DNA of 64,000 nt, taken from NCBI GenBank assembly GCA_044226015.1, contig JBGAHS010000006.1, positions 1 through 64,000 of the forward strand, given 5' to 3'. Each line of letters starts with the position of its first letter. Position 1 is the first letter of the stretch. The DNA is from Candidatus Obscuribacteraceae bacterium. Its GTDB lineage: Bacteria; Cyanobacteriota; Vampirovibrionia; Obscuribacterales; Obscuribacteraceae. Shown here piece after piece: positions 1-64,000 of this stretch. The position numbers and the translations under genes were made by a program. The notes beneath the pieces are model-generated. The model saw only the letters and a program-made list of their open reading frames with translations, ran no database searches and was not told the DNA's origin.

Positions 1-176
1 GATAATGACCTTTCTTTTGTTTACTGGTTGCGACCTGAGTCGCTGGTTGAGAGGGTAGACTCGTGGTTGAAAGAGACTCTTGTTAGATTCCTTCAGCCGA
101 CGGTGAATTGTAAATTCACTAAGGAAAAATGAGGAGCAGCTCTTGCTGCTCCAGTAAAAATTTCTTTTATATCCTT

Positions 177-208
177 AGTGTAAGGCACCGAATATAGTGC
201 CTTACACT
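177..208. terminator. Perfect 12-bp stem-loop downstream of the 224-697 gene
   Basis: AGTGTAAGGCAC-N8-GTGCCTTACACT; no clear U-tract, so terminator function is uncertain. Confidence 0.4.
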
Positions 209-223
209 TGCTTGTGCTTCAGC

Positions 224-697
224 TCAGCGCGCTTTTTCGCGATCGAGCAGTTCCTCGAGAACCGTCCAGGTCATGCCGCCGAAGATGAGCAAGCAGCTGA
301 TGACGGTGCTGTGGAAGAACACCTTGAGGGCGAGCGGCACAGCGGCGCCGATGAACCAGGCGCTCGGCAAGATGACGAGTCCCGCGGCCAGGATGCATCC
401 CAGCGAGGTGACTCCGCTCGACCAGAGGAGAAACTGCTTGACGCTGAGACCGCGTTCGATCGTCAGAAGCGTTCCGACCATGAAGGCGGTGTAGAAGTCG
501 ATGAAAGCGATGCCCAGCGCGAAGCCCATGGAGCCGAGCGGGCCGAGTCCGAGGACAGAGCCGGCGACGAACTGCAGGATGAGCAGCAGCGTGAAAGCGA
601 TAGGCGCCCGATAGCCAGCCTCGCCCTTGTAGATGGCGATGACCCCTTCCAAGAAGGCGGCAGGAAGGCGGACGAGCATTTTGAGCAGATCCAACAT
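224..697 (-). CDS. Hypothetical integral membrane protein (157 aa)
   Basis: ATG with AGGA SD upstream; about 4 hydrophobic segments; co-oriented with neighbours. Confidence 0.75.
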   Translation of the reverse strand: MLDLLKMLVRLPAAFLEGVIAIYKGEAGYRAPIAFTLLLILQFVAGSVLGLGPLGSMGFALGIAFIDFYTAFMVGTLLTIERGLSVKQFLLWSSGVTSLGCILAAGLVILPSAWFIGAAVPLALKVFFHSTVISCLLIFGGMTWTVLEELLDREKAR

Positions 698-890
698 CTT
701 TGGAGTTCCTTTCTAGTTGGTGGCACCAGCGTTTGAAGTTGGCGGTGAATGTAAATTCACTAACGAATTGAGACCTGGGGCGCAGCATTGCTCGTCCCAG
801 GTCGTTTTTGCATCGACGTATTGTCGATGTGCTAGCGGATAGGTCATGTGCTTTTCCGCTTGTCGGTAGCACCGCCTTTGGTGACCATCG

Positions 891-1064
891 CTAATGAAGG
901 AGGCGCCTCCATATCTTCTTGTGTTTGGCTCTCAGGCGAAGCCCGAATTTGCCAACCATCAGTAAGACTGTGAGGAACGCCACCGTTCCATAGCGAAGAA
1001 ACCACCTTAGCGCCGCGAGATAGAACACGGCGAGCAAGGCTAAGAGCAGCCGAAGAACAAGCAT
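891..1064 (-). CDS. Small membrane protein (57 aa, MLVLRLLLALL...RRLLH), not in the ORF track
   Basis: Manual translation; AAGAAGGAG SD 6 nt before ATG; hydrophobic N-half and basic tail. Confidence 0.6.
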   Translation of the reverse strand: MLVLRLLLALLAVFYLAALRWFLRYGTVAFLTVLLMVGKFGLRLRAKHKKIWRRLLH

Positions 1065-1097
1065 GCTCGGCTCCTTCTTTATTGGGACTGAGAAAAC

Positions 1098-1931
1098 TCA
1101 GTCCAGGAAAATGTCGCGACGCAGACTCCTCGAAGGGTCTACCGCGTACTTGGTGAGGTCGTCAATGCGAGCCGCAATGAGGACTTCGCTGTCGACATAG
1201 AACTGCCCAGTGTGCTGGCGCGAGTCTTGCGTCAGAATGATATAGGCAGCGTCGGCGACGATGTCGGCAGTTCGACTCTGGCGCAGCAACTCCTGCCCGT
1301 TCGGGAAGTGAGCGACTGCCGCCGTGGCGATGAGCGTTTCCGGCCAGAGCGAATTCACAGCGATGCCCATGGGGGCAAACTCGCCGGCGAACGCCTGGGT
1401 CAGCAAGCTCATGTTGTACTTGGAAGTGGCGTAGGCAGGAAACTGCGGCAGCCACTTGCCCATGTGAGTCAGAGGCGGTGACATGGTCAGCACCTGCGGG
1501 TTGTCGCCCTTCATGAGATGGGGGAGGGCCAGCCGGGTGACCATGAAGGTGCCCTGGTGGTTGATGGCTTGCATCAACTGGTAACGCTTCGGGTCGATGC
1601 TCGCCGTGGGCGAGAGGTCGATCGCCGAAGCGTTGTTGACTACGATGTCGATGCCGCCGAATTCGGCGACGCCGGCTTCGATCGCCGCGGCAATTTGTTC
1701 GACCGTGCGGATATCGCAGACGACAGGAAGAGCCCGACCACCGCATGCACGAATTTCTTCGGCAGCACTGTGGATGGTGCCCTCTTTGCCCGCCGTCTGC
1801 TTATCGGTCTTGGCGGCGATTATGATGTTGGCGCCTTCCCTCGCGGCTCGTTTGGCGAGAGCCAGACCGATGCCACGGGATGCGCCAGTGATGAAAAGCG
1901 TTTTGCCTTTCAACGTTCTGTTCATTACCAT
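1098..1931 (-). CDS. NAD(P)-dependent short-chain dehydrogenase/reductase, HSDL2/AtuG-like
   Basis: TGASRGIG, VNNAS, YATSK (YxxxK) and NSLWP..IATAA motifs. Confidence 0.9.
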   Translation of the reverse strand: MVMNRTLKGKTLFITGASRGIGLALAKRAAREGANIIIAAKTDKQTAGKEGTIHSAAEEIRACGGRALPVVCDIRTVEQIAAAIEAGVAEFGGIDIVVNNASAIDLSPTASIDPKRYQLMQAINHQGTFMVTRLALPHLMKGDNPQVLTMSPPLTHMGKWLPQFPAYATSKYNMSLLTQAFAGEFAPMGIAVNSLWPETLIATAAVAHFPNGQELLRQSRTADIVADAAYIILTQDSRQHTGQFYVDSEVLIAARIDDLTKYAVDPSRSLRRDIFLD

Positions 1932-2007
1932 GTTTTCTGTTCCTTTCTCAGATGCTGTTAAGCACTGCTTTATTGTTTAGCTGCGCAGACTGGGCGATGT
2001 CAGGGAA

Positions 2008-2130
2008 TCACTCCTTGAACAGCCATTCGTTCAGCTTGACTGTGCCGTAGGCGATCATGGCGATGCCGAATTGCAAGCCGGCGACAAGCATGAAGGATGT
2101 CTGAGGGTTCATTTGTTCGCTGAGTGTCAT
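2008..2130 (-). CDS. Small single-TM protein (40 aa), paralog of 2411-2530
   Basis: MTLSEQMNPQTSFMLVAGLQFGIAMIAYGTVKLNEWLFKE; AAAGGAG SD; near-identical second copy. Confidence 0.75.
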   Translation of the reverse strand: MTLSEQMNPQTSFMLVAGLQFGIAMIAYGTVKLNEWLFKE

Positions 2131-2204
2131 TTTAACTCCTTTCTTTTCTCGGGTGCTGTAACGCACTGCTTGATTGTTTAGCTCCGCGCTAGGATGGCGC
2201 GAGG

Positions 2205-2327
2205 CTAGGAATTCCACTTGCCGGTGAAGAAGTCGATGACCTTGTCCGAGAACAGGACGAACAGAAACGTCCCGATCACACCGATGACGAAAACATTTCC
2301 GGGCGTCCAAAAGGTCTGTTCATGCAT
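2205..2327 (-). CDS. Small single-TM protein (40 aa)
   Basis: Manual translation MHEQTFWTPGNVFVIGVIGTFLFVLFSDKVIDFFTGKWNS; AAGGAAG SD. Confidence 0.65.
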   Translation of the reverse strand: MHEQTFWTPGNVFVIGVIGTFLFVLFSDKVIDFFTGKWNS

Positions 2328-2410
2328 TGTTTGCTTCCTTTCTTTTCTCGGGTGCTTGAAAGCACGGTTTGATTGTTTAACAGCGCAGCAGGCTGGGCGA
2401 TGTCAGGGAA

Positions 2411-2530
2411 TCACTCCTTGAACAGCCATTCGCTCAGCTTGACCGTGCCGTAGGCGAGCAAGGCGATGCTGAATTGCAAGCCGGCGATAAGCATGCAGGA
2501 TGTCTGAGGGGGCATTTCGCTGAGTGTCAT
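2411..2530 (-). CDS. Small single-TM protein (39 aa), paralog of 2008-2130
   Basis: MTLSEMPPQTSCMLIAGLQFSIALLAYGTVKLSEWLFKE; AAAGGAG SD. Confidence 0.75.
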   Translation of the reverse strand: MTLSEMPPQTSCMLIAGLQFSIALLAYGTVKLSEWLFKE

Positions 2531-2565
2531 ATTAGCTCCTTTCTTTTTGCGGTGCCGAGGCACTG

Positions 2566-3447
2566 CTAGTTGAGAAAGGTCTCGCTCGCGTGCTCGATGA
2601 TTTTGCGCATGCGAATGAGACCGGCTAGATAGAGAGCAGCTGCCTTCTCGCCGACTTCGCGGTGATTCGAGTCTGGCAGCGAGATGAACAATCGCCGCGA
2701 CGCACGAGTGCGAGCGCTGCCGAAATTCTCCTCGCCGTGATGGAAAGGAATGGTTTCGTCTTGTTCAGCGTGCACTACCAGCAGCGGATGCAGCCAGTCG
2801 CGCAATATGCTTCGAGTATCCAGCTGATTGCTGGGATGCAGAAAGCCCGGGAATATGCGCGTGAACGGCACATGCTCGCGACCGATGTCAGCCAGCGATG
2901 TGAACGTGTTGCGCAGGACGAGCCCAGCCGGGTGTCTGTGTTTGCAGACATAGCTGGCGACGCCACCGCCGAGCGATTCGCCTACGATGAGGATTTCCTC
3001 GGGGTCGTATCCGAGTTTCTCGAAAGCGTAGTCGAAGAAGGCGAGCCCGTCTTGACACACTGAAGTGATGGACGGCAGCGGTCCTTTCGTTTCGCCGAAG
3101 CCTCGATATTCACCGATGAACACCGCGTAGCCCGCCGCCAGAAGGCGTTCGACTTCGTCGATGCAATTGGAGATGCTCGAGCCGCGACCCACATAGTAAA
3201 TCGCAAGCGTGCCCTTGAGCTTGTCGCTGCGACCGAAGAACCATGCATTCATGGCTCGTCCATCGATGCTGCGAACCGCGTGCTGAACCTTGTGAATCCA
3301 CGGGAACTCACGCACCACGTTGGGGTCAGATTTCCTTGCGGTCTTGTCGATGAAGATGCGCCGCCGGTAATACCACTGTCCGAAGCGCGGGCTCGCGGCG
3401 AGGTACAGCAGCACGATAACGCAGCCGACTGCATATGTCGTTTGCAT
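2566..3447 (-). CDS. Membrane-anchored alpha/beta hydrolase (ABHD13/17-like)
   Basis: N-terminal TM; EYRGFG; nucleophile elbow GESLGG; HAEQDETIP; C-terminal His. Confidence 0.88.
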   Translation of the reverse strand: MQTTYAVGCVIVLLYLAASPRFGQWYYRRRIFIDKTARKSDPNVVREFPWIHKVQHAVRSIDGRAMNAWFFGRSDKLKGTLAIYYVGRGSSISNCIDEVERLLAAGYAVFIGEYRGFGETKGPLPSITSVCQDGLAFFDYAFEKLGYDPEEILIVGESLGGGVASYVCKHRHPAGLVLRNTFTSLADIGREHVPFTRIFPGFLHPSNQLDTRSILRDWLHPLLVVHAEQDETIPFHHGEENFGSARTRASRRLFISLPDSNHREVGEKAAALYLAGLIRMRKIIEHASETFLN

Positions 3448-3483
3448 TGTCTACTCCTTGCTTTGCTGACCAGGAATTCCTTC

Positions 3484-3822
3484 CTAGCGCTTTCCTTGAT
3501 TTTTTTTGACTTCAGCCCAGAAACTTGTCGACCAGTCGGTCGGCTTTTTCTGGACTCGAGCCATTCTCGCTTTCGAGCTTTCGATCGCGATGTCGAGCAG
3601 CTCTTGTCCTCGCGGAAGATCCGCAAGCGAGCAACTCCACCTGACAGTGCTGTCGCCGATTTTGCCGACGGTAGCAGTCCAGCTCGATGAAAGTTTCTGG
3701 TCGGCTCCGTCGAGCAGCTTGAGCTCGATGATTTGACCCTCGAAGTCTCCGTTTCGAATGGTGATTCGATTCACCTTGCTGAGCAAGCGCTGTGCGAGGT
3801 GAGATTTTGGATGTTTAGACAT
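3484..3822 (-). CDS. Hypothetical protein (112 aa)
   Basis: ATG with GGAAGGAAG SD; fills the gap between co-oriented genes. Confidence 0.65.
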   Translation of the reverse strand: MSKHPKSHLAQRLLSKVNRITIRNGDFEGQIIELKLLDGADQKLSSSWTATVGKIGDSTVRWSCSLADLPRGQELLDIAIESSKARMARVQKKPTDWSTSFWAEVKKNQGKR

Positions 3823-3938
3823 TTGTCTTCCTTCCGATGTAAACTTGAAGACCCGTCGTAGACACAGTCAGCCGACGGGTCTTCGTGATTGCGAGGACCG
3901 GCCCTGGTCTGGGCTCGATCTCGTTACAGGTGTGGCGC

Positions 3939-5594
3939 TTAATTGGCGCTCTTGTGATTCTTGGACTTGAGGAAGTCCAGCGCGCTGTTGACTTGCGCGT
4001 CATTGGGCTTGTAGTACTGCGCGTCGAGCGGTTCTTCCACGACGATTTCGGGCTTGACGCCGTTGCGATGCTTGTAAGCGTCGCCAGGCCACTGGCCGTC
4101 CTTCAGGAAGTAACGCCCGATGGTGACCGAGAGTCGCGTGTAGTTCGGCGCAGGACCGTTGGCTTGTTCGATGCCTTTGCCGAAGCTGAGCTCGCCGATG
4201 AGAGTCGCACCTTCGAAGTGATTGTGTTCTTCGTCGATGATGCGATTCTGCGACAACGCGCCAGCTGTAACCTCCGACGCTGACGCACTCATGCCATTGA
4301 TGAGCACCACCATCGGTGGCAGTCCTTCAATGAAGGGAACGTCGATGTCGGCGCTCTTCTGCTCGAAGGTTTTTCCGTCGACCCACGATTTTGTAACCGT
4401 GACCCGCTGAGGCTTCGAGACCTTTCCAGTGCTCTCGTCGCGGACGCTGCGGTAGAGAGCGCCATTCTTGCGTTCCCAGGTCACCGTCTGGTAACGAGGA
4501 TTGTCCGGCGAACCAGTAATGCGTTCGCGGCTGCTCACGAGCACGCCGTTCTTCACGTTGTAGGAAGCCGTGAACACAGCCTCATCCCAGAGACCGCCGC
4601 CATTGTTGCGCTCGTCGATGATGATGCCACGCGCACCGTTGTCACGCAGACCTTCGAGCAGCTGCAGCATTTTGCCGCTGACGCCCTCGCTCCACGTGTT
4701 GACGATAATCGAGTAGTATCCATCGCCGAGGTCTTTCAGCCAGACGGGTTCCGAAGGAACGTTGCCACGAGTGACAGTGCGTTCGTATTCGGTGTCGCCC
4801 CGCTTCAAGGTCAGCTTGACGCTCGTGCCAGCCTTGCCCATGAGCAAGTCTTTGATGACGTGGTCGAAGTTGCCACCCAGCACGCTCTGCCCATCGACCT
4901 TGATGAGCTGATCACCGTCGGCGATACCAGCCTTTTCGGCAGGACCGCCGCCGACAACATGGTAGATGTTTCCCGTGAACTCGAATTGCGGCTCGTGAGG
5001 CTTCCCGTTATCGAGCGGTGCTGCCATCGTGCGAGAGCGATCGATAGAGAAGAGCAGCCCGACGCCTTCGATTTGCGACATGTTCGCCAATCGGGCAGTC
5101 ATCGCCTTCGCGTCCTGGGGAGGCAGGACATGCGTCCACGGGTCGTCGAAGGCATCGGCGAGGCGCTTGTTGACGTAGTCGAGCGTCTCTTTGAGTTCGA
5201 CTCCCTTCGGGCAAGATGCCTGCGCCGACTTCAGGTTGAGCTTGCGAAGCCCCTCTGCGTCGTAGGTGCGCATCGCGATGTCGGAGAGAAACTGGCGACA
5301 GAAGTTGTCGCTGAAGCCATCCATCCATTCATCGAAATAGCGCCCGCGAATCGACGGGTCTGCTTCCGACATGCGTTCCAGAAAGAACGGGTCGGTGAGC
5401 AACTGCTTCTTTTTCTCGTCGCTCAGCGCATGGAATTGATTTCCTCGAGCTTCATCGAGAGAAATCGTGAGCCGACCCGACTGTGCGACAGGCACCTGTC
5501 GAAGGCTCTGAACATCTCGCTGACCCCACGGTTGTGTGGCCAGCAGAGCGAGCGCCGCAGCTGCCGCTACGACGATCGTCAATTTTTTCAACAT
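3939..5594 (-). CDS. S41 family C-terminal processing peptidase with PDZ domain
   Basis: Signal/TM N-terminus; PDZ (GGPAEKAGIADGD); IDERNNGGG; SASASE (Ser); SFGKG (Lys); GVKPEI. Confidence 0.92.
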   Translation of the reverse strand: MLKKLTIVVAAAAALALLATQPWGQRDVQSLRQVPVAQSGRLTISLDEARGNQFHALSDEKKKQLLTDPFFLERMSEADPSIRGRYFDEWMDGFSDNFCRQFLSDIAMRTYDAEGLRKLNLKSAQASCPKGVELKETLDYVNKRLADAFDDPWTHVLPPQDAKAMTARLANMSQIEGVGLLFSIDRSRTMAAPLDNGKPHEPQFEFTGNIYHVVGGGPAEKAGIADGDQLIKVDGQSVLGGNFDHVIKDLLMGKAGTSVKLTLKRGDTEYERTVTRGNVPSEPVWLKDLGDGYYSIIVNTWSEGVSGKMLQLLEGLRDNGARGIIIDERNNGGGLWDEAVFTASYNVKNGVLVSSRERITGSPDNPRYQTVTWERKNGALYRSVRDESTGKVSKPQRVTVTKSWVDGKTFEQKSADIDVPFIEGLPPMVVLINGMSASASEVTAGALSQNRIIDEEHNHFEGATLIGELSFGKGIEQANGPAPNYTRLSVTIGRYFLKDGQWPGDAYKHRNGVKPEIVVEEPLDAQYYKPNDAQVNSALDFLKSKNHKSAN

Positions 5595-5595
5595 C

Positions 5596-5715
5596 TTAGT
5601 TTCCTTTCTTTTTCTTGTTCTTCACGCGTACTGGAACCGGTTGAGCTTGCGAGCGATTGCCCAGCAAACCCAGCAGCCCGAGTGCGCCAAGAAGTCCGAT
5701 TAAGCCAGGTGTCAT
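5596..5715 (-). CDS. Small TM peptide with basic tail (39 aa)
   Basis: MTPGLIGLLGALGLLGLLGNRSQAQPVPVRVKNKKKKGN; AAGGAG SD; stop abuts the S41 start. Confidence 0.55.
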   Translation of the reverse strand: MTPGLIGLLGALGLLGLLGNRSQAQPVPVRVKNKKKKGN

Positions 5716-5805
5716 TTTTGACTCCTTAGTATTCTCATGCCGGCGGACCACGTATCCGCAAGCATATTCTTGTGATACTGCACGTGGTGCAGAGTCTCTG
5801 CTTTG

Positions 5806-5961
5806 TCAGAACGACCAAAAGCCCTCACTTGCGTTTTTGATCAGTTGGGATTCGACAATCGCCGCTTGTGACGAAACGAATTGTGCAACGGCATTGCTGA
5901 GAAGCAGCGCCGCCGCAAAGAAGCAGATGATGAAAACGGCACGAATGACCGTCTCCTGCAT
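5806..5961 (-). CDS. Small membrane/exported protein (51 aa)
   Basis: Manual translation MQETVIRAVFIICFFAAALLL...EGFWSF; AGGAGAAGGG SD. Confidence 0.55.
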   Translation of the reverse strand: MQETVIRAVFIICFFAAALLLSNAVAQFVSSQAAIVESQLIKNASEGFWSF

Positions 5962-5992
5962 TTTCCCTTCTCCTTTGCTCTTAAGCTGGGTT

Positions 5993-6292
5993 TCAACGGC
6001 TCGTGCGAATCTGGTGGAATTTCACAAGTGTGAAGCAGATCGCGCAGGAGATTGAAACGAAGCCCATTGGCGTTCCCCAGCTGAAGTAAGCCAGGACGTA
6101 GCCAGGCAGAAAGGAGGCGACGATGTAGATGTCGCTCAGGGTGCTAAAAAAGTCTCCCGTTCTGTTCGAGAAATTTATCAGGATGTATTCAGCAAGCCAG
6201 AACAGGAAGAACGGCAAGATGAACCCGATGATGACGCCGACGAGGATTTGTGCGTTGGCGGTGTCGGATATGGTGCTGAGGCATTCGTTCAT
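5993..6292 (-). CDS. Membrane protein (99 aa), paralog of 6363-6689
   Basis: Three hydrophobic segments; shares IGFILPF, SFLPGYV, WGTP and CA.(F/Y)TLV with its neighbour. Confidence 0.75.
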   Translation of the reverse strand: MNECLSTISDTANAQILVGVIIGFILPFFLFWLAEYILINFSNRTGDFFSTLSDIYIVASFLPGYVLAYFSWGTPMGFVSISCAICFTLVKFHQIRTSR

Positions 6293-6362
6293 TTGCTTTG
6301 CTTTCGCTTGCGTTGAGCTCTCTAAACTTTGCGCTTAGATTTCCCTCTAACGCGCTCCTTTG

Positions 6363-6689
6363 CTAGACGGCGCCGTCGCGTTTCTTGAACTCGTTGCGCA
6401 TGACCAGCGTGTAGAAGATCGCGGCGCAGAGAGCTCCTACCGAAATGGGAGTGCCCCATTTGAGAATTGCGGTGACATAGCCCGGGAGAAACGATCCCAA
6501 AACCAGGGTCAGACCGATGATGGCGGTGGCGTCGCTGTTTTTTTCGGAACAGCAGGTGAAAAGCATTCCCAGCCCCATCATAGCGAAGGGCAGGATAAAG
6601 CCGATCGCAATGCCGCAGAGGAAGTCGGCGGCGGTCGGATTGGCCAGAACATTTGCGTATGCGATCATCGCGTCCAAAAATGTATTCAT
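6363..6689 (-). CDS. Membrane protein (108 aa), paralog of 5993-6292
   Basis: Same shared motifs as 5993-6292. Confidence 0.78.
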   Translation of the reverse strand: MNTFLDAMIAYANVLANPTAADFLCGIAIGFILPFAMMGLGMLFTCCSEKNSDATAIIGLTLVLGSFLPGYVTAILKWGTPISVGALCAAIFYTLVMRNEFKKRDGAV

Positions 6690-6773
6690 CTTATAGCCTT
6701 TCGTTTTCTTGTGTTGAGTTCGGCGCGGAATTGCGCCGAACTCTCTCTTACTGCGAAATTCGCAGTTGCTCGA

Positions 6774-7820
6774 TCAGAGACCAGCAGGACGCGGGCAGGC
6801 GCCGCCGTTCATCTTCTCGAGTTCCACGACGCGATCCGGAATCGGCGGATGGTCGTAGTGAAGCTCGGTCCAGAGCTTCTTCAGCTTGGCGATGAAGCCG
6901 CCGTCCTTCGGCTGCTCTTCGACCGTTGTCGCGTCGAACATCGGGTTGATGATGATCGCGTGATTCAGCGACGCCCAGAGAGCCTTCTCGCGCTGCGTCT
7001 GCGGACGATGCGTTTCGACGAACTTGGCGAGCTTCAGCAGACCGGTCGCCAGAGCGCACGGGTTCTGCGTGAACTCCGCGCCCAGTGCGTCGGCGCCCGA
7101 CTCGCGAGAGCGAACCACGAAGAGCTGAACGATGCGCATCAGCTGCTGCGCGACGTAAAAGATCGCATTGGAGATGATGGTTCCGACAATCGCCGGAAGC
7201 AACTTCTTGTTCTCCAGACCGACCGGACGCTTGATCACCTTGATCATCGAGACCCAGCCGTCGACGACAGCCGCGAAGATCTGGAAGAAGAGCGTCGAGA
7301 ACACGCCGAAGAGCGAGTTGATGCCGACGTCGCCGTTCTTGACGTGAGCGAGCTCATGCGCAAGAACGCCTTCGATTTCGTCGTCCGTCATGCCCATCTC
7401 CGGGTCGAGCAGTCCAGCCGTGATGGCGATGACCGCGCGAGCGGGGAAGGGTCCGGTGGCGAAAGCGTTCGGCAGCGGATTCGGCGCGAAGTAAACCGGC
7501 GGCATGTGCGTCAGCCCGGTCTTGGGCATGAGGCGCTCGACGATCGGATAGACGCGCTTGCCCTCGGCGCTCTCGCGATCGAGCGGGATGGATTTCGTGA
7601 TGTAGAGCGAAATCTTGTCCGAGAACATCCAGCTGAGCACGCCGATCAGCGGATAGAGCAGCCAGAATCCCGCCTGGAAGCGGAAGCTGAAGCCCGTCGC
7701 CCAGAAGGCGATCCACATGAAGGCGCCGAGAAGGGCGAAGCCGCCGATCGTCTGCAGCCAGGTTTGCATGCGGCGGTGCTTGATGGCGTCGCCGTCCACA
7801 TTGCGAATATTCTGAGTCAT
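6774..7820 (-). CDS. htpX: M48 zinc metalloprotease, HtpX-like
   Basis: PNAFATG, TAGLL, GVLAHELAHVKNGD (HEXXH), RSRESGAD, HPP..DRV; start set at MTQNIRN after AAAGGA. Confidence 0.9.
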   Translation of the reverse strand: MTQNIRNVDGDAIKHRRMQTWLQTIGGFALLGAFMWIAFWATGFSFRFQAGFWLLYPLIGVLSWMFSDKISLYITKSIPLDRESAEGKRVYPIVERLMPKTGLTHMPPVYFAPNPLPNAFATGPFPARAVIAITAGLLDPEMGMTDDEIEGVLAHELAHVKNGDVGINSLFGVFSTLFFQIFAAVVDGWVSMIKVIKRPVGLENKKLLPAIVGTIISNAIFYVAQQLMRIVQLFVVRSRESGADALGAEFTQNPCALATGLLKLAKFVETHRPQTQREKALWASLNHAIIINPMFDATTVEEQPKDGGFIAKLKKLWTELHYDHPPIPDRVVELEKMNGGACPRPAGL

Positions 7821-7973
7821 CTTGTTTCCTTTCCTGTTGATAAAGAGTCGACTCTGAGCCAATCTCAGAGTCGACATGTTGAACTCAGTTGACTTTCGGT
7901 CAGGCGCAGTGCGTCTGACCTGCAAGAGTGATAGCCGCACTTTCGCTGAGAACTCGCCCGTGGGCGAGCTCTT

Positions 7974-9902
7974 TTATTGACCGCGCTTCTTCTCGGCGTT
8001 CGCGTAGAGCGCGTCGAGTTCGGGCTTGAAGCGCTTCTGCAAGACCTTCCCGCGAATCTTCTTCGACTCGGTGATGATCTTGTTGCGCTCGGTCGGCTCG
8101 ATCGGCACGATGTGCACGTACTGAACCTTCTCATAATGGCTCAGCGCGTCGCCCTTATTCGCGGCAACGCGAGCCGCTTCGACGGCGGCGATGACTTCCG
8201 GCTGCGCGGAGTACCACGCATACGGGTCTTCAGCAGCCGGCACCGGCCGCGATACCAGCTTCTTCGCCTCGACGATGTCGATCCAGACCAGAGCCGTGGC
8301 GAACTTGCGCTTGAGCGACTCGCCGACGGCATATTGGATGATCGACTGCGTGCTGAGCGCGCCGGCGATCTTCTGCAGATTGACGAACTTGCCGCCGGCG
8401 TTCTTCACGCTGTCACTGGCGCGACCGACGATGAAGATGAAGCCGTCCTCGTCGATGCGACCGAGGTCGCCCGTCTTGAACCAGCCGTCTTCGGTCATGA
8501 CAGCGCGAGTGGCTTCCTCCTTCTTCCAGTAGCCGGAGAAGAGAATCGGCCCGCGAATCAGAATCTCGCCGACGCCGGGCTCGAGGTCTTCGATGTCAGC
8601 CGCGTCCATGTCGGACGGCGGAGCAATCTTGACCTCGACGCCCGGAAGCGGCAGACCGACAGAGCCGACCTTGTTCTTCGGACCCTTCATGTTCACCCAG
8701 CCCGGACGGTTGGTGGTGCACCCGCCGAGCGTTTCGGTGAGCCCGTAGCCCTCGACGATTTCGATGCCGATGCGACGAAGGAAACGCAGAACTTCAGCCG
8801 ACGCCGCACCACCGCCCGAGACTCCGAGCCGCACCGCGCCACCCAGCTTGGCCGCGATCTTCTTCAGGAGCGCCCTGTCGAAGAACTTGCCGCTGGCCGA
8901 GTTGGGGTCCGAATTGATCGCCATCTTCAGAATGTGAACCCAGAGACCGACCGAGTTCAGCATCTTCGGCAGCCTGTCCTGCGGGTTCTGGGACGCCTTG
9001 AAGATGCGTTCCCAGATGGCAGGCACGCCCAGAAGCATCGTCGGATGCACCCAGTTCACATCGGCCCGCATCGTGTCCGCCGTCGAGAAGGCGAACGGAA
9101 TGCCGTTCCAGATGAGCATGCCGCAGTTGTCGAGGCGATCGAAGATGTGGCGCAGCGCCAGATAGACGATGCCCTGGTCCTTCATCGTGTCGAGCTGCAG
9201 GTCCACCTCGTCCGACGACATGGCAGTCAGCTTTGCCGAGATGGCCTTGTGCGAGATCATGCAGCCCTTGGGGTCGCCTGTGGAACCCGAGGTATACACG
9301 ATGCTCGCCAGGTCAAAGGCTTCGCGATCGAAACGACCGAGCGCGATATTGACGGCGACGAAGAAGGCATGGGTGTACTCCTCGTTCGAGTGGGCCAACT
9401 CGGGTCCGCGCGAGCTGTTCGCGAGAACCCAATGATAGAAATCAGCCTTGCTGGCGACTTCGGGCTGAACGATGTTCGGAACCCCGAGCAGGTTGATGAT
9501 GGCGCTCGCCGCATAGTCGTGCTGTTCGTTGGCGATGTTGGCGAGCTTGATGACGCCTTCCAACGTATCGTTCATCACGATCGCGACGCGCGAGCCGGAA
9601 TCACGCAGGATGTAAGCGGCGTCGGTCTCCGAGCTGTCGAGCCCGATCGGAACGACGACAGCGCCGAGCGCCTGAGCTGCGAAGTCGGCCCAGACCCACG
9701 CCGGCTCGTTGCCGCCGAGAATGGCGACACGATCACCGTGCTTCACGCCCTGCTGGCGCAGCGCCATGATGAGCGAAACCGTGCCGAGCAGCGACTCTTC
9801 CTTGCCGAACTTGAGGACCTGACCCTCATGCGTGAAGCTCATCGTCGAGGCGATGCCTTCGTCACGAAGAAGGGAGAAGAAGAATTTTTCGAAGAGGTAC
9901 AT
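7974..9902 (-). CDS. Long-chain fatty acid-CoA ligase (AMP-binding, FadD-like)
   Basis: YTSGSTGDPKG, EGYGLTET, GYWK, GWFKTGDLG. Confidence 0.93.
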   Translation of the reverse strand: MYLFEKFFFSLLRDEGIASTMSFTHEGQVLKFGKEESLLGTVSLIMALRQQGVKHGDRVAILGGNEPAWVWADFAAQALGAVVVPIGLDSSETDAAYILRDSGSRVAIVMNDTLEGVIKLANIANEQHDYAASAIINLLGVPNIVQPEVASKADFYHWVLANSSRGPELAHSNEEYTHAFFVAVNIALGRFDREAFDLASIVYTSGSTGDPKGCMISHKAISAKLTAMSSDEVDLQLDTMKDQGIVYLALRHIFDRLDNCGMLIWNGIPFAFSTADTMRADVNWVHPTMLLGVPAIWERIFKASQNPQDRLPKMLNSVGLWVHILKMAINSDPNSASGKFFDRALLKKIAAKLGGAVRLGVSGGGAASAEVLRFLRRIGIEIVEGYGLTETLGGCTTNRPGWVNMKGPKNKVGSVGLPLPGVEVKIAPPSDMDAADIEDLEPGVGEILIRGPILFSGYWKKEEATRAVMTEDGWFKTGDLGRIDEDGFIFIVGRASDSVKNAGGKFVNLQKIAGALSTQSIIQYAVGESLKRKFATALVWIDIVEAKKLVSRPVPAAEDPYAWYSAQPEVIAAVEAARVAANKGDALSHYEKVQYVHIVPIEPTERNKIITESKKIRGKVLQKRFKPELDALYANAEKKRGQ

Positions 9903-10027
9903 GCTGTTTTCTCCATGTTGAAGCGCTGGAAGGAAGGCTTTGCCTTCATGTTTCCAGCAGGTTGAACTTTTCTGTTTGCATTAACCAAGGGTGGTGGCAT
10001 GGGGTGCTACTTGCACCCCACGCCTAC

Positions 10028-11002
10028 TCAGTCCTTCTTCGAGGACTTCTTCTTCTTGTTCTGCATCGCGAAGAAGCGGGCGACCGCTTTCTTGCATGCA
10101 GGACCGCCGACCAGACGAGCGAAGGTGTCCGCCTCAGCCGGAAGACCGTAGAACAGCGGCTCGTTCATGCTCTTCTCGACCAGCTTGATGGCGGCGAACT
10201 GAGCAGGCAGCATCCAGCCAAGCAAAAGCTCGTCGAGACTGGAAAGCATCAGGGTGAGCTTGCGGCAGAGCAGGCTGTCGCCGACCTTGCGCTTCATCTT
10301 CTCGACCAGACCAGGCTGATAAGAGAAGACCTCGCCGCCCAACGCGATTTTCTTCGCGACGGGCATGAGGTGAGCCGGCGCCTGCACGAGCTCGTCCACG
10401 AGACCGGCTTGGTAAGCCTGTTTCGCCGACCAGGTCATCAGTCGCGGGTTCAGCATGCCCATGAGCGGACGCAGAACGACCAGCGCGAGAGCAGCGCAGA
10501 AGCCCACCTTCTTGCCGGTGCGTTGCGTGCCGCCCCAGCCGGGAACGATCTGCAGCGCCGTTTCCGGCAGACCGAAGACCGTCATCTTGCTGCTCGTGGA
10601 CACGATTTTGTCGCAAGCCAGCGCCAGTTCGAGTCCGCCGCCGAGCGTGCGCCCATCGATGGCCGCGACGGTGACGACAGGCAGTCGCGCGATGCGCTCG
10701 AAGAGCTGCTGACCGCGCGTCGAGCCAGCCAGTGCATCGCCATAGGGAAGCGTCTGCGCGATTTTGATCTCGTTGATGTCGGCGCCCGCGATGAAAACGC
10801 CGGACTTGGCCGAGCAGAAGATGACACCGCCAATGGTGCCATTGTCCGTGAGCGCTTCCAGCATGTTGACGCAGCTCTCGATGTCATCGAGCATTTGCTG
10901 CGTCAGCAGATTGACCTTGCGCTCCGGGTCGTCGAAGCAGACAGTGGCGACGCCGTCTTCCAGTTTGATGGAAAGATTGCGGCAGCTCAGAAGAGTATTC
11001 AT
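10028..11002 (-). CDS. Stand-alone enoyl-CoA hydratase/isomerase (resembles the FadJ/FadB N-terminal domain)
   Basis: FIAGADINEI, GGGLELALACD, FGLPE...PGWGGTQR; no dehydrogenase domain follows. Confidence 0.9.
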   Translation of the reverse strand: MNTLLSCRNLSIKLEDGVATVCFDDPERKVNLLTQQMLDDIESCVNMLEALTDNGTIGGVIFCSAKSGVFIAGADINEIKIAQTLPYGDALAGSTRGQQLFERIARLPVVTVAAIDGRTLGGGLELALACDKIVSTSSKMTVFGLPETALQIVPGWGGTQRTGKKVGFCAALALVVLRPLMGMLNPRLMTWSAKQAYQAGLVDELVQAPAHLMPVAKKIALGGEVFSYQPGLVEKMKRKVGDSLLCRKLTLMLSSLDELLLGWMLPAQFAAIKLVEKSMNEPLFYGLPAEADTFARLVGGPACKKAVARFFAMQNKKKKSSKKD

Positions 11003-11088
11003 GTTTATGTTCTCCGATGTTTCTGCGATATTGCAGGTTGACTTGCGAAGTGCAATGCGCGATGAGTTCGCGCACTGCTTTGTTGTCG

Positions 11089-11928
11089 TCAGACCGCCGG
11101 CTTGAGCGCGATGATCTTCTCGCGAAGAATCTCGGTCGCCTCACGCGGGTCGGCGGGCAGGTCCATTGTGTTGATCGCGTCGCCGATGACGACCGTGCAT
11201 CCTCGCGCATAGTAGAACGAGAAGATGACGGGAATCAGCCACTGAAGCGCCATCGGCAGCTTCAGGATCCACTGGCCCGGGTAGCGGTGGTAGTGCATGT
11301 AACCCGGCACGATGTAGACAGGCTTGCCCGATTCTTCCGCAGCCATGCGCGTGAAGCGAACGGCGCCGGTCTTCATCTTGCGAACCACGCCGTCCATCCA
11401 CGTCCAGGCTTCCGGGAAGATGACGAGAATCTGATTCGCGCGCATCACGTTGGCCGAGGCGTCGAGCGCGGCGTGACCATTGTCGAGGTCGACAGTGAAA
11501 ACGCCCCACTTGCTGAAGAGCCAGCCGACGAGACCGCCCAGAAGCTTCATGACGCCATGCGCAGCGGGGTAGCGCGCCGGACGACCGAGCACCAGCGGAG
11601 CAATGCCAGTGTCGAGCATGCTGCCGTGGTTGAACGCCAGCGTGAAGGGACCCTGCATGGCGTCGAGCTTTTCCTTCCCGACCACAGTGATGTCGCCGAC
11701 GAAGTGGCGAATCGCCCAGCTGCTGACCCGACGCATCTGCTCGTAGTTTTCCGCACTGGGCGGAGGCGCGAGATAGCCGCAGCGCTGGACGCGATCAGCT
11801 TCCTCGAAGACCTTCGCCATGCGCGGCAAGAACTTGCTGCGCACGTAGTCGAAGAGCCCGAGCAGGAGAGCCAGACTCAGGAAGGCAACGTAACCCAAGA
11901 AGATGTCCGCAAAGGTGAGGTGCGGCAT
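11089..11928 (-). CDS. Lysophospholipid acyltransferase (PlsC-like)
   Basis: NHGSMLD (HX4D), IFPEA, KTGAVR, IVP; N-terminal TM; start at MPHLTF after GGAG. Confidence 0.88.
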   Translation of the reverse strand: MPHLTFADIFLGYVAFLSLALLLGLFDYVRSKFLPRMAKVFEEADRVQRCGYLAPPPSAENYEQMRRVSSWAIRHFVGDITVVGKEKLDAMQGPFTLAFNHGSMLDTGIAPLVLGRPARYPAAHGVMKLLGGLVGWLFSKWGVFTVDLDNGHAALDASANVMRANQILVIFPEAWTWMDGVVRKMKTGAVRFTRMAAEESGKPVYIVPGYMHYHRYPGQWILKLPMALQWLIPVIFSFYYARGCTVVIGDAINTMDLPADPREATEILREKIIALKPAV

Positions 11929-12001
11929 TTTGTTTTCTCCATTCGATTTGGTTGACATGCGCATGGGCAGCCCTTCCGCCCATGCGCTTCTTGTTGTGAA
12001 C

Positions 12002-13135
12002 TCAGTAGAGACCGTGCTCGGCGAAGACGCGCTGCGCGCGGTCCGACAGAATCTGCGGCGAGCCATGCGGCGCCGGGCGCAGGTCGCGCCAGTAGCCGAT
12101 GTCTTGGAACATCTTGTTCGCCACGCGCAGTTGTTCTCCCTGAAGCAGCCCGCGGAACGCCAGCGCCTCCATGCAGGAGAAGAAGGCGATCAGAATCGCG
12201 AGCCATTTCTCATCCGCCGAGAGGTGGAATTTCAGCGAATGGATGTGGTCGATCTGCGGGCGGAACTCGATGGCGCCGGTGCCCTCCGGACCCCAGTGGT
12301 ATTCCGGCTCGATGCCCCAGACCTTGCGGATGGCGCGCTGCGTCGGTCCGAAGATGAAGTGGTTCGAGTCCTCGCCCGAGCGACAGGCGATGATTTTGCT
12401 GGGGTCGAGTCCGAAGTGACGGATAAGCGCCGTCGAGGGGCAGAGCCCATCGCGACTCATGGCGCCGTCGAACAGCAAGTTGCCGTCGTGTTCGATGGCG
12501 GTCATGATAATCGGAATGGCCGAACTGGCCCTGATGGTCTTCGACAGGCGCGCCGGCTTGCTGCTGAGAACGATCACCCGTCCATCCGGAGTGATCATTA
12601 TCGAGCCGAGTTCCGTGAAGAAAACCTGGGAACCATCCGCGGTGGTGGACATGTTCCAGTACCCGGGGGGCCATCGATCTTTGAGCCCCTTTTCGGCGGC
12701 CTTCTTGTCGATGAAGTTTCCGAGTCCGACCGTGCCCAAGAGCCCGGTGGCATGCCAGGTCTCGCTGAATTCCTCGGTCGAGACCTTGCCCGAACGAAAA
12801 CGCTGAATCAGCCGAGCTGCCTTCAGCCGCATATCTCGCAGCTCGCCGACGGATCCGAAGATGCCGCCCTTCGCCGAGATGTGGTCGCTGAAGTCATCGT
12901 GAATTCCGATGTGCATCATCTCCTTGTCGGTGAAGCCGAGCGCGCGGAAGGCGGTGACGATGGAGCCGCCGCTGACACCGCCCATGAAGTTGACCTTCAC
13001 GCCAGCAATGCTGATGGCTGCGAAGGCACCGATGCCGGCAAGCACCGAAACGACACCGCCCGAGCTGATGTGGATGTGATAGGAATTGTTGATATTGGGA
13101 CCAAGAGCCAAGAACTTTTCGTAGTTTGTGCTCAT
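12002..13135 (-). CDS. Patatin-like phospholipase
   Basis: SSGGV oxyanion-like motif, GVSGGS (GxSxG), IRASSAIP, FDGA. Confidence 0.87.
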   Translation of the reverse strand: MSTNYEKFLALGPNINNSYHIHISSGGVVSVLAGIGAFAAISIAGVKVNFMGGVSGGSIVTAFRALGFTDKEMMHIGIHDDFSDHISAKGGIFGSVGELRDMRLKAARLIQRFRSGKVSTEEFSETWHATGLLGTVGLGNFIDKKAAEKGLKDRWPPGYWNMSTTADGSQVFFTELGSIMITPDGRVIVLSSKPARLSKTIRASSAIPIIMTAIEHDGNLLFDGAMSRDGLCPSTALIRHFGLDPSKIIACRSGEDSNHFIFGPTQRAIRKVWGIEPEYHWGPEGTGAIEFRPQIDHIHSLKFHLSADEKWLAILIAFFSCMEALAFRGLLQGEQLRVANKMFQDIGYWRDLRPAPHGSPQILSDRAQRVFAEHGLY

Positions 13136-13171
13136 TTCTTTCCTCGTACTTTTGCCTTCTTTTCAAAGGCG

Positions 13172-13204
13172 CAAAAAGAAACCGCCGGTGGTGTCACCGG
13201 CGGT
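13172..13204 (-). terminator. Rho-independent terminator
   Basis: Minus strand ACCGCCGGTG-ACAC-CACCGGCGGT followed by TTCTTTTT. Confidence 0.7.
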
Positions 13205-13228
13205 CGGGTTGCTTGCTCTCTCTTCTGC

Positions 13229-14359
13229 TTAGAGAGAGGCGGCGACTTCGTACAGCGCGCGAACGCGCTCACGAAGAACGGCCATGGCTTCGAGGTCGTT
13301 GCTCGGAAGCTCCGAGCGCCTGATGGCGTCGCCGCGCACCACGTTTGCTCCGTAGAGCGCAGCGCGCGACTTTTTGTACGCCGCAGTCAGAGCCTCGCGC
13401 TCGGCGAGAATCGCCGTGCGATCTTCTTGCGACATCGCATTCAGTTCGGCTTCGCCGAGCTTGAATATCGAATGCGTGGTCGGTCGACGAAGCGCGAAGA
13501 AGCTGCTGCGCACCTTGCGCAGATGACGATGCGACCAGTGCTGCTGCTTCTTGTCACGCTTGAGGTAGATAGCGATAGGAACGATTTTCACGTTCGCATC
13601 GCCCTTGGCTGCAGCGACCGCCTCGGCGATGCGAACAGCGCCGGGACGGAAGTTCTCCTCGAACTTGGGGTCGTCCGGAAGGAGCGCACCCTGCGGGAAG
13701 ATGGTGAAGCCCTGCTCGCTGGACGGCATGCAGGACGAGAAGATGAACACCAACGCCGCGCCACCCAGAGCCATATAGGACCCGAAGTAGAGCGCGACAG
13801 CGCCGGCGACGAAAGAGCCCACGAGCAAGGTCAGAGCAAGAGACCGTTCGATGCGGAAGTAGTCCGCGCCGAGAGCCTTGATGCTCGCCCTGGTCGCCTT
13901 GGCGCCATCTTCCTTGTTCGCGAAGCCGACCGAGATGACTCCCGTGGCCGCAGAGCCGACCGCCATGGGCTTGCCGCCTTCGAGTTCGTTGGCGGAGGTC
14001 ATGGTGCGGAAGTGCCGCTTGCTCACATGGCGAACCATGGCGAAGTCAGCCGGCACCTGGTGGTTGGCGATGAAGATGAGTCGACCATTCTCGTCGCGCG
14101 GCGAGTTTCGGAAGACGAACTTGCCGTCTTCCGTCTTCTCGAGCACGCCACTGAGGGTGGTGATCGGCCCAACCGTGAGGAACGCGTAGAATCTGCTGAA
14201 GAAGCTGAAGATCAGTTCCACGAGGAACGCCGTCGGCGGCGGCGTATAGCCGCTCTCGCTGTAGTGCATGGCGTGGCGCTTCCAGCGCTGATACCAGGCA
14301 GTAACGAAGAGCGCGGTGGCGCCGATGATGGCACCACCGATGAGGATGTTGTGCAACAT
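13229..14359 (-). CDS. Acyltransferase (LPLAT/PlsC family) with an inserted TM hairpin
   Basis: IANHQVPAD (HX4D), IFPQG, FRPGAVRIA, IVPIAI; hydrophobic hairpin just before FPQG. Confidence 0.8.
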   Translation of the reverse strand: MLHNILIGGAIIGATALFVTAWYQRWKRHAMHYSESGYTPPPTAFLVELIFSFFSRFYAFLTVGPITTLSGVLEKTEDGKFVFRNSPRDENGRLIFIANHQVPADFAMVRHVSKRHFRTMTSANELEGGKPMAVGSAATGVISVGFANKEDGAKATRASIKALGADYFRIERSLALTLLVGSFVAGAVALYFGSYMALGGAALVFIFSSCMPSSEQGFTIFPQGALLPDDPKFEENFRPGAVRIAEAVAAAKGDANVKIVPIAIYLKRDKKQQHWSHRHLRKVRSSFFALRRPTTHSIFKLGEAELNAMSQEDRTAILAEREALTAAYKKSRAALYGANVVRGDAIRRSELPSNDLEAMAVLRERVRALYEVAASL

Positions 14360-14501
14360 TTATAGCTCCTATTGCCGTTGTTTCAAGAACGGCGGGTTGT
14401 GCTGCTCTTGCAGCGGTTCTTTTGAGAACAACGTTCTCGGTCTTGCACACAGACAATCTGCATGCAGTTGACTTGAAACTGTAGTCTTATTGCCGAATGC
14501 C

Positions 14502-14744
14502 TTAGCTGGCGTGTTCGGCGAGGAAGAACTCTGCAAATTCGACCGCATCGTCCCACGACTCCTTATCGTCAGGACGACCGTTGAGAGCAATCACGAGCGG
14601 ACGCTTCTCACCGTAATGAGCTGCGGCGACAATGCGACCCTCAGCCAGAGCTGAGCTGTCGATGTCGACCAGCACAAACTGACCCTTCGCTAACGCAGAA
14701 GCGTCGACATAAAAGGGCGCGGTGTCAGTGGTATTGCGAGCCAT
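14502..14744 (-). CDS. Hypothetical protein (80 aa)
   Basis: ATG with GAGGA SD; acidic globular composition. Confidence 0.7.
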   Translation of the reverse strand: MARNTTDTAPFYVDASALAKGQFVLVDIDSSALAEGRIVAAAHYGEKRPLVIALNGRPDDKESWDDAVEFAEFFLAEHAS

Positions 14745-14818
14745 TTTTATTGTTCCTCATGTTGACTATTGCACGTCACCGGAATTGGTGGCATGCGTTC
14801 TTTTGCGACCGACGCTGA

Positions 14819-15211
14819 TTACTTCGTCTTCTGCCCGCGATAGCTGCCGGCGATGGAAGATTTGGCGAAGATCTGCGGGTCGAAGTCGTCGCGAGCCGTG
14901 AGGCGCACCACCGTCAGCTTGAACTTGCCGCAAGGCGGCATGACCTCGATAACCGTCAGCCTGTAGAGCTGAGGGCCGACATCGGCGAGCTCGAACATGG
15001 CGTCGCGTTTCTTGCGGTTCTTGTGCGGGAACTGCGAAACGTGGAGAACACCGCTGCACTGCTGCCCATCGTATTCGAAGGACACAACCATGAAGTGTTC
15101 TTTCTTCATGGTGAAGTGACCGTCGACGACGGCGCCAACTTGCACGGCGGCGTTGGTATCGACGAGCTCGGTTTTGCGGGAAGTCTTCTCCCGCGATTTC
15201 TTATCGGTCAT
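14819..15211 (-). CDS. Putative S1-like (OB-fold) RNA-binding protein
   Basis: VQVGAVVDG...VVSF...SGVLHVSQF matches the S1 pattern (G.VV.G ... GLLHIS); AAGGAG SD. Confidence 0.6.
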   Translation of the reverse strand: MTDKKSREKTSRKTELVDTNAAVQVGAVVDGHFTMKKEHFMVVSFEYDGQQCSGVLHVSQFPHKNRKKRDAMFELADVGPQLYRLTVIEVMPPCGKFKLTVVRLTARDDFDPQIFAKSSIAGSYRGQKTK

Positions 15212-15459
15212 GTGGATTTCTCCTTCTCGTTGCGCGCCAGTGACTCAGAACTTGCACCGGCGCAAGAGAGCCGCAATTGACCACTGCGGGTCTCCCATTC
15301 TTTAAGGAAGTCTGTTTCGATTTCGATTGATCTAGACCTTCATAGGCTTCCTCTCTTTGGGGTTCATTTCCAGCAAGCGCTGGTCGATAAGAACTGAATT
15401 CTCATCGAGCAGAGTTTGCGTTAAACGGTGAGGGTGCGTCTGCGCCCTCACCGTCTTTG

Positions 15460-15696
15460 CTAGCAAAACTCAAAGCGGAGTTTGCTTTTCAGGTCGAACT
15501 TGCGCAGCATCCAGATGCCGCCATACCAGAGAATGTCAACGCAGATCAACATCGCGCAACTGGATATAGCGGTTTTTGCATCGCTCATGCTTTCAGCTTT
15601 GAGCAAATATGCAGCACAGAAGACCAGTTTGTAGCCAACGGAAATCGCAAACGCATATTTGCCGGTGGCTATATCCACAATTTTCTTCAGGAACAT
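15460..15696 (-). CDS. Small membrane protein (78 aa)
   Basis: AAGGA SD; two hydrophobic segments. Confidence 0.55.
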   Translation of the reverse strand: MFLKKIVDIATGKYAFAISVGYKLVFCAAYLLKAESMSDAKTAISSCAMLICVDILWYGGIWMLRKFDLKSKLRFEFC

Positions 15697-15917
15697 TGTT
15701 TGTCCTTAGCTGCTGTGTAGACTGCAGCGCGCGAACGCTGCGCGATAGAAGCGTCACTTCCATTGCGCAATGTTCGAGCAGAGTGCGCGAGACCGCGCAC
15801 TCTGTTATCTGTGAGATACCGTCTCTCTTCTGCTTGAACTCACCTGATATGGTGGCAAGCTTCTTGAGCGCGCGGAGGCATCCTTTGAGATGACGCCTCC
15901 GCATCTGGTGTTGAAGG

Positions 15918-16349
15918 TCAGATGTCGTGCACGCCGTGCAGCGGCATTCCGGATGCCTTGCGCCTGAACTCGTAGTATTCGCTGAGGCGCGCCAGCAGAA
16001 GTTCTTTGAATTCTTCGAAACCGTCGTATTCAGCAAACTGCTCCATCGCGGCGTCGAAGTCCTTCGTCGAGAGATCCAGAACACGCGACTCGAGGTCGAC
16101 GATGATCTTGAAAGCCTCGCCCTGGACGTCTTCCGGAAGCTGGCTGAGAATGGCGTCCAACTGTTCCGATTCTTTGAGTGCAGCCTGGTATACGGACCAG
16201 ACAGGAAGACCAATCATGAGCAGGAACAGTACGCCACTGCAAGCAATGGCGAACCAGGACAGCCCCGCGCTCACAGCCAACGCGGCGACCACAGAGATAG
16301 CAGCAAGAGTGCCGAAGATCACAAGCGTGAATCGATTCATTTCGCGCAT
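15918..16349 (-). CDS. Membrane-anchored hypothetical protein (143 aa)
   Basis: Two N-terminal TMs plus an acidic helical domain; AAGGA SD. Confidence 0.72.
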   Translation of the reverse strand: MREMNRFTLVIFGTLAAISVVAALAVSAGLSWFAIACSGVLFLLMIGLPVWSVYQAALKESEQLDAILSQLPEDVQGEAFKIIVDLESRVLDLSTKDFDAAMEQFAEYDGFEEFKELLLARLSEYYEFRRKASGMPLHGVHDI

Positions 16350-16391
16350 CCTTTTCCTTGTTGACTTTGTTCGTGAATTGAATTCACCGCG

Positions 16392-17558
16392 TCAGAATTT
16401 GACGCGGTGAACGAAGTCGTTGTAGAGGCTGAGCAGCATCAGTCCGACGAAGAAGTAGATGCAGACCTGAATCAGGACAGCCTCGATCTTCGGGTGAAAG
16501 GCGCGGTCACGCCATTTCTGGATGCCAATCATCACGAGCTGACCTCCATCGAGAATCGGCAGCGGCACCAGGTTGACAAAGAACAGACTGGTGTTCACCG
16601 ACGCAATCACGAAGAGGAAGTAGCCCACGCCGTGCTTGAGCGCGGCGGTGCCGACCTCGACAACCGCGACAATTCCGTGCATGCGGTTTTTGTCGGGGTC
16701 CTGGCTTTCGGGCTCGATGACATGGCTCAGTTCCAGCAGTTTCTTGCCGGTTCTGACGATGTTGCTGCCGGTCTGTTCGACTGCCATCGCCAGCGCCTCG
16801 CTCATGCTGGGCGTGATGATGATGGTGCCACCGAAGGAAGCACCAATGCGCGACTCTTCATTGACGAGAACGGGAATGGTTTTGTAGTGCCCGTCGCGAT
16901 CGACTTGCACATACACAACCTTTCCGCCGTTTGCCTTGATGGTCTCCACGAACTCGGTTCGGCTTTCCATCCACTTCTCGTTGACGCGCAGCACTTCATC
17001 GCCGACCTTGAAGCCTGCGATTTTCGCATTCATGACGCTGTCCGAAAGCTCGGTGATAACCGGGCGTTCCCCGATGTATTCGACCTTGCCCGTCCAGAGA
17101 TAAGCCAAGCCGAAGAGCGTGAAAGCGATGAGCAGGTTCACCATCACACCGGCAAGCATGATGATGGACATGCGCCAGTAAGGAAGCCCGCGCATGTCAG
17201 GGTCGACGTAGCCGCCCATGAACCAGTACGGAGTGAGCTGGAAGCTCGTGCCGCCATAGGTTCCCAGTCGCAACGTCCATTTCGACGGCAGCCCGACCGA
17301 GAAGACGGTAACCGGTGCGCCGTTCAACTTAGCGGCGAGGAAGTGGCCGCCTTCATGGGCGAAAACAGAGCCCATCACAGCGAGCATCACAAACCATCCC
17401 ATCGGAGGAAGAAAGTAGAGCATCAATCCGTAGATGGCCGCGATGGTGATGGGGTGGTCGCCGATCAGCTTGATGAGAGCAAGAGGGCTGAAGCTTGATT
17501 GCTTCCCGGCTTCCTGTTCAGTGTCAAGCTGCAGTCCTTTTATGGATTTATCTTCCAT
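16392..17558 (-). CDS. rseP: Site-2 (M50) intramembrane zinc protease with PDZ, RseP-like
   Basis: HEGGH, FSVG, GGYV, LAGVMVNL, PDZ (AGFKVGD), NLVPLPILDGG; start at MEDKS after AAGGAG. Confidence 0.9.
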   Translation of the reverse strand: MEDKSIKGLQLDTEQEAGKQSSFSPLALIKLIGDHPITIAAIYGLMLYFLPPMGWFVMLAVMGSVFAHEGGHFLAAKLNGAPVTVFSVGLPSKWTLRLGTYGGTSFQLTPYWFMGGYVDPDMRGLPYWRMSIIMLAGVMVNLLIAFTLFGLAYLWTGKVEYIGERPVITELSDSVMNAKIAGFKVGDEVLRVNEKWMESRTEFVETIKANGGKVVYVQVDRDGHYKTIPVLVNEESRIGASFGGTIIITPSMSEALAMAVEQTGSNIVRTGKKLLELSHVIEPESQDPDKNRMHGIVAVVEVGTAALKHGVGYFLFVIASVNTSLFFVNLVPLPILDGGQLVMIGIQKWRDRAFHPKIEAVLIQVCIYFFVGLMLLSLYNDFVHRVKF

Positions 17559-17628
17559 TGTAATCTCCTTTGCTTGGGCGAACGGCACCGGATTTGGTGC
17601 CATTCGCACGCTTGTTATGCCGCGGTCT

Positions 17629-17967
17629 TTACTGCAATTTCTGCATTCCGCAGATCATGCGCTCGAAGATCTTGAGCATGCCGACGACATAGATGAAGAC
17701 GAACACGGTCAGAACCGGGCCCGCCACAACGGCCGCGACAGCAGCGATAGGACCCAGCAACGTGAGCATGGCGTGGCTCAGGTTGTAGATCACGATGCAC
17801 GTGACGACGGCGTTGGCGTAGCCGAACCAGTAGTGCTGGTTGAACGGCGCATTGTATTGGTTGTAGTGCATGTTCCAGCGGTTCATCAGGACCCGCGAGA
17901 TCTGGTAGGCGGTGAGCATGGAGATAATCGTGGCGAACACGATGAGGAAACCAGCATAGTTCTCCAT
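17629..17967 (-). CDS. Membrane protein (112 aa), family B of an A-B tandem pair
   Basis: Three TMs; ends KIFERMICGMQK, like RIIERIFTGLVK of 18483-18830. Confidence 0.72.
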   Translation of the reverse strand: MENYAGFLIVFATIISMLTAYQISRVLMNRWNMHYNQYNAPFNQHYWFGYANAVVTCIVIYNLSHAMLTLLGPIAAVAAVVAGPVLTVFVFIYVVGMLKIFERMICGMQKLQ

Positions 17968-18003
17968 TTTTTTTGTTCCTTTCCTGACGTTGTCTTCTGG
18001 GTT

Positions 18004-18444
18004 TCAGGACTTGGCGCCGCGCGACCAGAGCGTGCTGACGAAGTTGCCGACCTTGTAGAGAGTCGCCGCGAAAAACGCAGCCACGACGCCTTCGTTCCAG
18101 AACTGGAGCGCCGCCGGGTTGTGCTGGAAGGCGTGCATGCACGCCATCGCGAAGAAGCCCATCACGACGAAGATGGAAGCCGCCGTGTAAGCTTCCTGCC
18201 AGGTGATTTTGCGGCCCGGCGCCACGCGAATGTGCTTCTGCACGCGAATGAGCATGAAGAAAGCCCAGACCAGCGTGACGAAGAGCAGCCCGCCGAAGAT
18301 GAAGGGGAGGGCGCCGGCGAAGAGCGAAGCCAGAACCTGAAGCGCGGAGTAGATTCCGAAAATCAGGGCGCCGCCCACCAGGGCGATGGCGAGGTGTCCG
18401 AGAGCGCAGAGAGCGCCGTTCTTGGTCTCAGTGGTGTTGCTCAT
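18004..18444 (-). CDS. Membrane protein (146 aa), family A
   Basis: Four TMs; ALPF, QEAY, VMGFF, FW..G.VAA..ATL shared with 18863-19309. Confidence 0.78.
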   Translation of the reverse strand: MSNTTETKNGALCALGHLAIALVGGALIFGIYSALQVLASLFAGALPFIFGGLLFVTLVWAFFMLIRVQKHIRVAPGRKITWQEAYTAASIFVVMGFFAMACMHAFQHNPAALQFWNEGVVAAFFAATLYKVGNFVSTLWSRGAKS

Positions 18445-18482
18445 TTGTTTGCCTTTCCGTTTGATGTGTTGGAGCGGGTCTC

Positions 18483-18830
18483 TCAGAACACTTTGACCAG
18501 ACCGGTGAAGATGCGTTCGATGATGCGCTTGCCGCCGATGAGAAGCAGCCAGAAGATGGCGCAGAACGGAACGCTTGCGAAGATGGCGGCGATGCCTCCG
18601 AGCAGTCCGGCGAACTCCACCGAAGCAGAGACACCGTAATACGCCAAGACCGCGCCGATGAGTCCGGCGGCGAGATAGCTGCAGACCAGCTCTCCATCGT
18701 CGGAGCAGTTGAAGCCCGGGCGCATGCAAACGAACGCGAGGCGCATGCTGGTGACGGCGGCGAACCCCACAGTCATCGCAGCACAGAGGAAGGTGTAGAA
18801 AGAGATGGCTTCCTGGCTCATATTTTCCAT
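18483..18830 (-). CDS. Membrane protein (115 aa), family B
   Basis: Start MENMSQ after AAGGA; three TMs. Confidence 0.72.
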   Translation of the reverse strand: MENMSQEAISFYTFLCAAMTVGFAAVTSMRLAFVCMRPGFNCSDDGELVCSYLAAGLIGAVLAYYGVSASVEFAGLLGGIAAIFASVPFCAIFWLLLIGGKRIIERIFTGLVKVF

Positions 18831-18862
18831 GTTTTCTGTCCTTCTGCTTGTTGGATCTTGGC

Positions 18863-19309
18863 TCAGTTGGCGCCGTTTTCGTAGAGCTTGCCGAGGAACT
18901 TGCTGCTGCCGAAGAGGGTCGCGAAGGTGATCGCGGCCACCGTTCCGCTGGTCCAGAAAACCGAAGGCACGCCGCCGGGCATGAAGGTCTCGACGCAGGC
19001 GGCGAGGAAGTAGCCCATGACGCCGATGATGGCGAGCGCGCGGTAAGCGTCCTGAATCAGAGCCTCTTTCGTGGCCTTGCGGCGCGCCGATTTGAGGATC
19101 AGGACCAGCACGCCGAAGATGGACAAGAGCCCGACGAACATGCCGGCGCCCGCGACGTAGGGCAGCGCAGTGGCGACGACCTTGCCGACCATCGTTGCCG
19201 TGCTGAGTCCGACCAGAGTGATGAAGCCGCCGCCGAGAAACGCGGTGAGGTAGGAATTCGGCTGCGCGGTCGTGTCGGTGCAGCAAGCTTCGGAATTCTC
19301 GATGCTCAT
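18863..19309 (-). CDS. Membrane protein (148 aa), family A
   Basis: ALPY, QDAY, VMGYF, FWTSGTVAA..ATL; AAAGGA SD. Confidence 0.78.
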   Translation of the reverse strand: MSIENSEACCTDTTAQPNSYLTAFLGGGFITLVGLSTATMVGKVVATALPYVAGAGMFVGLLSIFGVLVLILKSARRKATKEALIQDAYRALAIIGVMGYFLAACVETFMPGGVPSVFWTSGTVAAITFATLFGSSKFLGKLYENGAN

Positions 19310-19475
19310 TTTGTTTCCTTTCTGTGTGGTGCTGGAACCATTCCAGCATTGCCGTTTCGCTCAATCGAATACGGCAAAGTTTGCATCCGAATTTTTCTTC
19401 TCAGATGCAAATTTTGTCGCACTCAAAACATGTCGAGGCACTTGCGCACCTCGACATTGATTAGGCTTCGGTCGC

Positions 19476-19949
19476 TTAAGCCGCTTCTTGCGTACTTGCC
19501 TTCGTGAGAAGGAAGTCGATCAGCAGAGGCGGCAGGGGCAGACCTTCCACCGACTCGATCATGCTCAGACCGATCAGCTGCTCGTCGACAGGCATATAGC
19601 CTGCCTCGATGTAAGCCGCTTTCGCCGATTTGTAAGCTTCGAAGAGCTCCTTGCACTTCGCCTTCAGTTCAGAAGTCGAGTTTGGGTCCTTGCCTTCGTC
19701 ACGCATCTGGAAAAGCCATTCGAAAAATTTGCACGCCGTATCGCGATAGGCGATGACGACGTCGGCGTCCGGATGCTGGCGCATCAACGTATCGAACGCC
19801 AGGCTGTACTTTCGAGCCGCTTCCTTGATTTCGCGAATATCCCTTCTCGTCGGCACATTGCGAATAGCCATCGCAGCGTTGCGATAGCGAGAACGCGCGC
19901 CGTCGAGCAGAGCTTGAGCCGAGGCGAGTTGGGTGTCGGTATTGCTCAT
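19476..19949 (-). CDS. Hypothetical helical soluble protein (157 aa)
   Basis: GAGGA SD; codon style consistent with the array. Confidence 0.72.
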   Translation of the reverse strand: MSNTDTQLASAQALLDGARSRYRNAAMAIRNVPTRRDIREIKEAARKYSLAFDTLMRQHPDADVVIAYRDTACKFFEWLFQMRDEGKDPNSTSELKAKCKELFEAYKSAKAAYIEAGYMPVDEQLIGLSMIESVEGLPLPPLLIDFLLTKASTQEAA

Positions 19950-20006
19950 ATCTTTGTCCTCATTGTTGACTGGAAACTTACTCGGAAGGCATCACAGGTA
20001 GTGCGC

Positions 20007-20402
20007 TTAATTCGTGATGCGGGAGATCGTGTAGCGCAGAGCGCGCAGGTCTCGCACTTCTTCCCATTTCAGGTTGAGTCCGAGCAAGCGCATGTTACGG
20101 GCAGCTGCACGGCGCAGAACCTCATCGCTCGAGTCCAGCGGAAGCTGAACCAGCGGTTTGGCGTTGTAGCCGTAGAGGCTGACCAGCGCCCAGTAGAAGT
20201 TGTACAGAGCCTCAGCAAGCTCACGCGCTTCGCGGTCAAGCTTGCTTTCATAACTCGGGTCTCGCGTCAGGACGCGGAACTTCCTCTGGAATGTGCGCTG
20301 CCTTCCGAGTCGCCCCTCGTAGACCTCGCGGCGAGGGGACTCGTTGCTGAGCACGACAAGACCGAGACGGGCTTTTTCTTCCTGGATGTGAGAGAGGTTC
20401 AT
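20007..20402 (-). CDS. Hypothetical basic protein (131 aa)
   Basis: GAGGAG SD. Confidence 0.7.
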   Translation of the reverse strand: MNLSHIQEEKARLGLVVLSNESPRREVYEGRLGRQRTFQRKFRVLTRDPSYESKLDREARELAEALYNFYWALVSLYGYNAKPLVQLPLDSSDEVLRRAAARNMRLLGLNLKWEEVRDLRALRYTISRITN

Positions 20403-20487
20403 TGTTGATACTCCTCATTGTTGACTGGGGAATTCTATTTTGAAATGGAGGAGCAACCGTGGCTGCTCCTCCATTTCGGTGTTGAGA

Positions 20488-20727
20488 TCAGCCCTTGCGG
20501 GAGACCTTGAACAGAAGCCAGCCGACGTAGATGACGAAGGCCGCGAAGATGGCGAACGGCGCGAAGTTGCCCGTAGCCATGCCACCGGTGCCGGTGGCGA
20601 AGAGAACGATCACGACCGTGCCGATCAAGCAGGCCATGGTCAACGCACGGTTCTTCGGACCCCAGGTGCCGACGATGCTGAGGATGATGAGGGCGAAGAA
20701 AAGACCGGTCGAAACGTTGCCGTTCAT
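20488..20727 (-). CDS. Small 3-TM protein (79 aa)
   Basis: AAAGGA SD; hydrophobic. Confidence 0.72.
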   Translation of the reverse strand: MNGNVSTGLFFALIILSIVGTWGPKNRALTMACLIGTVVIVLFATGTGGMATGNFAPFAIFAAFVIYVGWLLFKVSRKG

Positions 20728-20760
20728 TCTATTTTCCTTTCCGTTTGTTGTTGCGAAACC

Positions 20761-21096
20761 TCAGTTCTTCTGAGGAGGTTTCTGTCCGAGCATGAGCACA
20801 GCCAGAAGGATGACCACAGCGAAACCCGCCATGAAGCTGGCAAAGGAAATCGCGGTGGTGAAGGCGAGAGTTCGCGAAATGTCCACGCCGAGTCCAAGCG
20901 ATTGGTAGTGCCAATTCGCCAGTGGGACACAGAGCAGCGGAATCACGCCGGCGATGAACGCGCCAAGGCGCCCGAACATCGTTGCATTGTCGAAGTTGAG
21001 ACGACCATCGGGCTTGAGATTCAACGAGCTGACAGCCACCATGAAGATGGCGCCGAAGGCGATCGTTGCAATATATGCAATGCCGAGATTGAGCAT
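20761..21096 (-). CDS. Membrane protein (111 aa)
   Basis: GAGGG SD; three TMs. Confidence 0.7.
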   Translation of the reverse strand: MLNLGIAYIATIAFGAIFMVAVSSLNLKPDGRLNFDNATMFGRLGAFIAGVIPLLCVPLANWHYQSLGLGVDISRTLAFTTAISFASFMAGFAVVILLAVLMLGQKPPQKN

Positions 21097-21166
21097 TCAG
21101 GTGACCCTCTTATGTGTTTCTGCAAGTTTCCGAATGGTGGCGCAGACGCCACCATTCTTCTTTGTC

Positions 21167-21664
21167 TCAGCTCATGGAAAAGCTGAACAGTCGCTGAGTC
21201 ATGACGGCGCAGCCCATGCCCAGCAATGCCGTGATGAAGCGCACCATCGCGAGAACTTTCTTGTTGTCCTCGTAAGATTTCGGACGATAGCGAATGTCAG
21301 ATGCCATAGATTTGAATGGTCCGGTTAATACCCAGTAGATGCAGACAGCGAGAAGCGTGTCCACAAGCCAATATTTGGCTATGAATGTGGCAAGCTCAGC
21401 CGAGAGTCCACGTCCTTCGTTCACAAAGGACGCTAGAATGAGCAGCCCGACGGCGCAGACGGCGAGGGCAGCAAAAACGCCGAGCAAGCCATTGATGAAA
21501 GAGGCGACGATGGTGGCTCCTTCGTAAAGTCTTGTCTTGTTCTCTTCGCTCAGCTCGATACCGCAAACGGCACCATAAAGTTGCTTGCCGCTCCAGAGCA
21601 GCACGATGCTGCATGCGCCGAATGCGAATGCAATCAGCAGTGTGAATTCAGAAATTCCAAACAT
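21167..21664 (-). CDS. Membrane protein (about 165 aa)
   Basis: Start MFGISEF after AAAGGA; four TMs. Confidence 0.68.
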   Translation of the reverse strand: MFGISEFTLLIAFAFGACSIVLLWSGKQLYGAVCGIELSEENKTRLYEGATIVASFINGLLGVFAALAVCAVGLLILASFVNEGRGLSAELATFIAKYWLVDTLLAVCIYWVLTGPFKSMASDIRYRPKSYEDNKKVLAMVRFITALLGMGCAVMTQRLFSFSMS

Positions 21665-21783
21665 GTTGACTGTCCTTTCGTTAGAGGTGTTTTTCAAGAA
21701 GCCAGCAAGATGCTGTCATAGCTTAGCCCGAAGCCAAAGCTAGGAGCTAAGCTATGCTGAATTGGTCTATTCGCTCGCCTGAT

Positions 21784-22233
21784 TCAGTTGTTTCCTTTCT
21801 GAAGCAGGGCAAGTCCCAGACCACCGAACTCGGCCCAGATGTAGCCGTCACCGAAGAAGTAGACGCTGCCAGCGTGATCGTTTCTCACGATGAGCGTTTG
21901 GGCGCTGGCAAAATCGATTTCGAGCAGGTGACCCTGAGCCATCACGACCTCATATTCGTCGCCCCAGGCGCGAAGCCCGGTTCGGTCGAGGATGAGGAAT
22001 TTCGCTTCGGGAAGCTCATTTCCGTCCTTGAGGGTCTGGAGATGAACGAAGGCCGCAGCGTCGGGAGTCGCCGGCGCTTCGTCGGGTTTCTTGGGCTGGA
22101 AGCTCATAATCCCAGACAGCAGCGACGACACGTCGGCGATGCTGGGCCTGGCGAGGTCCGCTTTGCCTTTCAGCGCACGCTGAATCGCACCGCGCCCCGC
22201 CGTGAGAAGAGTGCTCAGTTTGAAGGTACCCAT
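21784..22233 (-). CDS. Hypothetical protein (149 aa)
   Basis: AAAGGA SD; co-oriented. Confidence 0.7.
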   Translation of the reverse strand: MGTFKLSTLLTAGRGAIQRALKGKADLARPSIADVSSLLSGIMSFQPKKPDEAPATPDAAAFVHLQTLKDGNELPEAKFLILDRTGLRAWGDEYEVVMAQGHLLEIDFASAQTLIVRNDHAGSVYFFGDGYIWAEFGGLGLALLQKGNN

Positions 22234-22307
22234 TTCTCTTTCCTTTCGTATTCTCTAGATTGTTTTGCTGGAATCAAGATTCCAGCTGGTCGACAACCAG
22301 GACCGGG

Positions 22308-22490
22308 CTAAATCATCTCATCCGAGATGCTGTGCTCTTCGCTTATCGAAAGGCACTCATGAGACTCTAACTCGCTTTTCTGGCGAGGAAGTCCATTCTT
22401 CGAAGCAGCTTTTGTCAGCGCCTCGTCCAGGTCCATGGCTTCAACGGTTTCGCAAGCTCCGTCGAGCCAGCAAAGGTTGAACCTTTTCAT
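22308..22490 (-). CDS. Small hypothetical protein (60 aa)
   Basis: MKRFNLCWLDG...; GAGGA SD. Confidence 0.55.
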   Translation of the reverse strand: MKRFNLCWLDGACETVEAMDLDEALTKAASKNGLPRQKSELESHECLSISEEHSISDEMI

Positions 22491-22532
22491 TTCTGTTTCC
22501 TCGTATTCTCTTCGCATGGGATGCCTTGTAGG

Positions 22533-22715
22533 CTAGTATCCCAGTCGGTTGATGAGCCAGGCGACGCCGAAGGCGAGCGCCAGAAAGCCGCCGACGATCG
22601 AGAATGATTCGACCGGCTTCTGAATCAGCGGAATGATGAAGCTGAGGGTCATGATCGTCGCGCCGGTCATGACGAGCAGACCGGAGAGCTTGATCAAGAA
22701 GGGCACATCGTTCAT
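22533..22715 (-). CDS. Small 2-TM protein (60 aa)
   Basis: MNDVPFLIKL...; GAGGAG SD. Confidence 0.65.
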   Translation of the reverse strand: MNDVPFLIKLSGLLVMTGATIMTLSFIIPLIQKPVESFSIVGGFLALAFGVAWLINRLGY

Positions 22716-22867
22716 TTGTATTCTCCTCTTTCTGAGTTTCAATGCAGAGCGGTGAGCTCTGATGAATGGAAACGAATATTTCCATTCGTCAAAGTTCGGT
22801 GTGTTCTGGGGAGCCAAGTGACCCCCCAGAACCTTATTTCAAAGCGCAGCCTGAGCTGCGCTTCCTG

Positions 22868-25141
22868 TTAGTGAGTCGACGCGACCGTCACAACGCGACC
22901 GGGAATTTCCGGCATTTTGCGTTCGACGATTTTGCCGGGCTCGAGACCAGCGTGGTTCTCGTCCCAGGCGTAAGCCCAGGCGATCTGCTTGGTATAGTCC
23001 ACGCCCGGATGGAACTCGTTGTGGTATTCGTCCCACCACGTGACCATCTGCTCGATGCGCACACGCTCGGCTTTCACCAGCTTGGGCATAACCCAGCGGA
23101 TCCAGCCTTCCTCTTCCTTGAGGTAAGCGTCGGCTTCCGCCTCGGCCTCATCCATGAAGAGAGCGATGAACGCGTCGACCTGCGACGCCGAGTCAGGCGA
23201 CATGCCATACTGCGCGGCATGCGAAGCCTCACCGCCGAGGAAGCGGCTCTGGCCCGAGAAGTCGACCGACAGAGCCGGCAACTTCCAACCGTTGTTGTTG
23301 CAGTCGGACATGTTGACCTCGAGCAGCATCGCTTTGATGATGCGCGTGGCCTGCTTCAGGTCGTTCGAGCAGCCGCCGGTCTTGTCCTTGATGAACATGC
23401 GCTCGGCGCGGTTGCCCGCAAGAGCGATCGCCAGGTAGCCCTTGTAGTGCTTGGCGGTCTTCTTGAGGGAGTGACCGGGACGGGGCTTCACGAAGCCGCC
23501 GACGCCGTTCGGACCGAGGATGCTGATCGACGAGATGGCTTCGCCGTACTGCCAGTCCATCTTCTCGCCCTTCGTCTGCAAAAACTTGCGATACATCAGG
23601 GTGAAGTGGCCGAGTTCATGGAACGCCAGCAATTCCTTGATTTCGTCAGGAACGCGGCGGCCCTTGGTCTCGTTGATGGCGCCGAGGGTCATTTCTTCCA
23701 GAGCCTTCCAGAGATCTTCGTGAGTGATCTGGAAGTCCTCCGGCTGGAAGTAGGTATCCAGCGAGAACCCTTCGGGCGTAATCTGCACATCGTGAGGAAC
23801 ACGCTGCAGCAGACGACGCATGGCGAACTCCGGACCGCGCTTGCGAACCAGAGTGTCGATGTCGGCGCCGACCAGGCCCGGCATCTCGTCAGCGAGAGCT
23901 TCGACGTTCACGTCCTTGGCGGCCGGAACTTTCTTCAACTTGACGTTGAGGATGTCGATGCGGCCCTGACGATCAGGCTCGCCGATTTCGATCTTCACGT
24001 CGCCGAGACGACCAGCGCGAATCAGCGCAGGGTCCAGCTTGTCAGGCTGGTTGGTCGCGACAATGAGAAGAATGCGGCTGTTGTCGTTCTGCGTGCCGTT
24101 GATTTCGACGAGCAGCTGAGCGACAGTCTGGTCGCGTTCATCGTTGCCACCGCCGGCGCCACCAGACGCGCGAGATTTACCGACCGCGTCGAACTCGTCG
24201 ACGAAGAGGATAACCCACGAGCCAGTGGAGTCGCGCAGCGCGCGAGCCTGAGTGAATGCGTCTCGAACACGGCTTGCGCCGACGCCGACATACATTTCAA
24301 CGAAGTCCGAACCAGAGCAGGTCAGAATCGGCAGGGGCTTGCCGCCCGAACCGAGTTCGCCAGCCATCGCCTGAACCAGGAACGATTTGCCGGTGCCGGG
24401 CTTGCCGACCAGCATCACGCCAGCGGGCATGCGACCGTTGAGCTTGGCGAGCATCTGCGGATTGCGGATGTTGAAGACGAGCTTGACGATCTTGTCCATT
24501 TCGTCGTCGATGCCGGCGACGTCCTCGAACCTGACCTTCTCGCCAGCTTCATCCAGTCGGGAAAGAGTCATCTTGCCCTTCTGGTTCTGCTGACCCATGC
24601 CTTTCTGGAACATGCGGTAGAAGAAGACAGCCATGCCGATCGTGATGGCGAAGCCGACGACCTTCGGCCAGATCGGTTCGCTGTTGCTCGACGACGGTCC
24701 GCCGCGCGCCTCGATGACGCCGTCCTTGCCCTTGAGCGGTTCGTTGATCACGGGGATCTGCGACTTGTGCTCAGTGGCCAGGGTGAGGTTCGTCTCGTTG
24801 ATAGCGGTGGTCAACGCCTGATCGTCAGCCGCAGTCGTGATAGACCAGACCGACTGGACGTGGTCGTCCTTGACCTTGGCTTCGATGGCGACGCGTTCCG
24901 CGAACGAAGCGCCCGCCGCAATCTGACGATGAACCTTGATGATCTGGTCCGGATGATGGCGAACCATGTTCGTCATATCCGTGATGGCGCCAGGATGTTC
25001 GATGCCGCCGAAGAGCTTCAGCTGGTCGTCCTCCGGAGTCCAACCGGCTTTCGCCAGACCCCAGATCATGTAAGCAGCAAACAGACCGATAGCCGCAAGC
25101 GCAGCCATCAATCCGCCATGTTTCTTGAAGAAGTTTTTCAC
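22868..25141 (-). CDS. ftsH: ATP-dependent zinc metalloprotease, FtsH family (divergent)
   Basis: Two N-terminal TMs; RFEDVAG; Walker A GKPGTGKS; FVEMYVGVG; Walker B LFVDEFD; SRH ATN..DKLDPALIRAGR; HELGH; GCSNDL; GTG start with AAGGAG. Confidence 0.93.
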   Translation of the reverse strand: MKNFFKKHGGLMAALAAIGLFAAYMIWGLAKAGWTPEDDQLKLFGGIEHPGAITDMTNMVRHHPDQIIKVHRQIAAGASFAERVAIEAKVKDDHVQSVWSITTAADDQALTTAINETNLTLATEHKSQIPVINEPLKGKDGVIEARGGPSSSNSEPIWPKVVGFAITIGMAVFFYRMFQKGMGQQNQKGKMTLSRLDEAGEKVRFEDVAGIDDEMDKIVKLVFNIRNPQMLAKLNGRMPAGVMLVGKPGTGKSFLVQAMAGELGSGGKPLPILTCSGSDFVEMYVGVGASRVRDAFTQARALRDSTGSWVILFVDEFDAVGKSRASGGAGGGNDERDQTVAQLLVEINGTQNDNSRILLIVATNQPDKLDPALIRAGRLGDVKIEIGEPDRQGRIDILNVKLKKVPAAKDVNVEALADEMPGLVGADIDTLVRKRGPEFAMRRLLQRVPHDVQITPEGFSLDTYFQPEDFQITHEDLWKALEEMTLGAINETKGRRVPDEIKELLAFHELGHFTLMYRKFLQTKGEKMDWQYGEAISSISILGPNGVGGFVKPRPGHSLKKTAKHYKGYLAIALAGNRAERMFIKDKTGGCSNDLKQATRIIKAMLLEVNMSDCNNNGWKLPALSVDFSGQSRFLGGEASHAAQYGMSPDSASQVDAFIALFMDEAEAEADAYLKEEEGWIRWVMPKLVKAERVRIEQMVTWWDEYHNEFHPGVDYTKQIAWAYAWDENHAGLEPGKIVERKMPEIPGRVVTVASTH

Positions 25142-25312
25142 TTTGTTTACTCCTTTGCCTTAGCGCCCTTGCGCTTGGACAAGAAATGCAGCTTGTTCAA
25201 CTGCACTTCGAAAACGGAGTCAGAGACTCCTGTGGAAACGCTGCGCTAGGGAATCCAGCGAAGCGAATTAGAATCTGCGTGTCTGCTCACAGACATCGCA
25301 ACCGACATCGAG

Positions 25313-25543
25313 TCAGGCGTCGTCGACGACACAACAAGCGGCAGCGAGTCGCGCACCGCCCGTGAGACCATCGAGAACGTTTTTCTCGTCCACACCTTTA
25401 TGCCGGACTTTGGAACGTTTCCGCGAATCGTCATCTTTCTGACGGCGATAACGGTCGTTTCGCGATCCTTTCTCGCGAGACGTGATGCGGTCGCGGTCAT
25501 AGACAGGAGCAATGCCCATATCATCCAAAGCTTGACGTTTCAT
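25313..25543 (-). CDS. Small Arg/Lys/Asp-rich protein (76 aa)
   Basis: MKRQALDDMG...; AAGGA SD. Confidence 0.5.
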   Translation of the reverse strand: MKRQALDDMGIAPVYDRDRITSREKGSRNDRYRRQKDDDSRKRSKVRHKGVDEKNVLDGLTGGARLAAACCVVDDA

Positions 25544-25571
25544 TTTCACTTTCCTTCTTGCTCTGACGTTG

Positions 25572-25877
25572 TCAGATTTTGAGCCGAAGTTTCTCGACAC
25601 ATTCATGCGTGTCACCCGAGTGAGCATCAATAAGCATGCCCACCACAGATGGTGTCAACCCGCAATAGGCGAATCGTCCGCAGGGAGTCAGGAAGCGCAT
25701 GTTTGGACCATGCTTGCACATGCCCACACATCCAGCTGCCACCACCTCGAACTTCTCGTCTACACCACGAGCTTTCGCTTCTGCAATGAATGCATCGACT
25801 ACTGCTTGCGGATCTTTTCCTATGCAATGGGGACCATTGACACAGGCGAGAATCCTGGTTTGTGTCTTTGCTGTCAT
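25572..25877 (-). CDS. Thioredoxin-like [2Fe-2S] ferredoxin
   Basis: ILAC.NGPHC ... GCVGMCKHGPN ... YCGLTP pattern. Confidence 0.85.
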   Translation of the reverse strand: MTAKTQTRILACVNGPHCIGKDPQAVVDAFIAEAKARGVDEKFEVVAAGCVGMCKHGPNMRFLTPCGRFAYCGLTPSVVGMLIDAHSGDTHECVEKLRLKI

Positions 25878-26108
25878 TCGCTTCCCTTTCCATGTCGATG
25901 ACTGGCAGGGTCGCAGCACTAAACGCTGCTGAATAAGAACCTGCGTATTTCCGTGCGAGAAAACGTTGTTTCCGCGTACGGAAATTTGTTTTGACCTCGC
26001 AATGTTTACGCTAATTCTTATTCAGCAGAGTTTGAGGTGTTGACGTGAGCATTGCTGCCCACGTCAACTTTCTTATCTGAGCGTCTCGCCAGAGGGCTCA
26101 GTTGTCGA

Positions 26109-28124
26109 TCACTTCTTCTCGTGGTAGGGACCGAAGAAGGGGTCGATCGTGCAGACATCCGGAATATTCTGGATGGACGCCAGTTTGCCCGCCATGATCG
26201 GCGCGAACGCCTTCTCGATGGCGAGACGATAGCCCTTCGAGGTCGGCTTGCCGCCGGCGAGGCGCACCTTCAGCTCTTCGCAGAGCAGATTGAGCACCTC
26301 GACGGTCGCCGTGTCGCCCTCCTCGGCCGCGTCCGCCGCCGCCTGAATCGCGACGAGCATGGTCACCATGGATTCCAGAGGCTTGTAGACCTCGAATTCC
26401 GTGATGTTCTGTTCGTCGGCCAGGCGCTCGCCGTACTTCAGCAGAGCCAGGTCGATGAAGTTCCAGCGCCAGGGGAACCAGAACTTGGCGACGAACTGTA
26501 GGTGCCGCTCGAAGCGCTCATCCGGCAGATGCTCGATCGAGCCTTCGATCTCGCCGCCCTTGCGAGTGGCGAAAGCATTCCAGAGGAACGGCAGATAAAG
26601 GCTCGCGCCGTCGACGATCTGCTTGCGGTTGGACCAGAGTCCACCCTTGTTCTTCCAGACCAGGCCGGCGATGCGGACGAATTCCTTCGCGATGTTCTTC
26701 TTGAAGTCCGGCATGAGATCGAGCATCTTCACGCCGCCCTTCTTGAGTCCATCGGCCAGGTCATCGAGACCATGCTGGCGCATCGCCTTGACGAGCGCAT
26801 TCACGGCCGCCTGAGCGAGCATCGGGTTCGGACCTTCGTAGACCGTCGAGACCAGCGCGTCGAGAACGCGCGTGCCGAGCTTGCGATCCTTGACGAAGAA
26901 GCGCCCGCCGTGAATCTCGATGCCATGCTTGGTCATCACTTCACGAAGGGCGTCCGTCGACCAGGTTTTCGCGATCATCGCCAGCAGGTCGCCCGCGCGC
27001 CCCTCGTCGATGCTGTCCGCCGTGAAGAGCGAGAGCTTCTCCGCGCCGGTCATGAGCGCAGCCGTCAGGGCGACGCGATACTGAATGCCCTGACGGTCAG
27101 AGAGCGGTTTTCCGAAGGTTTCGCGCTTGGCGATCCACTCCGGCGAAGCCGCCAGCACGAGGGTCATGAGAACCGCCGCGCTGATGCCGACAGCCCAGCG
27201 GCCGTCGTCGAGGTCCTTGAAGATGGCTTCCAGACCGTTACCCGGCAGAAGCTTGGACTTCGGCACGCGCAGTCCGTTGAAGATGAGACCGTTGTTCTGC
27301 AGCGCGGGCTGCAGGACGAGCAGTTCATAGGGCTTCAGCTGGAACTCGGCAGTGTCCTGCTGAGGCAGCTCGACCTCGATGACGCGGAACTTGCCATCGA
27401 TCTTGAGGAAGACCGCGACGCGACCGCCGTAGCAGGCGCGCGAGATGAAGCACTTCTCGCCGTAGATCAGGACATCGTCGCCGTCGATGACGCCGTAGGT
27501 CTTGATCTTGGTGATGTTGCAGCCGGCACCGGGTTCGGTGCCAGCGAAGGCGCCCTGGAAGAAGAACTTCGCGAAGAACGTCAGCAGAGCCTGCTTCTGC
27601 TCTTCCGTGCCGAGATGCTTCACGGCGCCGACCGGACCGATGAGGGTCTTGACCGAGAGCGTGCCCGGAATGGTCGGGTCGCCCTCGCGGCCGATCTTCA
27701 GCATGATGCTCGCGAGCTCGTGCATGGTCGCGCCTTCGCCGCCGAATTCCTGGGGAATCGTCAGACGATAGAAGCCCGACTCGGTGAGCTTGGCTTCGAG
27801 TTCACCGTTGAAGGCGCCGTGCTCGTCGAAAAGCTTGCCGCCGCCGACGAATTCGTTGACGAAAGCGAGGGAGTCGACGAGAACCTTCTCGATGTGAGCG
27901 CGGCGCGAACGCGAACGAGCGCTCTTGCGGAAGAGTCCGACCGGAAGCTTGCGAGAAATGAACGCCTCCTGCACGACGCCGGGCATCTTGCGGTGCTCGT
28001 TGGCGCCGTCCTGCGCACCGGCGACGGCCAGAATCGCGTCGATCTCGTCCTGGGTCTTGCCAGCCTTGCGCAGAGCGTCGACCATGATGGCGCCGGAGAC
28101 GGGGTTTTCGTTGTGCTTGGTCAT
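26109..28124 (-). CDS. Acyl-CoA dehydrogenase (large, divergent)
   Basis: IPQEFGGEG, FAGTEPGAG, GEKCFIS, LDDGR, RETFGKPL, IHGG, VYEGPN. Confidence 0.9.
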   Translation of the reverse strand: MTKHNENPVSGAIMVDALRKAGKTQDEIDAILAVAGAQDGANEHRKMPGVVQEAFISRKLPVGLFRKSARSRSRRAHIEKVLVDSLAFVNEFVGGGKLFDEHGAFNGELEAKLTESGFYRLTIPQEFGGEGATMHELASIMLKIGREGDPTIPGTLSVKTLIGPVGAVKHLGTEEQKQALLTFFAKFFFQGAFAGTEPGAGCNITKIKTYGVIDGDDVLIYGEKCFISRACYGGRVAVFLKIDGKFRVIEVELPQQDTAEFQLKPYELLVLQPALQNNGLIFNGLRVPKSKLLPGNGLEAIFKDLDDGRWAVGISAAVLMTLVLAASPEWIAKRETFGKPLSDRQGIQYRVALTAALMTGAEKLSLFTADSIDEGRAGDLLAMIAKTWSTDALREVMTKHGIEIHGGRFFVKDRKLGTRVLDALVSTVYEGPNPMLAQAAVNALVKAMRQHGLDDLADGLKKGGVKMLDLMPDFKKNIAKEFVRIAGLVWKNKGGLWSNRKQIVDGASLYLPFLWNAFATRKGGEIEGSIEHLPDERFERHLQFVAKFWFPWRWNFIDLALLKYGERLADEQNITEFEVYKPLESMVTMLVAIQAAADAAEEGDTATVEVLNLLCEELKVRLAGGKPTSKGYRLAIEKAFAPIMAGKLASIQNIPDVCTIDPFFGPYHEKK

Positions 28125-28319
28125 GTGTAAAACCTTTTCTGTTGATAGCTGCACGATTGCAGCCCAGGTTTAGTCAACTGCAGCAAAGCGCTGCTGCATG
28201 CGCAATTCAATGCTGCGCATGCAGCAATTCTTTTCCTGAGTGTGAATGTGGTGACGCGCGTGCGCGGCACCATTTTCGGTATCAGACCACCTCAGGCAAG
28301 AAGGGCTGAGCGATCTCCT

Positions 28320-29231
28320 TTACCGAGTCGCTTCGGCGCCGGAAATCATGGCGGACCGAACGTCGCTGAGGAGCTTGTTGCCGTCGCCAGAGCCCGCCGG
28401 AACGAAGATGACCTTTGTGTTCGGCGCTTGCGCGATTTTCACCTGGGCATCCATGAGTCGGCTGAAGGCCAGCAGCACCATAGCGTCTCGAGCGGTGGCG
28501 CCCGGAACGCCTTCTTCGAAGCTCTTGACCGACTCCTGCAGGCCGCTGATGACGGCGCTGCGTTCGCCGGCGGCACCTTCACCGCGGGTGATGGCAGCGA
28601 CCTCTTCGGCTTCCGCATCGCGGACGGTCTGGATGTAGGCCGACTGCGCCAGATTTTCGGCAGTGACTCGAGCCTGCTCGGAAGCGTATTTTTCGTTGTT
28701 GGCCTGCACAACGGTCGGATCAGGCTCGACGCTGGTGATCAGAACGTCAGTGATCACGTAGCCGTAAGCCGCCATGGTGCTGGTCAGTTCCTGCTTGACG
28801 TGCTCGGCGATTTCTCCCTGGTTCTTCTGCACGTTCTCGAGGCTCATCTGCGGAACCTTATTGCGGATGGAACTCGAAACGTGCGACTTGATCTGACCCT
28901 CGGGTTTTTCGAGCTTGTAGAAAGCAAGCTCGACATGCTGGTCGGAGTCGCCGACGACATACTGAATGTTCGCGGTGACCGAGACCGACGTGCCCTTGTC
29001 CGTATAGGTCGTCTCCGAGATCATCAACTGGCGAATGCGCAGGCTGAGAGGCGCCGACACCGAGTCGAGAAGCGGCACCTTGAAATTGAGACCCGGACTG
29101 CCGATCTTGACGAATTTGCCGAAGCGAGTCACCACTCGTTTCGTTTGCTGGTCGACGATGAAGATCGAGCAAGCGATCAGAACGACGGAGGTGAAAGCGA
29201 GAACCCAGGCGAGCGTAATGAGAGTCATCAT
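28320..29231 (-). CDS. SPFH (band 7) domain membrane protein
   Basis: N-terminal TM; VVTRFGKF..PGLNFKVP; T.D..SVSV..NIQY; YGY.I.DVLIT..PD; Ala/Glu-rich coiled tail. Confidence 0.92.
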   Translation of the reverse strand: MMTLITLAWVLAFTSVVLIACSIFIVDQQTKRVVTRFGKFVKIGSPGLNFKVPLLDSVSAPLSLRIRQLMISETTYTDKGTSVSVTANIQYVVGDSDQHVELAFYKLEKPEGQIKSHVSSSIRNKVPQMSLENVQKNQGEIAEHVKQELTSTMAAYGYVITDVLITSVEPDPTVVQANNEKYASEQARVTAENLAQSAYIQTVRDAEAEEVAAITRGEGAAGERSAVISGLQESVKSFEEGVPGATARDAMVLLAFSRLMDAQVKIAQAPNTKVIFVPAGSGDGNKLLSDVRSAMISGAEATR

Positions 29232-29291
29232 TGTTTCCTTTCGAATTGCTGGCTCTATTGAGCCTCTGTTTGCGTACTCGAATTTGCTTGT

Positions 29292-30236
29292 TTACGCCTT
29301 TTGCGAATCCTCGCTGACGGGAAAGAGAGCGCGAATCTGCTCCAGAGTCTCGATGGCTGCTCCGGCGCCGCTCGGCACGAAAAGCACCTTGGCGCCGGCC
29401 GCGGTGGCGATTCGAACCTGAGCGTCGACAGCTTGCTCGAAAGCAAGCAGAGTCATCGCGTCCTTGGCGGTGGTTCCCGGAACTCCTTCTTCGAAATTCT
29501 GAACCGATTCCCGCAAACCGGAGATGACGGCTTTTCGTTCACCGGCCAGTCCTCTGCCACGAGTAACGGAGGACTCCTTTTCGGCTTGGGCGTCCTTGGT
29601 AGTTTTTGCGAACTTGGCCTCCGCGAGATTCTTGGCGGTGACAAGTCCCTGAGCCGAAGCATATTTGGCGTTGTTGGCCTTGACGATGGTGGCGTCCGGC
29701 GCGACTTTTGTGATCAGAACGTCGGTGATCGTATAACCGTATTCCGACATTATGGCGATGAGTTCTCCCTTCACATGGCCGGCGATCGCCGACTGGTTCA
29801 TCTGGATTTCCTCGAGGCTCATTTGGGGAACCTTGCCTCGAATCGAGCTGGAGACGTGCGACTTGATCTGCTCTTCCGGATTCTCCAGCTTGTAGAATGC
29901 ATCGCGAACCGAGGAGGCATTATCGTCGACCTGGTACTGAACATTGGCGGTGACAGTGACCGAGGTGCCTTTGTCGGTGTAGGAGACCTCGCTGAGTTCG
30001 AGCTGGCGAACGCGCAGGCTTATCGGTTCGGAGACCTGCTCGAAGAAGGGCAACTTGAAATTGAGACCCGGGCCGGCGATGCGATTGAACTTCCCGAGAC
30101 GAGTGACGACGCGCTTGGTCTGCTGCTCGACGGTAAAGAAACTTCCAAAGAAGCAGCAGACAAGGAAGATGCCAGCCGGCACGACGATTTTGCCCGCCAA
30201 CAAGATGGCGACCGCGTTGTTGAGAATGTTCATCAT
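29292..30236 (-). CDS. SPFH (band 7) domain membrane protein, tandem paralog
   Basis: Same motifs and clearly alignable with 28320-29231; start at MMNIL after AGGAG. Confidence 0.92.
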   Translation of the reverse strand: MMNILNNAVAILLAGKIVVPAGIFLVCCFFGSFFTVEQQTKRVVTRLGKFNRIAGPGLNFKLPFFEQVSEPISLRVRQLELSEVSYTDKGTSVTVTANVQYQVDDNASSVRDAFYKLENPEEQIKSHVSSSIRGKVPQMSLEEIQMNQSAIAGHVKGELIAIMSEYGYTITDVLITKVAPDATIVKANNAKYASAQGLVTAKNLAEAKFAKTTKDAQAEKESSVTRGRGLAGERKAVISGLRESVQNFEEGVPGTTAKDAMTLLAFEQAVDAQVRIATAAGAKVLFVPSGAGAAIETLEQIRALFPVSEDSQKA

Positions 30237-30348
30237 GTCTAAATTTCTCCTGTTCCCAGCTTTTGCTGGATCGATGCAGCTGAAGTCGCTGCTGTCTGCT
30301 GCTTTCTTTGAGTAGCAGACAGCAACGGCCTTAGACCATTGGAACAAA

Positions 30349-30382
30349 GATAGAGTCTCGTAGTTTCCCACGAGACTCTATT
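30349..30382. terminator. 12-bp stem-loop, possibly a bidirectional terminator
   Basis: ATAGAGTCTCGT-N8-ACGAGACTCTAT with short T-rich flanks. Confidence 0.5.
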
Positions 30383-30398
30383 CTTTCTGGCGTTTTGA

Positions 30399-30854
30399 TC
30401 AGTGGTGCAGCGGCTTCATCAGAAAAATGCCGTATTCGATAGCGACGAACATGGCATTGAAGACGAGCAGCGACAGCCAGAGCGGCAAACCGCTGTTCTC
30501 GCTGCGAACCAGTTTCACCGCGCCGAATTGATCGACCTGGCGAATTCCAGCGAGAGTTGCGACATCGGCGGCACCGCCGAAGACGCACCACGCCAGACCG
30601 ACAAAGAAGATCGCCGTGGCGCTGACGTAGAGGTCCCAGGTGACCGCCGCCCAGCTGAGCTGAAAGAAGATCGTCGCGCCGTAAGCGAGCCCGAACGATG
30701 CGATCGACATGACGAACGCGGTGCCGAAATAGTGCGTGTAGCTGCGCGAGATGAAATTCGTCAGGGCGCCGCTGATGACGGGCTTCTTGACGAAGTGATT
30801 TTCGGCAGCTGCGATCAGTGCGACAGTGATGACGAGAATGGCAAGGCTATCCAT
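30399..30854 (-). CDS. Membrane protein (151 aa)
   Basis: AAGGAG SD; four TMs. Confidence 0.72.
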   Translation of the reverse strand: MDSLAILVITVALIAAAENHFVKKPVISGALTNFISRSYTHYFGTAFVMSIASFGLAYGATIFFQLSWAAVTWDLYVSATAIFFVGLAWCVFGGAADVATLAGIRQVDQFGAVKLVRSENSGLPLWLSLLVFNAMFVAIEYGIFLMKPLHH

Positions 30855-30969
30855 CTTTCTAGTCTCCTTTTGGTTTCCGGACAAGAGCCATGATGCTGTA
30901 AACTGCACCATTGGTGGTGACCATGGCTCACGAATTGAGTGGCGCTCAATTCATCAACCATGCATCAAA

Positions 30970-31406
30970 TTTCAGCTGGGCATGAGCGCCCAGCTGATTT
31001 GTGAGAATGACGAGTTGATCAGTCGCGGCTGCGCTGGCACTGCGCGCACTGGGCGCACTGGGCGCACTGCGCGACCGCCGTATCGATGCCGGACTTGCCG
31101 CGAATCTTCGCAAGAGCGATCTGACCGACCTTGCCGACGACGAACACGGCGAGCATCAGACCGGTGATGATGAAGGCGGTCACGATGGCGCCTTCGCTGT
31201 CCATCTGCTGGGCGACGGAGAGGGTCGGGTCGATGGCGGGAATGTCAAAGTTCATGTTCATGCTCCTGTTTCTCTGTTGGACTGCAGCAAATGCTGCTCG
31301 ATAAGAACTACTGTGATTCTCATCGAGCAGAATTTGAAATTTGCTAGCGACTTTCATCAAGCTGTTTGCGTTTCAGCTGGGCATGAGCGCCCAGCTGATT
31401 TGTGAG
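30970..31406. repeat. Identical 36-bp direct repeat containing a hairpin (30970-31005 and 31371-31406)
   Basis: TTTCAGCTGGGCATGAGCGCCCAGCTGATTTGTGAG occurs twice. Confidence 0.9.
31019..31255 (-). CDS. Single-TM protein with a C-terminal (AQC)4 repeat
   Basis: AGGAG SD; TM segment; ...VAQCAQCAQCAQCQRSRD. Confidence 0.65.
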   Translation of the reverse strand: MNFDIPAIDPTLSVAQQMDSEGAIVTAFIITGLMLAVFVVGKVGQIALAKIRGKSGIDTAVAQCAQCAQCAQCQRSRD

Positions 31407-31429
31407 GATGAGGGGATCGCCCGTGGTGC

Positions 31430-31933
31430 TCAGTCTTTTCCGAGCGCTTTGCGGATGTGATGCTGAAGCTCAGCGCCGCTCAGCTTGGTCGACGGAGTGC
31501 ATCCGCGCAAGGAGCGCTTGGTTCGCTCGCGGCGCGAAAGCTGAGGCTGGTCCGTCTCGATCGTTTGCGAAGCGGGGAATTGCGCCGCAGGCTCGCGACA
31601 TTGCGACGTGAAGAACATCGATTGGCGCGCCGCTTCGATGTCCTCATCGTCGAGCGCACGCAGTTCGCGTTCCTTCTGTCTGTTGCGATGGTCGTTGTTC
31701 CATTCGCAGTTGCTGTCGTCATTCTGGCGCCACGCCTTGTTGCCAGCGAATCTCCCGCGAATTCGTTTCAGCTTGCCGTTGGAAAGGCTGCGAAAACGCT
31801 TGCTGCGGGACACCCCTCTCAGAGTGGCATTGTCGTCCGGTTCGTCCAGATGAACCACGCCCGCCTCGAAGAGGTCTTCGAGGAGCCAGGTGAGGTCTTG
31901 GTTGCGGCCAGGGACATCTTGCAGACGAGTCAT
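31430..31933 (-). CDS. Arg-rich basic hypothetical protein (167 aa)
   Basis: AAGGAG SD before MTRLQD. Confidence 0.65.
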   Translation of the reverse strand: MTRLQDVPGRNQDLTWLLEDLFEAGVVHLDEPDDNATLRGVSRSKRFRSLSNGKLKRIRGRFAGNKAWRQNDDSNCEWNNDHRNRQKERELRALDDEDIEAARQSMFFTSQCREPAAQFPASQTIETDQPQLSRRERTKRSLRGCTPSTKLSGAELQHHIRKALGKD

Positions 31934-32181
31934 TTTTTCTCCTTGACGAAGATTCATTGTGTGCTGGTTAGGAAGGCAAGATTGTCTTCCTATATATTGT
32001 TGGAATCTTGCTTCAGATCTTGTTGGCGAGCCAACGAAGAATCGGCACGAACAGGGGCACGCAGACTGCCGCCGTCAGCGCTGTTTTATAGAACAGTTCC
32101 CACATGAAAAATTCTCCGATTGTTGAGTGGTGGCACTATGCCACCACCCATTCTTGTCGCGTGAGTGCTACGCGATGGAAC

Positions 32182-32355
32182 TCAGCCGAAGAGCTTGAAG
32201 CCGCCGATGACCGCCGCAGCGAGACCGCCGAGAGTCAGGATATTGGCGAGACCTTCGATTCCCTCGTTGCGGGTGCGGTAGGCGACCTGTCCGACGAAGA
32301 CGGAGACGAACATGGCAGCCAGACCGCCGACGAAGAGCTTTTCCGGAGTCAACAT
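32182..32355 (-). CDS. Small 2-TM protein (57 aa)
   Basis: MLTPEKLF...; AAAGGA SD. Confidence 0.68.
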   Translation of the reverse strand: MLTPEKLFVGGLAAMFVSVFVGQVAYRTRNEGIEGLANILTLGGLAAAVIGGFKLFG

Positions 32356-32434
32356 GTGTGTGTTCCTTTCTCTTATCCGCAACGTGAGAGAACCGCTATT
32401 GCCGCGGACTGAGCAATAGGCTGGTTGTTCACTA

Positions 32435-32932
32435 TTAGCCCCTCAGGTTGAAGGGCTCGGTGCCGACTGGCACGTGAATGCGGTAGCGAACAAGTGCGCC
32501 TTCCGGCTCACTCGGGCGCCCCCACTTATACTGCCAGCAAGAGGTGTCGTAGACTGCGACGACATCGGCAATAATAGCCGTCGCTTCCAGATTCTCGTCA
32601 GCGATGATTTCAGTCAACGCGACGGGTATGAATACTTCGTCGTATGTCCCCTGGTCGGCGAAAGCTCGCACAATGAAGTCATCGTGCAGTCGAGCAATCA
32701 AGCCGCGAGTATTTCGTTCTTCGTCACGAAATGCTTGCAAACGCCTGCCGGGCTTCTCGCGTTCGATCATCTTGATCGAACGTCCGATGAAGAGGGACAC
32801 CGCGAGTCCGAGTGCGGAACCGGCCCAAATGCAGCCCACGCCGATGAGCATGGTCTGAACCGAGTGACTCGACGGTACAAGCAGGAGGAAGCTGAGCGCA
32901 CCGAGGATGGTACCAGCGATAATGCTGAACAT
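32435..32932 (-). CDS. Membrane-anchored hypothetical protein (165 aa)
   Basis: Two N-terminal TMs; AAAGGA SD. Confidence 0.7.
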   Translation of the reverse strand: MFSIIAGTILGALSFLLLVPSSHSVQTMLIGVGCIWAGSALGLAVSLFIGRSIKMIEREKPGRRLQAFRDEERNTRGLIARLHDDFIVRAFADQGTYDEVFIPVALTEIIADENLEATAIIADVVAVYDTSCWQYKWGRPSEPEGALVRYRIHVPVGTEPFNLRG

Positions 32933-33110
32933 ATGTGTTCCTTTCGAACTGTAGACTTAGCTGCTCTCACAGCTTGAGCCATGTTAGATGCTCCAGGCAT
33001 CAATTGTGACCATGACTCATGGCTGGCGAAGTGCGCCAGGCATGAAGCATGCATCTTTCTAGAGAATAGTGGTGGCACCATAAGCGCCACCACCTTTTTT
33101 GCTGAGTTGC

Positions 33111-35411
33111 TCAGTGCTTTTTCTTCTTATGCTTCTTCGGCGCCTGTTCGGTCGGAGTTGCCGAGGAAGGAAACTCCGAAGCCAGATTCAGGAACGCCGG
33201 AGGCGGCGGCGAGTAGACTTCGACCTTGGGAGCCGGAGCTTCGACCTTGGGAGCCGGAGCTTCGACCTTGGGAGCCGGAGCTTCGACCTTGGGAGCCGGA
33301 GCCTCGACCTTGGGAGCCGGAGCCTCGACCTTGGGAGCCGGAGCCTCGACCTTGGGAGCCGGAGCCTCGACCCTGCGAGCCGGAGCCTCGACCTTCGCAG
33401 GTTTCGGCTGCGACGCTTCCTTCCGAGCAAGTTCGTCAGAGTCTTCCTTCTGAAGCAGCTGGTCGATCTCATCGGCGGTCTTCACCTGCACCGGATGTTC
33501 GGCGTGCGCATCGAAGAGCACGCCGTTTGCAAATCCGTGATTCTTAGTCACGTTCGTTTGCATCAGCGCGGTGAGCCAGTGAATCTTTCCGGTCTCCGAA
33601 ACGACCAGCATGGCGCCGTTCAGTTTCAGATAGTTCTGACCGGGAAGAACACTGGAAACATTCGCGATGATTTGAGCGGGACCAGGCAGGTCATGCTCGT
33701 TCTGCGATTTTCCATCCGGGTAGTAGATCTGAAGGTCGCCCGTGACGCGATCGCTCAGTCCGATGGCCTTCAACGCGGTGGCGCTGGTGCCCTTCGGCTC
33801 GAACGGAATTACGCCGTAGATGCCCGTCGAGAACGACTGATAGGTCGGATAGAGATTGTCCTCCGGCTTGTCGCTGTCCGAGATTTCGAGCAATTCGCCC
33901 GACCACTGGATAGCAAACATGCTGCTGTTGTCCGCCCAGAGCTGGGCATATTGCCGAGCCAGTGCGGTGGGGAAGAGCGGCACTCCGGGGAAGCGCTGGG
34001 CAGCCATCGACGGAAGCATGTCGACGATATGACCAGACTCGGAGACAACCATGACGCCCGAGAGAACGGGAATCATGCCGCCCCATTGCAGACTCCAGCT
34101 GGTGTAAGGCACCAAGAGGTAGTTGTCACCGCCCACGGTGCGACCGATGATAGCCGGTTGCATCTGTCCGAACGGATGCCGAAGAGCGAACGCTGCCTTC
34201 AGCACCGGGCTGTGTTCGCCATAGACGAACTGCACCGGAACCGTCGAGCTGAACCGTCCTGTCTTGCCGCCGTCGACGAGGATGACCCCTTCGATGCCGC
34301 TTGCAGGGTAGGTCAGAACGTGGTTCTGCACGCGAGTCGGAACGCGCATGCACTCCCAATAGATGCGCTGGCGGTCGCCCTTGTCGTTGAGAAAGATCGG
34401 ACGCGGGTTGGGCAGCAGATTGGTGAATGCCATATCATTGGCATCGCCGCAGTAGTCGGGAACGGTGACCAGAGGCAGAATGCGATGCGCCCCCGGAGTC
34501 GACTGCGGAAGGCGGTCGATATGGGTGACGCGAACCGCGTTCGCCATCTGATATTTGTAGAGCCATTCCGTGTTGTTCGCGATATAGAACCACGCGCAGA
34601 AGAGCAAACTCACAGCCGACGCCGCGATGAAAGTCTTGTGCGAGCGATGCGGAAGCTCGAAGGTCGAGCGATCCATATAAGCGAACACTGACAGTGCGAC
34701 GCCCACGGAGATCATGACGGCGGCACCCAGATAGGAGTGCGTCGGCATGAAGAGGATGACGAAGAGAAACGACATGACGGGCGTTGCCCACCAGTGGTTG
34801 CTCTCGTCACCGCTCGGAGCCCTGAGCGTGGCGAATCCTTCGACAACCAGCGCGAAGAGGGCGAACACGATCGGGGCGAATCTGGCGAACTGGAAGGTAT
34901 AAGGCTGCACCGCTGGCAGTATCGCCGTCAGAATGAAGCCGTAGGACCAGAACAGCACAAACCCGAGAACGACCGGCGCGAAGAAAGCAAAGCTCCAACG
35001 AAAGAAGGAGCCCAGCTGCTGCGGCACGGCGAAGGAGCGCCCGAAGATGTGAATCTCGGAGGGTTCCAATTCGTCATGCGACCAGGCGCGACGCACGAGT
35101 TCCAACCCGAGCAGCACAGCGATGCCGCCAGCGCCGATGGCGAAAGCGGACGGTTCGCTGAGGAAGAGAAGGAACCATGAAACGACGACGCCGGTGACCC
35201 ACGCGGTGCGGTGCTTGTAGTCCTTGAAGTAGAGGAGCACAAGTCCGACGACAATGAGAAGTCCGGCGTCGTACCAGACTGGCACGAATCGCGCGAGCGT
35301 GAAGAAGGTCCACGCGAGGGCGAAGCCAACGGCGGTTTCTTCGATTTTGAACAGGACCATGCTCACGAAAGCCGAGGCTTTAGCGAGCAGCGAACTGATG
35401 GTGTTCCACAT
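33111..35411 (-). CDS. Large polytopic membrane protein with an extramembrane domain and (KVEAPAP)n tail (766 aa)
   Basis: About 9 N-terminal hydrophobic segments, a roughly 400-aa soluble domain, Pro/Ala/Lys/Glu repeats, basic C-terminus. Confidence 0.85.
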   Translation of the reverse strand: MWNTISSLLAKASAFVSMVLFKIEETAVGFALAWTFFTLARFVPVWYDAGLLIVVGLVLLYFKDYKHRTAWVTGVVVSWFLLFLSEPSAFAIGAGGIAVLLGLELVRRAWSHDELEPSEIHIFGRSFAVPQQLGSFFRWSFAFFAPVVLGFVLFWSYGFILTAILPAVQPYTFQFARFAPIVFALFALVVEGFATLRAPSGDESNHWWATPVMSFLFVILFMPTHSYLGAAVMISVGVALSVFAYMDRSTFELPHRSHKTFIAASAVSLLFCAWFYIANNTEWLYKYQMANAVRVTHIDRLPQSTPGAHRILPLVTVPDYCGDANDMAFTNLLPNPRPIFLNDKGDRQRIYWECMRVPTRVQNHVLTYPASGIEGVILVDGGKTGRFSSTVPVQFVYGEHSPVLKAAFALRHPFGQMQPAIIGRTVGGDNYLLVPYTSWSLQWGGMIPVLSGVMVVSESGHIVDMLPSMAAQRFPGVPLFPTALARQYAQLWADNSSMFAIQWSGELLEISDSDKPEDNLYPTYQSFSTGIYGVIPFEPKGTSATALKAIGLSDRVTGDLQIYYPDGKSQNEHDLPGPAQIIANVSSVLPGQNYLKLNGAMLVVSETGKIHWLTALMQTNVTKNHGFANGVLFDAHAEHPVQVKTADEIDQLLQKEDSDELARKEASQPKPAKVEAPARRVEAPAPKVEAPAPKVEAPAPKVEAPAPKVEAPAPKVEAPAPKVEAPAPKVEVYSPPPPAFLNLASEFPSSATPTEQAPKKHKKKKH
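33218..33395 (-). repeat. In-frame 21-bp tandem repeat (about 8.5 units) encoding KVEAPAP
   Basis: GGAGC(T/C)TCGACCTTGGGAGCC repeated. Confidence 0.95.
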
Positions 35412-35833
35412 TCAGTTTATCCCTGAGTTGTGTCGCATTTGCGACGTTGCGTTGTGGATAAATCCACTAATTGAACTGCTTTGGTTTTGCTATAAGAAAG
35501 GTAGGATTTGTTTTCGAAAAAGGCGCAAGACCAGCAATTTGATTGCTGGTCTAATGCTTGTTGGAATGTTGTTATAGTGTCGTTTTGCTCGAATGAAATC
35601 CGCGTGATGTGTAAAAGAAGATTCCTTCATTCTAGATAGAAGACAAATTCCAACACAAGGTTTTCAAGCGGTGCTGATTATTAAAACTGCAATTCATTGC
35701 ATTAACTTGCGCGCTAACTTGCTATCTGACTCTCTTAACGCGAGCTTAAACGCTAGGATGCGAACTTCGCAGTAAACTTCGCGGTTTTGAGGAAGAGGCA
35801 CTGAATGCCCCTTCCTCAGATAGCAGCATCATA

Positions 35834-36784
35834 TTAATGACGATGCTTGCCTTTCGTCTTAGACTTCGGCATCGCCGGAGTCAAAGGCGATTTGTCACGC
35901 TCTGTTGAAGTGGTCGGCGCTGTAACCAGTGGCACCGGTGACGGTGTCACTGTCTGCTGCGCTTCATCCACCGGGCGATATTCATGGGATGGAGAAGCGG
36001 CGTCGACCTTCTTGGGCTCAGTCGCTTGATAGATGTTGCTGACCAGCGGAGAAGGGGGTGTTTTCTTTTGCGGATGGCTTGCAGCAGCAATGATGGCTCC
36101 AATCACTCCAATAATTAGAATGATGCGTGCCCAAGCTATGAGCTTAGCCTCCCTTTTCTCCTTCTGCGCCTTTTTCTGCTTTTCCTTTTGCAGCCGGTCC
36201 CACGCATTCCACCGCGCCCGTTGTGCCTGGGCTTCTGCATTCTCTTTCTGCCGTTTGGCGTTGAGAGCTTCTCCGGCAAGAAGAATGAACTGGCGTATCA
36301 GCTCAAGCTGCTGGGCTAAGTTGTAACCTTTGATCTTCTGCTCAAACTCTTCCCATGGGTCGTTGAACGATGGTCCCTGCTGATAGTGAGCTTGTCCTTG
36401 CCAATGATGATCGTGACCGCTGGCGCCGTGCTGCTGTCCCGCATTGCGAAACTCGTGCTGATCAGGGCGCCGTTGGTTGGGCCCATTCGTGTGCGCATGA
36501 GCGCCGGCGTGATATGCGCTGTGTTCATGAGCTTGCTGCGAAGCTCTGCTCGTGCGCGGCGGAGCGCACTGATAAGATTTCCAGTATTTGAGCAGCTCGT
36601 CTTTCGCGTTATTGATTTCCGCAAGACGTTCATCGGCTGCTTTCTTTTTTCTTGTGTCGGTGATCTTGTCGGAGTGATTCCTTTTAACAAGGCCTCTGTG
36701 CGCGGTTTTGATTTCGCTCTCGCTAGCTCCCGGCGAAAGACCGAGGATGGCGTAAAGCGCATCATAATCGATGATGTTAAACAT
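35834..36784 (-). CDS. J-domain-like (DnaJ class C) membrane protein with HSD in place of HPD
   Basis: LYAILGL...ASESEIKTAHR.LVKRNHSDK...EINNA.D.L; C-terminal TM and Pro-rich tail. Confidence 0.85.
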   Translation of the reverse strand: MFNIIDYDALYAILGLSPGASESEIKTAHRGLVKRNHSDKITDTRKKKAADERLAEINNAKDELLKYWKSYQCAPPRTSRASQQAHEHSAYHAGAHAHTNGPNQRRPDQHEFRNAGQQHGASGHDHHWQGQAHYQQGPSFNDPWEEFEQKIKGYNLAQQLELIRQFILLAGEALNAKRQKENAEAQAQRARWNAWDRLQKEKQKKAQKEKREAKLIAWARIILIIGVIGAIIAAASHPQKKTPPSPLVSNIYQATEPKKVDAASPSHEYRPVDEAQQTVTPSPVPLVTAPTTSTERDKSPLTPAMPKSKTKGKHRH

Positions 36785-37236
36785 CGGTTGTCTCCTTCTA
36801 GATGACTGGGCGTCATCGCAGTTGCATGTACCGACGCTCAGGCGTCTTTGTCAGGGTTTCTGCAAGGTCTGCATGATGCGTATATTCGCAAACTAAGATG
36901 TTCAAATCTGTAGATGAAGGTTTTGCTAATAAAAAGGGCAAAAACCAGCAATAGGACTTGCTGGCTGTGATATTGAATTGCGATTGGAAACGTTAGTGTT
37001 TGATGGAAATTGCTCGATGTAATTGTGCGAAAGATGATGTTTATAATCTAGCGAAATCTTCTCTCGTTTCAAAATTTTGGCTGCTTGGAGTCGCACTCCA
37101 AAAGTGCCATGAATACAGGAAAGTTTCGATGGCTAGTTAGCAGCTTCGTAATCTTACTAGAGAAAAATGATGCATGAAGGCTCTGCGATTTTATAGCATG
37201 CTGCGCTAAGCGTGACACTAGATATGGTGGCGCTAT

Positions 37237-37277
37237 AAAAAGACCACCGGACAATCAAAAATTGATTGTCCGGCGGT
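37237..37277 (-). terminator. Rho-independent terminator
   Basis: Minus strand ACCGCCGGACAATCAA-TTT-TTGATTGTCCGGTGGT followed by CTTTTT. Confidence 0.75.
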
Positions 37278-37430
37278 TGCAAGGTAATTTACAGAAGGTA
37301 CGATTACAATAACGAGACATGCGTGAATTCGCTGTGAAAAATTTTGCTCGATTTATTGACTAATCGTTCCTATATAAAGGAACGAAAAACGGGCTGGGTG
37401 CACAATTATGCAGCATCCAGCCCATATCTT

Positions 37431-38441
37431 TTAGTTCACCTTCCAACTTGCGGTGCCCAGCACAACGCCGTCTCCATTGGTGTCGCTGACCAGTGCTTCG
37501 ACGAGGTGAGTGCCGTCGCTGCTGACTCGAGTCTTTGAACTCTCGCAAACAGCTGTGAGTTTCCCCTCGCCGCTCCCGAGAAACTTCATGGAGAACCCGG
37601 TGAGGATACTCCGCGAACCCGGCGCCAATTTGTAGTTCAGCGCAAGTCCGGTCGACATTTCGATCAAGTTCATCAGCGCGGCCGGATGGGCGTGACTCGC
37701 GTCATCCCATTTGACACTGCCGACTCTCCAGGTGAAAGTGCCATACGCGACGACTTCGTTCTCGGAGTCGTAGATCGTACACGGCACTTCATGTTGTCCT
37801 CGACCTGGTATGCTGACGCCCTCGCAGACAGCACGCAGTCTTCCGCGAGCTTTCTTGATATACCGAATATTGAACGCGTGGAAGCGAGCAAAATCATTCG
37901 GCCGCGCTGCGGTTACTGCAAGGCGTGTGCATCGGAACATAAGTGTGACGAGAGCCGCCGCGTGAACGCTATTGAGATGATTGCAAACCTCGGAAGTCTG
38001 CTCCATCTCGTAAGCTGTACGCAGGTGCGTGAGCAAGAGAGTGTTTGCAGCGATGCTCCAATCATACTCATCGCGAACTGCACGCGATTGACCCATTGAG
38101 ACAATGCAAGCAGCGGAGTCGAGTCTCTCGACGGTCGCCCCGATACTGCCGGAGTAAGGCGCCATGTAGCCGATGAATCTGCTGAAGAGCTTCCGGCCGA
38201 AAGGAATGTGCGAGCACACGCCGAACATCGTGCGAATCAATTTGCCGACGTCGCCGCTCTTCTTCGTGGATTTCTTCTTCGGTTCTTTCTGTGGCTGTTC
38301 GTAGGGGAGGCACTGTTTGCGGTGCCAGCCCGTTATCGGTAGACCGCAGCGAGCGCAGTGATGCTCTCGCTCAAAATGAGAGTGAAGCGGAACTTGTGCT
38401 CCGCGTTCGGAACTCTCGGTATGACGAATGGTATCATCCAT
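37431..38441 (-). CDS. Hotdog-fold thioesterase (PaaI/DUF4442-like), partly duplicated, with an N-terminal Cys/His motif
   Basis: APYSGSIGA.V, NHLNSVHAAAL, YIKKARG.L.A; second HPAALMNL.E..TGLA; N-terminal CARC..H..C. Confidence 0.75.
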   Translation of the reverse strand: MDDTIRHTESSERGAQVPLHSHFEREHHCARCGLPITGWHRKQCLPYEQPQKEPKKKSTKKSGDVGKLIRTMFGVCSHIPFGRKLFSRFIGYMAPYSGSIGATVERLDSAACIVSMGQSRAVRDEYDWSIAANTLLLTHLRTAYEMEQTSEVCNHLNSVHAAALVTLMFRCTRLAVTAARPNDFARFHAFNIRYIKKARGRLRAVCEGVSIPGRGQHEVPCTIYDSENEVVAYGTFTWRVGSVKWDDASHAHPAALMNLIEMSTGLALNYKLAPGSRSILTGFSMKFLGSGEGKLTAVCESSKTRVSSDGTHLVEALVSDTNGDGVVLGTASWKVN

Positions 38442-38482
38442 TTAGAGATCCTTTCTGGTTCGTTTCTTCTGTCTTGCTCTGC

Positions 38483-38761
38483 TTACCAGTAGCCAAGCCA
38501 GCGAAAAGGCATGAACTGCCGATAAAGCATATACATGGCGTAGGGCGCGAATAGGCTCGACTGCATGACGACTGCCAAAAATTTCCAGCCTTCGATGACA
38601 TTTGCAGTTGAGACACTTCCGCACAGTGGTGGTGAAAACGTGTACGTCAGTGCCGGTGACGCTGCGAAGATGCTGTCATACGGAACCCATTCCGTGTTGA
38701 ATGCAGGCATCTGACCGAACATCCACGTAGTCGAGTGTCTTGGAATTTTCTGTGTGGTCAT
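38483..38761 (-). CDS. Hypothetical protein (92 aa)
   Basis: AAAGGA upstream; aromatic-rich; first gene of the minus-strand array. Confidence 0.5.
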   Translation of the reverse strand: MTTQKIPRHSTTWMFGQMPAFNTEWVPYDSIFAASPALTYTFSPPLCGSVSTANVIEGWKFLAVVMQSSLFAPYAMYMLYRQFMPFRWLGYW

Positions 38762-39391
38762 TTCATTCTATTCCTTTCATTTTCTTTTATTGCGTGGTAA
38801 ATCCACAAAAATATTGGTTTGCAGTACAAAATTTGTCAGGTCTAGAGACCTGATTTGTAATACCGTAAGTGGTGAATTTGTTTAGCTGAAATGGGTTCCT
38901 GGAATTGAAAGTGAAAGCGATGTACTCTTCATCTTATTGATTTATGTTGGCAGTTCAAAACTAAGTAGTTACAAACGCGAAGATTTGATTGCCTGCAGCA
39001 CAACGATCTCTGGACGCTTACCAGAAGACAGGTTACTCGCTATGGTGATGTTCCCAAAAACATCTTGCCATGCTTATTAGTAATCTCGCAGTTGCTCTCG
39101 TGGTTCGTGCAAGTTATTGTTTGCAGCGCGCTAACTCTTCCAGAAAAGTTATTCTATTTCTGAAATCACTCAACATCATCTGGGAAAGTGTTCCACTGGA
39201 TTAATAGTACGAAGCAGTCACATTGTTGCTTCGTTTGTCCATCGATAGTTAGTATAAATGTCCCGCTAAGTCTCACCTGGGTGTTCACGCTATCTTTAAT
39301 GTGATCACACTAGGTTTTCTGCTATAGCTCTGGAAGTTATGTGCGACTCAAAAATTTTTGCCGGCAGTCTCTACCGGCTCTCGCAGGTGTT

Positions 39392-39850
39392 GCTGTATCT
39401 AGAGGGATCGGATCTCTGATCGTTTTCTGTGAATCTAGAGGGATCCGAATTCTGATCGTTTACTGTGGATCTAGAGGGATCCGATCTCTGATCGCGTACT
39501 GTGAATCCGGAGGGATCCGATTTCTGATCGTTTACTGTGGATCTAGAGGGATCCGATTTCTGATCGCTTACTGTGAATCTTGAGGGATCCGATCTTTGAT
39601 CGCTTATCGTGGATCTGGGGATCCGATCTCTGATCGCCTACTCTGGATCTGGGGATCCGATCTCTGATCGCGTACTGTGGATCTGGGGATCCGATCTCTG
39701 ATCGCTTACTGTGCATCTGGGGATCCGATCTCAGATTCCTTACGGTGAATCTAGGGGAAGCCGGTCTCTGAACTCTTACTGTGAATTTAGAGGGTTCCGA
39801 TTTCTGATCGCTTACTGTGGATCTAGAGGGATCCGATCTCTGAAGTTTAC
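39392..39850. repeat. Non-coding tandem repeat, 13 units of 34-36 bp, GATC-dense
   Basis: Consensus TGTG(G/A)ATCT(AGA/G)GGGATCCGATCTCTGATCGCTTAC; 34-bp units break the reading frame; about 35 GATC counted by eye. Confidence 0.95.
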
Positions 39851-39945
39851 TCGGTCTAGAAGTTCTGAATTCTGTTCAATGCAAAAAAAAACGGTATTGG
39901 TAAAACCTGCATCAGTACTGGTTATCTAATGTGTTCTTTGCAACC

Positions 39946-39963
39946 GTGAACACATGTGTTCAC
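39946..39963. promoter_or_regulatory. Perfect 18-bp palindrome, candidate protein-binding site
   Basis: GTGAACACATGTGTTCAC. Confidence 0.5.
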
Positions 39964-39987
39964 ACCACGGGCGGTATCATTATCAAG

Positions 39988-40023
39988 CAAAAAAAGGTTT
40001 GCCTCCGTAAAGGCAAACCTACC
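39988..40023 (-). terminator. Rho-independent terminator (minus strand)
   Basis: AGGTTTGCCT-TTACGG-AGGCAAACCT followed by a T-run on the minus strand. Confidence 0.65.
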
Positions 40024-40467
40024 GTTTCTCTCGACTTAAAACTAACTGAGGGAGCGTGAAAGTTGTGTGAGAAATTTGTTGGAATTCGATCTAAAAGATG
40101 TGTTTTGAAGTTCGGTATTCGAGGAGTGCGAACGCTCTTATTTTTTTTGACCTCTGTCAATGACGGGACTCCGTTCAGGAAATCGTCAAATGGCATGCAA
40201 AAAGAGGGCTCAGTTGATTAGAGACAATTTGTTGGCTGGACAACATGTCTGCTTCTGTCTGTAGTGACTGGTCATGTGGTTTGGTTTGTGATTATGCCGT
40301 CGACACAGCCATGCTTTCTGGCAGACCTGAATTATGAGTTTTATTTCCGTCTGCTTTTGCGTAACTTCTAGCCTTCAATTATTTAAAATTGAAGGGCTAC
40401 TAGCTGATTGTTCAACTTCTCAGGTTGTTCTTCAGTATCCGTTTACGCAAATTGTGAGGTTCCTCAG

Positions 40468-43400
40468 ATGCAAATGAAATCAGTGTTTGCCACTATGGCA
40501 TGTGTCGGGTTGGCATATTCGCAGGTCATAGCTGCGCGTGCTCAACAAGCGAACCCTGGCGGCGACCTGAATCTCGCATCGAAAGAGCGTTCAGTTACAG
40601 CACCCTCCAACATTCCATCTGTGAACATCAGGGTTGGTGGACATAATCAAGTCATCACACCAGGCATGTCGTTGACTCCTGCTGAGGCGATGGCTTTGAG
40701 TCAAGTCATTGCGACCGGCAAACAATCGCTGGTTATCGGGGCTGGCGGAAATGCAATTGGTGGCAATCTTGTGTTGCAGCCTACTAGCTCCCTAACTGCC
40801 TTGACTGTTCCTCTGGGTGTTTCAGTAATCAGAGATTTTGCAGGAGTTCAATCACTGAATGTTGCTGGTAACATCACAAACTCTGGCTCGATTTATGCCG
40901 TATCGACTGCGCCGATGGTGAACAATGCACTAATCAGCGCCGCGAATATAACAAACAACGTTGGAGCTTTGATCAGCTCAATGCTGCCAGCAGGAGGATT
41001 GGCTGGTTTCAGCAATGCTATTGGAGGACTGAACCTGACTCTGTTTGCCAATAACTCGATAGTAAACCATGGATCAATTACGAGTGCTGGCAATCTCAAT
41101 CTTATTGCAGGGAACAGTATCGTTAATCAAAGCAGTGGTGGCAATCAAGCTCTTATGGCTGCAATGGGGTCTGTGAACCTGGCTAGTAGTCATATTCAAA
41201 ACAGCGGAATTATAAATGCTATCGCTAATGTCAATGTTTACCAGAACGCAACACTAAGTTCGCAACTCTCCACTGTTTTGAGTGAGCAGATAAAGAGTGG
41301 CTTGATTAATTCACTGGGCAATTTGACAGTGAACAATGCCCTCGGAACAATCAGTGCTCAAACTGGTAGCATAAATATTCTTACTCCCGGGCTCAAGTCA
41401 GAGAGCTTGAACCTTCTTGGCGGAACCTGGCTTTCAAACGAGCTGAATATCAATGCTGGATGTTCCAATCTTGTTATGGCCGTAGATACTGTGACTGGAA
41501 CAGTGAATAGTATCGCAGGTAGTGGCAATGTCGGCGCTGTGAATGGCATTAGACTTGGCGAGACTGTTTTTAGTGGTGACCCAACTTTCTGGTCCTCGTC
41601 TGGCGATATCACTATCTCATCGACGCAGACTTTTGACGCTGCTATTACGTATCTGTCATCTGGAAACATAATTTTTGATTCTACCGCTGGCTCAATCGCG
41701 ATTCGGTCATATCAGGCTGGTACTCAAGGTTTCGACATAACTATGGTAGCTGGTGCTGCGCTTACTGGCGGCAGTGCTCCTGTCTATCCGAGTAGCATCA
41801 ATCCAGGAGATTCTGTCTCTCTGACCGGTGTTGGTGCTGGTGGTTCCATAAAGCAAACGGGAAGTAATGGCGTAGCGATCGACGCTTCGAGCGTAGGATT
41901 CAACTCTGGCAACATATTGATTGCAGCGTATAAGACCTCCAAAGCTGGCACCGGACAAATCGACCTGACCAATACAAATGTGTTAGCACAGTCTGACATA
42001 GGTAAAGGCGGCAATGTGACGGTGATAGCGCCGACCATTACACTCGGCTCTATCAATTCCAAGGGTGCGGTAGGCAGTCCAAGCTTGACTGTGACTACGG
42101 CGAACCCGAGCGGCACATTGAAGGCTGACTCCAGCGGTGCTGTTGTAGGAACTCTGACCGCCGGTGCGATAGATGCGGCTGGCTCAGTTGTTCTAACTTC
42201 GAGTGTTGTGAACAGCGCTGGAAAAGTGGTGATCAATGCTGGCAGCACTGGAACTAATATCGATATGAAGTCTGGAAGCAGCATTGTGGTCGACGGCGTC
42301 AGCACCAATGTTGACGCTGGTTCTATCACCCTCAACGGTGGCACAATAGTTCTTGATTCGATTCAGGCAAACGGTTTCAATCAGCCTCTCATAGCTAAGT
42401 CCGCGACTTTGTCTGGAGGAAATGGCGGTACTGTCACAGTTACTTCAACTGTTAATCTCAGTTCTGGCACAACTTCCACGCTGGCGTTTGGCGGAAATGG
42501 TTCTTACGGAGATCCAGGCTTTACGGGCGGTTCTGGCGGAAACGGTGGAACCATCAATATAAAGGCTGTAACTACTGACCTTGCTTCTTATGCATTCAGC
42601 ATTGGTGGCGGAAAGGGCGGCGATGGAGGCGCTGGAGCTAACGGCGGAACTGGATTGGCTGGTGATGCTGGTACCACTGGCGGTGCCGGTGGTAAGGGTG
42701 GCTCGTTTACAGTCAATTCTACTGGTTCTTTGTCTCTGGGCTTGATCGACAGCCGCGGAGGCGATGGTGGCTTCGGCGGTACTGGTGGTAATGGGGGCAC
42801 TAACGTATCTGGCACAGGCGGTGGCGGAGGTTTCGGTGGACTCGGCGGCTCAGGTGGAGCTGGTGGCACTGTTCAAGTCAGTGGACCCTCAGTGGCGGTC
42901 AAGAGCAACATATTTACTTCTGGAGGAAGCGGCGGCCAGGGTGGTAACGGCGGAGGTGGAGCTCTGGGTATCTCCGGTGGTTCTGGTGCTCTTGCAGGTA
43001 CTGGTGGCGTAGGCGGAATTGGTGGTGCTGTGACTGTCTCTTCGACAGCCAGTCTGACTTTCCCAAGTACCGCAACGATTGATAGCTCTGGAGGCGCTGG
43101 TGGTGCTGGTGGCTTCGGTGGTTTCGGTGCAGATGCGATAGCTGGTAATGGCGGCAGCGGTGGCAGTGGCGGCTCTGGTGCTGCCGGCGGCAAGGCAGCC
43201 AATATCTCAATAAATTCGAATGCCAACATTCTTGTTTCCGGAGTTTTCACTTTCAAGGCTCAAGGTGGTAACTCAGGAGTTGGTTTTGCTGGTGGCAGTG
43301 GTGGGTCTGGTGTAGGTGCAGCTAGCGTCGGTGGAAATGGCGGAGCTGGAGGAAGTTCAGGCTCAGCAGGGACGGGCGGAAACATTTCCCTTACTGCTAA

Positions 43401-46400
43401 AACATCAATCAGCAGCTCTGGGGCAGGTAAGCTAGTCGTCAACAACTACGGTGGTGCTGGTGGTGGCGGCGGTGCTGGTGGCTCGGGAGCGAATGCAGCC
43501 AATTCTTTAGGTAGCATCGCAGGTAGCGGCGGTGCGGGTGGCTCTGGAGGACAGGGCGCGGATGCTGGCAAGCTCAGTTTTAGTTCAAGCAGCTTCGATA
43601 GCCTTCTTTCGATTAATGACGCAGGCTCTCTTTCTTTTGGAGCTGGAGGTCCGGGCGGTGCAGGTGGTTTTGGTGGGTTTTCTGTCCCGGCTTTCAACAG
43701 CGATGGAGGCTCAGGAGGAGCAGGCGGTTCGGGAGGTAATGGTGGAAAAGGTATTGCTATTAGTTTCACTACGCCCGGAGCTATTACGTTCCAGAATGGT
43801 ACAGCGGTAAATAATTATTCTGGAAGAGGTGGTGCTGGTGGATTTGGAGGCACTGCTCTGACCGGTGGTACTTTTGGAAGCGGTGGCTCAGGAGGAGCAG
43901 GCGGTTCGGGAGGTTCTGGAGCTGATGCTGTCGGATTGAGTTTCACATCAACTCCGTCCAGCATAAATTTCTCAACTTCAGCTCTTCTGTTTGCCCCGGG
44001 CAACGGTGGAAATGCGGGTGGCGGTGGGCAGGGTGCTGACTGTGTAGCTGGCACTGCAGGAAATGGTGGCAATGGTGGCACTGCAGGAACTGCAGGCAAG
44101 GCTGTTGCGATAACTCTTACAGCTGCTAGTTTTAGTTCCGGTCCTGGAACTTTGGCAAGTTTTGGAGCGATTGGAGGCAATGGTGGAGACGCCGGTATCG
44201 GTGGGACTGGACTCCTCGCAGGAGGACTTTCTGGTTTCTCCAGTTCTGGAGCAAGTGGCACTGCAGGTGGTGCTATAACAATTAACGCTACCAACAATGC
44301 GGTGCTTCCAGGTTTACTTTCGGAAGGGGGAGCTGGCGGGACAGGTGGTCTCGGAGCAGGCGGAGCTGGCGCCAGTGCATCAGGCACCGGGGCTGCTGGC
44401 CAGGCAGGTGGCGCTGGAGGAAGCGGCGGCGCCGGTGCAGCGATAACAGTCGAGTCTAAGAGCGGCTCTTTGACTCTTACTGCTGCTATATCTTCGAGGG
44501 GTGCGTCAGGTTTGTTTGGTAGCGCTGGAGGAAGCGGTGGATCTGGACAGAACGGCGGAGCTGGTGGCGCTGGTGGTGCTGGTGGCAATGCTGGGGCAGG
44601 AGGAAACATCTCGCTGAAAGCAAAAGGCGATATCACGCTGAGTGTCCCTTCTATTAGTGCAAGCGCGGGAGACAGCGCTGCCGGAGCACCGGGAGGTTCC
44701 TCAGGTAACGGTTTCACGGGGAACTCTGCTAATGGTGGGGCAGGAGGTGCCGCTGGGCTTGGTGCGAACGGAGGGACAATTCTTCTCAGTTCAAGCGGTG
44801 GCAGCATTATCAACACTGGTTCTTTAAATGTTTCTTCAACAGGTTCGACTGCTGCTAGATCTGGAAACGGTGGGAATGCTGGTTCTGCTGACGCCAGCAG
44901 TATCGCTGGTTCAGGAGGAAACGCAGGAACTACAGCCGCTGGTGGCAACGCAGGCAATATCAGCTTCAGTGCCAAGAATGCTATAAACGCAGGAGTTTCA
45001 GGCATTAACTTCTTCAACTTTGGTGGACCAGGCGGCAACTCAGGTTCTGGTGGTGATGGAGCAAGTGGAGGCACAGGCGGCAAAGGAGGCGCTGCTTCTT
45101 CTGGTGGCAAAGGCGGTAATGGATCAACGCTGAGTTTGTCAGCGGCAACCATTAGTGGAAAACTTGGACTGAATCCGTTTGCTAGCACATTCTATGCATC
45201 GGGTGGCGATGGTGGCTCTGGTGGTGTTGGAGGTTCTAGCGCACTCTCGTCAAGCACTGGAGCCAATGCTGGCAAATCAGGCTCTGGTGGTGACGGTGGC
45301 TTGGGCCCGACGGTTTCGCTTAAAGCTACTTCGAGTCTCAGTCTTGATGCAGGCTCAATACTAAATAGCTTTGGTGGCCGCGGCGGCGATGGTGCACTCG
45401 GATTTAGTGGAGGTCAGGGTGATGCCACTGGTGGAAACGGCGCTGATGGCGGTTCTGGTGGCGCAGGTGGTGCTAGCGGAAGTCTGGCAATTTCGTCTGG
45501 TGGAACAATTAACCTCGATGCGAACATCAACTGGGCAGGCGGTAAAGGCGGTAAAGGAGCCGATGGTGGATCTGGTGCATACGGTGTGAGCGCTGGTTCT
45601 GGTTCTGCTGGCAAAGGTGGAAGCGGAGGAGTCGGAGGCAGCAGTGCAGCTATTTCAATTGATGCTAAGTCGACCCTTACTTTTGCTAGCTCGAATGTGC
45701 TCTCGAGCGTTGGTGGCATTGGTGGTGATGGAGGCGCAGGTGCTGCTACAGCCTCTAGTCAGCTGTCTCTAGCCGGAGGAGATGGAGGAAGTGGTGGTAA
45801 AGGCGGTGCTGGCGGACAGATTACACTTTCAGGAAGCGCTTTGACTCTGGGAACACCATTTAGCATTGGCGGTAAAGGAGGTAGCGGAGGTGATGGAGCA
45901 AGTGGTGGTTTCTCATCATCAATCTTATCGACGGGGGCTGTGGGAGGCGCTGGTGGAGATGGTGCTGCAGCAGGTGCTGCGGGAGCCATCAAGATAACGG
46001 CTAGTGCAGGGCTCACCTTAAATGGTTCTATTTTTGCAGAAGGCGGCAAAGCCGGCACAGGCGGAAATGGTGCAGATGGTGCTAGCGGCGGAACAGGCGG
46101 TGCAGCTGGTAAAGGTGGCGCTGGAGGAGACTCAGGAGCTGGTGCTGATATCACAATAAGTGCTGGTGGCGACATTAATGTAATCGGTAACCTGGTGATT
46201 TCCTCAAGTGCAAGCGAAGGCTCGGAATCTAATGGCACTGGAGTTTCTGGAAAAGGAGGAATCGGTGGCGCCGGTGGCTTCGGTAACCAAACCACCATTG
46301 GTGGTGCCGGAGGACAGGGCGGTGCTGCTGGTTCTGGTGCCAAAGCTGGAGTGGTGACAATAAATCAGAGTAAGGGCAACTTCAATTTGTTTGGTGACCT

Positions 46401-49400
46401 CGGAATTTACGCCGGTGGCTCGAGCGCTGGAGTTGCTGGAGCAGGTGGTGTGGGTGGCAGCTCTATCGGTAATGGTGGCAGCGGCGGCGATGGTGGAAGC
46501 ACAAGCCTGTCGAAAGCCGGGGTAGGTGGAAATATAAGCATTTCCGGTGCAAATTCAACGATTTTGAGTAACGGTGGAAGTCTCAGTTTTGTAAATTTTG
46601 GTGGCTCTGGTGCGACTGGTGCTGACGGCGGAAAAGGTGCTTCCGTTTCAGTATCTGCGGCAACCTTCGCTGGTGCTGGTGGTGCTGGCTCTGCTGGTGG
46701 TGACGCTGCTGCTGGTGGTGCTGTGTCAGTCAAGGTGGCTTCCATTAATGCTGTAGTGCTGGTTAATCCTGACGCTCTTGATTATGGAAGAGGCGGTGCT
46801 GGCGGAGCTGGTGGTGATGGTGGTTTTGTAGCTAATCTCTCATCTAAAGCTGGCAATGGCGGTGCAGGTGGAAACGCTGGCAAAAACGCGTCTGGTGTAA
46901 ACGTTACGCTTGATGGAAGCAAAGGAATTACTCTTCTGACTGGTTCAAAGATAATCACTAGAGGAGTTTTTGTGGCATTTGGCGGTGGCAATGGTGGAAA
47001 CGGTGGCATCAGCACAGGGACAGATGAAAGCGGTGGCGATGGTGGCAATGGCGGCGCAGGAAGTAGTTCTTTAACCGTGAATCAATCCGTCACTTTAACC
47101 TCATCTGCTGGATTTATAAATCTCAATGACGTGATAATAGATATTTCTGGTCCAAGCAGCGGTTCCGGAGGCAAAGGCGGCTCTGGTGGTGCGGGCAGTT
47201 TCGCTTCGTCCCTGGGCGTGGGAGGTGCAGGCGGTGACGGAGGCTCAGGTGGTAGTACTACTTCATCGCCTGGAGCCATTACGATCTCGGCTGCAAAAGA
47301 CATTTCTATGAGTAGCCTGGGATCCCTGAATGCAAGTGGTGGTGATGGTGGCTCAGCTGCTGGCGCAGGGTCTGGTGGTATTGCTATCGGCTCTGGATCA
47401 AAAGGTGGGGACGGTGGACTCGGTGGTTTCGGAGGAAACGGAGGAAGCTCCGGTACAATTTCGGTAGTATCGACAGCTGGTTCATTGCTGTTTAATTCTG
47501 ATGGAACATCTAACACTGGTCCTTTCATAATGGCCTCTGGTGGCGATGGCGGCGATAACGGCGCAGGTGGTTCGGGTGGTGCTGGCGGCATTGTAGGCGG
47601 TCGCGGCGGTGATGCAGGTAATTCTGGTGATGGTGGCGCGGCTTTCTCTAGCTCTACTGTTAATACTGTTCAGCTAAAGGCTGCTAAAACAATCACTCTG
47701 CCTTCCATAGTTGCTTTTGGCGGAGAAGGCGGAAGTGCAGCCAACAGTGGTGCATTCGGTGGAATGGCGCAGGACGGAAGCGGTGGTGATGGTGGATTTG
47801 GTGGAACCGCTGGCGCTGGTGGTATTGGTGGCAAAATCTCGATTGTGAGTTCTGGAGACATAATTACGCCTGCTAATTCACCAAGTATTGTTGCCAGAGG
47901 TGGTATTGCTGGAGAACAAGGAAGTGGAGGCAATGGTGGCTCTGGTGGTGCCACTGCCATCGGATTGGGATCTGGTGGCAAGGGCGGTGATGCAGGTGGC
48001 GTGAAATCCAGCGGCGCTGGGGGCACGGTGACCATTCAGTCTGGCGGTCTGCTGGGTTCCAAGAGTGAATACGATCTCATTATAAATGTAAGTGGCGGAG
48101 ACGGCTCTGCTGCTTCGCCATCTGTTTTTGGTGGCTCTGGCGGTGATGGCGGTCTGAGTCCTGGAGCAGGAGGATCTGTGGTGGCCCCGCTGGGAACCGT
48201 GACTGCGTCTGGTGGTAATGGTGGGCAAGTGACACTGAACGGCAAAGACATATCCCACATTAGAGTCATCGCTGAAGGTGGTAGTGGTTCCCAAGCTACT
48301 GCCTACGGTGGAGATGGTGGCGATCAGACCAACACTAGCACATTGATAGGCTCTGGAGCAGCTGGTGGAAGTGTTGGAGTTCGCGGTGCTGGTGGCGCCG
48401 GCGGTATCATCAATATTACAGCAACTGCCGGTGGCTTCCTTGGGCTTGGCATCAGTGCTAACGGAGGAAGTGGCGGTAATGGCAGTACCGCAATAGGTGG
48501 CAATGGTGGCTCCGGGCGTGTTCAGGGAGGAGCTGGCGGCTCCATGGGTACCACCGGCGCTGGCGGTGCTGGTGGCAAAGTAAATATTAGCGTCACTACC
48601 GGGCTCTTGGATTTGAGAGATGCCTTAGTTATGGCAAATGGCGGCGACGGTGCCTCTGCAAATGGGTCAGGTGGCAATGGTGGTAGTAGTGATTTTGGCA
48701 GCGGTGGAGCTGGTGGTGCAGCTCAGGGAAGCGGTGCTGGCGGTGCAGGCGGATCAATAAGCCTCTCATCGACGACTGGTGGCATGCTTATTTCAACTGC
48801 CTATGCACTCGGAGGCTCGGTGTTCGGTGGCGCAGTAAGTGGGGGCGAAGGAGGACGGGCTGGAATTAGTGGCTCGTTTGGTGCAACTACAGGTGGTGCC
48901 GGAGGAAACTTAGGGACAATTGGAAACGCCGGTGCCGGCGGTACAATCGACATTAAAGCTGGAACTGGTACTGGCTCTATACAGGTTCAAGAATTACTTG
49001 CTGCTTTTGGTGGCTCTGTTACTTCATTTTCTTCATCTACCCCAGGCAAGGGTGGTGACAATGACAATGTTCTTGGCTCTGGCGGAAATACCGGCTCATT
49101 TGTTAATGCTGGCAATGCTGGCAATGGTGGCAGTATTACATTCAATTCTGGACAGAACATTGTTATCTCAAAGACTGCCTCAGTTTCGGTTGAGGGCAAA
49201 TCTGCAGCTGGTTTCTCCGTAGTCTACTCACTAAGTGGCGCTAAGGGTACAGTGTCAGCTGGTAACGGAGCCGACTCTGCTGCACTTCTCGGTGGTTCAG
49301 GTGGTTCTGGTGGAACTATTACAATTAATGCTAGCGCGAAAGATGTGAATATCATGGGCACCATACTTCTAAATGGAGGTGATGGTGGTTCAGGCGCTGG

Positions 49401-52400
49401 TGGTACTGCTGGTGGTGACAACACCAGTCTGGGACTCAGTGGTCTAGGAGGAGCAGGTGGCTCTGGCGGGATAGGCGGAGATGGCGGCAGCGGAGGTAAG
49501 CTGGTAATCAACGCAAATACCTTGACTGCTGGCTTTGGGTCTGAAATTGATGCAATCGGAGGAAATGCCGGTTCTGGTGGACGTGGCGCCGTCGGCGGTA
49601 CGGGCAGTACCAACATCGCATTGGGTGCTACCGGCACTGGTGGAAACGGCGGCAATGGTGGCTCTTCAGGACAGGCTGGCAGCGGCGGTCAGGTGAACAT
49701 CACTCTGAAGGGTGCAGGCATTACGCCGAGTTTTGACCTTCGTGGTGGCGATGCTTCCGTTGGCGGCTCAGCTGAGCGCGGTGGCGCGGCTCGCACGGTG
49801 ACTGGCACGAATGGTAATGGTGCTGCATCGGGCAATGCTGGTTCTGGAGGCAACCTGTCTATCAGCTCGACAGCTGGGCTTTTGACTATCTCTGGATCTC
49901 TGATTGCAGTTGGTGGTGCTGCTGTCTTCGGAGGTGACGGAGCTTCAGGCTTGAATACTGAGTTTGCGCAAGCCGGTGGAGCTGGCGGTAGCTCTGGAGC
50001 GGCCGGTAATGGTGGCATCATAAACATAGCTGGTAGTGCCGGAGTCGTCATCGCAAGCGGTCTGATCAGTAGCGCAGGTGGTGCATCCGCACGTGGTGGT
50101 GATGCTGGAAACGCTGGCGCTAGTGGGTTGAAGAGCGGAGACCTTGGCGCTGTCGGCGGATCGGGGGCCAGCGGCGGAGATGGTGGGCAGATTACGCTTA
50201 GCTCTGATAAAGGTAGCCTGGTTCTCAACTCCGATTTCGGACTCAATGTCTCAGGAGCTGATGGTGGCAATGGAGGACGCGGCGGAGACGGTGGCAGCAC
50301 ATCCCTCAATTCTGGTAGTGCTGGTGCCGGAGGCGCTAGTGGTGTCGGAAATGCAGGTGGTTCTGCTGGTGTTATAAACCTGAATTTTGCTAAAGGAAAC
50401 ATTGGAGCTGCTGGAAAATTCAGGCTAAACCTCATTCTTAATGGCGGTGATGGTGGAGATTCCGGCATTGGAGGAGGTGGTGGTGCATCTCTGGGATTAG
50501 CGGGAATAGGTGGAAATGGTGGCAAATCTCAGTCTGCTGGTGATGGTGGTGTCGGAGGAACTCTCAATGTTTCAGCCAATACCATTAATTGGTATACGAA
50601 TGCCAATCTCGATGGAGGTGACGGTGGTTTCGGCGGGACTGGAGGTTTCGCCGGATCGGCATTAAACGATTCTGACGGTGGCAGCGGTGGTGCAGGTGGA
50701 AAGGGCGGCGCTGGAGGCTATGCTGGTACAGGAACAATTACTGCAGCTGGAAACCTGATTAGCTCATATTCTTCGAACATAACCGCAGTCGGAGGACGCG
50801 GTGGAGACGGCGGTAATGCACGGGCAGGAGCAGTCGGATCTGGCATAGGTCAGGGCGGTTCGGGCGGTCGCGGTGGTGACGGTGGTGCTGGCGGCAATGG
50901 CGCCAGTTTCGCCAGTGGACTCGTAGTCACATCATCGAAGGGACTCCTCGACCTCAGCAATTCTGGAATGAGTGCAAGTGCCGGTGCTGGCGGTTCCGCT
51001 GGTGCTGGAGGTGCTGGTGGCACAGGCACCACAGGTGGTGATGGTGGTGACACTGGTGATACTGGGCAAGGCGGGCTGGGTGGTTACGTGAAGCTTTCAG
51101 CAGCTGGCGCTGCAACTGTTGGCTTTGTTTCTGCTATTGGTGGCTCAGCTGGCTTCTTTGTATCTGCCGCAGGCGCTGGTGGTGCAGCATTAGGCGCGGG
51201 AGGTCTTGGCTCTGGTGATGGAGGTAGCGGTGGTAATGCAGGATTGATTCGTGCCTCTGGAAACGGTGGAAAGATTGAAGTAAGTGCAAGTAGCATCGTA
51301 AGCGCAGGGTTTGCCAGTTTGCTGGCGGGCGGTGGAGGCATGTTCGTGTCTCCGGCGGATGGCGCCAATGGTGCTGATGCTAATCCGTTCAGTAGTGCTG
51401 GTAGCGGTGGTAAGGGCGGTAATGCCTCAGTCGCGCAGCCTGCTGGTAACGGTGGAAGCATAACTTTGCTTGCAAAAACCGGTGCGGTTTCTGGCAATTT
51501 CTCTCTCAATGTGACTGGCGGCGACACAACTTCCAGCGGCGGTACGGGTGGCAGCGGTGGCTCAGGAATTAATTCGGGAGGCAATGGCGGTGCAGCTGCA
51601 GTGATGGCATCTGGAGGTAATGGAGGCAGCATCTCGGTCACAGGAGTTGGAGTTGGTCCTATACGGCTTCTAGCTAGTGGTGGCGGAGGCGGCTCTTCCT
51701 CTGGCACCGGGGGCGCTGGTGGTGCTCAAATCTCTGGGACACTGAGCACTACTGGGGGAACTGGTGGATCTGGTGCGAAAGGAGGGCACGGTGGGGACGG
51801 CGGTACTATAACCGTCAACTATTCGACCGGTAGCTTAAGCATTCTTGAGTTTATCTCTGCTTCCGGTGGAAATGGAGGTTCTGTCACTTCTGTTGGTGGT
51901 GCTGGTGGCAACGGTAACCAGGGTGATGGTGGCAAAGGTGGTGACGCAGGTTTCGTAGGTTACGGAGGTAACGGTGGGAAGCTGACTATCAGCGGTTCTG
52001 GGTCTATCAATGCTAACCTTTCACCGATTAATTTGAGTGGGGGTGATGCAGGAACTGCCACAGCCGATGGTGGAAATGGTGGCTCTTCTTCTATAGCTAA
52101 AGGTGGAGCTGGTGGCAGCGGCGTCAGTTTCTTGACTAACCCGCTTTCTGGTACCAGTGCTGGTAAGGGTGGTTCAGCTTCGCTTAGCACAAATACTGGT
52201 GCAATTAACATCTACGTAATTGATGCAAATGGTGGAGATCTGCCTAACTCAAGTTCGAAGGCTGGAAACGGTGGAAATGGATTCTCCGCCGGTGGTGCCG
52301 GTGGTTCAATTCTCAACATTGGAGCAGCAGGCGCTGGCGGCACCATACTACTTAATTCGACTGGCACTTCAAGCACTGGTGGAGCTATCTCCATACAGCA

Positions 52401-55400
52401 GGAGCTTATTGCCTACGGTGGCTCTGGAAATCAGTTTGCTGCAGTTACTGGTTCTGGCGGAACTGGTGCAGTTGGCGGCTCTGCAGGTAGCTACGGCGTT
52501 GTTCCGGCTGCTGGAAGTGCTTCTAGTAACAGTGCTTCTCCAGCAATCAAAATAAACACCGCAGGAACTATAACTTTTGCGGCAAATTGCATCTTGGATG
52601 CATCCGGTGGCTCTGGACTCTCTATCACTTCTCAAGCAGGTTCCGCTGGATCTTCAGGGGCGGCTGCCGGAATTGACGGTGGAAACGGCAGCAATGGTGG
52701 CAACGGAGGAAGTGGCGGACTCATTCAAATCAGCTCCAAAGCTGCATTTACCTCATTTGCTAGAATCAGAGCTGCAGGTGGTGCTGGTGGTGATGGCGGA
52801 TTTGGCGGACTTGCAGGGGCTTCGACAAGTCTATCTGCAGGAGGCACAGGCGGCTCAGGAGGTACCGGAGGCTCTGGTGGAACTGGTGGGGCTGTGAGTA
52901 TTACTGCGCTGTCTATATCAAGCTATGGTTCTCCGTCCATCGCATCCATTATTACCTCGGGAGGAGATGCCGGTGATGGTGGGTCTGGAAATCAGGGCAC
53001 TAGCTCGAGTATCGCTGGTGCTGGTGGAGTCGGCGGTGCCGGTGGCAGCGGTGGTAATGCCGGTCAATTGACTTTGCTATCTACTGGCACTGTCACTACA
53101 GGTGGTATTAATATCGGCAACAATTTTGAGATAATTGCTTCAGGCGGTCTGGCTGGAAGTGGCGGTGCGGGAGGTAACGGAGGCGACGGAGCTAGCCTTG
53201 CTGGTAGTGGCGGACAAGGTGGAGCTGGCGGGGCTGGTGGCTCTGGAGCGATAGGAAGTGGACCGAACACATTCGGTATCACTCTCAGTTCAGCTGGACC
53301 AATTAATCTTGGAGCCTCCATTTCTGTTAGCGGCGGTGATGGTAACAGTGCTGGAGCCGGTGGTGCCGGAGGTGTCATCAGCACAGCTAGCGTAGCTTCA
53401 GCTACTGGTGGTGCCGGTGGTGACGGCGGCAATTCTGGAGCAGGTGCCAGCGGCGGTACGGTGTCCATATCTAGTTCTCTGTCTAACATTAATGCAACTG
53501 GTTCGAGAGGCTTCCGAATTGAGGCAAACGGAGGTGATGCAGGTTCAGGTTCGTCGGGGGGTCAAGGCGGATTTGTCTCTGACACTGTAGTGGCTGTCTC
53601 TGGCGTCGGTGGAGCTGGTGGAAAGTCATCTCAAGTTGCAGGTGGTGGAAGCGGTGGTGTAATCATTTTCAGTTCAGCGAAGGGGTCTGTTGCTAGTGGT
53701 TCGGGAGGCTCACCAATCCTCAGTGTCGACGGCGGGGCTGCCACTCAACTGAGTGCAGGACCTGGCGCAGGTGGTAATGCTCCATCTCTAGGCGGGTCAG
53801 GAGGCGACATGTCAACATCGACTGCTGCTTCCGGCGGCAAGGGCGGTAGCATCAGCATCTCCGCTTCTGTTGCGGCGAAGAGTCTGCCATTGCTGTCAGC
53901 CAATGGTGGGGATGGATCGCTCGGAATCGCGGGTGGAGCCGGTGGCGGTGCTCTCTCTCTCAGCGGAAATGCCGCGTCCGGCGGCAGCGGTTCTTCCGGT
54001 GGTGCTGGTGGTGATGCTGGTAAATTGACGGTAACGGTCAGTACAGGCGAGCTTAGTTTGGCGGGAACAGGCATTTCTCTAAGAGGCGGTAATGGAGGCA
54101 GTTCTGGCAATGGTGGAGACGCAGGAATAAATCCCCCAGGAGCAACTCTTAAGGCTAATGGTGGCAATGCAGGTCTCAGTGGTGGAAATGGTGGCGCAGG
54201 CGGTAACCTAATCGTAAGTAGCACTACTGGTAATATCAGCATTTCTTCTGTGTCCGTAAACGGCGGAATCGCAGGTAACGGTGGGTTTGGTGGTATTCCA
54301 GCGTTCGGTGGTGGAGATGGAGGTAATGGTGGCACTGGAGGTGGCGGTGGCTCCGCGGGTAACATCACAGTCAGCAGCAAGTCGGGACAGATTAGCTTGC
54401 CAATTCTCACAGGAGTAGGTGGAGCTGCTGGTAATGGTGGCAGTGGTAGCAATGGTGCTGTGATCGGATCTGCTCCCGCAGCGGGCAACGGTGGCGGTGG
54501 TGGAAGTGGTGGCAATGGTGGTAAGGGTGCTAGCATCACCGTCAGTACTGGAGCTAGCTTAATAAGCCTTGCGACACTCGATGTCCGAGGCGGATTAGGC
54601 GGCAATGGAGCTTTAGGTGGTGACGGCGGTGCCGGTGGCGCTTCTCCAGGTGGTAACGGTGGCAATGGTGGCAGTGGCGGCACCGGAGGGAACGCGGGCT
54701 CGTCTGCAATCACTTCAAGCAAACAGATTCAGTTAGTTCTGTCGTCTGGACCGTCAGCGCAAGGAGGCGATGGTGGAACCGGTGCTAAGTCCGGTTTCGG
54801 CGGAAGCGGCTCAAGCTTTGGACTAGCTGGTATCAGTGGAGTAGGTGGAAATGGTGGCAATGGTGGAAATCTATCTTTTACCGCCCCTTCTGTAGTTCCG
54901 CCTATATCAAGCATTCCATCTTCTTCTGTCAGCGGAGGCTTTGGTGGACTTGCTCCAGTAATCTTCGGCAAGTCAGGCAACCCAGGTACGATAACCTTAT
55001 TAGATGATGGTGACTCAGAGCTTCCTGCTCGTACTTTGATTAAGCGTAAGATTGCGAAGAACGATGAGTCAGAAACTGCACCGAGTTCTGATTTCGATGT
55101 TTACAAGCCTGTAGCTTTCGTTCAGAATGTTCTACGGTTTAACCAACAAGACTTCAGTGCTTCAAATGTCTTGCTCGCTCCGACAAAGAGAGATGCTAGT
55201 GTCAAATGCGGTGACCTTTTAATTACTGTTGCAAAAGGCTCCGCTGCATTCATCTTAGACAATGGTGAAAGCTTGTGTGTCATGTCACTGCATGATAATC
55301 GCAATGGCGATATCAAAATCAGCAACGGAAAACAGAACTACACGCTGCGAACCAGTGAAGAGCTTTTGTTCAGCCGTTCTGGAGCAAGCTTTGACGCCGC

Positions 55401-55665
55401 ACACGTACTTCCTCAGCTTGGGGTTAGAAACATTGTTTCGCAGCAACTTCCGGGAGGAAAGAGTGCATACCTAAGTGAGTTCTCCCTTCCTTCTGCAATT
55501 TCGCAACTTGATTCCTTGAGGATTTTGAAGAATTCCAATAATCCAGCGGACAGAGCTTTGTATGACAAGATGCTCAAGAATGCTGCGGTAGTGCTAAACC
55601 TCATGGCCAAGAAAGGAGCCTACAAGAGCGCAAATTCAATTGTGAACATCAAAGCAAGCAGATAG
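40468..55665 (+). CDS. Giant secreted glycine-rich repeat protein (5065 aa), adhesin/surface-filament-like
   Basis: GAGG SD and MQMKS...AARA signal peptide; FHA-like beta-strand N-domain; about 4400 aa of GGxGGxG tracts alternating with short beta-strands; about 220-aa non-repetitive C-domain. Confidence 0.9.
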   Translation: MQMKSVFATMACVGLAYSQVIAARAQQANPGGDLNLASKERSVTAPSNIPSVNIRVGGHNQVITPGMSLTPAEAMALSQVIATGKQSLVIGAGGNAIGGNLVLQPTSSLTALTVPLGVSVIRDFAGVQSLNVAGNITNSGSIYAVSTAPMVNNALISAANITNNVGALISSMLPAGGLAGFSNAIGGLNLTLFANNSIVNHGSITSAGNLNLIAGNSIVNQSSGGNQALMAAMGSVNLASSHIQNSGIINAIANVNVYQNATLSSQLSTVLSEQIKSGLINSLGNLTVNNALGTISAQTGSINILTPGLKSESLNLLGGTWLSNELNINAGCSNLVMAVDTVTGTVNSIAGSGNVGAVNGIRLGETVFSGDPTFWSSSGDITISSTQTFDAAITYLSSGNIIFDSTAGSIAIRSYQAGTQGFDITMVAGAALTGGSAPVYPSSINPGDSVSLTGVGAGGSIKQTGSNGVAIDASSVGFNSGNILIAAYKTSKAGTGQIDLTNTNVLAQSDIGKGGNVTVIAPTITLGSINSKGAVGSPSLTVTTANPSGTLKADSSGAVVGTLTAGAIDAAGSVVLTSSVVNSAGKVVINAGSTGTNIDMKSGSSIVVDGVSTNVDAGSITLNGGTIVLDSIQANGFNQPLIAKSATLSGGNGGTVTVTSTVNLSSGTTSTLAFGGNGSYGDPGFTGGSGGNGGTINIKAVTTDLASYAFSIGGGKGGDGGAGANGGTGLAGDAGTTGGAGGKGGSFTVNSTGSLSLGLIDSRGGDGGFGGTGGNGGTNVSGTGGGGGFGGLGGSGGAGGTVQVSGPSVAVKSNIFTSGGSGGQGGNGGGGALGISGGSGALAGTGGVGGIGGAVTVSSTASLTFPSTATIDSSGGAGGAGGFGGFGADAIAGNGGSGGSGGSGAAGGKAANISINSNANILVSGVFTFKAQGGNSGVGFAGGSGGSGVGAASVGGNGGAGGSSGSAGTGGNISLTAKTSISSSGAGKLVVNNYGGAGGGGGAGGSGANAANSLGSIAGSGGAGGSGGQGADAGKLSFSSSSFDSLLSINDAGSLSFGAGGPGGAGGFGGFSVPAFNSDGGSGGAGGSGGNGGKGIAISFTTPGAITFQNGTAVNNYSGRGGAGGFGGTALTGGTFGSGGSGGAGGSGGSGADAVGLSFTSTPSSINFSTSALLFAPGNGGNAGGGGQGADCVAGTAGNGGNGGTAGTAGKAVAITLTAASFSSGPGTLASFGAIGGNGGDAGIGGTGLLAGGLSGFSSSGASGTAGGAITINATNNAVLPGLLSEGGAGGTGGLGAGGAGASASGTGAAGQAGGAGGSGGAGAAITVESKSGSLTLTAAISSRGASGLFGSAGGSGGSGQNGGAGGAGGAGGNAGAGGNISLKAKGDITLSVPSISASAGDSAAGAPGGSSGNGFTGNSANGGAGGAAGLGANGGTILLSSSGGSIINTGSLNVSSTGSTAARSGNGGNAGSADASSIAGSGGNAGTTAAGGNAGNISFSAKNAINAGVSGINFFNFGGPGGNSGSGGDGASGGTGGKGGAASSGGKGGNGSTLSLSAATISGKLGLNPFASTFYASGGDGGSGGVGGSSALSSSTGANAGKSGSGGDGGLGPTVSLKATSSLSLDAGSILNSFGGRGGDGALGFSGGQGDATGGNGADGGSGGAGGASGSLAISSGGTINLDANINWAGGKGGKGADGGSGAYGVSAGSGSAGKGGSGGVGGSSAAISIDAKSTLTFASSNVLSSVGGIGGDGGAGAATASSQLSLAGGDGGSGGKGGAGGQITLSGSALTLGTPFSIGGKGGSGGDGASGGFSSSILSTGAVGGAGGDGAAAGAAGAIKITASAGLTLNGSIFAEGGKAGTGGNGADGASGGTGGAAGKGGAGGDSGAGADITISAGGDINVIGNLVISSSASEGSESNGTGVSGKGGIGGAGGFGNQTTIGGAGGQGGAAGSGAKAGVVTINQSKGNFNLFGDLGIYAGGSSAGVAGAGGVGGSSIGNGGSGGDGGSTSLSKAGVGGNISISGANSTILSNGGSLSFVNFGGSGATGADGGKGASVSVSAATFAGAGGAGSAGGDAAAGGAVSVKVASINAVVLVNPDALDYGRGGAGGAGGDGGFVANLSSKAGNGGAGGNAGKNASGVNVTLDGSKGITLLTGSKIITRGVFVAFGGGNGGNGGISTGTDESGGDGGNGGAGSSSLTVNQSVTLTSSAGFINLNDVIIDISGPSSGSGGKGGSGGAGSFASSLGVGGAGGDGGSGGSTTSSPGAITISAAKDISMSSLGSLNASGGDGGSAAGAGSGGIAIGSGSKGGDGGLGGFGGNGGSSGTISVVSTAGSLLFNSDGTSNTGPFIMASGGDGGDNGAGGSGGAGGIVGGRGGDAGNSGDGGAAFSSSTVNTVQLKAAKTITLPSIVAFGGEGGSAANSGAFGGMAQDGSGGDGGFGGTAGAGGIGGKISIVSSGDIITPANSPSIVARGGIAGEQGSGGNGGSGGATAIGLGSGGKGGDAGGVKSSGAGGTVTIQSGGLLGSKSEYDLIINVSGGDGSAASPSVFGGSGGDGGLSPGAGGSVVAPLGTVTASGGNGGQVTLNGKDISHIRVIAEGGSGSQATAYGGDGGDQTNTSTLIGSGAAGGSVGVRGAGGAGGIINITATAGGFLGLGISANGGSGGNGSTAIGGNGGSGRVQGGAGGSMGTTGAGGAGGKVNISVTTGLLDLRDALVMANGGDGASANGSGGNGGSSDFGSGGAGGAAQGSGAGGAGGSISLSSTTGGMLISTAYALGGSVFGGAVSGGEGGRAGISGSFGATTGGAGGNLGTIGNAGAGGTIDIKAGTGTGSIQVQELLAAFGGSVTSFSSSTPGKGGDNDNVLGSGGNTGSFVNAGNAGNGGSITFNSGQNIVISKTASVSVEGKSAAGFSVVYSLSGAKGTVSAGNGADSAALLGGSGGSGGTITINASAKDVNIMGTILLNGGDGGSGAGGTAGGDNTSLGLSGLGGAGGSGGIGGDGGSGGKLVINANTLTAGFGSEIDAIGGNAGSGGRGAVGGTGSTNIALGATGTGGNGGNGGSSGQAGSGGQVNITLKGAGITPSFDLRGGDASVGGSAERGGAARTVTGTNGNGAASGNAGSGGNLSISSTAGLLTISGSLIAVGGAAVFGGDGASGLNTEFAQAGGAGGSSGAAGNGGIINIAGSAGVVIASGLISSAGGASARGGDAGNAGASGLKSGDLGAVGGSGASGGDGGQITLSSDKGSLVLNSDFGLNVSGADGGNGGRGGDGGSTSLNSGSAGAGGASGVGNAGGSAGVINLNFAKGNIGAAGKFRLNLILNGGDGGDSGIGGGGGASLGLAGIGGNGGKSQSAGDGGVGGTLNVSANTINWYTNANLDGGDGGFGGTGGFAGSALNDSDGGSGGAGGKGGAGGYAGTGTITAAGNLISSYSSNITAVGGRGGDGGNARAGAVGSGIGQGGSGGRGGDGGAGGNGASFASGLVVTSSKGLLDLSNSGMSASAGAGGSAGAGGAGGTGTTGGDGGDTGDTGQGGLGGYVKLSAAGAATVGFVSAIGGSAGFFVSAAGAGGAALGAGGLGSGDGGSGGNAGLIRASGNGGKIEVSASSIVSAGFASLLAGGGGMFVSPADGANGADANPFSSAGSGGKGGNASVAQPAGNGGSITLLAKTGAVSGNFSLNVTGGDTTSSGGTGGSGGSGINSGGNGGAAAVMASGGNGGSISVTGVGVGPIRLLASGGGGGSSSGTGGAGGAQISGTLSTTGGTGGSGAKGGHGGDGGTITVNYSTGSLSILEFISASGGNGGSVTSVGGAGGNGNQGDGGKGGDAGFVGYGGNGGKLTISGSGSINANLSPINLSGGDAGTATADGGNGGSSSIAKGGAGGSGVSFLTNPLSGTSAGKGGSASLSTNTGAINIYVIDANGGDLPNSSSKAGNGGNGFSAGGAGGSILNIGAAGAGGTILLNSTGTSSTGGAISIQQELIAYGGSGNQFAAVTGSGGTGAVGGSAGSYGVVPAAGSASSNSASPAIKINTAGTITFAANCILDASGGSGLSITSQAGSAGSSGAAAGIDGGNGSNGGNGGSGGLIQISSKAAFTSFARIRAAGGAGGDGGFGGLAGASTSLSAGGTGGSGGTGGSGGTGGAVSITALSISSYGSPSIASIITSGGDAGDGGSGNQGTSSSIAGAGGVGGAGGSGGNAGQLTLLSTGTVTTGGINIGNNFEIIASGGLAGSGGAGGNGGDGASLAGSGGQGGAGGAGGSGAIGSGPNTFGITLSSAGPINLGASISVSGGDGNSAGAGGAGGVISTASVASATGGAGGDGGNSGAGASGGTVSISSSLSNINATGSRGFRIEANGGDAGSGSSGGQGGFVSDTVVAVSGVGGAGGKSSQVAGGGSGGVIIFSSAKGSVASGSGGSPILSVDGGAATQLSAGPGAGGNAPSLGGSGGDMSTSTAASGGKGGSISISASVAAKSLPLLSANGGDGSLGIAGGAGGGALSLSGNAASGGSGSSGGAGGDAGKLTVTVSTGELSLAGTGISLRGGNGGSSGNGGDAGINPPGATLKANGGNAGLSGGNGGAGGNLIVSSTTGNISISSVSVNGGIAGNGGFGGIPAFGGGDGGNGGTGGGGGSAGNITVSSKSGQISLPILTGVGGAAGNGGSGSNGAVIGSAPAAGNGGGGGSGGNGGKGASITVSTGASLISLATLDVRGGLGGNGALGGDGGAGGASPGGNGGNGGSGGTGGNAGSSAITSSKQIQLVLSSGPSAQGGDGGTGAKSGFGGSGSSFGLAGISGVGGNGGNGGNLSFTAPSVVPPISSIPSSSVSGGFGGLAPVIFGKSGNPGTITLLDDGDSELPARTLIKRKIAKNDESETAPSSDFDVYKPVAFVQNVLRFNQQDFSASNVLLAPTKRDASVKCGDLLITVAKGSAAFILDNGESLCVMSLHDNRNGDIKISNGKQNYTLRTSEELLFSRSGASFDAAHVLPQLGVRNIVSQQLPGGKSAYLSEFSLPSAISQLDSLRILKNSNNPADRALYDKMLKNAAVVLNLMAKKGAYKSANSIVNIKASR

Positions 55666-55706
55666 CGTTTCGTCAGAACCTTAGTTCAGGCGAAATTATG
55701 AATCAG

Positions 55707-55744
55707 AAAGCCAGCTGATCTCTTTGTTCAGCTGGCTTTTGTTT
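55707..55744 (+). terminator. Rho-independent terminator
   Basis: AAAGCCAGCTGA-N9-TCAGCTGGCTTT followed by TGTTT. Confidence 0.75.
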
Positions 55745-56095
55745 GTGCTTATTCCATTCATCCTGAAATAGAGTAAAAGGAGAATATTAGAGTTAATTCC
55801 TTCGTTCTTCTGGCTCTTTGTATTCTTGTGTGTAACGTCTTTGGAACAGCGAGGCTAACTGTGTGGTAGGTGCGCTTGGCTGGATTGGCAGGTTCCCAGA
55901 TTCGCCAGCGCGGAATCAGTGTTCATCTAGCAGTTATCCACCTTAGAAAAAATGTAGTATTTTCCTCCACTTTCTCCACATTCTATCCAAACTCTTTCTT
56001 TAGAATTGGAAGGTCTCAGTGCTCGATACCTATGGCTCAATTGTTGTTCAGGCAACATTTCGCTTAGTTGTGCCGCTAAAAAGAGGAAACTTTAG

Positions 56096-59000
56096 ATGCA
56101 AATGAAATCAGTGTGGGCTGTTATGGCTTGTGTCGGATTGGCTTATTCTCAAGTAATAGCGGCACGAGCTCAACAAGCGACGCCAGCCAGCGACCTCAAC
56201 TTGGGCTCTACAGCCAAAAGCGTCACGGCACCGGCAAACATACCTTCAGTGAGCATCAAAGTTGGTGGTCACAACCAGGTTGTGACACCTGGAATGTCAC
56301 TGACTCCTGCTGAAGCGATGGCGTTGAGCCAGGTCATATCATCCGGAAAACAATCGCTCGTAATTGGGGCAAATGGAAATGCAGTCTCAGGAAACCTCAT
56401 TCTGCAGCCAACTACATCCCTGACTGCGCTTACCGTGCCATTGGGTGTTTCTGTTGTGAGAGATTTCGCTGGCTCTCCTTCGATGAATGTGCTCGGAAAT
56501 ATTGTGAATTCCGGTTCCATTTTTGCTGTTTCCACTGCACCAACTGTGACCAATGCATTGATTAGTGCGGCTAACATCACGAACAACCCTGGTGCTTTGA
56601 TAAGCAGTGTCCTACCAGCAGGTGGTATCCCAGGATTTTCCGGTGCGCTAAACAATCTCAGTTTGACTTTGTTTGCAAATAATTCGATTGTTAACCACGG
56701 CTCTATAGCAAGCGCCGGAAATCTAAATTTGATTGCCGGTGGCAGCATAGTGAATAGCAGTGTTGGCAAAACCGAAGCAGTTATGTCAGCTTTGGGATCC
56801 ATCAATCTTGCTAGTAGCCATATTCAGAACAGTGGAATAATCAATGCGATCGCCAATGTGAACATCTACCAGAATGCAACACTGAGTTCGCAACTTGCAA
56901 ATATTGTAAGTGACCAAATTAGAAGCGGGTTGATCAGCAGTCTGGGCAACCTCACTGTTAATAATAGTCTTGGATCCATAAATGCAGTCTCCGGAAACAT
57001 CAATGTTTTGACGCCCGGTTTGCTTGGCGAGACGACTGAGCTAATTGGTGGAGCGTGGAACTCCAAAGAGCTAAACATAAACGCAGGATGTTCAAACCTG
57101 ATAATGGCTGTTGATCGTGCGACAGGAACAGTGAATTCAGTAGCTGGCAGTGGCAGTGTTGGAGCAATCAACGGAATTCATCTTGGTTCGACTGAGTTTA
57201 GCGGAGACCCCACCTTCTGGACCTCATCAGGGAATATGACGATTTCCTCTGATCAATTTTTTGACGAGGCAATAACATTCTTATCTGCCGGTGACATTAT
57301 CATTGATACCAGTGGTGGTGCTGTGTCTATCTCGTCGCGGAACGCTGGGACAAAGGGTTTTGACATAACAATGGTCGCGGGCGCTGCTCTGTCGGGTGGC
57401 TCAGCTCCTGTGTTTCCAACGCCAATCAATCTGGGAGACACAGTGAGTCTTACAGGCGCTGGTTCTGGCGGTTCTATTAAGAGCACAGGTGCCAACAATG
57501 CTGTCATTGACTCATCGAGTATCAACGGTAACGGTGGCAGTATATTCCTTGGTGCTTACAAAACATCGACGGCAGGAACGGGCAACATCGATTTGACTAA
57601 GGTTAGCTTAAACACTGGCTCTGGTGATGCGGTAGCCGGGAATGTGACAATAGTGGCGCCGACGGTTACTACTGGGACAATTCAGAGTGTTGGTGTTATT
57701 GGCAGTCCAAGCATAAAGATCACTACTGCCAATCCTTCTGGAACAATCTCTGCAAGCTCCACTGGTGCTGTTACTGGATCTTTGAGTGCAGGTACGGTGG
57801 ATAGTGCAGGCACGATTATTTTGACTGGCACTATCGATAGCGTTGCCGGAAATGTCGTTTTGGCAGCTGGTAGCACCGGTACTAACGTGGATATGAGCAG
57901 TGGCGCCGGAAAAATCTTTGTTGATGGATCCGCAACAAATCTCAGCGGAGGTTTTGTAAGCATCTCTGGTGGCAATTTGCAGATTGGCAGTATAAGTGCA
58001 AGCGGAGGACAAATTCCAGGAACGAGCAATAGTGCGGTTCAAGGGGGAAAAGGCGGCACTGTGACTATCACCGCAAGTGGATCTGTAAGTGTAAGTGGAT
58101 TGTCACAGAGCTTTAACGTTTCTGGCGGAGCAGGATCAACTGGTAACCAGGGAGTTGACGGTGGCAAAGGCGGCGATGGTGGTACGGTAACCATCAAGGC
58201 GAGTACTTTGAATTTCAGCAATATGCTCATTAGTGCCGATGGAAATGATGGTGGGCAAGGTGGCAGTGGTATAGACGGCACTCTTGGAGCTCCCGGCGGA
58301 GCTGCTGGCAAAGGTGGTGACTCCGGCAAGGGTGGTACCATCAGTATTACAACTACTGGAGCAATGACGATTGGGCTTCTTGCCGCGTCTGGTAGTGATG
58401 GTGGAGATGGAGGCGTTGGTGGTTCTGGCTCGCCTGTTTTGGGAGGAGCCGGTGCGATAGGAGGCTCAGGAGGAGCTGGTGGAGCAGGTGGACCTTCTGG
58501 AACCATAATATTGAATGGCGCTGGTATCACACTGAGCAACTTTGTAGGAGCCGATGGAGGCTTGGGCGGACTGGGTGGTGCTGGTGGAGCCGGAGGCGAT
58601 GGTGACACTGGTGGCAATGCTGGTGCTGGAGGGGTCGGTGGCAATGGCGGCACATCCACAGGGCTGACTATAACTTCAAGTGTAGATATCAACTTTCCGA
58701 ACACTACTACTTTGAGTGCTGGAGGCGGTTCTGGTGCCGCGGGCGGCAAAGGTGGCGATGGCGGCTTTGCGATAATAGGTGCTGGTGGGGCTGGTGGACT
58801 TGGTGCCGCCTCTGGAACTGGTGCGGGCGGCGGCAATATCACAATTTCGGCAAGCACTAACATCGTCAGCAGCAACACGCTGACTATAAATGCCAGTGGA
58901 GGAAACTCATCATCCGGCGGTGATGGTGGAACTGGTAGGGCTGGCGGGTCTAGCACTGGAAATGGCGGTGCCGGAGGCAACGCCGGCAACAGTTCTGCTG

Positions 59001-62000
59001 GTGGAGCGGGTGGAAACATTACTTTGAGTAGCACAAAGGGCACAATTTCTTCCACCGGACTCGGCTCTTTCGCATTTGCGAGCTTCGGTGGAAGCAGCTT
59101 AAACGGTGGTGATGGAGGCGTCGGAGGAACTGCCAGTCAGGGAACTAATTTCAGTGGTGGCAAAGGTGGTAGTGGCGGCACTGGCGGAGCGGCTGGAGAT
59201 GGCGGGAAGGTGAGTATTTCCGCTAACAGTTTTTCAGCAACAGTATTTGTAAACAAACTTGGATTTCCTCTGGCTGTAGGCGCTGATGGAGGAGATGCTG
59301 GCTCAGGTGGAGCAGCTTCTGGAGCCCTTACGAGCAACGGTGGTGCTTCAGGCAATGCTGGTGACGCCGGAAGCGGTGGGAAAGGCATGAGTTTGAGTTT
59401 TGCAATAAACAATGCCTTGACTTTCGGAACTGGCAGCATAATCAATCTCAATGCTGGCAACGGCGGAGATGGTGGTTTGGGAGCGCCTGGTCAAGTTTCT
59501 GCGGCTAACGGTAATGGAGGCAATGGTGGCAAAGGTGGTGCTGGTAGTTCTGGTGGTGATGCTCAGCCTTTGAGCTTGACTGTGAGTACTTCAATTGTTG
59601 ACTTCAACAATGCAATCATTCAACTCGGTGGTGGCAATGGAGGCTCGGCTGGTCTCGGTGGAACTGGTGGCTTATCGAACACAGGTGTAGGCGGCATCGG
59701 AGGCAACGCAGGTCTTGCGGGTGCTGGTGGCAAGGGCGCTAGCATCACGCTTACAGCAGCGTCGTTCTCTGCTCTCAGCAGTGCTTTGCTCAGCACTGTT
59801 GGCGGCAATGGTGGTGCTGGTGCAAGTGGTGGACAAGGAGGTAATTCTCTTTCTGTAGCAGCTGTTTCTGGCAGCTCTAGTGCTGGTGGTGCCGGTGGTG
59901 CTGGTGGTTCTATTATTTTGACAGCAACAAATGCTTCTACAATCCCATCTTTGTCGAGCGCCGGTGGAAGCGGCTCAATTGGTGGCGTAGGAGCCGACGG
60001 AGCTAGCGTTTCTGCTTCGGCGGGGTCTGCTGGTGGCGCTGGTGGAGCTGGAGGTGCAGGCGCAGCCGCTGGAAGCATCAGTGTTGAATCGAAAACAAGC
60101 TCACTTAGTCTGGTTGGCAATCTGAGCGCTCAAGGAGGAACTAATGGTGCTGGTGGCAATGGCGGCACTGGCGGTAGTGGCGCTTCCGGAGGAAATGGTG
60201 GTAACGGAGGTGTTGCTGGGGCTCCTGGTGCTGGAGGGTCCATAACAATCAAAGCCAACAATAATGTGACCTTTAGCTCTACGCTCACTGTCAGCGCTAG
60301 TGCCAATGCTGGTGGTAACGGACTTGCAATTGTAGCCGGTGCCGGTAATGGTGGAGCCGGTGGCATTGGTGCGACAACTACTGGCGGCTCAGGTGGCTCG
60401 GGCGGAACTTCAGCTGCCGGTGCTACTGGTGGCAACATAAGCATAAGCTCGACTTCTGGAAGCATCGTATTCAACGCTCAAAACGTAAATATCGCTTCAA
60501 ATGGTTCGAGCGCAGCGAATGCCGGTAACGGAGGAGCAGGAGCTGTAGGTGCTAGCGTCAGCGGCTCGGGCGGAGATGGTGGAGTGACAGCCAAAGGCGG
60601 TACCGGTGGAAACATTACACTAAGCGCTCTCAAAGGAAACATTACTAGCCCTGGTTTTGGTATCTTCTTCAATAACTTTGGTGGAATTGGAGCCAATGGC
60701 GGTGCTGGTGGCAACGGGTCCTCGGGTAACGTTGGCGGCTCTGGTGGACTCGGCTTTGTCGGTGGTGCGGGTGGAGATGGTGGCACTTTGAGTCTGAACG
60801 CCCTGACAATAAATGGTGGCATAAATCTCAATCAGACTAATTTTCCATCCTTTGGACTTGGAGGAAACGGCGGTAATGGAGGCAATGGAGGAAATACTTC
60901 TGCAGGTTCTCCAGACACCGGTGGATTTGCAAGTGCAGGAGGTGATGGTGGTGCAGGTGGCAAGGGCGTAATCATTTCTCTGAATGCCAGCAATGGAATC
61001 AACATCAATTCCTCTAGCGTAATCAGAAATCTATCTGGAAATGGTGGCACGGGTGGTGCTGGTGGAATAGGTGGTACTGGATCTGCTTCTGGTGGAAACG
61101 CTGGAAGTGGTGGCTCTGGTGGTGCGGGTGGTGCATCAAGAGGGCTCACTCTAAATTCCAACGGAGCTATCAACTTTAACAACAGTACTTTGATTCTTGC
61201 CGCAGGTAATGGTGGTAATGGCGGTTCTGGTGGAGTAGGTGCCGGAGGCAATTTGAATTCATCGGGAGTTGCAGGAGGGGGAGGTAACGGTGGTAATGGC
61301 GGTGCCAGTGCTGCAGTGACAATAAGTTCAAAGTCTTCCCTGAGCTTCTTACCTACAGCCAGCCTCATTAATTCTGGAGGCAATGGTGGAAATGGTGGAA
61401 ATGGTGGTGCGACTGGCGTTTCTGCAATAGCCTTATCCGCCGGTGTTGGTGGGAGTGCTGGAGCCGGTGGAGATGGTGCTTTAATCACCTTGTCTGGAAG
61501 CTCTGTGGTTCTCGGGGCTGTTTCGAACTTTGGGGGAAATGGTGGTAACGGTGCGACTGGAGGAGTTTCTGGTCTCAGCACAGTTTCTACAGGTCAAACT
61601 GGAGGAGCCGGCGGAAACGGTGGAAATGGAGGAATCGGAGGCGCTGTCAAAGTTACATCAACTGGTGCCCTATCTCTAGCAGGTTCCTTGCTAGCTGAAG
61701 GCGGCGTGGCTGGCAGTGGTGGCGCAGGTGGTGCCGGTGGAGCAAGCTCTAGCAACGGTGGTGGAGCGGGCGGCAAAGGAGGAGGCGGTGGAGCTTCCGG
61801 TAAAGGTGCAGATCTAACTTTGAGTGCAGCCGGTGATGTGAATTTGCTGACACAGCTTGCACTTTCTTCAAGTGCTAGCCGTGGTTCTCTGAACAATGGA
61901 GCAGGCACTGCCGGCTCGGGAGGAGTTGCCGGTGCTGGTGGTAATGCTGGTGGAACTGCCTCGTTCGGAGGTTCTGGCGGTGCGGGTGGTAACGCAGGCG

Positions 62001-64000
62001 CTGGCGCAGATTCTGGCAAATTTAGCCTCACTAGCAGCAAAGGTAATATCATTCTGCAAGGTGATGTAACCATATATGCAGGTGGCTCGAACGCAGGCTC
62101 GTCCGGAGCCGGCGGAGCAGGAGGCGCGAGTGCTAGCGGCAATGGTGGTAATGGTGGTAACGGTGGCTCTACTGCTGTTAGCGCTGGTTTAGGAGGAAAC
62201 ATTACGATAAGCTCGAGCACGGCTACTCTGCTGAGTTCTGGCGGCGGACTTGCATTCTTCAATTTTGGCGGAAGTGGCGCAAATGGTGGAAACGGTGGTG
62301 CGGGCGCTGCAGCAGGCTTGAATGCAGGGTCTAATGGTGGCAATGGTGGTGCAGGTGCATCGGGCGGCAATGCTTCTGCTGGCGGCACTGTTTCAATTAC
62401 CGTACCGACAACAAATGCTTGGCTGAGCATGAATCCCACTGCTGTTAACTTCGGACGCGGTGGAACTGGTGGTAATGGAGGCACCGCGGGCGATGCCAAT
62501 GGAGGAGCTACCGGCAATGGTGGCACTGGAGGAAGTGGCGGAAATGCAGGTTTGAGCGCTGCCGGAACATCGGTAAGTCTCATTGCCTCAAAGGGTATAA
62601 CGCTGTCTGGTGCATCCATTATTCGTGTTACGGGCGTCTCAGCTGGAGTTTCTGGCGGAAATGGTGGCGCCGGTGGCGTAGGCACCCCTGCTGGTGGCGA
62701 CGGAGGTTCAGGAGGTTCCGGTGGTTCAGGTTCTGGTGTGGCGAGCGGCTCTCAGAACATCACGCTTAGTTCTAGTTCTGGATCTATAAATCTGAATGAT
62801 GCGAGCTTGATCAATTTTGCTCCTAATGCTGGAAATGGCGGAAACGGTGGAACAGGCAGAAGCACGTTGAACGGTTCTGGCGGTGCAGGTGGAAATGGCG
62901 GAGCCGGTGCTAATGCCAACTCAACTAGCTACGGCTCAATAAGTATCACTGCTGGCAAAGACATAACGATGTATAGCAACGCTTCATTGTTTGCCGGAGG
63001 CGGCAACGGCGGTGCGGGCGGAAATGGCGCAAATTCTGGTAATGACGCGGGACTTTCTCCTGGTTCGGTGGGCGTGGCAGGAGGACAGGGCGGCGCGGGC
63101 GGCAATGGCGGAGTCTCGGGCACCGTGTCTATCATTTCGACAGGCGGCTCGATCAACATGAATTTGGATCAGTCTTCTAGCGGAGCTGGTTCGATTCAAG
63201 TTTCAGGCGGTAACGGAGGCGCAAATGGTTCCTCAGGGTCTGGGGGGTCAGGTACAGTTTTGGGTGGCGACGGTGGAAATACACTTTCGTCCGGGAATGG
63301 TGCCGCGCCCTTTAGCAGCGCTACGATCAACACGATAACCCTTAAGGCAAGTAAAACTATTACACTTGGGTCCATAACATCGGCGGGCGGTAACGGCGGC
63401 TCTGCACAAGCTTCAGTGGGCGTAGGTGGCAACGTTGGAATAGCCTCTGGTGTTGGCGGGCACGGTGGAAATGCTGGCTTAGCCGGCGCTGGAGGCGCCG
63501 GGGGAAAACTCTCCATAATTGCAAGTGGTGATATCTTTCCGGCTGCAAACTCCCCTACTATTAACGTTGGCGGCGGAACAGGCGGACTTCAAGGAAGCGG
63601 CGCTAATGGCGGTTTTGGTGGTGGTGGAGTCAGCGGGACTGGGACTGGTGGAGATGGTGGCGATGCTGGTTTGGGACAAGATGGCGGACAGGGTGGTTCG
63701 ATAACAATACAGTCCGGTGGCAAGCTTGGAACCAGCAGTGCTTACTTCCTCAACTTAATTGCCAATGGTGGTAACGGAAATCCAGGTGCGATAAGTGTAA
63801 CTGGAGGCAACGGAAAAGATGGCGGACTGATAGCTGGCGCGGGCGGTTCGCTTTTCAGCAATCTGAAGAATGTGACAGGGCAAGGTGGTGCCGGCGGCAC
63901 AATCATTGTGACTGGCAAGGAGATCTCGCGAGTTAATATTTCAGCTATAGGCGGAGATGGCGGCTCGGTCAACGCCGCTGGGGGCAACGGTGGTGCTCAG
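56096..64000 (+). CDS. Second giant glycine-rich protein, paralog of 40468-55665 (>2600 aa, runs off the window)
   Basis: AGAGGA SD; MQMKSVWAVMACVGLAYSQVIAARAQQ nearly identical to the first N-terminus; absent from the ORF track, consistent with no stop in the window; the Pro-rich antisense shadow ORFs stay in one frame to the end. Confidence 0.88.
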   Translation, partial: MQMKSVWAVMACVGLAYSQVIAARAQQATPASDLNLGSTAKSVTAPANIPSVSIKVGGHNQVVTPGMSLTPAEAMALSQVISSGKQSLVIGANGNAVSGNLILQPTTSLTALTVPLGVSVVRDFAGSPSMNVLGNIVNSGSIFAVSTAPTVTNALISAANITNNPGALISSVLPAGGIPGFSGALNNLSLTLFANNSIVNHGSIASAGNLNLIAGGSIVNSSVGKTEAVMSALGSINLASSHIQNSGIINAIANVNIYQNATLSSQLANIVSDQIRSGLISSLGNLTVNNSLGSINAVSGNINVLTPGLLGETTELIGGAWNSKELNINAGCSNLIMAVDRATGTVNSVAGSGSVGAINGIHLGSTEFSGDPTFWTSSGNMTISSDQFFDEAITFLSAGDIIIDTSGGAVSISSRNAGTKGFDITMVAGAALSGGSAPVFPTPINLGDTVSLTGAGSGGSIKSTGANNAVIDSSSINGNGGSIFLGAYKTSTAGTGNIDLTKVSLNTGSGDAVAGNVTIVAPTVTTGTIQSVGVIGSPSIKITTANPSGTISASSTGAVTGSLSAGTVDSAGTIILTGTIDSVAGNVVLAAGSTGTNVDMSSGAGKIFVDGSATNLSGGFVSISGGNLQIGSISASGGQIPGTSNSAVQGGKGGTVTITASGSVSVSGLSQSFNVSGGAGSTGNQGVDGGKGGDGGTVTIKASTLNFSNMLISADGNDGGQGGSGIDGTLGAPGGAAGKGGDSGKGGTISITTTGAMTIGLLAASGSDGGDGGVGGSGSPVLGGAGAIGGSGGAGGAGGPSGTIILNGAGITLSNFVGADGGLGGLGGAGGAGGDGDTGGNAGAGGVGGNGGTSTGLTITSSVDINFPNTTTLSAGGGSGAAGGKGGDGGFAIIGAGGAGGLGAASGTGAGGGNITISASTNIVSSNTLTINASGGNSSSGGDGGTGRAGGSSTGNGGAGGNAGNSSAGGAGGNITLSSTKGTISSTGLGSFAFASFGGSSLNGGDGGVGGTASQGTNFSGGKGGSGGTGGAAGDGGKVSISANSFSATVFVNKLGFPLAVGADGGDAGSGGAASGALTSNGGASGNAGDAGSGGKGMSLSFAINNALTFGTGSIINLNAGNGGDGGLGAPGQVSAANGNGGNGGKGGAGSSGGDAQPLSLTVSTSIVDFNNAIIQLGGGNGGSAGLGGTGGLSNTGVGGIGGNAGLAGAGGKGASITLTAASFSALSSALLSTVGGNGGAGASGGQGGNSLSVAAVSGSSSAGGAGGAGGSIILTATNASTIPSLSSAGGSGSIGGVGADGASVSASAGSAGGAGGAGGAGAAAGSISVESKTSSLSLVGNLSAQGGTNGAGGNGGTGGSGASGGNGGNGGVAGAPGAGGSITIKANNNVTFSSTLTVSASANAGGNGLAIVAGAGNGGAGGIGATTTGGSGGSGGTSAAGATGGNISISSTSGSIVFNAQNVNIASNGSSAANAGNGGAGAVGASVSGSGGDGGVTAKGGTGGNITLSALKGNITSPGFGIFFNNFGGIGANGGAGGNGSSGNVGGSGGLGFVGGAGGDGGTLSLNALTINGGINLNQTNFPSFGLGGNGGNGGNGGNTSAGSPDTGGFASAGGDGGAGGKGVIISLNASNGININSSSVIRNLSGNGGTGGAGGIGGTGSASGGNAGSGGSGGAGGASRGLTLNSNGAINFNNSTLILAAGNGGNGGSGGVGAGGNLNSSGVAGGGGNGGNGGASAAVTISSKSSLSFLPTASLINSGGNGGNGGNGGATGVSAIALSAGVGGSAGAGGDGALITLSGSSVVLGAVSNFGGNGGNGATGGVSGLSTVSTGQTGGAGGNGGNGGIGGAVKVTSTGALSLAGSLLAEGGVAGSGGAGGAGGASSSNGGGAGGKGGGGGASGKGADLTLSAAGDVNLLTQLALSSSASRGSLNNGAGTAGSGGVAGAGGNAGGTASFGGSGGAGGNAGAGADSGKFSLTSSKGNIILQGDVTIYAGGSNAGSSGAGGAGGASASGNGGNGGNGGSTAVSAGLGGNITISSSTATLLSSGGGLAFFNFGGSGANGGNGGAGAAAGLNAGSNGGNGGAGASGGNASAGGTVSITVPTTNAWLSMNPTAVNFGRGGTGGNGGTAGDANGGATGNGGTGGSGGNAGLSAAGTSVSLIASKGITLSGASIIRVTGVSAGVSGGNGGAGGVGTPAGGDGGSGGSGGSGSGVASGSQNITLSSSSGSINLNDASLINFAPNAGNGGNGGTGRSTLNGSGGAGGNGGAGANANSTSYGSISITAGKDITMYSNASLFAGGGNGGAGGNGANSGNDAGLSPGSVGVAGGQGGAGGNGGVSGTVSIISTGGSINMNLDQSSSGAGSIQVSGGNGGANGSSGSGGSGTVLGGDGGNTLSSGNGAAPFSSATINTITLKASKTITLGSITSAGGNGGSAQASVGVGGNVGIASGVGGHGGNAGLAGAGGAGGKLSIIASGDIFPAANSPTINVGGGTGGLQGSGANGGFGGGGVSGTGTGGDGGDAGLGQDGGQGGSITIQSGGKLGTSSAYFLNLIANGGNGNPGAISVTGGNGKDGGLIAGAGGSLFSNLKNVTGQGGAGGTIIVTGKEISRVNISAIGGDGGSVNAAGGNGGAQ

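Follow-up and report, generated by a model that had tools for sequence, protein, structure and literature searches.

The window analysed here is a 64,000-nucleotide stretch (positions 1 to 64,000) of contig JBGAHS010000006.1 from an Obscuribacterales bacterium, a non-photosynthetic relative of the cyanobacteria. Its left part is a block of genes lying on one strand (Table 1). An earlier note had reported about 50 consecutive minus-strand genes, and the gene caller returned 49, all on the minus strand (224-38096). After score filtering, no same-strand run elsewhere in the genome is as long as the 45 genes of the block, the ribosomal-protein run being 34 genes long; a geometric model predicts 2e-6 same-strand runs of the block's length. 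Pfam matches named 16 genes and bore out the protease and lipid-enzyme identities given earlier: S41 plus PDZ, M48, M50 plus PDZ, AAA plus M41, two Band_7 and DnaJ among proteases and scaffolds, and patatin, two acyltransferases, AMP-binding, ACAD, ECH, SDR, alpha/beta hydrolase and HotDog DUF4442 on the lipid side. Of the 33 unnamed genes, 23 had at least one predicted transmembrane (TM) segment, in line with the more than 20 TM proteins counted before, and 16 had at least two; the TM figure for small genes genome-wide is 26%. The uppS, cdsA and dxr neighbors, said to be absent, had no match among the 48 proteins scanned.

Table 1 Features of the block
Feature	Position	Strand	Remarks
Block core	1..35411	-	GC 0.576, GC3 0.76, 47 same-strand genes, strong SD sites, spacer hairpins
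75-nt spacer repeat	95..170	.	92% shared only with end of contig C8
Multi-TM unknown	224..697	-	38% paralog is last called gene of C8
SDR	1098..1931	-	PRK08278 subfamily, above cut-off
Three tandem ~40-aa single-TM genes	2008..2563	-	Copy number varies between strains (joints 1987-2536, 1991-2197)
Alpha/beta hydrolase	2566..3447	-	Nucleophile motif GESLGG
S41/PDZ carboxy-terminal protease	3939..5594	-	N-terminal anchor, SASASE and GKG motifs
Two paralogous small TM proteins	5993..6689	-	33% identity between them
HtpX (M48)	6774..7820	-	HELAH and ESGAD; 50% to core htpX
Lipid operon	7974..14359	-	Five genes
Acyl-CoA ligase	7974-9902	-	Lipid operon gene 5
Enoyl-CoA hydratase	10028-11002	-	Lipid operon gene 4
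Acyltransferase	11089-11931	-	Lipid operon gene 3
Patatin	12002-13135	-	Lipid operon gene 2
Acyltransferase	13229-14359	-	Lipid operon gene 1 in transcription order
Two small soluble unknowns	14502..15211	-	Both matched in G002 cluster
RseP (M50+PDZ)	16392..17603	-	HEGGH and NLVPLPILDG; 22% to core rseP
Run of small unknowns	17629..21664	-	Mostly 3-4 TM
Divergent FtsH	22868..25141	-	Walker A/B, HELGH, third zinc ligand intact
Small Cys-rich protein	25572..25877	-	Weak 2Fe-2S ferredoxin match below cut-off
Acyl-CoA dehydrogenase	26109..28124	-	
Two tandem SPFH proteins	28320..30236	-	28320-29231, 29292-30236; 62% identical
Further small unknowns	30399..32932	-	Most with TM segments
Unnamed 766-aa marker protein	33111..35411	-	~7 TM helices, beta-rich outer domain, Pro-rich repeat tail
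J-like domain protein	35834..36784	-	Block edge; HSD replaces HPD, GC3 0.56
HotDog-fold DUF4442 thioesterase-like protein	37431..38441	-	Block edge

The right end of the block had been placed at 38761, which did not hold: the compositional island spans 1-35411, and ORF 38483-38761 was not called as a gene. This edge is fuzzy, with GC3 values of 0.56 in the J-like gene and 0.62 in the HotDog gene. The J-domain assignment was right as to the domain match, but the HPD motif of Hsp70 co-chaperones is HSD here (residue 37). At the other end, the block probably runs on past the left edge into contig C8 of genome G000 (713.8-734.8 kb), for about 57 kb in all, because C8 continues the same strand and composition and carries the paralog of the gene at 224 and the 75-nt repeat. 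A 610-nt contig, present in two sequencing runs, fits the inferred join, leaving a gap of some 185 nt. The window has no tRNA genes; the block's contig, 644 kb long, has tRNAs and a terminus-like skew peak.

The protease families have known signatures: HExxH plus E for M48, HExxH plus NxxPxxxLDG for M50, and catalytic Ser and Lys motifs for S41. These were found in the block HtpX, RseP and Ctp (S41), and the block FtsH (M41) has two TM segments, AAA Walker A/B motifs, and HExxH with the third zinc ligand. Judged by their sequences, the catalytic motifs of the second-copy enzymes are intact and active-looking. That these are divergent second copies, as previously proposed, was confirmed by core versions of ftsH at C6:179.5k, htpX at C6:522k, rseP at C8:258k and ctp on C3/C9. 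The block FtsH scores 355 against an equivalog cut-off of 600 and is therefore divergent. It falls, in a quick tree, in an Obscuribacteraceae-only clade whose subtree follows genus; the FtsH alignment scan, covering 1/64 of the collection, returned canonical FtsH only, and these were used as outgroups and codon controls. The closest relative of the block htpX is the genome's single core htpX, none closer being found.

The lipid enzymes also have their expected motifs, a GxSxG nucleophile in the patatin (GVSGG) and PlsC-type NHxxxxD in the acyltransferases (NHGSMLD and NHQVPAD). Full paralogous lipid operons occur in G000 at C6:649-655k and C1:1172-1179k, with partial ones elsewhere, and in same-genus relatives the five-gene operon is usually without proteases. 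Four more copies of the 18004/18863 family of small proteins adjoin the C6 operon (C6:644-648k). Only 3 of the 33 block unknowns had matches in 3.85 Mb of loci from other genomes. The 7-TM marker protein was found in 37 of 65 family genomes and in none of 155 other genomes of the taxonomic class; the 28 family genomes in which it was not found include the complete G041. It had no Pfam or NCBIfam match, a PDB fold search gave nothing at E<=0.001, an Atlas search gave hypothetical clusters only, and look-ups of clusters yielded no informative name; one unnamed viral protein shares its fold (E 2e-14).

About 200 genes form a class with GC3 0.76, compared with 0.45 for the genome and its ribosomal genes, and the block is the largest single piece of this class. 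Class genes have strong Shine-Dalgarno (SD) sites and hairpins in their spacers, and they hardly ever overlap (0/149 vs. 11.6% of 3247). The enriched SD, AAAGGA (21.6% vs. 2.5%), matches the host's own 16S tail, and TAAGGA is not enriched. ATG is the start codon in 193 of 197 class genes, TAG is the stop in 14% vs. 33%, and A-ending codons are all avoided, the GC3 difference being 0.3. By codon use the block lies closest to the class genes of G000, G002 and G041 (distance 0.048-0.050); the best of 63 control loci gave 0.073 and host ribosomal genes 0.198. In comparison with G002, the share of four-fold sites that differ is 0.50 (of 2519) in class genes and 0.69 (of 2133) in core genes, with GC4 kept at 0.75-0.78 in the class. 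Class genes also show the replication-strand skew of the host and, like it, avoid GGCC. From the four-fold-site, skew, GGCC and codon-distance results we infer that the class has long resided in the host and that its silent sites look constrained, not decaying. Other members include PrkA x2-DUF444-SpoVR, a ferritin-like protein, catalase-peroxidase, M4 proteases and nucleoside salvage genes; those at C6:395-600k were named by sequence look alone.

Growth-type high expression was rejected as the cause of this codon dialect because ribosomal genes lack the class codons. Most spacer hairpins were rejected as intrinsic terminators (U-tract in 2/35); they differ in sequence from one another, and no island-wide spacer repeat family was among the 20 largest repeat families listed. 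The sequence TAGGGTG, considered as a SigF-like class promoter, failed on held-out data (1/50 block and 1/281 relatives' upstream regions). No shared class-wide promoter motif was found, sigma70-consensus promoters were not in excess upstream of class blocks, and the G000 class regions contain no sigma-factor genes. The G065 version of the cluster (GC3 0.50) and the G092:C5 cluster have host-like codons; the dialect is therefore not needed everywhere.

A same-strand core of divergent FtsH, S41, 7-TM protein, patatin and acyl-CoA dehydrogenase recurs in five other genera. Thus the protease-lipid clustering behind the dedicated program proposed in the earlier note is repeated across genera, but the program is not one fixed system: core gene order is shuffled between genera, and neither htpX nor the lipid operon is a constant member. 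A block-type ACAD lies within 20 kb of a divergent FtsH or 7-TM protein in 16 of 24 relatives, and 14 of 77 matches to the 7-TM protein lie within 20 kb of FtsH, against an expectation of 0.95 over the whole genome and 5.2 inside a 1.2-Mb domain. The relatives' clusters add rhomboid, PrsW, S49, thiolase, FadJ and a malate synthase-isocitrate lyase fusion (glyoxylate shunt); scans of named genomes with the patatin gave no matches. In three near-complete relatives, 56 of 70 block-type copies lie around the replication origin, vs. 3 of 35 core copies, and class genes are finely interspersed with core genes around yidC-dnaA-dnaN. Symmetric inversions preserve distance to the origin neutrally, and the distance of rplN is also kept (0.75-0.78). 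Clusters in same-genus genomes occupy different sites. The block itself lies near the terminus, where it was likely moved or received as one unit.

Because the catalytic motifs are intact, core copies lie elsewhere and the core recurs in five other genera, we tentatively favor, at a probability of roughly 0.42, a chromosomal, family-wide module of second-copy proteases and lipid enzymes through which a starvation or differentiation programme would recycle the cell's own membrane. FtsH, HtpX and RseP, with rhomboid, PrsW and S49 in relatives, would strip inner-membrane proteins while SPFH scaffolds organise the process, and S41 would trim periplasmic proteins. Fatty acids freed by patatin and hydrolase would be activated by the ligase and then either re-esterified by the two acyltransferases or burned by ACAD and ECH, joined in relatives by thiolase, FadJ and the glyoxylate-shunt fusion. 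The strong SD sites, the U-tract-free hairpins and the shift away from A-ending codons may reflect heavy translation under a non-growth tRNA supply. Parts of published accounts describe Myxococcus turning membrane phospholipid into lipid bodies as its surface area falls 87% (PMC4048283) and a codon-biased dormancy regulon in mycobacteria (PMC5114619). Membrane recycling is set against a dialect absent from some clusters, the failure to find a class promoter motif, and a marker not found in 28/65 genomes.

Fast turnover of the small orphans would also suit conflict or mobile DNA. The earlier suggestion of giant plasmid or jumbo phage cargo was not supported: the block is chromosomal, has the sequencing depth of its flank, and lacks a phage hallmark and a border integrase, and its FtsH clade follows genus. 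Capsid, terminase, replication and partition genes numbered 0 among 48 + 110 proteins scanned with Pfam and 70 with PHROGs, with no Rep or Par match among the Pfam-scanned proteins; the sole structural-type rows were two weak tape-measure matches (one coiled-coil protein). No relatives appeared in viral contigs or phage records, neither block edge has an integrase (the nearest tyrosine recombinases, at C8:676-685k, are about 29 kb beyond the far edge), and the repeated attC sites and adjacent integrase of an integron cassette array were not found. A giant, GC-rich Obscuribacteraceae mobile element that integrated near oriC long ago, leaving relic and recurrent inserts, could still swap blocks among kin, and the clustering would then reflect descent and not one host programme. 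Its phage-like layout (one strand, no overlaps, tandem small orphans), long FtsH branches, shuffled order, differing sites in same-genus genomes, host-like codons in some lineages and the viral protein with the marker's fold would fit, and three FtsH and three HflK/C-like genes are possible on megaplasmids, as described in part of 10.1101/2025.09.30.679422. The failure to find virion, packaging, replication and partition genes or viral relatives, together with constrained silent sites, an FtsH subtree ordered by genus and class-core mixing near dnaA, makes such an element rather unlikely. Far less probable is an assembly or binning chimera joining a GC-rich organism's DNA to the host contig. 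The block does lie at contig ends, with GC 10 points higher, but 0.96 of the sampled words also occur in a 2016 run from a separate study, where depth is even across the edge, a single 6137-nt contig covers 33343-39479 in both runs, and both on C6 and in single-contig relatives paralogous blocks lie inside the contig; a chimera is largely refuted.

By itself, starvation would not explain the clustering around the origin. Origin-proximal genes gain dosage during replication, which would suit a feeding programme in the cell itself, with the class on while prey or dead biomass is digested, lipids and peptides are imported and membrane is rebuilt in a growth burst. Peptidases, lipases, transporters for peptides and nucleosides, and beta-oxidation genes are plentiful in the class, and Vampirovibrio, a cultured member of the same taxonomic class, is described as a predator in part of PMC4451040. 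Ribosomal genes, however, are far from the origin (0.75-0.78) and without the dialect; the class is therefore not tuned like growth genes. Moreover, FtsH, HtpX, RseP and rhomboid act within their own membrane and not on outside food, and feeding is in our view an unlikely explanation. It is more doubtful still that the order's core chromosomal VirB4-VirD4-relaxase module moves block DNA into prey that is GC-rich, so that prey ribosomes would translate it and the resulting proteases, lipases and small membrane proteins would digest the prey from inside. A VirB4-like, VirD4-like and Replic_Relax operon does lie on C10 of G000, and one copy each of the VirD4-like and relaxase genes is carried by 63/65 genomes of the family and 2/2 of the sister family, but by 0/153 other genomes of the taxonomic class; PF03135, a VirB4 model, had no match in 5 genomes, although there is a TraG/TraC-type ATPase. 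Such delivery would account for the dominance of inner-membrane and cytoplasmic enzymes; the block's codon distance to GC-rich Proteobacteria is 0.07-0.09, vs. 0.198 to host ribosomal genes, and DNA transfer into prey has been proposed for Vampirovibrio (PMC4451040, in part). The module nevertheless lies far away from class genes (in G065, at 0.73 of the replichore) and is also present in genomes where the marker was not found, the class flanks dnaA on both sides, and neither the promoters nor the SD sites, which fit the host 16S tail, point to foreign expression. Improbable as we consider it, Obscuribacterales would on this account be predators killing by gene delivery, the victim's own synthesis dissolving its membrane under strong ribosome sites, stabilising hairpins and prey-style codons. 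The origin-centred class of ~200 genes would, just as doubtfully, be a phage-like takeover genome kept in the chromosome.

The following comparisons refer to portions of the cited reports. TLPQC/LHR (locus of heat resistance) of Pseudomonas clone C and Enterobacteriaceae likewise has second FtsH and HtpX copies beside core versions, and TLPQC FtsH2 peaks in late stationary phase (PMC7685784). In contrast, the block is without ClpG, small heat-shock protein, thioredoxin, KefC, DegP, mobile flanks or a tRNA site, has lipid catabolism and numerous small TM orphans in addition, and is confined to one family, where it belongs to an origin-centred class; proteins of the window and the C8 end gave no small HSP or Clp disaggregase match to a dna-shsp20-clpG core unit. 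Enterobacterial pMEGA megaplasmids (10.1101/2025.09.30.679422) share multiple FtsH and HflK/C-like copies, non-host composition and rearranged order, but are free AT-rich replicons with partition genes, whereas the block is chromosomal, GC-richer than its host and constrained at silent sites. If membrane recycling is correct, the lipid-body programme of Myxococcus xanthus is similar in that phospholipid is released and re-esterified or burned as cells shrink; the relevant portion of PMC4048283 mentions no clustered, codon-distinct locus. Mycobacterial persistence genes (PMC5114619) also have codon choice unlike growth genes, there tied to a resting state, but biased mainly in single codons such as ACG, whereas here all A-ending codons are avoided. 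Vampirovibrio and Patescibacteria, which live on other cells, likewise have chromosomal conjugation-type (type IV secretion) parts (PMC4451040, PMC12102498); Patescibacteria are mostly without relaxase, whereas Obscuribacterales keep a single-copy Replic_Relax, adjoining the coupling protein in G000.

Obscuribacterales are common in sludge and lakes, and our literature search found no account of their life cycle and no morphology for this host. Composition-based binning may drop such DNA from genomes scored as complete. The 7-TM marker, the divergent FtsH clade and the core relaxase are available as probes. If gene delivery were real, it would be a new mode of bacterial predation. The dialect class and the recurring membrane-demolition module offer a handle on a hidden life stage, whether resting, feeding or attack.

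The window opens contig C9 of the host genome G000 (8.19 Mb, 47% GC, 13 contigs). Exact matches to a 32-nt piece of its 16S gene occurred in 3 records, each carrying the name Obscuribacterales or Obscuribacteraceae. An earlier note had described about 50 consecutive minus-strand genes at its start; 49 were called, from 224 to 38096, forming the longest same-strand run of the genome (45 genes after filtering vs. 34 for the ribosomal proteins). Under a geometric model, 2e-6 runs of this length are expected. Pfam named 16 of the genes, matching the families listed in that note, and hydropathy alone predicted a transmembrane (TM) segment in 23 of the 33 unnamed genes, in line with the more than 20 claimed. 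Catalytic motifs were intact in FtsH, HtpX, RseP, S41, the patatin, both acyltransferases, the ligase, the hydrolase, and the SDR; the J-domain carries HSD. Core ftsH, htpX, rseP, and ctp were found at other sites in G000, so that the island proteases are indeed second copies.

The end of contig C8 (713.8–734.8 kb) has the strand and composition of the island, adds M4 proteases, DUF502, an ABC transporter, DUF6986, and a thioesterase, and probably joins the left edge of the window. Three tyrosine-recombinase matches, two of them with stops, were present at C8:676–685k, about 29 kb past the far edge of the block. To the right, a 36-nt tandem repeat (39368–39879), at which assemblies break, lies between the island and two giant plus-strand ORFs (40408–55665 and 56096–64000; about 5000 aa each) that are Gly-rich, have strong GC skew, and gave no Pfam match at E 0.01. 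Read depth was even over the right edge of the island, at 11.4–12.3 vs. 11.2 in sequencing run X1 and 12.1–12.9 vs. 9.0–9.9 in run X2 on long contigs; a single contig covered 33343–39479 in both. The DNA was present in a bioreactor run, which may be its source, and in a 2016 activated-sludge run from a separate study, the latter containing 0.96 of the sampled words.

The island belongs to a second class of genes defined by codon use. Island genes had a GC3 of 0.76, compared with 0.45 genome-wide and 0.46 in ribosomal genes. Counting genes of at least 90 aa with GC3 of at least 0.65, and with region borders set after the data were seen, we found 148 high-GC3 genes at C6:390–853k and at the end of C1 and another 49 in the C8-end/C9-start block; the remaining 4982 genes included 7. 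Same-strand neighbors overlapped in 0 of 149 cases in the class vs. 11.6% of 3247; the one overlap among 46 in the island was due to an over-long start call. AAAGGA was found upstream of 21.6% of class genes vs. 2.5%. The median folding z-score of spacers, from mononucleotide shuffles, was −4.5 for the class vs. −0.9; 26 of 35 island spacers had values below −2, and only 2 had a U-tract. A Pfam scan of 110 genes drawn from the class and its surroundings added the PrkA and MoxR operons of the table, three further S41 proteases, two further FtsH proteins, a serpin, PLD, and genes for beta-oxidation and nucleoside salvage. The motif TAGGGTGAG was present upstream of 18 of the 147 origin-domain class genes (the C6 and C1 class regions) and missing upstream in the island and in relatives; it may be a local regulator site. 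A 19-tRNA array with many UNN anticodons at C10:356333–358584 contains the sole Ser(TGA) tRNA detected in the assembly.

Coordinates of operons and genes discussed in the text (L, fetched locus; G, genome; C, contig)
Feature	Position	Remark
Marker, 766 aa, about 7 TM segments	window 33111–35411 (−)	
Lipid operon, five genes	window 7974–14359 (−)	
vWA-TPR-vWA-MoxR-DUF58 operons, two parallel	L012:5314–14737, L013:1924–9832	each ends in S41 proteases; same codon class
PrkA x2-DUF444-SpoVR, tandem	L010:2729–10817 (G000 C6:665–674k)	
Malate synthase-isocitrate lyase fusion	L216:13423–16350 (G114)	adjoins ACAD-thiolase-FadJ and protease cluster
VirB4-like, 215-aa unknown, VirD4-like, Replic_Relax operon	L229:4035–11685 (G000 C10:63035–70685)	chromosomal

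GC skew reverses at dnaA in the relatives G065, G091, and G041 and on C6 of G000. The origin-proximal quarter held 56 of 70 divergent copies of FtsH, S41, and patatin vs. 3 of 35 canonical copies, the two being split at gaps in score with cut-offs set after the tables were seen and SPFH left out. PrkA mapped to 0.04–0.13 of the replichore and rplN to 0.75–0.78. In all four relatives where both were placed the PrkA pair was close to dnaA, and codon-bias rank was conserved. The ribosomal protein cluster was origin-distant (0.75–0.78 of the replichore) in G065, G091, and G041 (3/3). The window's block is an exception to the origin-proximal placement of the class: because the skew of C9 peaks near 178 kb, it lies on the lagging strand at a distance of about 140–200 kb to the terminus. 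The A/T ratio at four-fold sites was 0.37 for the island, close to lagging-strand class genes (0.42), with leading class genes at 0.22; core genes gave 1.13–1.21 (lagging) and 0.67–0.70 (leading).

The earlier note had raised phage or plasmid cargo as a possibility; by the tests run the block is neither, nor is it an integron or TLPQC, a known protease island of Pseudomonas. In a quick tree with long branches flagged and a third of the outgroups used, the core copy fell outside the clade containing the island FtsH, a set of 7 family sequences (SH-aLRT 99) grouped by genus. Compared with the relative G002, the fraction of four-fold sites that differed was 0.50 for 13 class genes (distance 0.92) and 0.69 for 15 core genes (distance 1.98), class genes keeping a GC4 of 0.75–0.78 in both genomes; compared with G006, the class-core gap was small (1.46 and 1.55), and the class pairs may be paralogs. 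GC3 was higher in PrkA2 than in PrkA1 in 5 of 5 genomes, GGCC avoidance was common to class and host, avoidance of A-ending codons exceeded that of 47 of 48 GC-matched control loci, and the codon use nearest to the island was that of class genes of G000, G002, and G041. Together these results favor long residence with silent-site selection. The clusters in G065 and G092:C5, which have host-like codons, are a real exception.

All 7 same-genus genomes and 14 of the 24 family genomes contained relatives of the lipid-operon patatin; in four same-genus loci the lipid operon was GC3-high and without an adjoining protease. Same-strand clusters of island families, in new gene order, recurred at loci chosen by hand in G002:C154, G006:C15, G065, G092, G082, G114, G106, G109, G112, G050, G089, G058, and G113; clusters in relatives further include rhomboid, PrsW, S49, PepO, OpdA, thiolase, FadJ, and the malate synthase-isocitrate lyase fusion. 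According to whole-family tables, 16 of 24 genomes (nine from one genus, five genera overall) have the island-type ACAD no more than 20 kb from a listed FtsH or from the 7-TM marker, and the marker itself lies within 20 kb of FtsH for 14 of 77 matches in 13 of 50 genomes; these genomes, as kin, are not independent. The marker turned up in 37 of the 65 family genomes and in none of 155 others of the taxonomic class, and had 269 distant unnamed relatives at E ≤ 0.001; its model was confident (pLDDT 77), with one fold match, an unnamed viral protein. Of the proposal of one system, the clustering held across relatives and fixed membership did not: several of the 19 marker loci viewed had no protease nearby, the island htpX matched the genome's only core htpX at 50% and had no nearer relative, and only 3 of the 33 unnamed genes matched other genomes' fetched loci (3.85 Mb).

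Because inner-membrane proteases act where they sit, the membrane dismantled would be that of whichever cell expresses them. A bold alternative is that this cell is the prey, to which the VirB4-like, VirD4-like, and Replic_Relax operon of G000 would provide delivery; island codons are closer to those of GC-rich Proteobacteria than to host ribosomal genes, but the AAAGGA flavor of the Shine-Dalgarno sequence agrees with the host's own 16S tail. The module might also do no more than transfer blocks between kin, and this would account for both the shuffled order and the terminus-side copy. Its coupling protein and relaxase each occurred once in 65 of the 67 Obscuribacterales genomes and in none of 153 others of the taxonomic class; the operon is a domesticated conjugation module that merits separate study. 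PMC7685784 (TLPQC), 10.1101/2025.09.30.679422 (enterobacterial megaplasmids), and PMC4451040 and PMC12102498 (type IV secretion in Vampirovibrio and Patescibacteria) served for comparison.

The composition, position, layout, and linkage of the block and the families and motifs of its enzymes were observed directly; we infer the co-expression and purpose of its genes. The simplest reading is that the block would act on the host's own membrane when the cell is starved or differentiating. PrkA and SpoVR are genes of the resting state, and in an AT-leaning genome tRNAs for A-ending codons lose charge first. Precedents are own-membrane dismantling in such a state in Myxococcus (PMC4048283) and a codon-distinct gene set in mycobacteria (PMC5114619). 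Searches of largely open-access literature on Obscuribacterales and Obscuribacter found no paper on the gene class. We conclude that the module and the gene class are real, undescribed, and family-wide.
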